A stretch of DNA of 64,000 bases from Lepidodermella squamata (taxonomy: Eukaryota > Animalia > Gastrotricha), in contig JBLDXI010000010.1 in the NCBI GenBank assembly GCA_047495785.1, positions 2,170,001 through 2,234,000 of the forward strand, written 5' to 3'. Within the stretch, counting starts at the first letter, position 1, and the number at the start of each line of letters is the position of its first letter. A program made the position numbers and the translations under genes. The notes beneath the pieces were generated by a model. It was given only the letters and a program-made list of their open reading frames with translations, was not told the DNA's origin and did no database searches. Positions 1 to 64,000 of the stretch are shown one piece after another.

Positions 1-1708
1 TAATAGCCACATTCCATATAGTAATATCAATGGGTCTAGTATGATCAGCTCATATAGAAAGAATGGGGGAGGTGACTAGCGTGCCAGAAGAAAATTGAGA
101 CGTAGAGGAGAGAAAGTGCGACAACGAGGAAGATAACTACATCGCATTGATGTTGTTTAAATGTTAATTATCAAAGCGGTTCCAGAGTGGTACCGATAAG
201 TGGCGCCCATTAGCCGTTTGTCTCAAATAAATTGTTACATGCGTCCGTTGATGAAATTCTTGAAATAGGCTTCACCTAGTTTCAATTTTGACCCCGATGA
301 TGAGAATATTAACACAGATGAATTATAAAAAAAAATTTAGATAGTAATTTTGGGAGCGTCGTTTCACTTTGAAACTTGGTAGATTGATGATAAATTACCT
401 GCGTAGAGGAACCATAGTTAATACTCAATTTCCTAATTATAGTTCCGAAGTATGAAATCTGATTGGTTGATTCAAAAGGCACTCGACACGCGCTATGTTT
501 GTGAGCCCAACGCTTATCAGCATAAGCTTTTCGCGCAGAAATTGAATGAATAAACATGAGAACTGAGAGTCCGATGAGATTGAAAATATTCATAAAAAAT
601 ATTTGAAAGGTTCAAAATTGGGCCTGCGGTTAGGGGCGCTACTCGAAGAGATCGACCTTCTAGTATCAATTGATTCCGAAAATAAACCGTAAATGTTGAA
701 TAGCAAGCCGGGCTTATAAATTTTGAACCCATAAAAATTCTGCTACTGTTAGCAAATTCGCTACTATTTCAGCATTTAAGGTATAATGGCTACGGTGTAA
801 ACGGCTGGGACCAGGTTGAAATGAACTATCCACTGGAGCTGTACAAAATCGGAACAACCCAGGACGCTTGATTTTAGCGCTGGAACCTCTGGAACCAGCT
901 TTAGTTGTGCCAGTAATTATAGATTATTTGCAAAATCGAACCTACGAATCGTATTTCCCATTCCTTATCGAGGTTTCAGGTTTCATCAAGCTTTGCACCA
1001 AGGGTTTCACCGGAGGAATGTGAATAAATTTACCAGAGAAATTCCGGAGAGGTCCGATGGTAATTATTTGTTAATTATCGGTAATTTACCCGGTTGGACC
1101 GAATATCTGCGGAATTATTGTTTATGAAACGTTCCAAGAGTGATCATACTGTTTATTTCCTGGAATCGAAATTTTCTCCTGCTGTGAGATGGAACATTGC
1201 ATACCAATACCGGGAAAAATCCTATTTTTCAGTGCCCGAAATGGGGAAGGAGCACCTGTTGGAGGATGAGGATATAAGAAAAAAAGAAATAAGAATTTCG
1301 GCAATTTCGGCAATTCAAAACTATTCTCTGCTCAGGGTTAAAAATGATTCCAACTTCGAAAATTAATAAATCGGATATTTTTAGCAAAATCTATTGTGAT
1401 GAGCCCAGCCAACCTGTAAAACAGTTCGCAACGCACAAGTTCGGATAGTCATGGAAATGTCAACTCGGGCCAGGTAAGAGTAAAAATGCTCTGATGATCG
1501 TTCATTTTTACTTCAAAGTGATCCAAGTGCGAAAGATAAGAAAACACTTTCAAGTTACTATAGACTTGAAACTGAAGCTAGAATAATGGAATTGGGAAAG
1601 TCAACACGACTAAATCGCTGAATCTCAACACAAAAGGATTTGGAAGTTGAACAATTTTAAAGTGAGAGTTCGGACAGAATCGAATTGAGGGTGTCTTCAT
1701 TCCTTGAA

Positions 1709-3057
1709 TCACTCTTCAGTCTTTATGCCGGAGAGCGGCAGCTCGAACTCATCGATGGAGACCCCTCGATTCTGGCGAGCTCCCTCGACCAGAGACTGCA
1801 GGAATGCCTGTTCATCGATCATCGGATACCTCGGCACGGATCCAGCTTCGAAATCCAACATTTGTTGCAACACATGGCCACTGAGGTAGTAAAACTTGGC
1901 CGAGCCAAGTCCATTCTCACGGAGCAGGCGTTCGTGGTCAGTTTTAACTAGATGTGCGACATCATTCTTCAAACGCAGGCAAGTTGGTTCATCAAGTTCG
2001 GAAAATTTCTTCCCACCATGATTATTGTACGCTTCGTTTTCCAGGTCGGTATCAGACTTCGAACGAACGAAAATGCACTCCTGACCCATTTTCTTAGCCT
2101 GAAGGCCGTAATCGATGTCGAATTGCGTCACACGGTTGTTGGTAACGACGATCAACGCGTCCATGAAGTACAGGAAATTGTCGAGGTAGTACTTGCCAGC
2201 TGGATGCTTCAATGTCATCGCGCCAGGATGGTCCCAGAAAACAAAAGACGGGTTGAAGTGGCTTTCGTACTTGGAAGCCGTTCCAGTTGTTTCGACAACT
2301 CCAACCGCAGCGTTTTGGCGAAGAAACGCGTTAAGCAGCGTCGATTTGCCGTTGCCGGATCCGCCGATAATCGCAAAGTTGAACTTGCTTGTATCAAGAT
2401 TGTGCGATTTCGCCTTTTTTCGAAGTTCCTCCTGTGCGCGTTTTCGCTCGTCTTCCAAAGCAGCTAGCTTCTTCTGTTTCTCCTCTTGAAGCTTCTTCGC
2501 AACTTCCTCATCTGCCGACACCTGCAACTGCAACTGCAGCTGATTCAACTGTTGCCTCATTTGTATGTATGTATGTATGTATTTTATTCACTTTCCTTCA
2601 CATTTTACATTTACAACATTTTTTAATAATTTTTTTTTACAAAAATTGAATTTATAAACAGAACACAATACTACATATGATCATGGGTAGAAATAGAGTT
2701 GATTAATTTTTTTTTTATTTTACAAAGTTTTTATTTTTTATTACAAAACACAATCATATACAAGATAGGAGAAGGAAAGATGAGGTTGCAAAGGGCAAGT
2801 CGCCTTGCCACTAAAATGAACCTCTGAATATTGTAATTCAAAAAATTATTATCGCATAATTAAGTTCTAAGTAGCGATCCTGTTCCATAAGTTGCGGCGT
2901 CATATCCTGTACACATTATACGCATCGATACATTTGCTTGCGGCGAAAATTGAATGAGACTTACCACAACTTGAACCGGAGCTTGAGATTCTGACTTGGG
3001 CGCAAACAAGCTGCATATTTCCTTCACAACCATTGCCGGGACGATATATTCCGCCAT
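1709..3057 (-). CDS. IRG/IIGP-like GTPase, clade A copy 1; exon 2 interrupted by a 322-bp insertion (disrupted or N-terminally truncated)
   Basis: G1 GGSGNGKS, switch I VGVVETT, G3 FWDHPG, G4 RSKSD. Exon 1 3057-2965 (MAEYIVPAM...PVQVV), GT-AG intron 2964-2907, exon 2 begins DMTPQLME, then the insertion, then MRQQL... to the stop at 1709. Collinear with the paralog at 7294-8307. Confidence 0.85.
2561..2882 (-). mobile_element. 5'-truncated retroposon 3' end with AATAAA and (TACA)n tail
   Basis: Removing it restores ATG GAA ATG AGG (ME-MR), matching paralog length. Minus strand ends AATAAAA(TACA)5. Confidence 0.7.
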
Positions 3058-3946
3058 TTCAGAGTCTAAAAGATAAGAAAATGGGTATATGTTAAAACAG
3101 TTTAATTGAATAATGTGATCGACATTTAGCTCAATAATAATCCTCCGAATGTCCTAATAATATCAGCAAATGCAAATGGTCGCAGAGGTAAGGGGAGGGA
3201 ATATAAAAGAGAAGGAAAGAGTAGCATTCGAAAATTACGTAAAAACCATAGAGAACAGAAGTACAAGAGAGGAAACTCACGCTGGAAACTTGAAACATTA
3301 ATTCGAAGCGGTTTTTTAAGCCGGATCTTTCGACAAAATGCGCGTTGTTTTTTAGCGCACTTTTCTCGCGCAAACCCACTAAATTTCGGCAAAGCTTTTC
3401 TCCGGCTGTACTACTTCAAATCGGACTCCCCTTTTTATGTTGAATAGACCTGGTCTGTTCTCCATGGTAAAAACACAATTTCAATGAAAGAAAATCGTAC
3501 AATAGTAATTGTATTCCGCGCGATATCTTCGATTAGAAGTCCTGACAGATGACAGATGAATCATATTATTAGTTCGTGACTTTTATCGCGTGCACGCGAC
3601 CGCTTCAAGGCTCCATATTTTGCTTGAAAAGCTGCGTGATTCATATTGCAGCACCGCATGGCGCAGCACGGCTATATATCATCCACTCAATCAATTGTAT
3701 CTTTCTCAAAAAAATATGTCTTGGCTTTTGACTTCTTCTGATTAAAACCCCTTAGATATCGAAGCTTTAACAACGCCAAAGCGCGGGCCCCTATGTTGAA
3801 AACTTTGGCTAGTACCAAGCCAGATGATCTGAAATTAGGCTTTGCTATAGCCAGCCAAATCTTGTACTAATTTATTTTTGTTATCTTCGAAATGTTTCTT
3901 GTATCTTAGGTATTTGACTTTGATTTATTGATCTTCATTCATCATC

Positions 3947-4924
3947 ATGGGTAATCGCGAAAGCACACATGTCGAGTATCGAATCCCGCCAGAATTTTGG
4001 GTATGCTTCCCAATGCTTTCTCTACATTTACCTTACTTTTTATACTAGGAATTGCTACAAAAGCAGCAAGCTGTATTAACGCAACTGCAAACCAACATCA
4101 CACAAGAAATCGACAAAGCTAAGAAGCAAGCGCTGATCGAAGAAAAGCAACGCATCGAGGCCGAGAATGAGGCGAAGCGTAAGCGAATGGAGGAGGAAAT
4201 CAAGCGAAAAGCGAGAATCTTTGGCATCAATCTCGACGACTTCAACTTTGCAATCATCGGAATAACTGGCGTTGGCAAGTCGACCCTAATCAACGCGTTG
4301 GTTCCGGGCGCGAAGGCTCACGTGAGCGTCGTCGAAGGCACAATGCGACCAGCACCTTACCGCAGCCGCAACGTCGTGCTTTGGGACGTTCCTGGTTCGG
4401 CGACAAAGAAACATCCGGTTGCTAATTACTACGCTGACAACTTTCTGTACCTGATGGATTCGCTGATCATTGTGACTGGCTTTCGTTTGTCCGAATTCGA
4501 TGTTGAGTTTGCGAAAGAAGCGATCCGACATGACCAGAGGGTTGTTTTCGTGAGGTCGAAGGCTGATGTGGACCTTGCCAATGATTACTACGTCAAGGAG
4601 GAGAAATATTGGGAAGACTGCCCGGCCAACGACCGAAAACGTGTAGCCGACGCCGTGAGCAGTGAAATTCGAGACAACTACACACGCCAATTTCAGGAAT
4701 CTGGCGTTGCGAATATGCAGGATGGCTCTGAGATTCCGTTTCATTTCATCAGTTCGCGGGCTATTGATGAAATCGTCAAGGGCGTTGATGCTAGCCGACG
4801 CAAATGGCCGCAGTTGGATGAGGAGAAGCTGGTGAAGACGTTGTACGAAGGGCTCAAGAGAGACGGTGCTTTGCGAAGTATTGAAAACTTCAGTCTTCCT
4901 CGGCTTCTTGCTCCGGAAAACTAA
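3947..4924 (+). CDS. IRG/IIGP-like GTPase, clade B copy 1, predicted N-myristoylated (MGNRES)
   Basis: Exon 1 3947-4000 MGNRESTHVEYRIPPEFW, phase-0 intron 4001-4048 (GTATGC...TAG), exon 2 4049-4924 with GITGVGKS, WDVPG, RSKAD. Confidence 0.9.
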
Positions 4925-6219
4925 TTCAAGCTAATTCTTTGTGTCATCAAAGGTCATGTTTCGAGACCTATTGATTCATTTTTCGTTTAAATTGCATTAC
5001 TTGGCCGTTTCTGCCCACTTTAATCTTGAATGTTTCAATAAAAATTGCACGTTTGCCTCAATCTGATTTGTTTTTCTTAAATCAATTTGCGTTCGAAAGT
5101 GCAGAGAGAAGTCTTGAAAGTAATTTGAACACCTTTAGTTGCGTCATGCAAATTTCATTCAGGGTTACTAGAATGACGAGGAATGCAGTTAACTAAGTTT
5201 GAGGTTGTGGTTTTCGAAGTGCACATCGCGTATCGCTTTATTACGACTAGTTTCAGGCTTATTTTTGAACCTTGAATCAGAACTTGACAAGCCTCGATTT
5301 GAGCCGGAAACATCTCCAATTGGTTATAATCAGCTTCCAGTTAGAGCAGCCATGTTCACAAGCAAACGAAAACAAGCAATATTATATATCAAAACAAGCC
5401 GTCAATCAGCTAACTACCGTGGCCTGCCTCGTCAAATGACGAACATCTGCTACAAAACACCGTCGTAGGAACCGCAAAGATTAACGGCAGATTGACCATT
5501 GATTCGAACGCAGTAAAATCGATGCGATCCTACTCATCGCATACTCGCTTGACAGCGATGATGCATAGACTGGAAATACTCATGTACTCAAATGCTTTGG
5601 TTATTCCCTACCCAAAGAGCCAAATACTTTCCCGTAAATCACTCCTAACGGTATCGATCGGCTCAACTCGAATCCTTCGATTTCAATCGATCGATACTAC
5701 GTGGCCTCATCTGATTAACCCCTTGATATGGATATCGTTTGATAGGAAATTTTGTATACATAGATTCGGGAAGGTTCCCTCAATTTCCTTGCCCTTTTAT
5801 TCGTGAATGCACTGGGAGCCTAAAAACACGTGTCATTTAAATAGGACGTTGGGCGTGAGTGGGTTACGAAGCTTCCTACTACAGCTTTTCCAGCTCAGGA
5901 TGACTTTGCTGGCATATTTTCTATTTATTTTGCCCAAATATCAAAAACTGGTCAGAATTGAATTTTCATCATTATACAGACCATAATTGGCCTGTGACGT
6001 TGGCTTAAGGCTAAGCCTGGTCGCAGTTGGCTGCGATGAGCTGGATCTCTATGAGGAAAATATCCCATACCAATGCTCTCGAGACTCTAACGAAAGCTTT
6101 CAAATCTTTTCTTACAATATACAAACAACTCCACGGATAACAAACAAAGTGGAATAACAATCATGCCAGGTTCGTATTCCAGATTCTAGTACTCCTATGT
6201 ATTCCCTTTGGCGGAGGTG

Positions 6220-6527
6220 TCGAGTTGGCAAGCGGTTCGACCAGTGAACCGATCGAGGGGAGGAATCGCAACGGGAAATTGCAATTGAAATAGGAGCCTG
6301 TCGTAGATGCTGTGCTACGGCTGCTTCATTGATGAAAACGAAACAAATTGACGCGCAAGCTACGGCTGTGGTCACATGACTCGCGTTCGACCAGTCGAGA
6401 AGGGCGATGAGAACAGCTGATATGATGAGGCCACAGCTGCAGATTGCAAAAGCTGCCATCCAATTGACACGATGTTTCCAGGATCTCTAAAATTTGAAGG
6501 TTAAACAAATCATTCGCAATTTTATCA
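6220..6527 (-). pseudogene. Orphan copy of the last exon (TM6-TM7) of the class C GPCR gene
   Basis: Highly similar to 31278-31585, including the upstream intron end. No other GPCR exons nearby. Confidence 0.8.
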
Positions 6528-7293
6528 CATGTGCTTCATAGAATCATGCGAACATGTGATTCATAGAATCACATAGAATTTAGCTCAAAAAAAGTATTAT
6601 TTATTCTTGACACGAATTATACTTGCACAAAACATGTTTTTTGGCTATAAAATCAAGCTCCTCATGAGGGTGTCTATTTGCGTATCTGAGCCAAGGCTTA
6701 GGGTTAGGGTTAGGGTTAGCTTCGGGGTTTGGCCTCGATACGCCAGTGATTATTACGCAAAAACTGAGGGTAATTCTCTGATGGACAACATCCCTCGTAC
6801 GCATCTGTGTACGATACGAATATCGCCAATTTTGTGTACATAGATCTCCCCCATATGTGTCAAATGATGCCGAGTATGTGTCTCAGCTGTGGCGTCTTAC
6901 TGGAAACCTCCTCAGCCTGGAACCTTTGACAGATTCCCGGGGAACATCGTAACACCCGATCCAGCAAAAAAGAAATCGAATGTTTTTCTTCGAAGTTGTT
7001 GAATAAAGTTTTCGATATATACAAATTTACACGATGACCACCAACGTTTGTTCACTTAAATTAAATTATCAATACAAATGTTAAACAAGCAGTTTTATTC
7101 CACTGGGTCTCACTTCTTTCATTCCAAAATCAAAAGCTTCAAGAAAGAGAAAAACAACGTTTAAGTTCAACGAACTGAAGCTTAAACTGTGAAAGAAGAA
7201 GAGGGGCGCCACGACTTCATAACCATATCTCAACTGGCTTGGAAGGTGAACAATTTCAAAGCAACGCATTGCCAATAGATGACTCTTCCTCCT

Positions 7294-8307
7294 TTATGCT
7301 GACGCGGGCAGCTTGAACGCATCGATGTCAACTCCTCTGTTCTGGCGAGCTCCATCGACCAGGCACTGCAGGAACAACTGCTCGTCGATGATCGGGTACT
7401 GCATTTCGGAAGTGGCTTCGACATCCAATATTCGCCTCAACACACGGCCGCTGACGTAGTAGAACTTGGCTGAGCCGAGATGATGTTCGAAAAGTTGGCT
7501 CTCGTGGTCTGATCTTACTTGTTGGGCGACATCATTCTTCAAACGCTGGCGGGTTGATTCATCAAGTTCGGAAAATTTCTTCTCCTTGTAGTTCTCGTAA
7601 GCTTCGTTATCCAGGTCTACATCAGACTTCGAACGAACGAAAATGCACTCTTGGCCCATTCTCTTAGCCTGGAGCCCGTATTCAATGTCGAACTGTGACA
7701 GCCGGTTGCCAGTCACGATGATCAAAGCGTCCATGAAGTACAGGAAATTGTCGAGGTAATACTCGCCAACAGGATGCTTCGGGGTCGCGGCCCCAGGATG
7801 GTCCCAGAAAACGAACGACGGGTTGAAGGAGCTCACGTACTGAGATGGCTTCGCCGTCGTCTCTACAACTCCGACTGCAACGTTTTGACGCAGGAACGCG
7901 TTTAGCAACGTCGATTTGCCGGTCCCAGCAGCGCCGATGATCGCAAAGTTGAACTTGCGTGTGTCGAGGTTGTGCGATTTCGCCTTCTGCCGAAGCTTCT
8001 CCTGTGCGCGTAGGCGCTCAGCCTCCAGTGCCGCCATTTTCTCCTCTTTTTCTTGTTCAAGCCGCCGAGTAACTTCCTTATCTCTGGAAACTTGCATCAT
8101 CAACTGCAGTTGATCCAACTGAATCTTCATTGCTCTTAGTTCCGGCGTCATGTCCTGTTCAGAAGTAAATAGGTAATCTGACTTGTATGCTGAGAAATGA
8201 ATAAGACTTACCAGAACTTGAACAGGGGCGTTAGCTTCTGAGCGAGGCACTATCAATTTGATTGCTTCCGCCAGGGCAGGGATAACTACGCTTTTGATAA
8301 GTTCCAT
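7294..8307 (-). CDS. IRG/IIGP-like GTPase, clade A copy 2
   Basis: Exon 1 8307-8212, 57-nt in-frame intron 8211-8155 (GTAAGT...CAG) read through by the ORF track, exon 2 8154-7294. GAAGTGKS, DHPG, RSKSD. Confidence 0.9.
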   Translation of the reverse strand: MELIKSVVIPALAEAIKLIVPRSEANAPVQVLVSLIHFSAYKSDYLFTSEQDMTPELRAMKIQLDQLQLMMQVSRDKEVTRRLEQEKEEKMAALEAERLRAQEKLRQKAKSHNLDTRKFNFAIIGAAGTGKSTLLNAFLRQNVAVGVVETTAKPSQYVSSFNPSFVFWDHPGAATPKHPVGEYYLDNFLYFMDALIIVTGNRLSQFDIEYGLQAKRMGQECIFVRSKSDVDLDNEAYENYKEKKFSELDESTRQRLKNDVAQQVRSDHESQLFEHHLGSAKFYYVSGRVLRRILDVEATSEMQYPIIDEQLFLQCLVDGARQNRGVDIDAFKLPASA

Positions 8308-8649
8308 CTTGGAATCAATGGTCTAAACATCGAAAAGGCATATTCATTTTTTACTTCAAAAGCATCGTTGACCGAACGAAAATCTGTTTTATTTTGTTCC
8401 AATTTGACATACGCCGGAAAAAGAAAACTAGCACTAAGAATAAGGCCAAAGGATAGGCCAAAGAAAAAAGGGAAGGAAAAATCCGGCTAAAATGAGTTTG
8501 AAATTAAAATTATACCCGATTTTCAACTAGCTGAAATGGTGTCTTTTGAAAAAGATGAATAGCGCATGATTGTTAACTCGATTGAAAACTATGAATTTTT
8601 CGGATAAAGCAAGATCTTCAACTGTGGGGGTGGGTAAGAATTTATCTTT

Positions 8650-9216
8650 GCCTGCCCTCGCCCTCTTCAAAACCGGAAACAGTATATCGTTAGCGCTGTT
8701 GAATAACTCGGATTTAGGCTTGTTTACATCCGTTTCAAGGTCACGCGTGCCAAGTAAAAAAGAGCCATTTTAACGTGAATAAAAAGGCAACAGCAAAAGA
8801 ATTTTTACTTGTCACCTATCAACATGTAATGGATGTAAACAGGCCTGCATCCGAGTTATTCAACGGCGCTAACATTGTGTTTGAGGTTGTAAGTTGAAAA
8901 AAATCCGCACGCTGATTGGTCAGTTGGCTCGTATCCATGACTCCGCCTTGCTACTTGATCGTGCGATCCATAAAATGTTTGCAAAAAATATCTTTTTATG
9001 AATGGTTTTACGCATTTGTTGGAAACGCGTGCTACGATACGGCCTTCATAAAAATAATAAAAGCCACAAATTATATAGATCGCACGATCAAGTAGCAAGG
9101 CGGAGTCATGGATACGAGCCAACTGACCAATCAGCGTGCGGATTTCTTTCAACTTACAACCTCAAACACAATGTAACGATATACCGTTTCCGGTTTTGAA
9201 GAGGGCGAAGGCAGGC
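8650..9216. mobile_element. Three nested inverted-repeat (MITE) elements
   Basis: Outer IR gcctgccctcgccctcttcaaaaccggaaac / gtttccggttttgaagagggcgaaggcaggc. Middle TATATCGTTAGCG...CGCTAACGATATA element. Inner CATTGTG...CACAATG element 8873-9173 with about 95-bp TIRs and a TAA duplication (PIF/Harbinger-like). Confidence 0.8.
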
Positions 9217-10446
9217 ATGACGCTCAGTAAAGAAGAGGCCATTATTATTATTATTGACATACATATTGAATAAATTAAGTTGATTAATTTCCTTAACTCC
9301 GTTTCAAGGTGACGAGTGGAAAATAATTGCGGGGTCTTTAAAAATGGACGAAGAGGCAAAAAAGAATAACTTTTTATTTGTTACTTGCTATTTGTCACTT
9401 TGACACTGACAAGAACAGGCTCAAGTCCGAGTTAGTCAACGACGCTAACGATATATCCCTAACAACAGAAACCTTGAAAATGAACAAAATCTGGGGAGCG
9501 AAAGCAGGTATTTACAACTAGAACTGTGAACTGTGACATGCTTTAACATTTCGATTAGCCTAATTTTTAATAGCCTATACGACATGTACAGTTCGAAGTG
9601 TTGTGAATAGAAAATCCAAAACGCAAACAAAAAATATCTAGCTGTGAAAGTATTGAAAGCTTTTCACTAAATTCAGGCCTCACGTCGTTCAAATATTTTG
9701 CAAAAAAAAGAAGCATGCAACTTCTCCAATCAAAACAAAATATCGATATGATGCCAAAAATGACTCATGTTAATTCGTGATTCGATGCTGGCATGCGACT
9801 TTTCCCACAGCTGCATCGTTTGCTTGATGAAGACAGAAAAAAATTATTATGTATTATGATTCACTTTTCACTCTCCATCGCAGTGTAATTTTTTGTATTT
9901 ACTCTATTCGCAGATTCACTTCATTTATTCCCCGTTTGTTTTCTCATAAATTCACTTTTTTTTCTGATCGAAACTACATATAATCGCTATATCTGAGTGC
10001 CAAACCGGCTTTGGCTTTGTTCATCTCTAAGCAAAATATTTTTATTAAACTATTGTTTATTTTATTAAACTATTTTTATTAATATTTATTAAACTATTGT
10101 CCTGAAAATGAACATATTACGGTTAGATGAAGGAAGATTACACCGCAAAATCAGTTAACAAACGTTATCTATGCCATCTGCCATATTATTTCGACCTTAG
10201 GTTCTAATTGCCACAACGGGCTTTTAGGCGTTAGATTTAGGGCTAGGTAAAGCCGGGCAGGTATTTAGAAAATCCCAATTCGTTTCAGAGTCACATTTTT
10301 TACGGATTATCAAAGTCACGACCCAATCTGAATGAAAAATGTCAATGTTCATGTTAGGAAAAGCATGACAGTATCGATATTCTCGAGTGTATGCTTGAAC
10401 CTTATACCGATCTATACCCATGGTTCTAGATAATTTCAATTCAATT

Positions 10447-11752
10447 ATGTCCTACAAGGATTTTGGAAATGTCGCACAAGGTAATAAACTTATTTCCAAA
10501 TTTAAACCGCGAGCATCTTTGGATTTTTATCAGGCACTTCAAGCTTCTCTGTTGATGCGGAGCAGCGCTCAAGTGAACAGCAGGCAGCTGAAAGGCAACA
10601 GCAGCAGCCAGAAGAAACTGGGTTAAAAGAAGCTGAATCGAATGGTGTAAGTTGGCATTCACCGCTCATTTTGCGTTTTATTTCGCGTATTTCAACATAA
10701 TCGGAGATAGAAGAGATCGCATTTATCATTTCTAGCTTCAAGCTTTAAAAATGGACATGTCTCGAGGCTGGGCCGGTCAAGAGATGGCATCGATCAAGGC
10801 GCCCCGCTCGGAAGCTAGAGCCCCAGTTCATGTCTTGGTATGCCTTTTTCACTTCTCCGCTGACAAATGAGTGCACGCATTTTATGCACAGGACACGACA
10901 CCCCAGCTTGTGCAAACAAAGCAGCGGTTGGAACTACTGCAGTTGCAGCTGCGCACGTCGAATGATGCGGACCATACTCGGCTGGAAAACGAGAAACGGG
11001 AGAAGCTAGCAGCACTGGAGGCAGAGCGCCGACGCGCGCAGGAGGAACTTCGGCAGAAGGCGAGATCGCACAGCCTCGATACTAAAAAGTTCAACTTTGC
11101 GATTATCGGCGGGCCTGGGACCGGCAAATCAACGCTGCTGAACGCGTTTCTCCGTCGAAATCTTGCAGTTGGCGTGATTGAGACGACGGAGAATCCATCT
11201 CAGTACGTGAGCTCCTTCAACCCGTCGTTCGTTTTCTGGGATCATCCTGGAGCCATGACCCCGAAGCACCCTGTTGGCGAGTACTACCTTGAGAATTTCC
11301 TGTACTTCATGGACGCGTTGATCATCGTAACTGGCAACCGGCTGACACAGTTCGACATTGAATACGGGCTCCAGGCTAAGAGAATGGGCCAAGAGTGCAT
11401 TTTCGTTCGCTCAAAGTCTGATGTAGACCTGGACAACGAAGCTTACGACAAGTATGGTGGGAATAATACATTTTCCGCCCTCGACGAATCAAATCGCCGG
11501 TGCTTGAAGGATGATGTCGCGCATAGAGTCAAATCGAACTACGAGACGCAGCTTATGGAGCACGGACTCGGCTCGGCCAAGTTTTACTACGTCAGCGGCC
11601 GCACGTTGCAGCAAATGATGGACTTTGAATCCGCATCCGAGCCGAAATACCCGATCATCGACGAGAAGTTGTTCCTGCAGTGTCTGGTCGATGGAGCTCG
11701 CCAGAACAGAGGAGTTGACATCAACGAGTTCGAGCTGCCCCCGTCAGCATGA
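10447..11752 (+). CDS. IRG/IIGP-like GTPase, clade A copy 3, with N-terminal Q/E-rich extension
   Basis: Phase-consistent exons 10447-10480, 10534-10646, 10736-10837, 10892-11752. GGPGTGKS, DHPG, RSKSD. The first two exons are less certain than the last two. Confidence 0.85.
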
Positions 11753-13290
11753 ATGGCATGAAGAGTGGTCCCAACTAGACATGAGTATTCGATTTGTCTG
11801 AACTCCTGCTTTGAAATTGCTCATCGTTTGAGTCGCAGTGCCTATGTATTGTTCTCAGTTCTAGCTCTACGAACTTGCTAACGATTTGTGATTTGCGAAT
11901 AAAAGAGACACATGTAGAACAGCGGTTCCCAAACTTGTTTTCTCGTATGACACACCAGCGTCCTATGATAATGGCTCGTAGGACACCTTGCTAAAATGAA
12001 TGAAATTTGGTTGAGAATGGGTACATTTGTTTGAGCTGGAAATGTATTGCTTGTTAACATTGATTTTTGATGATGGCATCCTCGCGCGAAATTAAAAAAA
12101 TCTCAGGTGAAATATATACTAATCGTGCGAGCGAAGCGAGGAAATTTTCGACACTGAAAGACGACGTATAACTTCTTATAAATGAGCCTCGTGCCTCGGG
12201 AGTTTTCCCAGAAATTAATTTTGGAACAGAGGCCAGTTTAAACAATAAATTCTATCCTCCATCGTCTCTCGATCAGAGGCTTTCATAAACAATTCATAAA
12301 TAGGCAACTTAGCAGACGGTTTTTTTGTATTTCGAGTCTGAAAATGGTCCAAAATGCCTTGTTTCTTAGTGTGGATCTATTTTATCATCTTTTTAATTTT
12401 GAGGCCCATAGGACACAACTGTCCTACGGGAAACTTGAAAGTTGGCATAGCACACGGTTTGTCCTATTGGACATGGTTTAGGAAACGCTGATGCAGAAAA
12501 ATTCACCATGGGGCGACGAGTCGCAATCGAAATTCCATTGTGCCCAGGTTTTTTGAGTAAAATCCGGTCAGCGGCTAGAACTATTGACAGCTTGATTTGA
12601 TTCGCAGCTCTAGTCACTCCTAAATCAGGTATTATTGACTGACAAACCACGAGTTGGAATAATTGACACTTCAAAATGACATCCTGTTAGGTGAAAAGGA
12701 AACTCATACAGTTCGAAAGCCCGACTTTGAGCCGGTTTTTCTTGCTCAAACAGTTTCAGTTAATTAATAAGTTCAACGGCGCTAAAAGAAAGTCAGCGCA
12801 CTATATTGGTATTCCGCGGTGGTGTATAGTGCGAACATGCAAGCCGTGCCGGGAAACAGTTAAATTTCCAAGTTTTGAAAATGTGATGAAATTAAGTGTG
12901 CGACCAAAGTCAAAATATGCCAAGAGTCATTTTTTGAATAATACACGAATTTCAGGCGACGCATGGGTTCTGAATCGAGCACTCTACATTACAGCGAACG
13001 CCGTGATTTATTGTGGCCATCTTGACCTGAAAGATATATCCGAGAAATGATTTCAGGCCGCTAGAAAATTTCAAAATTAGGTTCCGCTCACCGTAAATTT
13101 TGTTGCGGTAAGAGGAAGACCCATTTTATAAATTTCATTTTCGGAACGTACACAACTGTTTATCACGCAAAATTTACTTTCAAAAGCAAAGTGCAGATAA
13201 CGCATAAGCTATTTATTCATAACGGCAAGTGAATGAACGCATCTGACATGTCCTCGAATGTTGAAGAGTCATAATATGGCAGTAAAGCAA

Positions 13291-14286
13291 TCAATCTTCC
13301 CAGACCATCTTGGAAAGAACAAACTCGCCTAAACTTCGCAAAGCACCGTCTTTCTTGAGCCCGTCGTGCAACTCCTTCATCAGCTTCTTCTCATCCAGCA
13401 GCGGCCATCTGTACTGACTGGGTTGATCACCATTGACGATTTGCGCGACTGTCCGGGAACTGATGAAGTAAAACGGAACTGTTGAGCCATCCTTCATTTT
13501 CGCGACGCTGTATTCCCGGAATTGGCCTCCGTAATTCTTCTTGATTTTTGTTCTGACGCCGTCGGCTACACGTCTTCGCTCGTTGGCCGGGCAGAACTCC
13601 CATTCTTTCTTCTCCGAGTCGTAGTAGTCGTTGGCCAGATCCGCATCAGCCTTCGACCTCACGAAAACAACTCTCTGGCCATGTCGAATCGCTTCTTTCG
13701 CAAACCCAACGTCAAACTGAGACAAGCGATTGCCGGTCACAATGATCAGCGAATCCATCAGATACAGAAAGTTGTCAACGTAATAATTCGCGACCGGATG
13801 CTTCTCTGTTGCCGAACCAGGCACGTCCCAGAACACGACGTTTTCAGCGTTCTTGGACTTGCTACGGTGGGGTTCTGGTTTCATTGTGCCCTCCACAACA
13901 CTTGTTAGGGCGTTGGCGCCTGGAACCAACGCGTTGATAAGGCTTGACTTGCCGACCCCGGCTAGACCGATTATGGCGAAGTTGAAGTTGTCGACATTGA
14001 AGCCGAATTCTCTCGCTTTGCTTATGATTTCAGCCTCCATTCGCTTGCGCTTCTTCTCTTTCATAGCCTCGATGCTATTTTTCTCCTCCATCAACCTTAG
14101 CTTCACAGTTTCATCAATTTTACTGGCCATCATTTTCTCCAGATCTGCTATTTGGGCATTGAGCCGCGCAAGCATGGCCTAGTAGTAAAATAGCTAGGTC
14201 AATATCGAGAGAAATCGTAGAAACCTTACCATAATTTCAGGCGGAGTTCGATACTCAACGGTAGGACGGCTTCGGCTTGAACCCAT
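13291..14286 (-). CDS. IRG/IIGP-like GTPase, clade B copy 2, predicted N-myristoylated (MGSSRS)
   Basis: Exon 1 14286-14230 MGSSRSRPTVEYRTPPEIM, intron GTAAGG...TAG, exon 2 14178-13291 with GLAGVGKS, WDVPG, RSKAD. Confidence 0.9.
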
Positions 14287-15945
14287 TGCGATAAAGAAAT
14301 GGTATGTTTGTTCAAACTAAAAACTGCTGATATAATAAATTAAAAAATTAATGCTCGTCAGAGCAGAATATATTTCGAGCGCTAAATTCGAGCTCTAAAT
14401 TGAGAAGCGAAGTCTTATTCATGGTCAGGAAAATTCATGAGAAAAGTAATCAAGTTGCCAATGATCCGGATTAAAAAGATCCGGAGAAATCTGATCAATG
14501 TCGAAATAAGCACCCGGGTTAGGTAGATATTTAACAAGAACCCGCTAATTTTCTTGTTAGAAATCTGATCCTACAGGAAAAATTAGCGAAACTACCAAAT
14601 CATGGGTTTCCCGGGGATCCTCCGCTAAATTCTTCAATGTCTTCGATAAAATGGCGGATAGAGGCGGAAGTTTCAAGATTCAATTTATAAAAGAATTAGT
14701 TGAATCTCCTCAAAAATTAACAAAATGGCCGCGCAACTTTTGGGACACGCTTATCCTAGTTTGTATCCTAGTTTCATGATTGCTTAAATTGCAATCATGG
14801 GCTCTGATTTGGTGTTGTAATGTTGCGATGAATTAGTGGTTTCGATGAAATATTGATTGCTAAAGAAAAATTATGTTGCTGAAGAAAGAAAGTTAAACTG
14901 TGAATGGGGAATATAAAAAACAATGATACGTTGATATCGCATATGCCATATACAATGATACGTCGGGCAGCTATAACAATGATGATAATAAATCAACCGC
15001 GCAAATATTGAAGCGGTGGAACAGTCGCGTGCCGGCAGTGAACGGATTAGTCACGGATTAGCATGAATCATTTTACATTTACAGTGAAACTCCGATTCTG
15101 CGTCCTTTTGCTTTCCGTCTGTCCGGAAATCGGGGTATGTATGTTACGACCCAAGCCAGAAAGCGACCACATCGCGGTCTGGTCGACCAGACCCCGACGT
15201 GGCTTTAGGCGATTTCCACGTCGCGCTCTGGTCGACCAGGATGCGACGGGCCTGCAATCTCTCTTATCAAACACCTTTGTCGGGCTTCGGCTGACAGGTG
15301 TCAACCCAGGTACGGTGGGCTCCAAATCGAGAACAATGGACGCGCGCGCGCATTGTTCCGCCGTGCTCTGGCTCACACGCGCGCGCACGAGCCAGAGCCC
15401 GACGCAGCTACGCATGTACACACCCTAATATTGTATTACTTTACAACCTTGAAACGCTTTGGAGACATTTTATTTAGCACTCAACAGCCATATTTTACTT
15501 GGTAAAATTTCGCTAATGTCGTTGTGATTTTTCTTGAATTATAATGACATTTCAAAAATCGGATAATTTTTTCTTATAAAAGCAACAGCCGAATGATAGG
15601 AATATTAATAATCCATTAATTTTACAAAAACAGCATCGCAAACAAATTGATTTTTTACATCGATAAAATTATTATATTTTAATCGAAATTACGAGCACAG
15701 CAAACATTTTTACAGCATTTTTTCAAGTACATAGCAAGACATACATGTATGGACGAAAAAAAACCAAATTTCCGATCTCAGATTTCATAGCATGAGAAAA
15801 ACAGCAAAACATCAAAATACATAGTATAAATCAGTGAAATTGGCATTGGTGTCGCATCGATATACTACAAACAGTTATACGAAAAGATTTTTTAGCATTC
15901 AAAATTTTTAGTATAATAGCGCCATATAATTCACGTGATATAAAT

Positions 15946-18799
15946 TTAGCTAGTTACTGGCTGTTTTTTATTCTTACAAGTGCGATTGTTGTGGCATTTT
16001 GAGTTGCAAATATAATTATTCCGCTTGCACCAGCAGTGCCCCGATTCGCAGTCCAGCTTGCATTTGCAGCCCTTCTGCGTCTTCTTGCCGTCGTCAGCTG
16101 CCGCATTGTTGCCGGGTCGAGACAGGATTGCCGATGAGCGCAACGACATTTGTTTGTCTGGGACTTCTGACGGCCGAAGGGTGACCAAATCCGTTTTCGT
16201 CACTTCCTGCCGCAGAAAATGTCGATCCAAGCGGCCATGTGGAGTGCCGAGAACGTACTGGCCGCGCTCGGTAACTTCAAGGACAACACCGGCCTCATTT
16301 CGAGGGTCGACAGCGCCGCGATCGAGCTCGGGGATTGGAATTAGCACGTTGTCGCCGGGCTGAAGGGGCGGCAGGCGCTGTTGTGAATCCCGAATCATTC
16401 TGTCCGCTTGCAAGTTGAGATTAGCCGAAGCCATCTTTCGATTGCGAGCCATAGTATTGATGCGGTTATCGATGTTGATTTCTGCGCAATCATCGCAGTG
16501 GGCAGAGTTGACGACTACGTTGGTCACGCACTTCTCACACGCCTTGGCTTGGCCCGCTGTTACAGGTTGAACGACGGGTGTCAGTTGGACTGCCATGAGT
16601 TGAACAGCCGGCTGTAAACAATAAATAAATCAATAAATAATTTCAATAGTTCTTGGTTGGGAAAAAATTGAAGGGCAAACATTGCAGGGGAAGGAATCGA
16701 AATTCGCTCACCTTCTCATTCGCCTTGTTGCCAAGAACCGTTATACTCACTGACGATTCGGATGAAGCAGTCGGCGACAGTTCCGAGACGATTGGTGCAG
16801 GCGTCGGAGTAGTAACGGCCGTTGTCGTTGCCGAAGTCGATGCGATTTTTGACGCGGACGTAGTACCGGGCGTCGTCGTAGAAGCAGCTGTCGCCGTAGT
16901 CGAAGTAGTAACGGCCGTTGTCGTTGCCGAAGTCGATGCGATTTTTGACGCGCACGTAGTACCGGGCGTCGTCGTAGAAGCAGCTGTCGCCGTAGTCGAA
17001 GTAGTAACGGCCGTTGTCGTTGCCGAAGTCGATGCGGCCTTGGTACTGGGCGTCGAAGTAGAAGCGTCAGCAGCCGCCGAGCGGTCAAAGTTTCGTACCA
17101 GCAGATGCTGTTGAGCGGGTTGAAGCTGGTTTGAACTGCTGGCTTGCGGCGTTGCCTCAAGGACGAGGCAGTCGTCATCGGCATCATCATCGGATTAATC
17201 GGTATCACCAGTAACTAAAAGTGATAGGAACAAAACGAATGAATAATTTGGTCGAAAACTGGGAGATAAAAACCAGATAAAAAAAATTAAATGAAACTTA
17301 CTGATTTCGCCGCTCAAGACTTTATCCAAGTCTTTTTCATTCCGAATGAGATCGATGACATCGCGCGGAACGCCGACCAAAGAGTAGAGCCCGCAACGAG
17401 GTCGTTCACCAAATTGGCATTGGTACGGCGTCATTTTCAGCCCGGAATGAACCGACGAGTTGATCGAGTATTGAACCGGCCCAAGCGCCTGGTACCAGTC
17501 ATCGGTGTTATTGTCGACAAGATAGCTAAGTATAGCCCCTTCGACGATTTTGTTGCGATTTTCAACGCTGAAAATGAAGAAAAGCGATATATAACAAATA
17601 ATGATTGAAATTTTGAAATAAATTTAATTTTATAAAATTTCCAATTTTTTTGTAATGCCCAAAAATTTCCAATTAAATTTTCAGCAATTTCTAATTAAAA
17701 AAATCTCTAAAAAAAAATAAATGGATTTTCATTGCTAACCCGCCCTGGGACTGGCTATGCCTCGGCTTGCCATGGATAATTTTGCCGCCAACAAATTTGT
17801 CGTTGATGTGCTTCACCAGTGTCCCATTTGCGAACTCGGAACCTGGGCAATAGAGTTATCATAAAATATTGAAAAAATTGGCAAAAATTATAACAAACCG
17901 TTATCGCAGTGGAGAAGGGCTGGGCAGCCGAAGTCATAAAAAATCGACATTATGACATCTGCCACGGTGAACATGTCCTTACTTGTTAGAGGGCGTATGA
18001 GCACGTATTTCGTGAGCATGTCGACGTAGGTGAGAATGAATCTCCACGGCTTGTCTTGCGTTGTGTTGGTGAAATTCGGCTTCTGTTGCATATCGATCAA
18101 ATCAACCTGCGCCCTGTGACCATACTGCTCACCCGGCCGAGACGGCTTGACCACGGCTCCTTTCTTCTTATGGGTCTTCTTCGCCAAGCACCCAGGGCAG
18201 AACTCGCAATAAATATCGCAAATTTCGCGCGTGATATTTGCTGCAAAATTTTGCACTTCTTGATGGGTTCGACGACCAGCCCGATGATTAGCCCCATGGC
18301 ATTGACCAATTATCTTAAAAAATATATATAATTACCGAAAAATCGAAATTAATTGATCGAACCTAAATAAATTCCTAGGTTGACGAACTACTTTATCAAA
18401 AAAAACCCAAGCGATAAAATTTAGCGGTATGCGATAAAAATCGAAATCGAATGCAACAATAATTAAAATTTGACTTACATCAAAATATTTGTCCACCGTG
18501 TAGTAATACTTGAACTTGGTATTGTCGGCGTCGTTAGCAGCCTTGTCGACCAAGCGATCTTCGCCATTGATGTGTTGGACGAAATAACGGTTTTCGCGAC
18601 GGCGGTCCTTTGACGACTTCTCCGCGTGTTCGGCTGTCTTCAACGTTGCCGCTTTCGTTTCGGCGATGACGTTAGCCAGCTGCTCGGCGTTGAAATGGGC
18701 GCTGTTATCGCCCTTCTTTGCGTCCATGATAGTGAGCAGCTTTGCCTGAAATTGCTCGCGCTGGGCCTGAACGCGGGGATCAGGCACCGGGTCCGCCAT
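15946..18799 (-). pseudogene. Spliced retroviral-integrase-like DDE transposase (KRBA2/SCAND3-like), about 757 codons with one in-frame TAA
   Basis: Exons 18799-18479, 18313-17899, 17842-17740, 17567-17302, 17214-16712, 16611-15946, all phase-compatible. H2C2 finger (CHGANH...FCPGC), DDE (AQVDLID / HCDNGSEF / SQGGVENRN), C-terminal Cys cluster CKCKLDCESGHCWC...CNSKCH. Stop at 17195-17197. Confidence 0.85.
16808..17037. repeat. 96-bp tandem repeat (about 2.4 units) encoding a Thr/Ser/Ala-rich tract in the transposase
   Basis: Units start at 16808, 16904 and 17000. Minus frame reads STSATTTAVTTSTTATAASTTTPGTT. Confidence 0.9.
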
Positions 18800-18900
18800 T
18801 AACTTGAAATTAATAATTACCCTAGAATAGAGAAAAACAAACAATAGAGCAAATTAACAACAAATCGGCCAACATTTTTTATTGTAACGGTTCAATTATT

Positions 18901-18982
18901 GGTTCAGTGAAAAGGTTCAGTGAAAAGGTTCACACGTCATAGTCACAGTGAAAAGGTTCAGTGAAAAGGTTCACACGTCATA
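18901..18982. repeat. 13-bp tandem repeats (GGTTCAGTGAAAA) upstream of the transposase
   Basis: Directly visible, in two duplicated blocks ending CACACGTCATAG. Confidence 0.8.
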
Positions 18983-20362
18983 GATCTTGTTCGTCGAAGA
19001 TCGGAAGGTCGGGGAGGCTGTCGATGACTGCTTGACGGGCACGTTTTTCTTCGGCCAAACGTGCTTGACGGGCACGCTTTTCTTCGGCCAAACGGGCCTT
19101 TTCTGCTTCCTCGACAGGGTCTACTCGGTCGGGGACGGGGAAGATGACGCGAATGTTGTATCCGATAACCCAGTAGACCCCGGCGATCTCGGGATCGGCG
19201 ACAGCCGGCATCTAACGAGTGCCGTCGTCGAAATCGACTGGGACTTCGAGGACAAGCTGATCATCAAAATTCGACGACGACAGTGCAAGATGTATCAAGT
19301 GAAATGTAAAAAATCTAAACATAAACATACAGAGGCCACGTAGCAAGAATTCCATAGACTTTTGGATAGATATTTTATTCTTATAAAAATTAGCAAATTT
19401 TTAAGGCGGCTATATTATAAGACTCGTAATGTAGTGAAAATAACGACAACAAGCCGGATTACTATTAGGAATGTTAGGATTATTAGGAATCTGCGCGTAA
19501 CTTTGAAATGCTGTAAAAAGAGACAGGGTTCCACCGATAAGGAATGAAAGGAAAAGGTTCCAACAGGGTTCCCCACTAGTCATAGGGCAAGTTCGATAGC
19601 GAAGAAACGGAATTGAGGGGAGTTGGCATCTTATTAATAGGGCCTTGCAAAAATTGGCTACACAAAAAGATAGGCAAGAGGTAGGATGTTGATAGGGTGT
19701 GATTTCTCGGAACTTAAACCCTCCTTAATCCACCTGAGTACACACTTCACGCATCTAATCACTGCGAGAGGGCGGTATTATACCAGCAGTATTCAGGCGG
19801 CTCAGAATGTTATGCTACAAATAAAGGGAAAAAAGGAAAACTCTAAAAGACATACTCTTAAAGGCAGTCTTTTAACCGTGCTAGACAAAAAAATGGAAAT
19901 CAACTAAAACAGGGGGCCAAATTTAGGGTTTGAAATCAAAGGTAAATTGAAGGAAATTATAAAGCTAAAACGGGATTAATGATGACTCCCCTCGACATTT
20001 GCGACATTAGGTGGATATTGCGTGACAATTAGGGCGCGACTCGTGACTCGCGCGAGATGCGATATGCGTCTGTCAAGCGGCTGGCCTATGAGATGAAAGT
20101 GCGGCTCCTCTCGACAGCGTTAACGCGCATTCCTGTTATTTCTTTCAATGAGCCGCTATCCATCAGCTATCTATCAGCAGCACCTGGATACTGTACTTTC
20201 CTTCGTGTCAAAAGTCAGTTTAAGTCGTATTTATTACACCCTGCTCACGTTTCGCTCAAAATTAATCAGTTCTGGCCATCATATTTATTTTATTCAAAAA
20301 AATCGTGAAAAAACAACGGGTTTAATAGATGCATAAAGATCTAAAATTTCAACAACTTTTAA

Positions 20363-21352
20363 CCCTCTAATGCCGGCAGCTGCTTAGTTTATACAAATTG
20401 AGTATACTCATTGGGGAAAATTCACTCATTTTGAGTTAACTAACACGCAACTTGTGTAAACTCAGTCTGGGAGGCGTTTTTCAGGCTTCTGGGCTTGAGG
20501 CCGATTATACACACGTGTCACCTGAGTTTACTCATGCTTGAAAACTTGTATAAACTCGCTCTTGAGTTAACACAGGAAGAGCGCAAAAATCACATGTATT
20601 TTATTCACAATTTTACAAAATTGATAAAAGTGATAAAAAATTCGCGATGAAACAGCATGCAGTGGCAAGTGGAACGTCGGCTTGCGGCGCCATATCAGCA
20701 GCGCAGGTAGATGTCGCGACCAGTTGTTGGGCGGTGCGCTTCGGATCCGCTGTAGGTACCGCTAAAAGAGGTTGACTTACCATATTTGAAATAAAACTTA
20801 AAATAAAATATAAACTAAAGATGTGTGATTCTAATGCGCTCTCCCTGTGCAGTTTATATGTCCGATCGTATGCATTATGAGTGAGCATTTATTATTGCGT
20901 AACTATAGAAAACGCATTACTGTTACGCAATGTTATGTTGCGCAACATCTGCCACGACATGCGTGCACGTCATGTCCTGAATTATTTATTTCCCCCACCA
21001 AAAATGAAAAAACAAGATATCGAAATAACTATAGGTGCATGAGTAAACTCAAGTGATAGTTGTGTTAATACAAAACTGTTTGCATCGATGCACACAAAAC
21101 AGGCCGCCCGCGCGACCCCCGTGTCATTTGGTCGATATTTGACTGAGTTTACACAAAAAGCAGGCGTACCCGTGATTTGCGCGCACACCTGTGTTACGTA
21201 ATCAACGCGGCGAGTCTGCGGTTTTCGGAATCGGGTAGCCCAGATGGCCATCTAAACGTTTACCAAAACGTTTTTCCTGAATAAGTCGGGAAGTATGAGA
21301 ATTCAAGGTGAATAGCCGCAGTTTGAGTATACACGTTCCCGGCATTAGAGGG
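20363..21352. mobile_element. Non-autonomous piggyBac-type element nested in the large transposon
   Basis: TTAA-CCCTCTAATGCCGG ... CCGGCATTAGAGGG-TTAA. Confidence 0.85.
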
Positions 21353-21909
21353 TTAACGGTGTCGAGAACATGACAATGATGAGAATCCAAGGTTGTAAAG
21401 TAATAAAATATTAGGGTGTGTACATGCGTAGCTGCGTCGGGCTCTGGCTCGTGCGCGCGCGTGTGAGCCAGAGCACGGCGGAACAATGCGCGCGCGCGTC
21501 CATTGTTCTCGATTTGGAGCCCACCGTACCTGGGTTGACACCTGTCAGCCGAAGCCCGACAAAGGTGTTTGATAAGAGAGATTGCAGGCCCGTCGCATCC
21601 TGGTCGACCAGAGCGCGACGTGGAAATCGCCTAAAGCCACGTCGGGGTCTGGTCGACCAGACCGCGATGTGGTCGCTTTCGGACTTTGGTCGTAACATGT
21701 GTTTATACATTCTTCATTAATTTCCGCAGCATCGAATTGCATGTAAATTGACCCGGATTAGCCGTATTTTCGGATTTCCCGCCCGATTTTTTGGCCGGCC
21801 CGTAGATGACGCCAAATCGGGGTTTCACTGCGTATTAACAAAATAATAATAATATTATGTCTCATAGATAAATAAAAAAGATAGATCTGACACGCTAGTA
21901 CATTTATGT

Positions 21910-21994
21910 GTGCCGAAATGATTCATCAGAGTCGACCTAAGGCTAGCTGCGTTCCATCTACAGCCCTCCGCTCTACCAGCTGAGCTATCGTGGG
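21910..21994 (-). tRNA. tRNA-Tyr(GTA) pseudogene with intron
   Basis: GATAGCTCAGCTGGTAGAGCGGAGGGCTGTAG-intron-CCTTAGGTCG. T arm and acceptor stem decayed. Confidence 0.7.
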
Positions 21995-22073
21995 TTTGGT
22001 GGCAATGTTGCACCCACAATAGCTTTTCATCTTGTTGAGATATCTATTCACGGCAAGAACGCCAAAAAATGAG

Positions 22074-22147
22074 TTGCCACTGGGAGGATCGAACTCATGA
22101 CCTTCGCGTTATTAGCACGACGCTCTAACCAACTGAACTAAGCGGCC
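22074..22147 (-). tRNA. tRNA-Ile(AAT), possibly pseudogene
   Basis: GGCCGCTTAGTTCAGTTGGTTAGAGCGTCGTGCTAATAACGCGAAGGTCATGAGTTCGATCCTC... followed by T6. Some stem mismatches. Confidence 0.8.
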
Positions 22148-22215
22148 AGATGAGTTCAGCTAACCTGAAGCAGTCTGTGATCTGAGAAATAAACTGAATT
22201 ATTTTTTCAAAAGTG

Positions 22216-22295
22216 TGACCTCGACGTGAGACGTGACTTGAACACGCAAACTTCTGTTCTGGAGTCAGACGCTCTGCCAATTGAGCTACGTAATC
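22216..22295 (-). tRNA. tRNA-Trp(CCA) pseudogene
   Basis: GCGTCTGACTCCAGAACAGAAG...GCGTGTTCAAGTCACGTC with a 7-nt duplication (TCACGTC)2. Confidence 0.75.
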
Positions 22296-22364
22296 GTTGT
22301 CTGAAAGCAGCGCTGTCAATCGAGTCTGAAGATGACAAATCGCCAGCGCCGGCATAAAAACACT

Positions 22365-22436
22365 AGGGAAGTCCGGGAATCGAACCCGGGACCTCTCGCA
22401 CCCTAAGAGAGAATCCTTCCACTAGACCAACAGGCC
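22365..22436 (-). tRNA. tRNA-Pro(AGG), possibly pseudogene
   Basis: GGCCTGTTGGTCTAGTGG...TCTCTCTTAGGGTGCGAGAGGTCCCGGGTTCGATTCCCGG. Acceptor stem mismatched. T5 follows. Confidence 0.8.
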
Positions 22437-22512
22437 TCTACAACGTTTATCACGCTGCAACCGAAACATCAGCCAACACAGCAAATTCAGCAGTAATAAA
22501 CAAAACGGATTG

Positions 22513-22617
22513 AGGTCCTGTCGAGAGTCGAACTCGGGTCGGTGGATTCAGTGTCCAGAGTGCAGTGTCAGAACCACTACACCACTACACTACACTACAC
22601 TACACTGTGACAGAACC
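22513..22617 (-). tRNA. tRNA-Gln(CTG) pseudogene with (GTGTA)n expansion in the D-arm region
   Basis: GCACTCTGGACACTGAATCCACCGACCCGAGTTCGACTCTCG. 5' part expanded by a microsatellite. Confidence 0.75.
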
Positions 22618-23121
22618 GCGACAAGTTGGCGATAGCTTCATCGAAATGATATCTGAGTTTGGATATAACTCCACTGAACTATGCGAAAACCATAGCACAG
22701 AAAACCCAGCCTCAAATCTGCTTGGACTTCCGTGTCAGGATTGGGCGAGGCAAAACTCCAATCTTTGGCGTTTATGGAAGTATTTGTGTGGAAGGTCTCT
22801 GTATTTTGCAGTATGGCGTCACTTTGTGTGAATCGAACGAACAAAGTATTAATAAGTATTGCCACAAAAGCTTATTTCTCAGAGCAGAGAAATTCGCCAT
22901 AAAACTGGAGAGGGACTGTCTGGAGGAATGCCATTATCATCTTGTCCCATAGAAAAGATTTCACCATGTTCAGTAATTTTCAATAATACGATCTCGTGAA
23001 TTTATGGAAATTTATTAAACTTCAAGTTTCAAATCAAAAGACAAATCATTGACATGAACGATTCATTGGATTTCACAACATAACTGGTGACAGCTCACAC
23101 ATAAGTACATCTTGATAGCAA

Positions 23122-24124
23122 TCAATTATCTGAAGCAAGAAACTTGGGAAGAACGAATTGATCAATATTTCGAAAAGCGCCGTCTTTCTTGAGTTGCTCA
23201 AATAGCCCCTTCAGCAGCTCCTTCTCATCCAACAACGGCCACTTGCATCGGCTGGCTTCAACGCCATCGATGATTTCTTTGACAGTTCGCGAACTGATGA
23301 AATGGAACGGAACCTCTGAGCCATCCTTCATTCTTGCGACGTTGTATTCCAGGAATTGGTCTCTGTAATTGGTCTTGATTTTATTTCTCACGCCTTCGGC
23401 TACATGTCTTCGCTCGTTGACAGGGCAGTCCTCCCAATATTTATTCTCCGCGTCGTAGTAATCACTGGCAAGATCAACATCAGCCTTCGACCTCACGAAA
23501 ACAACTCTCTGGCCATGTCGAATCGCTTCTCTCGCAAACCCAACGTCAAACTGAGACAGGCGATTGCCGGTCACAATGATCAACGAATCCATCAGATACA
23601 GAAAGTTGTCAGCGTAATAACTCGCAACCGGATGTTTTTGTGTAGCCGAACCAGGCACGTCCCAGAACACGACGTTGTTCGCGTTATCAGCGTAAGGCGT
23701 TGGCTTCATTGTGCCCTCGACAACACTCGTGTGGGCCTTCGCGCCCGGAACCAGGGCATTGATAAGGCTTGACTTGCCAACGCCGGCGATGCCGATTATG
23801 GCGAAGTTGAATTTGTCGAGATTTAGGCCGTAATCTTTCGCCTTCTGCTTGATTTCAGCCTCCATTCGCTTGCGCTTCGCCTCTTTCTCAGCTTCGATGC
23901 GTTGCTTCTCTTCGAGCAGCTTTTTCTTGACAGCTTTGTCGGTTTCAACTGCCATGTTGTTTTGCAGTACCGACATTTGGGCTTGGAGTGTTTCAAGCAT
24001 TTTCTAGTAACAATAAACAATAAAGGTGAGACGAATCCCGAAGAAATTATTGGCATCATACCGATATTTCCGGCGGGACTCGATACTCAATTACTTGACG
24101 CCGGCCTCCTAGAAGATTACCCAT
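23122..24124 (-). CDS. IRG/IIGP-like GTPase, clade B copy 3 (MGNLLG N-terminus)
   Basis: Exon 1 24124-24062 MGNLLGGRRQVIEYRVPPEIS, intron GTATGA...TAG, exon 2 24003-23122 with GIAGVGKS, WDVPG, RSKAD. Confidence 0.9.
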
Positions 24125-24445
24125 GATAATGAAATTGGAGTAGCAAATCGAAATCAACCTAAAAAGATTCGGAAATACATTGCAGAAATCATGAGCTCTT
24201 TTTATAGCAATAGCAAAAAAGTTTAACATAGTTTCGCTTTGTAGCATAACTTGCAAACACGGGGGAGCCCTTATTTTATAAGCAATGTTATTTTTCGAAA
24301 CAAATTCGTATTATAAAATACGAAATATTGCATTGCATGTATCACAACCGATTGGGTAGATGAAAAAACGAAGCATGCATCCATCGAATATGAATCATAC
24401 AATTCATTAATGCAAACGTTCAAGCCGTGAAGCAATCGCGTGCCC

Positions 24446-24686
24446 AGGGTGCGATCTTGGATCTCCGAGCTGCCAGGGATGGGAAATTTTTTTTTGCTGT
24501 TTTTGCCAAAATGACTAGTCATTTCGGCTAATAACAGAGCGAAGCAAGAAAATTTTGGCGATTTTTCACTGAAACACGCTCCAGAACCTTCCAAAATTAA
24601 CAAAACAGTGGAATAAATTCTCATTTTGTCGTCTAGCCCGGTCGAGCTGATGGGATGATCCCCCCCCCCCCCCCCCCCCACCCCCC
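24446..24686. repeat. Interspersed repeat, second copy inverted at about 51545-51772
   Basis: Shared sequence, seen as similar spurious ORFs (KMRIY.TVLLI.EGSGACFS). C-rich end. Confidence 0.65.
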
Positions 24687-24908
24687 TGAAAGTCGCACAC
24701 TGCGCGTGCCATCAACAAATAATCACTGGCATCACTCTTATGCTCAGGCAACATACTTATAACCTTCAAAACGCTACGATCTTGGTCTTGTATATTGAGT
24801 ACCTCAACACTATTTTGGGCGAGGCCAATGCCAATGATTACCTCCATGTTTGCCTCAAGTGGCCCACCTAATTTTACTAGCAATTCTTCTAAAATCTTAT
24901 GGGTCCTC

Positions 24909-25236
24909 CGGTGAGCGGAACCAAATTTGCTGTATCGGAACCAATATGCTGTAGCGGAACCAAATTTTAGACTTTTCTAGTGGCCTGAAATCGCTTTTCG
25001 GATATTTATTGCAGGTCAAGATTGGCCACAATAATTCTAGAAAATTCACAGGTGAATTCAGCACACTATTCTCTATCAGACGGAGTGTTCAATTCAGAAT
25101 TCATGCTTAGCCTAAAATTCGTCTAAATATTCAAAAAATAACTCTTAGCATATTTCGACTTTGGTTCCGCTACAGCAAATTTGGTTCCGCTACAGCATAT
25201 TTGGTTCTGCTACAGCAAATTAGTGTCCGCTCACCG
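24909..25236. mobile_element. MITE with CGGTGAGCGGAACC ends and 20-bp subterminal repeats; related end at about 13010-13095
   Basis: Terminal inverted repeats and repeated TTTGGTTCCGCTACAGCA units. Confidence 0.7.
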
Positions 25237-25276
25237 TAAATTTGGTTCCGCTAAAAGATATTCTGAAATCTTATAG

Positions 25277-26147
25277 GCCCAATTAGCTCCACTGCAAAGC
25301 AACATCGCAGTAGCCGACAAAGCTGTGAAGCTAAAGCTGCTCGAAGAGAAGCAACTCATCGAAGAAGAGGCGAAGCGCAAGCGAATCGTGTCGGAAATCA
25401 AGCGAAAGGCGACGGAATTTGGTCTAGATCCCGATGACTTTAACTTTGCAATTATCGGGCAAGCCGGCGTCGGGAAGTCGACTCTCATTAATGGTTCTAG
25501 GCGCCAATGCCCACGCGAGTGTTGTGGAGGGCACTCATCGACCAAAGCCTTACCGGAGCCGCACTGCTAACGTGAATAACATCGTTTTCTGGGACGTTCT
25601 GGCGACGCTACGGCATCCGTCGCGAATTATTACGCTGACAACTTTCTGTACCTAATGGAATCGGTGATCATTGTGAGTGGCAATCGCCTGTCTGAATTTG
25701 AAGTTGGGTTTGCGAAACAAGCGATTAGACATGGCCAGAGAGTTGTTTTCGTGAGGTCGAAGGCTGATGCGTATCTGCTTAACTATTACTTCGATACGGA
25801 GGGGAAATCTTGGGAAGAGTGCTCGACTAACGACCGGAATCATCTGGCCAATGCAGTAAAGCACGAAATTATGAGGAATTTCAAGTTCCTCGAAGCCGAC
25901 ATTGCGACAATAAAGGATGGAAAGGATGGAGTTTCCGTTTCATTACATCAGTTCGCAGACCGTTGATGAAATTGTCAAAGGCGTTGAGACTAACCGACAC
26001 AAGTGGTCCCTGTTGGATGAGAAGAGGCTGGTGAAGACGTTGTACAAGCGCGTCAAGAGAGACGGTGCTTTGCGAAGTATTGACAGCTTCATTCTTCCTC
26101 AACTTCTTGATTCGAAAGGACTTGTCACATTCAAGGTCAAGTTGTGA
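25277..26147 (+). pseudogene. IRG/IIGP-like clade B pseudogene
   Basis: GQAGVGKS, SVVEGT, FWDV and RSKAD spread over several frames (multiple frameshifts). Exon 1 not found; a MITE lies directly upstream. Confidence 0.85.
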
Positions 26148-26682
26148 GAGCTATTGATTTATTTTCGTTTTAATTTCATTACTAATGCGTGACTGTTTAC
26201 TTTGATCTGCTTGAATTTGTGAATAAAAAGTGCAAGATTGCCTCATTTTTTCCCAGATCCATTTGCATTCAGCACCTGCAGGCTTTTATGGCAAAGTACA
26301 TAGGGATGAGGTCTGGAAAGTGAACCCTTTTTGGCAAGAGTGACGTCATCAAAATTTCCAATATTGTTCCTCCAGGGTTACAAGCCCTCGTAGTTTACTG
26401 GTCCTTGGATTCCATAATGTTGCGTCGGCCCCATCACGAGAAGGGGTGTTACCAATCCTGCTATTCTTTAAAGTAAATTTTTCGTCACTTGAGTTAGACT
26501 CAGGCGAACGAATTTTTGACCTTTTTGAAAAATGGGGAAAAATCCAGCCTCAAACTTGGCAAATACGGGAATGAGCTTTATGCCAATTCAGTCCTAACAG
26601 AATGATATATCAATAAACTTCCCTTGTTGGAATTAGCAAGAAAATATCAGAATTGAGTTGTTAGGTACCTCTATAAGTGAAA

Positions 26683-29625
26683 TCATATGATCGGAGAGTT
26701 ATTTTGAGGCCTATTGATTACTGGCTGACGAATCCGGCGGCGGCGGGGATTGCGGATTTGCGGCTGTCGCAAATGCAACACTGCGGCTGCTTCATTAATG
26801 GCGACGAAGATCAGCGAAGCGCAAGCTACGGTTGTGGTCACGTGTCGCGCACTGGCCCAGTCCAATACGGCGATGACGACAGCCGCTATTGTAACGCCAC
26901 AGCTGCATATCGCATGAATAGCTAGCCAACTCACGCGACGATGTCTAGCATTCTGAAACGAAAATGAATAATATGCGCCAGAAGTCCGAAATATCTTTAA
27001 ACGATAACCGCTATGAAATTGGACTTAGGATAAGTATACCAAAATTAGAAACCAAACAATATACAGTACTCCCTCGATAAAAACTAAAAATTGCTCACTG
27101 TAGCTGGGTGAATCCGTGAAGATTTTGAAGCCACCTTGACACTGTAGATAACCATAATGCCGTGCAAGATTACCGACGTTGAAAATAACGCTAATGCCGC
27201 TGTTGAAGCGAAAAAGCCGAAAACGCAATCAATTCGGTATGACTCAACTTTCCATCTGCCCTCGTTAGCATCGGCCGAATCACTAAGTAAAGTTATTTGT
27301 TTCCGGCGAGTTGGTGAAACGATAAGAGCAATGCCGATCAGAACCAGGTGCAAAAGCGCCCATAAGATAATCATAAAGGTCGACCATGCAAATCGAACAT
27401 TTGGCTTGTTCAAGCTTATTTGATGAGCCGTGGCTGATGTAACGAGCGAAAACCCAGCTGACAACAGCATTACCATTCCATTACAGCTTTGTTCGCTTGA
27501 CATGCTGGTTAAAGATATTGCGAAGACGTGCGAGACCATGAAAGCGTCACCGAGTAGCATGATTCTCAAAGGCCAGGTAAAACGGCTCTTGATGTTGGTC
27601 GTATTCTTCGATAGAAAAGGCATTATCGGCATTAGAATAGCGACCAAAGCCAAAGCTATGGCGAATCCTTCAAGAAATCACATTTTGCTTTCGTAGTCAG
27701 TTGTAGTTTTAAATCTAAGAGCGTTTTAATTTGGGAAGTACTCTCATTTTCCGGCGATGATGCGCTCATTTTCAGCACAGCCATACGCTTTGATAATAGC
27801 ATTGTTTCCATCATAATTTGACTTCGCCCGGGAGTTGGAAAATTTTTTGTTCCATACCTTTCAAGACTGCGTTCAGCGATAGAGCCAGCGTGCTTTGCAG
27901 ATCTCGAATGACGCGTGGCGAATCAACTGGAGGTTTATTGCCCTCCGTTCGCCAGTTCACAGCTGTCGGTCTAAGAATCATTGTTCGATTTTTGTTGTGA
28001 CTGGGAGACGAGATCGCCACGTGCTCGCTGGTGGTTAGATTGTCGATCACCCGGGTTTGACTGAATCCAACCTCGAACATGGTTTCATTGAATTCATAGT
28101 TCGCCTTCAAACCCGTAAAACTAATCTTAAGCATGACTTCTTTCATCACGCTCGCAAGTTCGGCACCCAAAGTGCGAAAATTCTCATCTTTAGTGAACCA
28201 ATCAGATAACGTTTCGTTGCCTGTTGGAAAAAATTGAATTTTTCTGGAATGAAAATTGATAGCTCTATTACGATTTCTGAGGGCTGCTTCGGTTGCGTTA
28301 AGAATGATACCAGTGGCTAATGCCTGGTCGTAGCAAATTGCTGGCCAATATTCGTAGCTGCGAGACATTTGAGGGCTTTCGATATTCTCGGCTAGAATGG
28401 TTTGAAGGTCGTGCAAAGATTGGCCGGGGCTGTCTGAAAACGTATTGCCAACGGGGTTGTCCACGGTCATGTCAGAAAGCCGAATAACACTCTCTAATGC
28501 CTACATATAGGAATGATTGGTAACAAACGTAGCACCGAGTACCGAGTAGCAACGCACTTTTAACACCACTTCCATCGTGCACCAATCAGCTTTCTCTGGG
28601 ATAACCGGTGGGCTGCCGATGTTGACCCAATTCGGCAGCAAAAACACGTATTTCGGACCATACAACCCGTTTTTATAAAGCAGGCATAACGTTAGGGCAT
28701 TGTTGAAGGTATTCACCACAATAATTCTGGGATCATGTGATATGAATTGCTCCAGGGAGAGATATTCGTAGCTCAGATCGAAGTTAACCTTTTCTTGATA
28801 CAGAAGTCGAATTCCAACGGTCTCAAAATGTTGCGAAAAGTAGGTATCCATCTAAAATTGGCGGCTTTGAATCAATAATGGCGTCATGTTATCATCATCC
28901 AAGCTAACCAAAGTTGAATAAGGATTTCTTTCTGAAATGATCGCCACATTATACCAGTTCATTGCCTTCATGAATTGCGACAAAGCCCGGGAGTAGCAGT
29001 CAGGGGTATCTCCTATCGCGAAGAAATTCGCGTATTTATTTCGATCTGTCAAAACGTCGAAGGTGACAGGGTAGATCGACAGCTGAAACAGAGAAACATT
29101 ACATCTATGGTGAAGGAAGCTGTTACTACAACTGTCAACTAACCCCTACGAAATTAAACTGTTTCAGCATCATCGCGGTAAGGCTCTGCGTTTGAGGGCT
29201 GCATTCAGTCAGCACGGCGAAAGGGAAGCGATTTTCGACATTGTCAATGTCGAGGATTCGAGTCGTGAATTCACCGATTCCTAATGCATCGTCACACTTG
29301 AAAATAGGGAGATACGGGTTCAGATAACGTTTGAGTGTGGGAAGAGGGAAGAACACTTTACCGAATCGTCGAAATATTCGAATCCCACGTCGTAATGAGG
29401 TTGCTTCCTCAAGTTCTCTAGCGCTGCTCGATGAGCTACTGTACACAGAGGCCCGGCTGGGAACAAACCAGAGTAAGTAACGCTAGCCAGCACTTTAAGC
29501 AGGGTTCGGCTTGAATTAGCTCGAGGCAAAGCTACTAGCTCAGGTATTGACTCGTCCAGACTCAGTTTCGCTGATACATGTGCCATAATTTGGAGAAGAG
29601 TTATCAATACTTCTACCACAGTCAT
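26683..29625 (-). CDS. Divergent GABA-B-type class C GPCR, copy 1 (multi-exon)
   Basis: Signal peptide, Venus-flytrap/ANF-receptor domain (DPRIIVVN...CLLYKNGLYGPKYVFLLPNW, cf. GABA-B DARIIVG...YVW), no Cys-rich domain, seven hydrophobic helices with TM3 and ECL2 cysteines, short basic C-tail. Confidence 0.75.
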
Positions 29626-31223
29626 AATGGGCTCAACAAGTAGGAGACGATAATCTATGAAGAAATAACCATTTTTTGGCGATTAGCCAGCCTCAGTTCT
29701 TGCTATCATGGGATTCTGGAGAATCATGAAAAAACTACAGCAAAATCTGCCCTAGTAATTGCGACCTAAATTGCGCGGTTTAAATGACAGTTGACGAATG
29801 AGGACGCCTGATTATGTTACCGAGAGATGGTGAATACGTAACGAGGGTAGAGTAGACTCGTTGTCGAAAACAACGTCATAAATCAACTCTAGATTTTCAG
29901 CTGAGAATTTCTGAATGTATTTTGATGGTGATTATATATGAATTTAGGGCCACAGCTAGCGGATATATATTTTCAAGCGTCAGGTAGCAAAACTCTACTA
30001 CTAATTCGCAGGTATATGAGAAAGTGTTATGTGACTAGTGACAATACATTCTTATGCATTATTTCATTATTGACTTCCCGTCAGGCTCAAACGCGTTTTT
30101 TATGCTACTAACGAAGCGTGAATCTCGTTACATGATACCTGCTTCCGTTCATATTGAGGATGATTAAGCATGAGTGATCATTCAGGGACAACTTCAACTT
30201 TAATCGTTAATGCACCACGCGCATTGTTGGGAACTTCTCAACTTGAGGAGGTATGTTTGCGTGGATTCGCGTGGTCGTTGTGCCTGCCATGAAGAACCCG
30301 TGTAAGACACCATGGATAAAATCGGGTAATAGGGTTGACGGAATTTGATATGCGATCAGTGACATGTTATGTTCTATGCTGTGATTATGCATCGATTTTT
30401 GCGCTACCGTTAATACCGTCATCGTTCGTTCTTCTCAAACATCTTGCTTGTATGATTTAAGTTATTTTCTCTGTTAGCGATAATAAACCCGAACTTTGCC
30501 TGAGATGAACTCTTGACACAGCCTTGTTATACGTGTAAGTTTAAATCTTGGATGGTTAAGGGATTTGCCAAAGTTGCCCATCGCGAAAAATGAATCAACA
30601 TAAAGCAGAAACTGTGTCTGTTATTTTCCCAAACCAGCCGTTCACGATGAAAAAGGTTTCTAATCGTTATCGAATTGTCGCGTTGCGTTTGAATATCGTC
30701 CAGGTCGATAAAGTTTCCCCGGGAAATCGCCTTAAGGCTAAATCTCGTCGCAAGTCGGCTGTAATGGGCTTGAATAGAAAAACCAATACTCTCGAGACTC
30801 CAACGAAAGCTTTCAATTTTGATTTTGATTTTGCTTTTGTCTTTGATGGTTCCTAAACTATTGCTACAAAAGTATGCGAAATTTAGGGACAAATAAACTG
30901 ATTTTCGTTTTGTTTTCGTTCGTTTACATCATTCTTTAAAATTCAGCCTGGTCGCAAGTCGGTTATAATGCGTCTCAATCGTGTGATCCTGCATTTTAGC
31001 TACTCGGGAAATATTATTATCAATTATCAATGTTTGCTCGCGGATAAAAAGTAACGTAGGTGTTTTCCTTGTGATATCATTCTATGCTGGTATCCGAGAC
31101 TTGCTTAGAGAAACGCAAGCACAAGGCCCAAACGTTGATCTTTTCAACAGTCTCTTCATGGCTCGAAAGATTCTGCTTATTTTTGCAGAAAACAATTCCA
31201 CAAAATAACCAGAAGATCAAAAA

Positions 31224-34016
31224 TCAGGCTAGGTTCGTGATCCAGATTTTTTGTCTTGTTTTCGGCGAAGGTGGCCATCGAGTTGGCAAACGATTCGACC
31301 AGTGAACCGACCGAGGGGAGGAATCGCAACGGGAAATAGCAATTGAGATAGGAGGCTGCCGTAGATGCTGTGCTACGGCTGCTTCATTGATGACAACGAA
31401 ACAAATTGACGCGCAAGCTACGGCTGTGGTCACATGACTCGCGTTCGACCAGTCGAGAAGGGCGATGAGAACAGCTGCTATGATAATGCCACAGCTGCAA
31501 ATTGCAAAAGCTGCCATCCAATTGACACGATGTTTCCTGGACCTCTAAAATTTGAAGGTTAAACAAATCATTCGCAATTTTATCAAATCTGGAGCTGGAC
31601 TAAAGTTACAGACCCTCACTCACTTTTGTGTAAACATCCCGGGATTTGACTGATGCCACAGCAACCACGACATAGTATATCAACAGCAAGCAGTGTAAGA
31701 TAGCCGAAGTTGCAAAAAGTGCCAGTGCAGATTTTGATATGAAAAATCCAAATGCACAATCCATTCGATACGGCTGCACTGCCCACCTACCCTCCACTGT
31801 ATCAGCAAATCCATTCCGCAAAATGAACTCACGGAGGCGGGTTGGTGAAACGCCAAGAGCAGCGCCAATGAAAACCAAGTGCAAAATCGTCCACGTCCAG
31901 GAGATTCCAAATGACCTCCTAAATGAGACATTTGGCTGCTTCGAGCTAAGTGAATGAGCTACGGCCGATGTAACCATCGAAAATCCAGCTGACCAAAGCA
32001 AGGCCATAGCATTACAGCTTTGCAGGTTTGAAGAACCTCTCAAGGGCATAACGAGTATGTTGATGGTGATCAGAACATCTCCTAGTAGCATCCATTTAAC
32101 AGGCCAAGTAATACGAGGTTTGATGTGGCTCAATCTTTTCAAAAGACAGGGAGCTATTAGAATTGCGATTGCTATCAAAACCAGAGCGGAGCCGAGGCCT
32201 ATGCAAAGAGGGAAATAAAAATGGGTTCCTAATTTCCACGCAAAAAAGTCTACTTTTTAAAGTTGCGCTCAGAGCTATAGGTAGAGGATCGTGAAGGTTT
32301 CTCGTGATGCGAATCTTATCAACGGGAGGGACGTTTCCCTTTGTCCGCCATTTCATAGCTGCCGGTTTTAGAGTCATCGTTCGATTATTGTTATGAGATG
32401 GAGACGATAGAGCCACCAGATCTGAGGTTGTGAGGTTACCAACGACACGGGTTTGACTGAATCCAACCACGAACATAGTTTTATTGAATTCGTAGTTCGC
32501 CTTTAACCCTGTGAACCTCATTTTAAGCATGACTTCTTTCATCACGTTTGCAAGATCGGCTCCCCGAGTGCGAAATTTGTCCTCGTTAGCGAACCAATCG
32601 GATAAAGTTTCGTTGCCTGTAAAAGAATTAATAAGTTTACCTATTTGGAAAGAAGCAGAGGCTTACGATTATTAAGAGCTGCTTCTGTTGCGTTCAGCAT
32701 GATTCCGGTAGCTATCGCCTGGTCGTAACAGATCGCCGGCCAGTAATCGTAGCCTCGTGACATTTGAGGGCTTTCGATATTTTCTGCCAGAATCGATTGA
32801 AGACCGGGCAAAGATTGTCCTGAGCTGTCACGAAAAGTGTTGCCAACGTGGGCGTCCCATGTCATATCCGTGAGCCGGATAACGCTCTCCAATGTCTACA
32901 AATAGGAAGATCAGTAAAATAATCACTACTTGGCAATATAATATTATAACAACACACTTTAAGCACCATGTGCAGCTCACACCAATCGGCTTCTTCAGGG
33001 ATCATAGGCGGGCTTCCGATGTTGTCCCAATTCGGCAGCAGAAACACGTATTTTGGACCGTAGAGCCCGTTTTTATAAAGAAGGCATAAAGTTAGGGCAT
33101 TGTTGAAGGTATTGACCACAATAATTCTAGGATCATGTGATTTGAATTGCTCCAGGGAGAGATATTCGTAGCTCAGATCAAAATTGACCTTTTCTTGGTA
33201 CAGTAGGTGGATTCCGACGGTCTGAAAATGCTGCGAAAAGTAGGTATCCATCTGAAATTAGTAGTCACCAATCAATATCTAGGAAGTTGAGCGAAACTCA
33301 CCAAAGTTGAATAAGGATTTGTTTCTGAAATGATCGCCACGTGATACCAGTTCATTTTGATCATGAATTCAGATAAAGCCAGCGAGTAGACGTCTGGGTT
33401 ATCACCAATGGCGAAGAAATTTGCGAATCTTTTTCGATCTGTCAAAACGTCGAAGGTGACAGGGTAAATCGACAGCTGAAAAAAATGAATTTATATATTT
33501 TGAAGGGAAATGTAAGGAATCTCAGCTAACCCCTACGAAATTAAACTGATTTAGCATCATCGCTGTAAGGCTCTGCGTCTGAGGGCTGCATTCAGTCAGC
33601 ACGGCAAAAGGAAAACGATTTTCGACATTGTCGATGTCGAGGATTCGAGTCGCGAATTCACCGATTCCTAATGCATCGTCACACTGGAAAATTGGGCGAT
33701 AGTGTTTTATCTAGGACTTTGTTAACTGAAGTTTTACCGAATCATCGAAATATTCGAATCCCAAGTCGTAATGAGGCAGCCAGTTGGGTTGCTTCCTCAA
33801 GTTCTCTAATGCGGTTTGGTAGGCTACTGTGCAGATAGGTCCGGCTGGGAAGAAGCCAGAGTAAGTAACGCTAGTCAGCAATTTAAGCAGGGTTCGGCTT
33901 GAATTAGCTCGAGGCGACACGACCAGCTCAGGTATCGACTCGTCGAGACTTAGTTTCGCTGATGCATATGCAATAATTTGGAGGAGAGAGAACACTACTT
34001 CAGTCCATATAATCAT
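31224..34016 (-). CDS. Divergent GABA-B-type class C GPCR, copy 2 (multi-exon)
   Basis: Same exon order and motifs as copy 1. Starts MIIWTEVVFSLLQIIAYASA. Confidence 0.75.
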
Positions 34017-35684
34017 ATCAATATATCGGGTGCGACCTAAAGTAGCTGTCAGTGAAAAAGTTTTGAGGCATTTATACCAAAAAACTACGGACAAAAATGT
34101 TTGCATATTCAATGAATTTTGAGCCGTTTTGAAAAACAAATTTAAAATAGTCAGGGTAACCCAGCTCGGAGCGAAGTTGAAGTTAGTAAGTAGCATGGCA
34201 AGTTTTAGCCCTGTCGCAAGCTAATTATCTACCTTTACTTTTTGAAAAGCGAAATTCCACACTGATTTCGCGAATTAAAAATGCTATTAAATAACTAGAC
34301 GAAGAAAACCTACACTAGATCGATAAGTGCATTACAGAAAACTGATACGGTCGCCGTGGCGAGGGCGTTACTGTAGAATTGTGTTTCCTCCGAAAAAAAC
34401 GACACGTCTGTTTTTTGCTAAAGTATGCGCAAACGTCTTTTTGCCTCGCTTTTTTGAATAACTACGTAACCATAGGGATCCAAGTTCGCGAGATAGATGA
34501 TCTAGTCTGAGGTCAACTTTCCTCAATTTTGTTTTAGAATGGGGTTCGAGAGAAAAAACTGAAGACGAAAATGCTGTCCGTGGATAATATTAAAATTCTC
34601 ATTTGAAAAGGGCCTCTTACATGATTTGAGGTTGGATGGAGTCATCTTATTTGAAAAGGCTTTATCGGAAATGTTTCTTACCTGAGAATTAGGTCAATAA
34701 TAATCAATTAGTCAACAGGCAAATTTGACTTAGCGCCCACAGAAAGGGTCTTATCCACCAACCGCGATCGGTAACGATTCTGCGAAATTTGTTTCTATCT
34801 GTGACAATTTTAAGAAACCTAGAGTTTCGGATAGTCGTGCAATGTTTTCTCTGAAATCGCTGACTTTTTGAAACAAGCTCTTAGGGAATAATCAGACCAC
34901 GCCGGCTTTTTATTTGCTGAAAACCGCGTTTTCGCATCACTTACAGTTGAAAAGTTATTGGAAAAAGCGAGGCAAAAAACGTCTGCGCACCCCTTATTTG
35001 AATTTTTCTGAAGAGTCATTATTTCGCCTTGATATTTTCCCTAATGCATAGATTTTATATGATTTTAGTAGGAGAAAGTATGTGAAACGGAATTCCGCAA
35101 CTCGTTCTTGAATATGAGCACTAGACGTTAGCCTTGGACGTCCTTCATCTCGGAACGAAAAACGATTCAAAAAGTATGACGCACGAAGAGGCGACTGTGA
35201 TGAAGAGTTTTTCAAGTCTATTTGATTCCGGCTTTTTTCTAGAATCGACCTGCGCAAGTGCTGTCACGCTTCCGATGTATGTGTTTTTATACTTAATCTA
35301 TGTCCTTACTCAACTTTATGCGCGTTCCATGTTACGTCGGAGCTCATCAAGTTCAAGGTGAGGAAGGCAGGTTTAGCGATCCGTAGTCATGCCAAGTAAA
35401 TTGTGTCTCCCCGGGAGACAAAAACCCGTTTTATATTGCTTTTTGTTGTCAGGTTCGTGATCTGAACCTTCGACGATCTAGAAAGTATGAAGATGTATAC
35501 GGGAAACAGCTTTTATCTCAGTATTCAGGGACATTGATTCACTATTGATTTCGAAATTCAGTGATGAAAAAGGTTCTACGACACGATTGCGGAAGGGGCT
35601 TAGAAATGAAGATTCAAGATGCTTGGCTCGTTTATTTGATCATATTGGTCATGATCATTGATTTTCACTTTGAAATCAGCAGCC

Positions 35685-36160
35685 ATATCGTTAGCGTCGT
35701 TGGGTAACTCGAATTTAGGGCTGTTTACATCCATTTCAAGGGGATAGGAATTCTTTTGTTTTAGCCTTTTCATTCACGTTAAAAAAGCCGCTCTTTACTT
35801 GTCACCCGTAACCTTGAAATTGTTGTAAATGTCGTTGAAAGAAGAGCAATTTAGTTTTTTACCCCAAAAACCTAGATTTAAGAGCAATCCGAAGGGTCAT
35901 TTTTACTATAACAGTAAACATGAGGTCTAATAATTGATGCCCCGTGAACATATTCGCTCCGCTGTAAATGATTTTTCAATAAAAATATTGCTAAGCTAGC
36001 AGAGTTAGCTAGAAAGCCAGAAAAAGCATGTCAAAAATGTCAATAATTGGGTCAAAAACTGAAAATCTAGATTTTTGGCAAAAATGCGGATTGCTCTTCT
36101 TTCTACTACATACTACATAAACAGGCCCAAATCGAAGTTATTCAACGCCGCTAACGATAT
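35685..36160. mobile_element. MITE of the ATATCGTTAGCG family (also at 8683-9183 and about 9415-9455)
   Basis: About 45-bp imperfect terminal inverted repeats. Confidence 0.7.
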
Positions 36161-36163
36161 ATG

Positions 36164-36519
36164 TCATATGTTGCCATTTGCTAATCCTGCCATGACCCAG
36201 TTCTGCTCGCCGTTAACCGCCTTACCAAGTCGCGAACACGATGACATCACTTGACACTTTTTAGTTTGCGATTCGAGCGAAATTGCTACGCAGCCAGGTT
36301 GTGCCGTGCAAATAGCTAGGCAGGCGCCGTTTGTTTCTGCTTCTCCACTGGTGAGCACGTTGTTGTCCGATCTGCAGTTCATGGGAGTTCTCCGAAAAAC
36401 CCGAGCTTCTGTAACAGGTTGAAAATTATATAGCCTTAGTGATTTTTCGAAACAGTAAAACTAAAATTACTTGATAGGCCAATAACCAGAAAAAATGTTA
36501 ACAAGAATTTCGCCCACAT
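36164..36519 (-). CDS. Small secreted PAN/apple-domain protein (about 97 aa)
   Basis: Exon 1 36519-36471 MWAKFLLTFFLVIGLS (signal peptide), phase-1 intron, exon 2 36408-36164 with CLAICTAQPGCVAISL...CQV. Confidence 0.65.
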
Positions 36520-36534
36520 TATTTTAAAACTCTC

Positions 36535-39500
36535 GCTGACGGTAATGTGATCTTGTGTATCTCTGAATCTTGGCACGCAAAACTAGATATATCTTCCATT
36601 CCTAAATACGAAAATTACTATGTGATACAAGTTGAAGCTAAAAAAATGAACGCAAAAGCAGGGCGCAAGCTCTCCGGCGGATTAATCTGCTATTTGCCTA
36701 AGTGGTTGAAAAATTGCATAAAAAATGAAATTCTTACTGAAAATTGCATTTTACTAGTACTTGAAATCAACCCGAAATCTTATACTATACTAGTATTTGC
36801 ATACGCAAACTATAATTTACCTACAAATTCTGAGGGCTCAAAAAATCTAAAAACTGTCTACCAAAATTACCTTAATTCTATTTCAAAATCTATAAAAAAG
36901 ACCAAAAAAGAAATGGAAAAATATAAACCCTGTGAAATTCTGGTCATGGGCGATTTCAACTCGCGAATAGGAACTCTAGACAACGACTCTCTACTCGACT
37001 CGTCGCTTCCAGAGCCCTGGCAAACCAGGAATAGCCAGGATCCCACGATAACACCCAACTCCACCGACTTTTTGGATTTTATCGACTCATTGGACTTATT
37101 CGTATTGAACGGACGCTCAGCCTCCGATAAAATAGGCCATTTCACCAGAAAACCGAACAAAAATAGCAAAACAGGAGGCTCGGTCATCGACTACGCCCTA
37201 GCCAGTGTAAGTTCGGTGGAAAAAATAGTCGACTTCAAAGTAAACACGAACGTAGACCTTTCAGATCACTTCGCCATAGAAACAAACCTCTGCTGCGAGG
37301 TGTTCGAAGATGGCTCCTTTGAAAAGCCGAAACCCATGAACCGCTTATGCCTTAATAAGAAATTATTTGCCAGTTTATGCCAAAACGACCTTGCCATCCG
37401 CAGAGGGAATTGCTATGAAACATCTGATACGACTGAGAACTTATGCGAAGACCTATACTTTCTAATCAACCAGGCGACCTACGTTAAAACCTATAACGTA
37501 AGAACTCGAATCGAAAACGACACGCAGTTTTTTGATGAAGAATGCCGAAAGAAAAGGCACGAACTGCGCACAGCCAAAAATCACGAGCGCCATCACCCCA
37601 AATGCTTGAATTTCCGCGAGATTAGGAAAAAGATCGAAAAGGAGTATAGAGCGCTGCTAGAAGAGAAAAAAGCCCAAAGAGAAAGGCAAGAATGGGAAAA
37701 AACAGATAAATTTTTACAACTACTCAGCGAAACACCGATCGATTTTTGGGAACTTCGTAAGCAATTAGCCAAATATTTGAAAAATGAGGAGTATGTAGAA
37801 ATGCCTTCGAGCGAGGACTTGATAGCTTTCTTCAAAGAGGTGTTTTACGATCAAAACAACGAAAATAGCCCGAAAAATGACTACATAGCATCGATCTCGA
37901 CGCAAGCGAAAGACCCGATTCTCGACGCACCGTTCGAAGTTGCCGAGATTAAAGCTTGTATAGAAGCTGCAAATCCAAACTCAGCACCTGGCATTGATCT
38001 CGTAGATTACAGATGCCTTAAGATGGCAGAGTGTGAAACGTGGCTTTACCCGTTTCTAGCGAAACTATACACCACTATATATAACAGCGGAGTCTACCCG
38101 AAAACTTGGAAACGCGCCATTCTACTGCCTATTCACAAAAAAAATGACAAAAATGACCCAAAAAATTACCGTCCTATTACACTGCTGTCAGTATTTTGTA
38201 AGCTATTCTCATCTCTACTAGACAAACGCCTTAGGAAATGGTTACTCGCGAGTGAAGATCGAAATCTGAACCCATCACAATTTGGCTTCCAAGAAGACCT
38301 ATCAGCAACCGATGGCACTACTGTTTTATACACTGTTCTAGCCAAACACATAGACAAAAAGCCATGCGCAGCCTTTATAGATTTCTCAAGTGCATTCGAT
38401 ACCATAAACAGGCCATTATTACTAAAAAAACTGGACAGACGTGGCACGTCCCCCCGCTTCAGACGAATTATAGACGAAATGTATACCGATAACTCACTAT
38501 TATTACGATACAAAAACAAACTAATTCATGATAACATTATAGAGAATAATACGGGAGTACGGCAAGGAGACCCGCTCTCGCCACTTCTATTTTGCCTTTT
38601 TATCGATGACCTAATTCCAGAATTACTTGAAGCATCACCAGGTTTAACACTATTCTCGTTGTATGTGATCTGCCTACTATACGCAGACGACCTAGTTCTG
38701 CTTGCAAAATCACCACAAGAACTTCAAAAACTACTAGACATCCTAGAAAATTTTGTAGTTCGAAACAACCTAAAAATTAACGTCGAAAAAACCAAGGTCA
38801 TGGTGTTTCATCGGGGCAGCAATTATAAACCAGCTGATTTCGAGTTCAAAATTTACAACAAAAAGATAGAGCAAGTTTCTGAATTCAAATATCTTGGAAT
38901 CATCCTGACCCATAATCTAAATTTTAAACGCTGCTCGGAGACAGCCCAGGCTAAAGTTAGGCGAATAATTTCACAACTGCCTGACACACTTAGACCATAT
39001 AAAAATTATTTTCCTTCTAATACTTTCCGCACGCTGTACAATTCATATTCTATTAGCCACATGACGTACGGGGCCGGTATTTGGGGCTTCAAACTCCGAA
39101 ATTCGATGCCGCTACTGAACATTTTATTTGCAAAAACCGTCCTAAACCTACCTAAAAGTGCTAGAAACGAGCTCGTAGCTCGCGAATTTTACATCGAACC
39201 CCCTAAAATAACACTGCTCATAGCAGCCTTAAAATACTATTTTTCCCTCAAATTTCGTAAAAATAACATCCTACTACAAGAAACATTTACCATACTCGAA
39301 AATAATAACACGCTGTGCCGCCACATCTACAAAAACCTCCGGGACGAAACCGCCAAAGACAATTTCGATCATATATTCGATGCCCCGAGTTACCTAGTTC
39401 CCGAGTTGATTGAGAACTATAAAACCTACCTGATCGACAGAGACAAATCAAACATTTTCGAAAAATTGAACTCCTTCTACACTAATCAAAATTTATTTAT

Positions 39501-40041
39501 CGAACAGCGACTCTCGAGATGGATAGAATATTTTGACGTTTTTGATATCACGGAGGCACAAACCTTGGCCAAAATTCGTACAAATTCTATATTTAAGCCT
39601 TTCCAATATGTCTTAGGTGAAATGAAATGCATTTTTTGCGAACAGGAAACGCTTCAATCTGTAAACCTTCTAACTCATCTAATCTTTGACTGCGCTGCTA
39701 CAATCAATTGTACATATAATTATAGAAAAAAATCTGATTTCGATAAAACTGTACTCTTGAATGCCCTGTGTAACTGTGAAAGCCCGAATAGCGTCAATCT
39801 AGCGACTTTGCTCAAATTAATTCTTAAATGGAGAAATGACTATAAAAATCGGGCCTATCCCGCCTTGCCGAATAATAATAACTGATGATAAATGATGGAA
39901 ATGATGATAATGTTAACTCTATTGCTATCTTACCGTCTCATAACCGTGATACTAACTAACATTATATAATGCTCGGTGCCCTCGGGCTGGCATTTAACAA
40001 CATGTGAACGGATTTTTCTAATAAAACAAAGGAAAATTGAA
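36535..40041 (+). mobile_element. Non-LTR retrotransposon (LINE), 5'-truncated, with 14-bp TSD
   Basis: ATTTTAAAACTCTC at 36521-36534 and 40042-40055. AATAAA near the 3' end. Confidence 0.9.
36547..39885 (+). CDS. LINE ORF2: APE endonuclease + reverse transcriptase + C-terminal CCHC-like motif
   Basis: ISESW, MGDFN, IDY, SDH; QFGF, DFSSAFD, GVRQGDPLSP, YADD; CIFC...HLIFDC. Open for 1112 codons but no ATG (truncated within the endonuclease domain). Confidence 0.95.
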   Translation: MILCISESWHAKLDISSIPKYENYYVIQVEAKKMNAKAGRKLSGGLICYLPKWLKNCIKNEILTENCILLVLEINPKSYTILVFAYANYNLPTNSEGSKNLKTVYQNYLNSISKSIKKTKKEMEKYKPCEILVMGDFNSRIGTLDNDSLLDSSLPEPWQTRNSQDPTITPNSTDFLDFIDSLDLFVLNGRSASDKIGHFTRKPNKNSKTGGSVIDYALASVSSVEKIVDFKVNTNVDLSDHFAIETNLCCEVFEDGSFEKPKPMNRLCLNKKLFASLCQNDLAIRRGNCYETSDTTENLCEDLYFLINQATYVKTYNVRTRIENDTQFFDEECRKKRHELRTAKNHERHHPKCLNFREIRKKIEKEYRALLEEKKAQRERQEWEKTDKFLQLLSETPIDFWELRKQLAKYLKNEEYVEMPSSEDLIAFFKEVFYDQNNENSPKNDYIASISTQAKDPILDAPFEVAEIKACIEAANPNSAPGIDLVDYRCLKMAECETWLYPFLAKLYTTIYNSGVYPKTWKRAILLPIHKKNDKNDPKNYRPITLLSVFCKLFSSLLDKRLRKWLLASEDRNLNPSQFGFQEDLSATDGTTVLYTVLAKHIDKKPCAAFIDFSSAFDTINRPLLLKKLDRRGTSPRFRRIIDEMYTDNSLLLRYKNKLIHDNIIENNTGVRQGDPLSPLLFCLFIDDLIPELLEASPGLTLFSLYVICLLYADDLVLLAKSPQELQKLLDILENFVVRNNLKINVEKTKVMVFHRGSNYKPADFEFKIYNKKIEQVSEFKYLGIILTHNLNFKRCSETAQAKVRRIISQLPDTLRPYKNYFPSNTFRTLYNSYSISHMTYGAGIWGFKLRNSMPLLNILFAKTVLNLPKSARNELVAREFYIEPPKITLLIAALKYYFSLKFRKNNILLQETFTILENNNTLCRHIYKNLRDETAKDNFDHIFDAPSYLVPELIENYKTYLIDRDKSNIFEKLNSFYTNQNLFIEQRLSRWIEYFDVFDITEAQTLAKIRTNSIFKPFQYVLGEMKCIFCEQETLQSVNLLTHLIFDCAATINCTYNYRKKSDFDKTVLLNALCNCESPNSVNLATLLKLILKWRNDYKNRAYPALPNNNN

Positions 40042-40434
40042 ATTTTAAAACTCTCCGAGAAGATTAGATGATAGACGAAAAAAACACACCGAGTAAGCTA
40101 TTTGATGCGCCATTGTTGACAGCTGAAATACCGAAGGTAAAGTTTTTCTTTGTAGTTGGTTTTTCGTGCAGTTTATGCTGATAGCTTCTCCTAATATGTT
40201 GAATGTTTAGATAATTGGTTATTCTTGATTCTTGATAATTAAAGCCAATTCTACAGAGAAAAGTGGGCATAGGAGAATATTCAATTAGCAAAAGTCTAGA
40301 AAAATTGGGATACAGGTTTTTCATGTTCGCTCTGGCTTTGAAAGTTTGCATTGCTGCGGAGATTCGATTGAAATTTCACAAGTTGCAACGTGATTGTCAG
40401 AACTCAGAACGCAGAAAAACCTGAGTCCAACAAC

Positions 40435-40764
40435 CATTGTGTGACCACTTAAAAGTCCAATCCAATGCGCACGCTGATCGTTGCTATGACTCCCGGATGA
40501 AACATCATGGTCGTGCGACGCATAAGATTTTTCGCAACAAGTGTTTTTTGCCGCAGCAATTTACCATCACCATTAATATGGAGTTTACGCTCGTGGTCAA
40601 TGGAAACTGTGCAGAGGGTGTGGCAAGGTCATTTTTTACATAAATATAAAATAATTTATTAGTGGATCGCACGACTAAATTGTTTCATTCCGGAGTCATT
40701 AGCAACGATAAATCGACCAATCAGCCTGCCCGCCTAAGTTCAACTTACCAGCGGTTCCACAATG
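40435..40764. mobile_element. Degenerate CATTGTG...CACAATG MITE (family of 8873-9173; fragment also at about 59100-59160)
   Basis: Terminal inverted repeats and shared ctgattggtc / gctatgactcc / gtcgtgcgatc motifs. Confidence 0.6.
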
Positions 40765-41084
40765 ACATTTACATATACAGTCAGAAGTTTTATCTGACAC
40801 ACATGTTATTATCACCAATGTGACGGATTTAATTCTTGTTTTTTTCATCCTCGTGTTTCAAATCGTGTTCTTTGGAAATTGATGCAACCAGTTGAAAACC
40901 GAAAATCACCGAACCAGTAACCGTCAGGTAATTTTAACGGGTTTTCTCCGGTAAATTTTTTATTTCTTCGGTAAAATCGTGGATAAAGAATAAAGAATGG
41001 AAGATTATCCCAACAGTGGGCCTAATTCCCTTAACAAAATTTCAAACTTAAAAAATGGTTGCGCAACATATGTGACACATTGTG

Positions 41085-42360
41085 GAGGACCCCGCCCTAA
41101 TTTCGGCCACCTCCTAAATTCGGCCGCTGCGTCCTAACTTCGGCCACCGGCCGCAATTTGGACACGAAGTGCTGTGCAGCAGTTTTATTTGCACGCAATT
41201 CAAGAACTTTGCATTGTTGGGCCCATCTGTTTCGCGATTTTTCAAGCACGTGATCGCAAAGAAATAATTCTAAATGCGAGCGAGCGGGCTTATGTCGCCT
41301 CTCGAGTGCTCTGTTACCGCTACTTTGCAGGTATAATTTACCCGAAACTGGCTCTTTAAAATTTACTGCTTTCACCTCAATAATTACCAGCTAAAAGCCA
41401 GCTTCATTTTGGTATAAAGTATCCTATCTAAAACGGGGAAAACGTTTTTCATCCGACCAATGTCTTTTTTTATCCGACCAATGTCTTATTTCATCCGACA
41501 ACCAAAAATTTGACTAAAATCATCCGACTTGCTTTTTCATATTTTCAAAAAATTACAGTAAAAAAGTGACAACTCGGTCGCCATAAATCATAAATCTTTC
41601 CCCATAAAATCCTGCCGGTTCAGGGGCCAAATAAGGGGGCATAAAAGGGGTACTTTCCTACGTACAAATCGATTTCAGGAAATCCGAGAAAATCGATATT
41701 TTCATGTCGGATGACAATTTTTGGTTGTCGGATGAAATAAGACATTGGTCTGATAAAAAAAGACATTGGTCGGATGGAAAAAGTCACACCCTCTAAAACC
41801 GCCCAAGTGAAGAGATCCTGAGGGCCAATTTTAAGGTTTTTGAGGTCGATTCCAAAAATTAGCAGTCAATAGGGGAATTGAATTCGGGAAAACAAAATCA
41901 ATACTCTTATTCTACAGGAGGCAAGGGATTTTTTAGATACTTTTCCAGAATTTTAGAAAGTCAACCGCAGTTATCAAACTTGTACCTGTCAATTCAAGTT
42001 TGAGTTTCAGGAATCACGTCGTCAAGGAAAAGCTCACAGGTGAAGCAACAAAGGCGGTTTTTATAGTTAGCTTTTTGAGACAAATCTAACGATACCAAAC
42101 TTATGGTATTAGTGGTATTATTCCACCTGGATGAGGTGGCCGAAATTAGGGCACCCGCTCCCTAATTCCGGTCGGGTGTCTGGGTGACTAAAAAATTAGC
42201 CATAAAATCAAGGTAAAATCGTCCGGACTAGCGGAAAGCGGCATTCGATAGCCTAATAACGCCTCTTTAATTCTGCTTATGCCGAATATTTTCTAAAAAT
42301 CTACCTGGCTGGCAAAGTAGGAAAAACCTGAAAAGCGGCCGAAATTAGGGCGGAGTCCTC
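41085..42360. mobile_element. MITE (GAGGAC.CCGCCCTAATTTCGGCC ends) containing a nested element at 41435-41791
   Basis: Outer 24-bp TIR. The inner element has GGG...CCC ends, tandem ATCCGACCAATGTC subterminal repeats and an 8-bp TSD TCTAAAAC. Confidence 0.8.
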
Positions 42361-43164
42361 TATATAAACGACTTAATTTCAGAATTTAACATCATCACCT
42401 ATCAACATTCATCTATTCCAGAGACAGGAATTCCAAATCCCCAAGCTATTACCCTATGACTCATCATTTTTTCATCATTTGGGCATTCAGCGTAGACCAT
42501 CAGTTCTCATTTGTCGCCAGTCTCGTCCTGAAATTTTTAACCGTTTTGTTAGAAGGTGTTTTCGTCGCAAAACAGTCACGTTTGTGGCTTTGTATGGCGC
42601 TTTTCATAAAACCCGGCGCTGTCAAAAGCGGCCTATTTAGAGACAGTTTTTTTTGTTATCACGCTATAAAAGCCTTGAAACGCATTCTTTCTTTCAAAAA
42701 CTTGTCCATTATTTTTGTTCAAAATGTCGGTCACTAAATTTGCAAGAAAAACGTTTTTTCGCGTTCGCGAAAAAATTCATTACTCGAGAATTTAGAAGTG
42801 ACATTTCATCAACGCAGGACAGTTACTAGAGAGTAATTATACCAGTTCATCAGTAATTATCTTGATTTTCCCAATTTTAAAGCAAAATGTGTGTTTCTTT
42901 CAAGCAGCGGCGACATTTCAGCAGCGATTTTCAGAATGCTCTCAGATAATTTTCAAGTGCCCAAATTTTGCCAAAATAAATTTGCTGAATTGCTGAATTT
43001 GCTCACTTGTCTAATTTTCGACTGGCAATATGGCACTCATAAATTGACCCCGAGTTGCTCAAACGTCATTGCCGAAATGTCGTGCTACAAATTACAAACA
43101 ACAGATCGAATCAATCAATTATTTTATTTTATTTTTAGCTTTTAAAAATAGTAATTACTGAAAA

Positions 43165-44032
43165 ATGTCGAAAGAAGGATCTTCATGTCCGTTTTCAAGT
43201 GCCTTGAAAAAGGAGAAAGAAATCGGCTTCTTCACGTATCGAATCCCATTTTTCATTCAAATGGCCATCGCCGTCGGCATATTCGCCGTCGCGTATCAAT
43301 GGGTCGATAGCCGTGACATCAAATTCGAAGGCACCAACAAAGTCGAGGCCCGTCTCGCCCTTGCCATCCGATGCCTGGCCTTTTCGATCACGCCCGTTTT
43401 CTACGCCTTGTTGACGGTTTCGATCGGCCGATTCACATCGCCGGCTTGTGACCCGACGTCCGGCAATGAGGCGCTAATTGCCCTGAGCCAACGCATTCTG
43501 GTCAACACCTTCGAGCAGTTTCTACTCCACGCTTTTGTCCTGCTGTCGTTCAGTACGATTCTCGATGAATCATCGTCCAAGTAAGATAGCCAATTTGATT
43601 TCAATAATTCAAAAAATGAAATTCAAAAAATTGAAATTTGTAAATTCAAAATTCAAAACCTACCTTTTTGTAATTTAATTATAAAGAAAATATCAAATCG
43701 ATATTTTTTAATTTTTCAAAAATTTCAACTTCATCAAAAAATTGAAATTATTTTTAATTTGATGTAATTTAATATTTTGAATTGATATCATTTGGTGCTA
43801 AAATAAGTTGACTAATTTTTACAGATTTATTCCGATGCTTTCGTTCATTTTCGTCCTCGGCCGTGTGGCGTTCATCGTCGGCTACCGCATGCATACGAAA
43901 GGCCGCGTTCTCGGTTTCGTTCTCACCCTCCTGCCCACCCTGCTCACGCTCATCTGCGTGCTCTCGCACCTGATCAAGGGCGGCGTCGCTGGGCTGGCCG
44001 AGTTCAACAAAGCAACTGCTAAATCACATTGA
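43165..44032 (+). CDS. MAPEG-family membrane protein (TMEM79-like), copy 1
   Basis: Exons 43165-43580 and 43825-44032. Motifs QRILVNTFEQ and FVLGRVAFIVGY. Several transmembrane helices. Confidence 0.8.
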
Positions 44033-46016
44033 TGAAGAACAGATGAAAACTCGGATATTACATTAAATTATGATTATTTGTTGTCGCGAAGAATAAAAAA
44101 ATTCAAAAGGGTGGCTCCAAAGGTTCGATTAAAATCATTCAATTAAAATAGTTCCTGCCCATTTTTCAATTTTTGCAAAATTGGTATATATCGCCAGAAA
44201 TATAGTAAAATTTATATTGCAGATAAATAGGTAAATTGAAACTAATTTCATGTACACTTTTTTTTTTATAAAATTTCAGAATCGTTACAAAAAATCGTAT
44301 ATTTTTAATTTTTTTAATTTCTTTTAAAATTCTGGAAATAGGTGTTGAAATACGTTTACAGTGTTTTGGCTCAAAAGTTGGGAATTAAAATCAAGACCCT
44401 GCATCTATTAGCCAATAAATACGATAATGAAGCTTATCCCCTGGCTGGACTTTGAGCGGACGGTCACCTTGCCAAGTGATGAATTCTGGAACTCATATAG
44501 ATAAAAAAGCAAAAGAGTATACTAATATTTTTATTTGCTGCCAGGCCGGAACGCGAAAAAACCAGGCTTATACTATCGCCGCGAGCGTTTACACACTGTA
44601 GCATGAGAGATTATTTATTCAACCACTCGTGGCCATTTTTTGCTGCGATTAGGAAAAAAAACCTTGTTTTGCCTCATGTTGTATAGGGTGTATAGACGAC
44701 GACGGTCCGCGGTCTCTGCTGCCTGTCTCAACGCTATATCGGTCGGAATGATTTTTTCCTCACGTTTTTTACCCCGATTTGAGCGCGTGTATATAAGATG
44801 GCTCGCGGAATCCAGATTAAACACTTCCATCGTATTCCTAATTTTCTACACTATCCTATATCAGCTTTCAGTAAGGAATATTTTTCATTGGGTTGGGCTC
44901 TGCCTTGGCGTGATTCTCTAGCCTAATTTGATCGTGATTTTTTGTGAATGAGAATTTATCCAACCAGGTAGTGAGAAACATTACGATGTTTATTTAGAAT
45001 TCGCTCCCATTTTATTGAACACTAATTTTGCGGAGAAGAAATTTAGCAGTAGAGCGAGAATTTTCAAATGGCAATTCAAAATCATCTTTTCAAAATGCTT
45101 ATTTTCGGTTGAAAATCCGGGAATTATTGGGAAATTATTTGGTTTATTTCCAATTCCATTGGTCAGCTGCTTGTTTACCGAAGCTGTTTTTAATATTAAA
45201 TTTTTTTTTAATATGAAACTGAATTTTTATTTAGCCTAGGCATTATTGAATATTTATTTGAAATTAATAGATTAGCTCTAAAGTTGAGACTCCGATAATT
45301 CGATTTCTTTGTAATATGGGAAGATTTAAGCGATTTCCGTAGAATCTCAAATTTTTATTTATCATGCCTAGCTTTTAGATTTCCCTATCTTAATCATTTG
45401 TCAACGTGAACACCTCAGCTTACGAGCAGCCTGCAGCCTGCAAAGCCGATACCGGTTATCAATTTCAAGTATCGATTTCAAAAATCAGTGATTTTTCCGA
45501 TATCAACCTCCTTGGAACCCACCGTCTATAACTTTGATATATGTCGTATATAATGTCGATTTTTATGTAATGTTAACTTTACATAGACCCAGCCTATGTA
45601 ATGTCGACTTTAAACGTGTAAAGTCGACATTAGATATTTAGAGTTAACTTTAAATGGCATTTAAATGAAAACAGCTATGTAATGTGAGCCAGATGGTGTT
45701 TTTGAATGATTACGCCTAACAGATGTGTCTGAACTTAACAAGCTAGGCCTGAAGTTAGAGTCATAATTCATTACCTTCTAATGACCTATATACCTTCTAG
45801 ATTCAAACTGCAAAGAATCCAAAGAGTTAAGTGTTAGGCGCTTAATTTAAGCTGGAACCTCAATTTTAATAAAAATTAATATTTCCTCTTTTTAAATTAC
45901 ACTTTTAAGTAATTTTAGAATTTTTCCTCACGAGTTCTGAGGCATTTTTATAGGTATATCAATATCTCAAATCTCAATTTCCTATTTCCTAGAATTTTTA
46001 TAAATTTTCGAGCAAA

Positions 46017-47323
46017 ATGACGAAAGACGGTGTGAAAAAGGAGAAGCAAGAGTCTGACGTTGGTTTCCTAACCTCACGAATTCCTTACGTCATTCAAATC
46101 GCCGCCGCAATCGCCATTTTCGGCGTCGCTTATCAATGGACCGACAACCAGGACATCGTTATCAAGGGCATGGATCGACTCGAGGCGCGACTCGGCCTCG
46201 CCGCGCGCTGCCTCGGCTTCTCGGCCTCGGCCTATGCCTTCACGCTGCTCACCGTGTCGCTGGGGCGCTTTTTGTCGCCGGCTGTTGATCCGTTCTCGGG
46301 CAACGAACACCTGTTGGCGATTAGCCAGCGCATCCTCATCAACACGCACGAACAGTTTGTCTTTCACATGATCAACATGGTGGCGCTGAGCACTTTTCTC
46401 GATGAAAAAACGGCCAAGTAAGTGAAGCTCCAAAGTATATTAGGCCATAACTTTCTGAAAATTCGATTGAAAATGGCTAAAAATGCCCCAGAAAATTATC
46501 AAAGGGTACCGTTACCAGAATAGTAGGGTTTTCCAAGATTCAAGTCTCAAATATTCAAAATTTATATACTTGGACCTTCATCGATTCTACTATCGACGTT
46601 ACAAATCAGTGATTTTTCCGATCTCAGAAATCAAGAAAGCAAGCCAAGTACCATAGAGAACGTTCTCTACGGATCGTACATACCTTAGGCTAACATTTAG
46701 CCTAATCATCCTTTCGTGCGAAATGGGAAAAATGAAAAATGTCGGATGAACACAAAATCGAGAAAATTTAGCTCTGGATCCTAAAATTACCCAAAGATAT
46801 ATCGAAAAATATCAGACCATTTTTTAATTTGTAATTTTGATGAAATTATCGAACATTTGAATGAACTTTATATTTCGGAACTTGGAAACTCACCTATCTT
46901 TCGGTCAATGTTTGAAGTGGGAGAAGGTGAAATTATACAAAATTGAAATGACCCAATATTTGCTTTAATCAGCGACCAGATCAGCCAATGAACTTGACCT
47001 ATTTTCGAGATAATATTTTTTTAATTATTATGATTAAGGAGCATTCCATTCTCCCTGGAATTATTCTTCGAAGCTAAAAAAAAGCTAAAATTGATTTTCC
47101 TGTTTTCGTTTCAAACAGATTTCTGCCCATGCTATCGTGCGTGTTCGTGCTCGGCCGCATTCTCTTCATCATCGGCTACCGCATCCACGAGAAGACGCGC
47201 GCCCTCGGCTTCGCGCTAACCATGATGCCCAACTCGTTCACCATCGTCTGCATCAACACTCTGCTGTACAAGCGCGGTCTCGCCGGCGTGGCCGAGTCGA
47301 TAATTTGGAACAAGGCTAATTAA
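46017..47323 (+). CDS. MAPEG-family membrane protein (TMEM79-like), copy 2
   Basis: Exons 46017-46417 and 47119-47323, same intron position as copy 1. QRILINTHEQ, FVLGRILFIIGY. Confidence 0.8.
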
Positions 47324-48354
47324 TCGCCTATCAACATGATATTGAAACTAGCCAAACTCAAGCATCATATTCGATGAAATGAAAAATATTCGATTGATTG
47401 TTTGAGGAATTGTCATTATCGACGAAATCACTGACCGTGAAACCGGAGATACAGAAATAAAGTAAAATTCTGAAATATATGGATCACTGAAGTCTAACCA
47501 CTTTAGGAATAACTTTAAACCATGCAAAACCTCAAGCTCACAAAAATGGCTGATTTCGTTTAGCGTTGAGCCCTTCGAAACGCCCTCATACCAATTCAGT
47601 GCACGATGTAGGATCGTGGAGCCATAGGGAGTGCGTTCGAGCAATCGGCCGAGATAGACTCGAGTAGAGGGGGGAAAGGGGTACCTCGGTACACTTCGCA
47701 GACACTTCGTAAAAACTCAAAGCCCAATGACAGCTTTTTCGAACACCCATTATTTAAAATAATCCTGTGGGTGGCTACAACCCCAGGGTGTCTAAAAGGC
47801 ATATCTCCGAGCTAGGGAAATCGTGTGAATCCGGTGAAAACGGATAATAATGACCAGAGTCTCGTAGGCTTGGTGATGAGCTTAGGACCCTTTTTGGGAC
47901 TGTCACCAAACGGCACTATAAATTGTTAAAAACACCGATTTTGCGAAGACCCAATTGAATGCATTTCTAATTTCTAGGTAGATCTTGTCATGAACTTTTT
48001 CTTTGAGAGCGGCTTCCTAGCTATCACCGATCTCGATATAGCTCAAGTGTGACACCAGATAAGGTCACGTGACCAACTAGACACTGGAATTTCTCCGTAA
48101 CCATAACTGATAAAAATATGGTGTTTTCGGATTCTTTCTACCAACTCTGTTTTCTATCGAAATAGCGCGTGTAAATAGGGAAGGAAAAATAGAAGATTTT
48201 GTTTTTAATATTGTGGGCTATAGCATGTAGCAGCATGTAGCAACATCAAATATTTATTCGAGCAGAGCAATTTTATTTCAAAATGAGTTGAATTAAATAA
48301 CACTCTTTCAGAAACAGTCAAGATGCAATCAGCCTATTTTGGTCCATCTAACTT

Positions 48355-51300
48355 TTAAGACGTTGTTTTTTTGAAAGTTTCGCATGCAATAGCATTGAAA
48401 GGGTAGTCGCAGCTGATGTTGTCGAGATAGTAGTTCTGGGGGTAGGTTTTGAAGGCCGAGTAGAACCTGTAAGCGGTACATGCGCCTTCACCCTGAGGCT
48501 CATCAAAGGAATCCGTGCCGCCCCACTGCCGTTCAGGTGCAAGCGGCCAGAAGTTCGTGCCATCGACCCACGCGTAGCTGTTCGAGCCATCGTCAAGCAA
48601 ACGCAGGCCAATCATTGCCGTGATTTGTTGACCGCCGTTGTTGAGGAAGCCCCTTAAAATGCTCTGCTCAACTGCTGTTTTGACGGTGGCCAACTGGCCG
48701 CCGTTTTGCTCACACATCCGCTGGCCTTCCTCGAACGAACCGATTGTCTCGCTCAGTCTGATAAGAGAATAAACCTTTTGCGCCTTCACGCAGCTGGGCC
48801 TGTCAGGAAAAAGCGTGTCCGACGGCATCTGACGTTCGCCGAATCCACACTCTAAGAAGGACATAATAGAAAATACATTAGGTCGGAAAGAATCGGAAAA
48901 TTGTGCTGAAGTCTGATAATTGTAAAAAGAAACAGAACGAAAAGAAATTACCCAAAGCGCGGCAAGAAACTCTGGTTTTACTTATGCACCTAGCATATCC
49001 AGACTGAAAGAAACAGGCACAAGTTTCAATAGAACAACAGCATGTTACGTATATATTATGTTGTAAAACCTACCCTTTGATACAAAAGAGTTTCGCAGGC
49101 AAGACCGGTGTTATCATCGTAGCAATCGGCTGCTTCGAGGTAGAGGTCATTATGCCAGGTTCCAGGAACACCAGTTCTGCGCATTATAGCGCACGTTGGC
49201 CCTGAAATAATTTAAAATGTATCAATTTGTCGAGTGGGGCTTTCCAATCGGAATTTGAATTAAAATTACTGTATTCAGCTTTTGAGCGTAAAATTGTAAC
49301 TTTGCAAACCTCCTGGCGGTCTCACCGGCGATGCGTTCAACCCGGTGAAAAGGTCCACCGTATCCCCAGATTGCCATCTGTACTCCGAATTGTTGTCAGA
49401 AGCCATGCCAATCCATAAAGAATCGATGCCTTGAGCAGCGCGGCGCAATCTGTACAAATCAGCGGAATTGTAAATAGAGGCCAACTGGCCGCCTGAGAGA
49501 GTGCAAAGAGCTGCAGCCTCCTTGAAACGCCGGGGAAAAATCGAAACACGGAGAGGGGTGTAAACTCGATCGGCTTTATAGCAGTGATTCATCGTCAAGT
49601 AAGCTTGCGCCCTCGGAAACTGCTCCTCTGCCGGCAAGCACTCTTATAGTTAACAAAAGAAATCAGTCGCATAATTGGAATACTAGACCGCGGGAGAACT
49701 TACTGCTAATTGCTGGCACGCACCGCGAGATTCCGGTTGATTTGTCGATGCAGCGAATCACGCCATAATTTGGCGGCAAGCTTGGCGAAGAAGACGGCGA
49801 AGAAGACGAAGAAGAGGAAGGCGATTTCATCGTCTCGCAGATCGCAGCCGAATATAAGTTTTGAAATGAGCAGGGAACGTCATTCATGGAGTAAGCACCG
49901 GCGTAGGTCTGCATCCCGGCGCAATTTTCTGGAGGACTGCCTATAAGGTATTCAAATTCTTAGACTAGTTCTAAAAAAGTTTATTTAATTCGCACAAAAT
50001 GAGAAATCACTCATTTCTGGCAATTTTTTCGAACAAATCTTACCATTGGGCTCTCCGGAACCCCAAATGCTGAAATCCCCTTGGAATGGCGCACCATCGA
50101 CCCACTGGTATATGCTATTGTTGTTGACGAGGCCCAGCCAGCCGGCTTCCGGTTGTTGGATAACCGTAGTCGCGAAAGTCCTCAACGCAGCCAGATCATT
50201 CGCAGTCACCACAGTAGCTGGCTGGCCGCCCTTGGCGTAGCACAGCTGAAAAGCGCTTTCAAACGTGTTGACTGGGAACGATTGAGAACCGACGTAGAAG
50301 TCTTTGACGGCGGACTCGCAGTCGGCCTGCGTCGCGAAGCCGACATCAACAGGCATTTGCCTCTCGAAAGCTTTATCGCAGCCTATCAACAGAAAACTGA
50401 GGAATCTCGTGCGCGTGACGGAAATATGTTACCTTGAGTTGCAGGGACGCATCTCTTCCACGAGCCAGAGCGCGAATTAACACATCGTACAAAACCTGTT
50501 ACCTATTAACCCAAGATTATGCGGCGATTGCGTCACTGTTAGCAGGCTCACCGGAGGGTCGTAAGTTTCACAAATTACGGAACGAATGAAGCCGTTGGGA
50601 TCTTCACAATCCATGGGGGCGAGATAATAATCACTTGGAACATCATCGATTTCAAGCACGTGATTGAATGCAGAGCACTTGCCATTTGGAAACATTTGGA
50701 AAACGCCTGTTGTAACAACAGAAATTCGACTGCTTTTTAACTTGGAGTTTAGAGATTAAAGAGTCTTTATTAACGTCTCTATTTTAAATAAAGCACTTTC
50801 GAGTTCTGCCCTGGTAGGCCCGTTCCAGCTTATAACCTAGACTACTAAGTAGCCCGCTGAGAATCAGTTTTACTGCTGGTAGCCAACTGAGAATCGGTTT
50901 CACTGATCTTCTTACCTGCGGGTATCCGGAGGCCAGAAGGGAGATTTTCCACCGATGAGCCGTCATGCCACCTTTCACCGTTATCATCACGGATAATACC
51001 GCCCCAAGCCGAGAACCTACCAGTGCCGACCAGGCCGTTCGCGTAAAGAACCGCTCTAACTTGTTCCAACTCGGCTGCGCTTTTTATCGTCGCCACCTGT
51101 CCACCACTGGATCTGCACCGCTGTTTCGCTGTACGAAAATTTAGTATGCTCATGAACTCAATATATCATAAAATAGAGTAGAGAGTTATTAGGAGACACG
51201 TGCGTGGACATAATGTGTGGTGAAATCAGGAGTCATAAAGCTTATCATAAATTTCAAATTATTAGCGCTGCCTTTTCTTCAATTTGAATGGTAATTCCAG

Positions 51301-54300
51301 GAAAAGATTCGTCTGCCCGGCCAAGATCGATGCAAACAGCGCATGCGATTTAATGTTAGGTATGTATCTTTCCTATTTAACGCGGTCCTTTCTTGTAATT
51401 CGGTATTACTTTAGCTTCTAACCTTTTCTGCATAAGATGTGATCATCGTTGAACCTAAGGCAGGGCTTCTCAACGCCTCACCCTTGGCGACCCAAAATTC
51501 AAAATTTTTTACAAGGCTGTGAGCTGTGACCCTGTTTGCGATTTTCCCTCCCCCTCCCCCTTCCAGCTCGGCCGGGCCAGACAACAAAATGAGAATTTAT
51601 CCCACTGTTTTGTTAATTTTTGAAGGCTCTGGAGCGTGTTTTAGTAGAAAATATCCAAAATTTTCTCGCTTCGCTTGGTTATTAGCCGAAATGACCCGTC
51701 AATTTCGGCAAATACAGCACACAATTTTTTCCATCCATGTGAGCTCGGGGATCGAACATCGCACCCTGCTGTGACCCCTAATATTTCCATACCATCTTTT
51801 ATAGTTTTTCAGCGCGATAGAGTATTATCTGAACTTTATTTCGATATAAAAACCGTCTCGATCTCCGAAATTAGCTCTTTGACATCACCACGCGCGGCCA
51901 CTTTTCTTAAAAAGTTTCTTACAAATTTTGACTTATCGTTCGCGTAAAAGTCCAGTTTTACCCTCTGATTGGGCAGTCATTGTTGGCGTCGCGCACGGAA
52001 CTAAGCGGGATTCGGAGTTGAGCTAATTTTTTGCAAAGTGATGATTCCTAATTTGTGCAAAAAGATCACACCAAGACCTTTAAATTTCGGGGATGTGTAA
52101 AATATCTAGGAAATTTAAAGGTTTTTCGTAGCTAAGCTTTGGTATCGCATATAAAGCTTTAAATAAAAAAGTCCCAATATTCAGGACAGCACTATGGCGT
52201 TGGTAAAACTGGGATATTTTATGAAGTCTGTCATGGGATATTTCGATAAAGAATAAGCTTTTTAACCATCCGTAAGTGAATCGATAGCGACGAAATCATC
52301 GTTAGCAGCATAGAAGCGTTTCACAGCATTGACGCAGTCAGCTTTTGATGCAAATTCACGATTCGGCATTTTATAAAAACCAGCGAAACCACTACCACAT
52401 CCTGTTAGATACATAACAATTATAAATCGAGAACGAATGCAAAATGTTATACGTTTATACCTGTATCTGTAGGAACGCAGGTGACCGTGCCTCCATGTTT
52501 GCTGTCGATGCATCGAATATGTTTGACATCTGTGTCGAGAGGCTGAGGTATCTAATGCAGAATTTTTTACAAAAACATATAGATAATCCAAATTCGATAC
52601 TTTCCGACACATCACATTCGTAAAAGGTTTATATCTGAACTCTAGGATACAGCAGTTATCTTGCTATCTCACCTCGTCGCCAAATGTTTCGCAAAATATA
52701 GCACGGCTTGAACCTGCGAAGAGGCAATCGGCATTTGTCATGCCTTCAGGCGTGTAAACGCCGCAACCTAATTTCCCAAACGGCGTCAAAGGACTGCCAT
52801 CTCGCCATTTGCTGAAAGTCATCGGCACGCCATCTACCCAGACAAAACGAGCGCCGTTGTGTTTCAGCCCAACCCAACCGGCTGCCACATCGTTTGCCTC
52901 CATGAATTTCAGCATCATTTCATGCTCTTCCAAGCTTTTCACAGTGGCTAATTGTCCGTTCACAGCCAAGCACTGGAGATTCGCATCGGCGTAGCTACCT
53001 GTCGCTGGTATCAGGAAGTAAGACTTCTTCGCATTGAGGCAATCGGACTGCGTAAGAAAAATTCTGTTTCTCGGCATAATATTACTCAGCGAACCGGAAC
53101 ACCCTATAAGCATATATTGAAACTAGTTGAGCAAAACGTATCAGATAGCAGAACTATTTTCATTCGCCAAGAAACAGGATACGGTTCCAGCTGCGTTGAT
53201 GCTAATGCAACGAGCGTATCCGATCTTAAAAGCAAAACATCAGCAGTTCGCTAAATTTGCTGGGCTCTGAAATGACTTACATAATTCACGCATTTCTCAT
53301 TGTTCTCCGCGGCGAATTTTGATAGGCTAAATACTGCCATCTGCGAATAGAGATTTCAGTAATTTTGCCAAAGAATCGCGCTAATTATTTTCGAACCTCC
53401 GTCTCAGATGAAGAGTCGCACGCATCGGTAGTACATCGGAACTGCGAACCGTCATTTTTTGCGCAATATCGAACACTCTGTTAGGCAGAAAGATTTTACG
53501 GAAAATATAGGGTGATTTCGAGGATGAGCTTACTCCAGTCGCGCATGCGTCAATGCTACTGAAGACATTCCTGTCGAATTCTCTCTGAAGTTTGATTATT
53601 TACATTAATTCGGGGTTTAATCTCGGTAATTATTCACTTACGAGGCCGGCTGAGCATCCGGGTGTCTTTGGAGCGCAGACGAAATTTCTTTGATCGGAAT
53701 CGATACATCGAATCAGTTCAACCTGAAAGTTGATCACGAAACATTTTCTCCATTTTGGATAAAGCAAACAAAGCGTTGCAAAATTCAAAATTAGGCAAAC
53801 TCCTTCGGGTTTGACTTGGCCTGATTTATGGTTGGCTTTTGTATTGATACTACGTCCTTCCGAGTAGTTTGCGCGGAATTGCGAAAATCGAAGTTCTTCG
53901 ATGATTGTAACTCACGTTAGCCTTGCACAGGCCCACGGCCGGGTTGTAGTTGTTTTCGAGCCTGTCGAAATCTCTGTACCATAGAATCTTGAAATCGGAG
54001 GTTAAATACAATATTAAGGATAATATGAGATTACCCATACCCCGGTAAACCCAGTTGGACAGCCGTAATCGAGTGAAGTCAACTTGTATTCATTCGTGTC
54101 CTTGTTGAAGCAACAAACTGCAAACTGTAAGGTTCAACTTAACAAACTTGAATTCACGATGCGAAGAAGAACTAACTCCATTGATGCATGCGTCCACGGT
54201 CTGGTAGTATTTTATCGGGGTAGCCGGGTCAATGGGCGTTAACTTTAGAGAAAGACAGTGAACGAATATATGTCATCATTTATTTATAAATGACTTCGGT

Positions 54301-57300
54301 TAAAGGATCAGCGCAGCCTGGCAATTGCTCGCAGCCTATGAATTGCCCCGTGATCTTAGAAATGCACCGGGTGTACGGTGCTGTAAAGATTCGATGGTTT
54401 AATGAAAAATACGAAATAATTAGATCTTACTGCACTCTGGTACGGTGCAAAAGCCGATGGTATCACTGTTGATGTAGCAGAAAACGCTGCCTTTGCTCGT
54501 GGGGTAGCGGCAAGCAGCACCGGCAGCTTGTAAACCGCCCCTTGGAAAGAGAAGGGGATCTTTGGAAGGGGTGTTAGCCCAAGACAAGCACTGCTGGTTA
54601 TCTCGCGTCTTCGACATGGAGCCCTCGTAGTCGTAACCAGTACTCGTGAATTTGCATTGCCTAGTAAGCGATGTCGCTTTCTGGCCACCACAAGTCGCGT
54701 AAACAACCATCGAGAACCCGATTCTCGTAGATATATCGCCATAGTATAAAGTCGGGTCGTGGAACAACCGCACGATCGCCATTTTGTTGTTAGTCTCAAA
54801 CAAGCGGCCAGCTTTTACGGTGCTCATGCAGATCCTAAAATGTCACGATGTCATGAAAATTGTTGATAAATCAACAGCGTACTTGTTCGTTGGGCGGGCA
54901 AAGCTTTGGGATCTAACCTCCAGGTAACTCCAACAGCCGTCCTCTTGAAAATTAGAAACGGTAGTTGCAAATTGTTGGCTCTTTTGTTCAAATGTTCAAA
55001 CCATCTCCGCCAAGATCCGGAGCTGCCCCAAAAGCGAATATCAAGCCGTCTCCAGTGGTCGTGACATTCCAAAAGCATTCGCCCTTATTGTACTCTTTCC
55101 ACATAAGCCGTAAGGCTGCTGTACCGCAAGGTCTAACAACGATCGAGCCGCCGACGCAATCAGGTATAGTGGAATCAGCTATACGTTCGCAAAATTGACC
55201 AGCGAATCCGGGCGGGCACAAGCATGAGTTGCACGTACTTGGGTTGAGATACCCGTCGTTCATACAAGCCATATTCTGTGACGGACACTTCAGAACTGGA
55301 AATGGCACAATAAACTATCGGCTACATATTTATTTATGACAATGGCTTCTCAAAAAATTCAATGGAAAAAATCAGCCTTAGCTCTGAATTTGAAACTATT
55401 TTGTAGTGATCCAACTGGGTCCAGCTCTGTTAATCGAGCCATTTTGGGCCTAAAATTGGCAAATTAACAGGGGAACCCTTACGTTTCTTAGAAATTCCCA
55501 GAAGCCAGACGGGTTAGGGGTTTGTTTACTCCCTTACCCCTCGTACTCGGAGTACTGGTAGTGGCTGGGTAGGTTAGCGCTTCCAGGGCGGACTGCCTCC
55601 TCTCTCCTCGCAGATCCGTCACCACAGGTTCCGGTCGCTGGCCGAGACCTGCGCCGATGGCCGAAGCCAAATCTCGCGCCAAATCTCGACCCACTAAGTA
55701 CTTCTACGCCGCCAAACCGCCCGTTTGCCCTGGCCGGAAACTTTAGGATTTACGTTGTAAGAAATAATAGCATCTGCGATCTTTCAACGGCGCATTAATT
55801 AAATTCTTGAATTTTGTTTTTTGAACCACAACAGTTTGATGAAAAAAAATTGAACTATTCACGATTTTTTCAAATTTCCGTACACCTTTTACAGTGACTG
55901 ACACTATATAATCACAATCTCGTAAAAAAAGAAAAGTCTCGTAGAGACGCGCCAGCTCCGGGGCCAGAAAAAGGTGGAAGAAACCATAAAGGGGACACTT
56001 CCGTTTCTTCCGATGGGCCTAGAAAACACCTCAGCTCCAGGATCCAGCACTGAATCAGGATTGTGCCAAAATGTAAAAACTCGTGGTTTCTACGTGTTTA
56101 AATTTTAAACGTATAAATATGTAAAATGAGATGTAAAAACATGTAAAAAGCTGAGAGGGGTTTATCCCCCACATCTCATTGAACTTCGACTTTTAGCCAG
56201 TTTTAGTGACCTCACCCCTAGATTAGCTATAATATTCGGTACTATATCACAGAAACCGAAGAAAACGCGAACAATTAAAGGAGCTAAGCTGTATAATCGC
56301 GAAAAACACGGTAAAATCGGTAAAAAATCCCGAACATCCCGAAAATCGCATAGACAAAAAAAATCGCGATCGATATTAGTTTTTACTTGTTTTAACATGT
56401 TTCTTTAACATGTGAGGAACTAGTGGAGAAATCTACAGTGGAACCCCGATTTCCCGTCACCTGATTTACCGTCTGACGCGAAATGGCGATATATAAATAT
56501 TTAGGAGCGTCTTTGACCCGCAGAGTGCAATTACATGCAAAACTACCTAGATTTTCCGTCAGGATTTTCGTGGAACCGCAGAAGACGGGAAATCGGGGTT
56601 CCACTGTATGAAAAAGGCCGTCCGTATGATTTGAATACCTTTCAAGAAAAATGAGGATGTAACTATGGCTCACCTTTGCAATGGTAGTGGAGATTAATTT
56701 TTTGGAAGTCAAGGAACGATATGAATTGCGTCTGGCCGAGATTGTACTGCTCACGAGGATCACGCGTTAGAAACGTGGGCTTGGTCGGATTGCTTTTCCA
56801 GTACCAACTCGGGTGCGTACTCGACTCGGTGTCGTAGAAAGTGCCGTAGCTGTTGTCGTTGTTATCAATTGCGAACAACGCTGCTGAATCTCTAGGTTAG
56901 TCGCTTGGTTTTATGTTTACACAATCATTTTAATTGAATCAGAGACTTACGCTCGGACGTTTGCATTCTGCACTGTGACAAAGGCTTCTCGATCTACCCG
57001 CACGTGCTCATAGTTCTGAAAAATAAAGCAATAACAAAAAAAGTATATCACAGCATAACTTACCAATCCAAGGGCTCGGCCTATCAGGGCAGCAATTTTC
57101 ACGTTCTGAAAGTAAAAAGTGATAAAGAGCTCAAATCGGGGTGTCGATATCAAAACCATACGTCATGAAAGCACTCGCGCCCGAGAATAATATTATTTGG
57201 CGGCGAAGTCATGCCAACTTTCGCGAAGCAGCTGCAAAATTGATTGTAAATGAAAAATAATTTCAAAAAATTCGGAGTTTTCACTCTTGGCCTAATTTGA

Positions 57301-57688
57301 ATATCATCACGTTCGGCGTAGTGTCATCGAAGTCCGGTGACCATGGGTCTGGCAGCGCAGTGAACGTTATACAGGTGGATCGAGACCAAATAGCCATCGC
57401 TGCTTCAATGTGTGCAACGTATAAACCTTCAAACACAACATATACATAAATTATCAAAAATTAAAATTCAAAAAATAAGTTTTTCTAAAAATCTTCGGTT
57501 CGAGAATATTGAACGGAAATAAGATTTTCCAAATTATGAACTGAATTTGGCTTACCCAAATGAGTCGTATCAATGATGTATTTCACGGTGGCATTCGGCC
57601 ATATCCCAGCATTCTTCGGTATACCTTGTACTGGGCCGATTAGCCCATAAGCGACACAACAGATTGACAAGAGATGAAACGCGTTCAT
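48355..57688 (-). CDS. Secreted multidomain protein: inactive astacin - EGF - CUB-like - kringle - Cys modules - 5 C-type lectin domains
   Basis: Signal peptide MNAFHLLSICCVAYG, astacin WPNATVKY, EHVRVDRE, SFLDFQKINLHYHC; EGF CMNDGYLNPSTCNSCLCPPGFAGQFCE; kringle TGYDYEGSMSKTRDNQQCLSW...CRYP; CTLDs with GQLAT and WVGL/WIGM. Many short introns; the exon model is incomplete. Confidence 0.7.
56436..56606. mobile_element. Tc1/mariner-type MITE in an intron
   Basis: TA-CAGTGGAACCCCGATTTCCCGTC ... GACGGGAAATCGGGGTTCCACTG-TA. Confidence 0.9.
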
Positions 57689-58399
57689 AAGCTCGCCCAA
57701 TTTTAAATCGAACTATACACACCGATGAAAAATGGAGAATTTTTGAATACAAAAAATACGATTTATGAATGGATTTTAATTTAACTGCGCAGGTCGCCTG
57801 AAAAACAACGCGTGCTTCACGTGCGCTGTTTACGGACGATAACGGACGAGCGTCCAGTGACAAATAGGTCATTTCAAAAAGCCAATGCCAATACAAAAAA
57901 GGAAGATCCACGTCAACTATTTGTTATTCGACTTGAATTTCGATGACGTCAATTGAATTCGATACTTCATTTGAAAGATAGCAAATGATAAAAACGTCGC
58001 AATAATTTCACCGTAATCTGGGAGACAGACTAGTGTATTCAAGATTCAAGCAACTTTGGTCGTAAAAAATAAAATAGGGGGACCCTTTTGTCATAAAATT
58101 GGGAATCACTGCTCCCTGTACCCCCCTAGTTTGAGGATCCTACTTTGCTTACTGAACTGGAAAGCTTCTGAATGCGACGCAATTACGGCCGTTATGCTCA
58201 AGGCCGATGTTTGAGTGTTTAAAGTTAAAGTTGAGTGTTTATTTTGAAAAATTTGCCACCAAGCGTATGGCTGACCGGACTGATCTCGGGGTCTCGCGGG
58301 GCATCGCCCTCCTATTAATGCCCAGCTAGGTGGTTCGTCGGGTCACCTTGTGCCGCATAAGGAACCAGATTCTCGCCCGCTTCGTTGGTGCATCGACCT

Positions 58400-58540
58400 G
58401 TCTCCTGTGGAACACTCCGTCGCTTATTAATCGCGTCGACGCCAAGAAGGCTTTCGAAAGCGTACACCGCGAAACCTTGTGGAAGGTCATCCATCACAAC
58501 GGCGTCCAGGATACACTTGTATGACTCAACGCCATGTTCT
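58400..58540 (+). mobile_element. Degenerate RTE-like reverse transcriptase fragment
   Basis: VDAKKAFESVHRETLWKVI resembles the RT motif D-x-x-KAFDSV. Confidence 0.55.
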
Positions 58541-59792
58541 ACCCCGGCTTAGAGTGCCGTGTGTGATGTAGGCTGGAGTTGAAACATAGAGCGAAGTAGG
58601 ACCGCGGAATTGATGGGGATAACAAAAATCGACATAATGGTCCCCCTTTGGTCTTTGACTGAGCTCATCGTAGGGAAAGATGGAACTGACAGGGATGATC
58701 CCAACCATCACTAGCGGTACTTCGCTCTCTGAGTTGACAGTGAGAGCTTTGCATCATACTGCGGTGCCCCGAGGACGGGGGTTAAACAAACCCCTTTTTC
58801 GTTGGAAAAAATCCGAAAATCGTGAGGTTGCAGGCATCAGCCTGGCATTTGGCATTAGACTCGTTCAGACTGATTCGGCCAATAGCTTCAGTGGAGTGTT
58901 GAGTGGCAAAAGCTTTGGAAGCCTGACACATTGGTTTCGTCGCGGCTCGTACAAGCAGATGACGCAAGGGAAACCACCGTCTTTACGCTCTCCGATGTGA
59001 GGCCAGATGGAAAGGAACAGAGAAACGGAATCTCGCGAAAAGTTCTTCCTTTTTCTACACGGTGGGGGATCAGCATCGCTAAAAGTTAATCTTTGACCCG
59101 TGCACTGATTGGTCAATTTATTGTTGCTATGACTCCGGGATGAAACAAGTCGTGCGATCCTTTAAACAATTATTTTCTATTTATATGCAAGAAATGACCT
59201 GGCCACGAAGGACTATTGCCTTATCAACGCAATCACCGACCGTGAAACTGGAAAGGCAGGAATAAAATGCTGAAACCCAAGGTTTATCGTCCCGTAACTT
59301 TTAGATCACGACAAATCATGCACGAATCTCAACAAGGATCAGGAAAATGCTTTTATTTTGAAAGCTTTTTGTTTGTTTTCAATCTGTCCTCAACTCCAGG
59401 TAGCAATTTGAAAATAATTTCGATCTGAGAAATTTTATTTCAAAATAAATGTCAACCACACTCTTCCAGAAAAGGTCCAGCCTATCGGTTGTCCATCTGT
59501 TTCAAGGATATCATTTCTTTCACATCCGTTGTGTCACCTTGTAAGTTTCGATCCGTAACCGTGAGAGCTTAAAATATGGGGTTTTCGAATTATTTCTCCC
59601 AACTTTTTCCTCTATCGAAGTAGCGCGTGTCAACATTGTAGCGCCCTTAACATTTTGGGCTTCAATAAGTTAAAGAGTCATCATATGTAGCAGCATCAGA
59701 GCAATTTTATTTCAAATTTAGTTCAATTAAATAAGACTTTTTCCGAAAAAGTTCAGATATAATCAGCCTATTTTAGTCCATCCTTAGTCCTT

Positions 59793-62700
59793 TTAAGACG
59801 ATGTCTTTTTGTAAGTCTCGCACGCAATGGCGTTGAAAGGGTAGTCGCAGCTGATGTTGTCGAGATAATAGTTCTGGGGGTATTTTTGGAAGGCCGAGTA
59901 GAACCTGTAAGCGCCGCACGCGCCAACATCCAGAGGCTCATCGGCGTCATCCGTCCCGCCCCACTGCCGGTCAAACGGGTCGAAATCCGTCCCATCGACC
60001 CAGCCGTAGCGGTTGGTGCCATCGTCAAGCATACGCAAGCCAACAATGGCCGTAATTCGTTGAGTGCCGCTGTTGAGAAATCCCCTTAGCAGGTTCTGCT
60101 CCACTGCTGTTTTGACGGTGGCCAACTGGCCGCCACTTTGCTCACACATCCGCCGGGCTTCCTCGAACGAACCGACTGTCTCATTCAGTCTGATAAGAGA
60201 GTAAACCTTTTGCGCCTTCACGCAGCTGGGCCTGTCTGGAAAAAACGTGTCCGATGGCATCTGAGTTTCGCCAAACCCGCAGCCTGATGACAAATGATAA
60301 CAAATGCAATTTCTTAAATACGCCATTCATATTGTCATTATTCAATCTTATTATAAGAATCAGCCATCTGACATTCAATTTCCCCGCAGATAGCGGAAAT
60401 ATCGACGATTCGTGCTCCCGAAACAACTTCGGAGATCATATATTTCGAGAAACCTGGCAAGCGAAACCTTGTGACCTCATCGGTAGTAACGTCGGCTCAC
60501 ATTTGAAAATTTCGCTGAATTTGCGCGAGAAGTATGACAATTCTTAGCTAGAAAGGAAAGAGAGACGACGAGAAGAAATTACCCAAAGGACGGCAAGAAA
60601 CTCTTTCTCTACCCTGGCACCTGGCATATCCAGACTGAGAACAGGCAGAAATTGTATTGAAAAGCAGCCCGCTATGTGCGTATATCAAACTTACCCTTTG
60701 ATACAGGAGAATTCCGCAGGCAACACCCGTGTTATCATCGTTGCAATCGGCTGTCTCGAGGTAGAGGTCGGTGTGCCACTTTCCAGAAACACCAGTTCTG
60801 CGCATTATGGAGCAAGTTGGCCCTGTAATAATTCAAGAAAATAAGTTATCGTATGAGCTGAGATGCTTTTATTTATTTTAATTTAATTTGAGTTTGTTTG
60901 GCTTGCAATTATGCGAACCTGTAGGCGGCCTCACGGGCGATGCGTTCAACCCAGCGAAGAGATCAGCCGGATCTCCAGATTGCCATCTGTATTCTGAATT
61001 GTTGTCAGATGCCATGCCAATCCATAAAGAATCGATGCCTTGAGCAGCGCGGCGCAATCTGTACAAATCAAACGAATTGTAAATAGAGGCCAACTGGCCG
61101 CCAGCGAGATTGCAAAGTGCTGCAGCGTCTTTGAAACGCCGCGGAACGCTCGAAACACGGAGAGCTGCGTAAACTCGATCGGCTTTCAAGCAATGATCGA
61201 CTGTCAAGTAAGCTTGGGCCCTCGGAAACTGCTCCTCTGTCGGCAAGCACTCTTATAGTTAACAAATGAAATCAGTTTCATAATTGGAATATTTGACCGC
61301 GAGAGAACTTACTGTCAATTGCTGGCACGCATCGCGAGATTCCGGTTGATTTGTCGAGGCAGCGAATCGCGCCGTACTTAGCCGGCGAGCTTGGCAAAGA
61401 AGACGGCGAAGAAGACGAAGAAGAGGAAGGCGATTTCATCGTCTCGCAGATCGCAGCCGAATATAAGTTTTGAAAAGAGCAGGGAACGTCATTCAAGGAG
61501 TAAGTACCGGCGTAGGTCTGCAGCCCGGCGCAATTTTCTGGAGGACTTCCTATAAGGTATTCAAATTCTTAGACTAGTTCTAAAAAAGTTTATTAAATTC
61601 GCACAAAATGAGAAACCACTGATTTCTGGCAATTTTTTCGAACAAATCTTACCATTGGGCTCTCCGGAACCCCAAATGCTGAAATCCCCTTGGAATGGCG
61701 CACCATCGACCCACTGGTATATGCTATTGTTGTTGACGAGGCCCAGCCAGCCGGCTTCCGGTTGTTGGATAACCGTAGTCGCGAAAGTCCTCAACGCAGC
61801 CAGATCATTCGCAGTCACCACAGTAGCTGGCTGGCCGCCCTTGGCGTAGCACAGCTGAAAAGCGCTTTCAAACGTGTTGACTGGGAACGATTGAGAACCG
61901 ACGTAGAAGTCTTTGACGGCGGACTCGCAGTCGGCCTGCGTCGCGAAGCCGACATCAACAGGCATTTGCCTCTCGAAAGCTTTATCGCAGCCTATCAACA
62001 GAAAACTGAGGAATCTCGTGCGCGTGACGGAAATATGTTACCTTGAGTTGCAGGGACGCATCTCTTCCACGAGCCAGAGCGCGAATTGACGCATCGTACA
62101 AAACCTGTTACCTATAAACCCAAGATTATGCGTCGATTGCGTCACTGTTAGCAGGCTCACCGGAGGGTCGTAAGTTTCACAAATTACGGAACGAATGAAT
62201 CCGTTGGGATCTTCACAATCCATGGGGGCGAGATAGTAATCACTTGGAACATCATCGATTTCAAGCACGTGATTGAATGCAGAGCACTTGCCATTTGGAA
62301 ACATTTGGAAAACGCCTGTTGTAACAACAGAAATTCGACTGCTTTTTAACTTGGAGTTTAGAGATTAAAGAGTCTTTATTAACGTCTCTATTTTAAATAA
62401 AGCACTTTCGAGTCCTGCCCTGGTATGCCCGTTCCAGCTTATAACCTAGACTACTGAAGTAGCCCGCTGAGAATCAGTTTTACTGCTGTTAGCCAACTGA
62501 GAATCGGTTTCACTGATGTTCTTACCTGCGGGTATCCGGAGGCCAGAAGGGAGATTTTCCACTGATGAGCCGTCATGCCACCTTTCACCGTTATCATCAC
62601 GGATAATACCGCCCCAAGCCGAGAACCTACCAGTGCCGACCAGGCCGTTCGCGTAAAGAACCGCTCTGACTTGTTCCAACTCGGCTGCGCTTTTTATCGT

Positions 62701-64000
62701 CGCCACCTGTCCACCACTGGATCTGCACCGCTGTTTCGCTTTACAAAAATTTAGTATGCTCATGAACTCAATATCATAAAATAGAGTAGAGAATTATTAG
62801 GGAACACGTGCGTGGACATAATAAAAAACGGGTCCGCGACCCCCAGTTTGAGGAACCCTGACCTGAAGTTTTCTAACTGTGAAAATTATACCCGAGATTT
62901 AAAGGTTCTAAGTACCGTACTGCCCGGAAAAACACTCATGACATTTATTTTTTTCAAACGTTGATGAACCCCTGACATTTATAAGGGACTGAAATTTATT
63001 TATCCGAGCCAAAAAGCAAATGCCTATGTAACCAAAATAGCATGCATTTCCGTCCGATTCTACGTATTTTGACCCTAAATATTGGTCCCTGACCTTTCTA
63101 AGTGCCAATAGTAGAAATTACTTCCAACCATAATGGCTGAAAATGACCTCATTAGCGATCTTTCGTATTGTCACCGCCACTGACCTGACATTTATTTTGG
63201 GCCTGACATTTATTTTTACGAACGACCTAAAACCTCTGACATTTATTTCAGGCTGCCATTTATCCGAGGCTGGCAATTTTTTCTAGGCAGTACGGTAGCT
63301 AAGCTTTGGTATCACAATAAGCCTTAAATCTTAAATCCCAATATTCAGGACAGCACTATGGCGTTGGTAAAATTGGGATATTTTATGAAGTCTGTCATGG
63401 GATACTTATTTCGATAAAAAATAAGCTATTTAACCATCCGTAAGTGACTCGATAGCGACGAAATCATCGTTAGCAGCATAGAAGCGTTTCACAGCATTGA
63501 CGCAGTCAGCTTTTGATGCAAATTCACGATTCGGCATTTTATAAAAACCAGCGAAACCACTACCACATCCTGTTAGATACGTAACAATTATAAATCGAGA
63601 ACGAATGCAAAATGTTATACGTTTATACCTGTATCTGTATGAACGCAGGTGACCGTGCCTCCATGTTTGCTGTCGATGCATCGAATATGTTTGACGTCTG
63701 TGTCGAGAGGCTCAGGTATCTAGTAATGAGTGTAGATTTGTAAACCAAAGCACAGCTCAGTATGCCAATCAATATTTCACGATACAACACGTTTTTCTTT
63801 TACATCTGAATTCGAGAAAACGGCAGTAAAACCTATTGTCTCACCTGGTCTCCGAATGTTTCGCAAATGGCAGCTCGGCTGGCGGAAGCGAAGAGGCAAT
63901 CGGCATTTGTCATACCAGAAATGGTGTAAACGCCGCAACCTAATTTCCCAAACGGCGTCAAAGGACTGCCATCTCGCCATTTGCTGAAAGTCATCGGCAC
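59793..64000 (-). CDS. 3' part of a tandem paralog of the multi-C-type-lectin gene (5' end beyond the window)
   Basis: Exon-by-exon homology to 48355-52830. Confidence 0.8.
62915..63295. mobile_element. Tc1/mariner-type MITE with CTGACATTTATT subterminal repeats
   Basis: TA-CCGTACTGCC...GGCAGTACGG-TA. The paralogous intron has the empty TA site at about 52129. Confidence 0.85.

Follow-up and report, generated by a model that had tools for sequence, protein, structure and literature searches.

In mouse IRGs, the C-terminal helical domain forms part of the effector, and membership in this GTPase family does not by itself speak for immunity: some vertebrate IRGs, for example Irgc, are not immune genes, which counts against simply assuming a defence role. 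Mouse Irga6 (IIGP1) and other GKS-class IRGs (structures 1tq4, 5fph, 7vex, and 7c3k) are proteins of 47 kDa with three N-terminal helices, a G domain, and a C-terminal helical domain of roughly 145 residues, and the mouse family also includes GMS members. Bekpen et al. (2005, PMC1297648) described the IRG resistance system of vertebrates as being of obscure origin, reported no unambiguous IRG homologues outside vertebrates, and found a large hydrophobic residue after DxPG in these proteins in place of the catalytic Gln. Our literature search found no paper on compact IRG-type proteins outside vertebrates, and for rotifers, nematodes, tardigrades, and fungi it returned none on IRG-type proteins of any kind.

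The locus described here lies in a window of 64,000 nt (the whole stretch of DNA that was analysed) and was charted by tblastn with proteins of its two subfamilies, A and B. Seven IIGP/IRG-type copies occupy positions 1709–26147 in the order A− B+ A− A+ B− B− pseudo-B+, with spans at 1709–2560 (A1, minus strand), 4052–4924 (B1, plus), 7294–8307 (A2, minus), 10871–11752 (A3, plus), 13291–14175 (B2, minus), 23122–24000 (B3, minus), and about 25265–26114 (pseudo-B, plus); the same search returned no further A or B copy in the window beyond 26.1 kb. The number, order, and motifs of the copies agree with the original prediction, whereas its count of six full genes comes down to five that are clearly intact, because A1 is interrupted by an AT-rich insert and its transcript reaches a stop (see below). 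On balance, we favour reading the locus as a cluster of tandem and inverted duplicates that encode compact IRG-type GTPases of about 310–318 aa, a reading that we hold jointly with the membrane-switch function proposed further below. An exact look-up of the B3 main-exon product gave no record, a word-index search for close relatives produced four weak matches only, all of 400–434 aa, and no 10-mer (allowing at most one mismatch) that might represent a shared promoter motif was found in at least five of the six upstream regions of 400 nt.

All six ORF-bearing genes begin with a short first coding exon, followed by a phase-0 GT..AG intron of 48–58 nt just 5' of the segment encoding a long helix. 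This intron had been anticipated, and its joints are confirmed by assembled contigs, which constitute the transcript evidence, for the three genes that these cover (A1, B1, and A2). The contigs that skip the intron (4001–4048 in B1, 8155–8211 in A2, and 2907–2964 in A1) occur only in run X1, which is taken to be of RNA and leaves the intergenic bins uncovered; such joints are absent from the DNA-like run X2. B1 (3947–5061, plus strand) consists of exon 1 at 3947–4000 (18 aa, MG start), an intron at 4001–4048, and exon 2 at 4049–4924, with a predicted protein of 309 aa (Pfam IIGP E 3e-20); its GT..AG joint 3999/4048 was seen in X1 alone, and a poly(A) loose end in run X3 places a poly(A) site near 5061. 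A2 (7294–8307, minus strand) has exon 1 at 8212–8307 (32 aa), an intron at 8155–8211, and exon 2 at 7294–8154, giving a predicted protein of 318 aa (E 1e-22); here, an X1 contig joins 7951–8153 to 8211–8324 and skips 57 nt with GT..AG ends on the minus strand. B1 and A2 are transcribed and spliced. The remaining three models were built from homology and GT..AG ends: A3 (10751–11752, plus strand; modelled on A1 and A2) with predicted exon 1 at 10751–10837, intron at 10838–10891, and exon 2 at 10892–11752 (315 aa, E 5e-20); B2 (13291–14286, minus strand) with exon 1 at 14230–14286 (19 aa, MG start), intron at 14179–14229, and exon 2 at 13291–14178 (314 aa, E 4e-20); and B3 (23122–24124, minus strand) with exon 1 at 24062–24124 (21 aa, MG start), intron at 24004–24061, and exon 2 at 23122–24003 (314 aa, E 7e-21).

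A1 (1709–3057, minus strand) has its exon 1 at 2965–3057 (31 aa), the intron at 2907–2964, and the head of exon 2 at 2883–2906, while its main GTPase ORF, which matches Pfam IIGP, lies at 1709–2560. Between the two parts of exon 2, at about 2561–2882, sits an insert of about 320 nt with 25% GC. An X1 contig covers 2634–2905 without splicing and reads on into the insert, in which it meets an in-frame stop, and X1 depth is zero at 2400–2599; A1 is probably inactivated or truncated at its N-terminus. That the insert could be a new intron was ruled out, as the in-frame stop comes before any GT donor and the RNA contig shows no splicing at this place. A contig of X2, which may come from a paralogue, joins 2529 to 2883 with 38 other letters, a junction that would shift the frame; a version of A1 without the insert may exist in the DNA.

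Pseudo-B (25265–26114, plus strand) belongs to the B type but has one in-frame stop close to its start as well as at least three frame changes. With B3 as the tblastn query it is aligned twice, in frame +2 and in frame +3, with an overlap between the alignments; its nucleotide identity to B1 is 76–84%, its DVPG motif has decayed, and no recognisable MG exon was found upstream of it. A transposon-like insert between B2 and B3 (15141–21698) has 311-nt inverted repeats, 99% alike, at its two ends and contains an integrase-core fragment at 17888–18256 as well as a 96-nt tandem array at 16803–17036. Pseudo-B, the interrupted A1, and a transposon inside the cluster together support the birth-and-death mode of evolution that had been put forward for these genes.

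Assignment to the IIGP/IRG family, for which window sequences rather than joined spliced proteins served as input to the searches and fold predictions, passed the proposed Pfam check: all six ORFs match Pfam IIGP (PF05049) with 72–81 bits against a cut-off of 24, with MMR_HSR1 as the next-best family at 30–38 bits, although the match covers only profile positions 29–181 of 375. Among solved structures, phmmer ranks IRGs (E 1e-13) ahead of EngA (E 5e-5), and Foldseek gives nothing but IRGs among its top 33 matches. The AF2 model of B1 (pLDDT 89.7) is closest to Irga6, its residues 63–286 superposing on Irga6 68–266 (1tq4; VIA-align Z 20.7, rmsd 2.3 Å over 187 residues, 32% identity). IRG structures as a group reach Z 17–20.7 at 28–33% identity in VIA-align, whereas YsxC, EngB, and mitofusin stay at Z 16–17 and 14–17% identity, with YsxC as the best non-IRG match (Z 16.9, 17% identity). 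The other TRAFAC families considered (EngA/Der, EngB/YsxC, and mitofusin/BDLP) were rejected, their sequence and fold matches being worse than those to IRGs. All six copies have the GxxGxGKS P-loop and VVE[TG]T without variation, which bears out the expectation of GKS in every one of them, and the phmmer alignment places their switch-I Glu and Thr on Glu106 and Thr108 of Irga6. As in IRGs, the catalytic Gln is absent.

The predicted protein plan comprises an N-terminal peptide on an exon of its own, one helix of about 57 residues, an IRG-type G domain, and, at the end, some 20 residues of floppy tail. The helix is confidently predicted over 57 residues, is 41–45% charged, and shows weak heptad occupancy; a coiled coil, as it had been called, finds no support in this. 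The proteins end about 56 aa past the G5 serine, slightly later than the 45–50 aa first given. The models align only with Irga6 68–254 (A1) and 68–266/271 (B1), so that the C-terminal helical domain is indeed missing, as proposed, but absent rather than replaced by an N-terminal element. Neither a mouse-type helical domain nor a size of about 47 kDa was found, and the N-terminus is a single helix.

The two subfamilies are cleanly separated. A copies carry the motifs WDHPG, RSKSD, and FYY[LV]SG and B copies WDVPG, RSKAD, and F[HY]FISS; 53 fixed differences stand against 74 invariant columns among 273 ungapped ones, and identity is 70–75% within a clade and 36–42% between clades. In the tree, the six copies form one clade (95/87) in which A and B are monophyletic with support of 100/100 and 100/99, respectively, with a metagenomic protein, P0007, as sister to all six (96/94). 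Both the fixed differences and the tree are in line with the division originally proposed, and the tree indicates that the A/B split arose by duplication within this lineage and is private to it. The duplication is old, since synonymous sites between the clades are saturated. Within clades, dN/dS is 0.19–0.36 (0.19 for A1 versus A2), which indicates that both subfamilies are kept under purifying selection. In sliding windows, pN/pS comes close to 1 where the helix begins and in the tail without ever going above it, and the lack of any codon window with pN above pS gives no sign of an arms race, in a set of three sequences per clade for which codon site models would have no power. The lipid-anchor signal predicted for B and not for A is found as a pattern match: all three B first exons start with MG and fit the PROSITE-type N-myristoylation pattern, by which B is predicted to be myristoylated, whereas the A exons do not. 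The latter encode a peptide of 29–32 aa without an anchor motif, and we rejected it as an amphipathic or transmembrane anchor in view of a hydrophobic moment of 0.23–0.34 and low mean hydrophobicity.

Set against mouse IRGs, the A and B proteins have in common the G domain with its GKS P-loop and the equivalents of Glu106 and Thr108, the missing catalytic Gln, an MG start in one subset, and an arrangement in multi-copy clusters with pseudogenes. In contrast, at about 35 kDa they are smaller, have one long N-terminal helix instead of three and no C-terminal helical domain, carry Ala (A) or Ser (B) after DxPG where mouse IRGs have a large hydrophobic residue, begin with a small first coding exon unlike their mouse counterparts, include no GMS member, and belong to an invertebrate without a known interferon system. 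Human IRGM is another IRG of which hardly more than the G domain is left (Bekpen et al.); it is, however, of the GMS class and a recent truncation of a long IRG, whereas A and B are GKS proteins with a long N-terminal helix and represent an old and widespread compact lineage.

How widespread this form is can be gauged from public data, where, out of 157 retrieved proteins, at least 51 (54 domains) are compact, defined as a profile match running through the conserved C-terminal D–E helix in a unit that ends within about 20 residues; the A and B copies likewise have the D–E helix and a short tail. Tails of the compact relatives are mostly 0–20 aa, conservation of D and E is 90% or more, and across 40 of these relatives GxxGxGKS and VVE[TG]T hardly vary. 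Named examples come from the nematodes Panagrolaimus and Acrobeloides (e.g., UniRef100_A0A914PLB2), the tardigrade Hypsibius exemplaris (OQV14472.1), and the fungi Jimgerdemannia (RUP51955.1) and Pisolithus (KAI6040375.1). These proteins share the plan of A and B, some of them beginning with MG or having an N-terminal helix that is charged, but they are only 21–31% identical to them, fall into other tree clades, are in some cases two-unit proteins, and in no case show the A/B split. In the ESM Atlas, the closest match by shape is to an IIGP cluster of 233 aa in which Basidiomycota is the commonest phylum (TM 0.66/0.81). P0007, the nearest relative found (310 aa on a JGI contig of 1126 bp; 201 bits, about 31% identity), also has the helix, G domain, and short tail; its MG start is continuous with the helix and, unlike that of B, lies outside the myristoylation pattern because Arg follows Gly. 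The idea of a lineage-specific system therefore holds for the A/B split, which is private according to the tree, and not for the compact plan, which fungi, nematodes, and a tardigrade have as well.

By analogy with mouse IRGs, A and B would act as nucleotide-dependent, self-associating switches at membranes, B being held there by its myristate and A being cytosolic or targeted in some other way, while the phase-0 intron would let a cassette of helix and G domain sit behind differing first exons. A compact IRG-type cluster with such a switch function is the account that we consider probable. A role in cell-autonomous defence is plausible in the light of the family and of the birth-and-death pattern of the cluster. 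It is rather unlikely that the genes instead encode housekeeping GTPases of membranes or organelles without any part in defence, in the manner of vertebrate IRGs that are not interferon-induced, such as IRGC (Bekpen et al. 2005, PMC1297648). Purifying selection throughout, with no window of positive selection, and transcripts in two runs without a recorded link to infection would suit such genes, yet these seldom occur in multi-copy clusters with pseudogenes and interrupted copies, and the recent paralogues here are 25–30% apart in protein.

Other readings concern the division into A and B within such a switch. The two may be subunits of a single machine, with myristoylated B either bringing the anchor-less A to a target membrane or co-polymerising with it there, as could be suggested by the preservation of both subfamilies since an old duplication, by the interleaving of their copies in one cluster, by the occurrence of B1 and A2 transcripts in the same run, and by an anchor signal confined to B. 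Nevertheless, the order A B A A B B pseudo-B lacks regular pairing, the sole divergent (head-to-head) A–B pair includes the interrupted A1, and two retained paralogue groups are equally to be expected of independent effectors with different targets; we regard a two-subunit machine as unlikely. Bolder still, and quite improbable in our estimation, would be a scheme in which the compact form is the ancestral minimal IRG and A and B are a two-part machine, with B nucleating on the membrane, A co-polymerising through G domains and long helices, and the intron serving as a socket for other heads. As for a regulator–effector pair after the example of mouse GMS and GKS proteins, in which one subfamily would keep the other inactive on self membranes, the 53 fixed differences do include one in G3 (DHPG versus DVPG) and one in G4 (SKSD versus SKAD), but with a GKS P-loop in every copy, an invariant switch-I Glu and Thr, and nothing like the GMS substitution, we consider it highly improbable.

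This expressed locus, which is under selection, shows that the IRG-type G domain is able to persist as a protein of about 35 kDa without a helical domain. The A and B proteins are members of a broad and unstudied compact family, in which the A/B split is what is specific to this lineage. If they are not immune proteins, the label "interferon-inducible GTPase" on database entries of this kind would be misleading. If, on the other hand, they act in defence, they would provide a minimal model for the IRG switch on membranes and a means of addressing whether chordates gained the helical domain or other lineages lost it.

An ORF listing together with tblastn of the whole window recovered seven related copies within 1.7-26.1 kb, arranged as A1(-), B1(+), A2(-), A3(+), B2(-), B3(-) and a decayed B-type copy, pseudo-B(+), just as the original prediction had placed them, and no further copy in the remaining 38 kb. 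All six open copies match the Pfam IIGP profile (E 1e-20 to 1e-22), with scores well over the cut-off and over every other GTPase family, which bears out the proposed family membership; the match covers positions 29-181 of the 375 in the profile only. The anticipated motifs likewise recur in the alignment, that is, a GKS P-loop in every copy, DHPG, RSKSD and FYY[LV]SG in clade A, and DVPG, RSKAD and F[HY]FISS in clade B, and the clades show 53 fixed differences among 273 ungapped columns. The reading frame of pseudo-B is broken by one in-frame stop and shifts at least three times. The observation behind the prediction is thus confirmed, with the corrections given below, and its interpretation is supported in part.

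A short coding exon opens each copy, and a 48-58 nt phase-0 GT..AG intron, in the phase and place that had been claimed, lies directly before the long helix. Contigs from three public sequencing runs (X1, X2 and X3) were placed on window 2400-8399. X2 covered all bins and behaved like DNA; X1 left the intergenic bins empty, and it alone contained joints that skip the introns, exactly at 4001-4048 (B1), 8155-8211 (A2) and 2907-2964 (A1). X3 terminates in poly(A) at 5061, which is 137 nt past the B1 stop. From these contigs we conclude that transcription and splicing of B1 and A2 match the prediction, both in one run. The gene models of A3, B2 and B3 are putative and drawn solely from homology.

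A1 is not the full gene it had been counted as among six: an insert of ~320 nt (25% GC, ~2561-2882) separates most of exon 2 from its first eight codons. The X1 contig continues without splicing from 2905 to 2634, an in-frame stop comes next, and X1 depth is nil at 2400-2599, so that A1 has probably been inactivated or has lost its N-terminal part. With a dN/dS of 0.19 versus A2, the event seems to be recent. The insert is single-copy, and one X2 DNA contig links 2529 to 2883 via 38 other letters, so a version lacking the insert may exist.

All searches and folds used the product of the main exon (exon 2, long helix plus G domain), with the exons unjoined. The B1 model (pLDDT 89.7, pTM 0.82, built with 40 aligned relatives) comprises a single helix over residues 2-58, the G domain, and a final helix (258-271) bearing a conserved D-E pair, beyond which the tail is poorly ordered; A1 follows the same plan at lower confidence. 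Foldseek matches 1-33 were all IRG structures. In VIA-align, the B1 model superposed on mouse Irga6 (a GKS-class IRG; structure 1tq4) with Z 20.7, rmsd 2.3 Å and 32% identity over 187 residues, as compared to Z 16.9 and 17% identity for the top non-IRG structure. The alignment pairs B1 63-286 with Irga6 68-266, so the window proteins finish at the end of the Irga6 G domain; of the proposal that an N-terminal coiled coil largely replaces the C-terminal helical domain, the absence of the domain stands and the replacement does not. The three N-terminal helices of Irga6 also find no counterpart. With 41-45% charged residues, and hydrophobic residues at 38-56% of a/d positions in the best register, the long helix did not bear out the claimed coiled-coil segment, and a coiled coil is a possible reading. 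According to phmmer alignment, the P-loop Lys-Ser pairs with Irga6 K82/S83 and the switch-I VVE.T with E106/T108; these residues are invariant in the window copies and nearly so in 40 relatives, DxPG is followed by Ala or Ser in place of Gln, and the nucleotide-binding and catalytic motifs are intact.

According to Bekpen et al. 2005 (PMC1297648), unambiguous IRG homologues were not known outside vertebrates and the origin of the family is obscure; our literature search found no account of compact IRG-type proteins from invertebrates or fungi. A word-index search for relatives gave four weak matches only; an HMM search with the six-copy profile retrieved 2944 proteins at E ≤1e-3 and 40 at ≤1e-30. 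The compact form (profile match through the C-terminal D-E helix, end within ~20 residues) accounts for 51 of 157 retrieved proteins and the long form (at least one domain match ending at G4-G5, then at least 120 further residues) for 41, the long-form proteins individually viewed continuing for ~200 residues past that match end. Named compact relatives occur in the nematodes Panagrolaimus and Acrobeloides, in the fungi Pisolithus and Jimgerdemannia, and in the tardigrade Hypsibius exemplaris, where a single protein holds two units. In the ESM Atlas, the best shape match was a 233-aa IIGP cluster in which Basidiomycota is the commonest phylum, and a feature search gave a 290-aa cluster in which Rotifera is. 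Some relatives (P0005, P0006 and P0009) contain two or three IRG-type G domains per predicted protein: there are three in a fish protein (883 aa), two compact units in one from a tardigrade (532 aa) and two domains in one from Pisolithus (605 aa). Such proteins may be genuine tandem arrangements, or neighbouring gene models may have been merged.

An IQ-TREE phylogeny of 45 domains united the six window copies in one clade (support 95/87), with A (100/100) and B (100/99) each monophyletic and the 310-aa metagenomic protein P0007 as their sister (96/94); vertebrate IRGs and nematode proteins each formed clades of their own (both 100/99). Given these groupings and the compact relatives in nematodes, a tardigrade and fungi, the compact plan is widespread and the A/B split alone is private to the Lepidodermella lineage, which narrows the claim of a lineage-specific system to that split. 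The MG start of P0007 runs on directly into the helix, a hint that a B-like start may be the older state.

All three B first exons have an MG start, fitting a PROSITE-type N-myristoylation pattern and followed by a conserved EYR.PPE motif. The A first exons (29-32 residues, terminating APV[QH]V[VL]) do not fit this pattern, and their hydrophobic moment is low. The suggestion that B is membrane-anchored and A is not is therefore upheld as a prediction. The phase-0 intron may allow the helix-plus-G-domain cassette to be combined with other N-terminal heads.

Within clades, dS is 0.45-0.90 and dN/dS 0.19-0.36; between A and B, synonymous sites are saturated. In a sliding comparison, pN/pS comes near 1 at the helix start and tail and nowhere exceeds it. 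Around G4, synonymous divergence falls to 0.15 (A2/A3) and 0.07 (B2/B3), and A2 and A3 are 88% alike in the G-domain part versus 79% in the flanks. Local gene conversion among the paralogues may account for the more-alike stretches (A2/A3, 7589-8064 versus 10979-11454; B2/B3, 13533-13794 versus 23364-23628).

The head-to-head A2/A3 spacer holds two close inverted-repeat pairs (8689-9174; 72 nt, 82%, and 110 nt, 95%), in appearance a small foldback element or MITE. Between B2 and B3 lies a transposon-like element (15141-21698) with 311-nt terminal inverted repeats (99% identical), enclosing a Cys-rich 216-aa ORF at 15946-16596; also inside it are a 96-nt tandem array at 16803-17036 and, at 17888-18256, a fragment of an integrase core. 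Rfam reports three tRNA-like matches in a row at 22073-22436 (-), only the first of which (22073-22147) ARAGORN calls, as tRNA-Ile (AAT). Two arrays of one 19-20-nt unit in opposite orientations (24914-24967 and 25160-25253) lie between B3 and pseudo-B. Downstream of the cluster are an open 1112-aa LINE ORF (36547-39885 (+)) that encodes endonuclease and reverse-transcriptase domains and is closest to metagenomic proteins (24-32% identical), and two C-type lectin domain ORFs (48355-48864 (-) and 59793-60326 (-)).

Co-assembly of A and B subunits as a two-component system is a candidate reading: the co-presence of B1 and A2 transcripts in one run and the long retention of both clades agree with it but fit independent effectors equally, and the gene order lacks regular A-B pairing. 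A division of labor like that between GMS regulators and GKS effectors in mouse is unlikely, because every copy is GKS. In summary, the cluster encodes a family of minimal IRG-type GTPases that is expressed and maintained by selection, and one subfamily (B) bears a predicted lipid-anchor signal. On the model of mouse IRGs, these proteins would self-associate at membranes in a GTP-dependent manner and may play a role in cell-autonomous defence.
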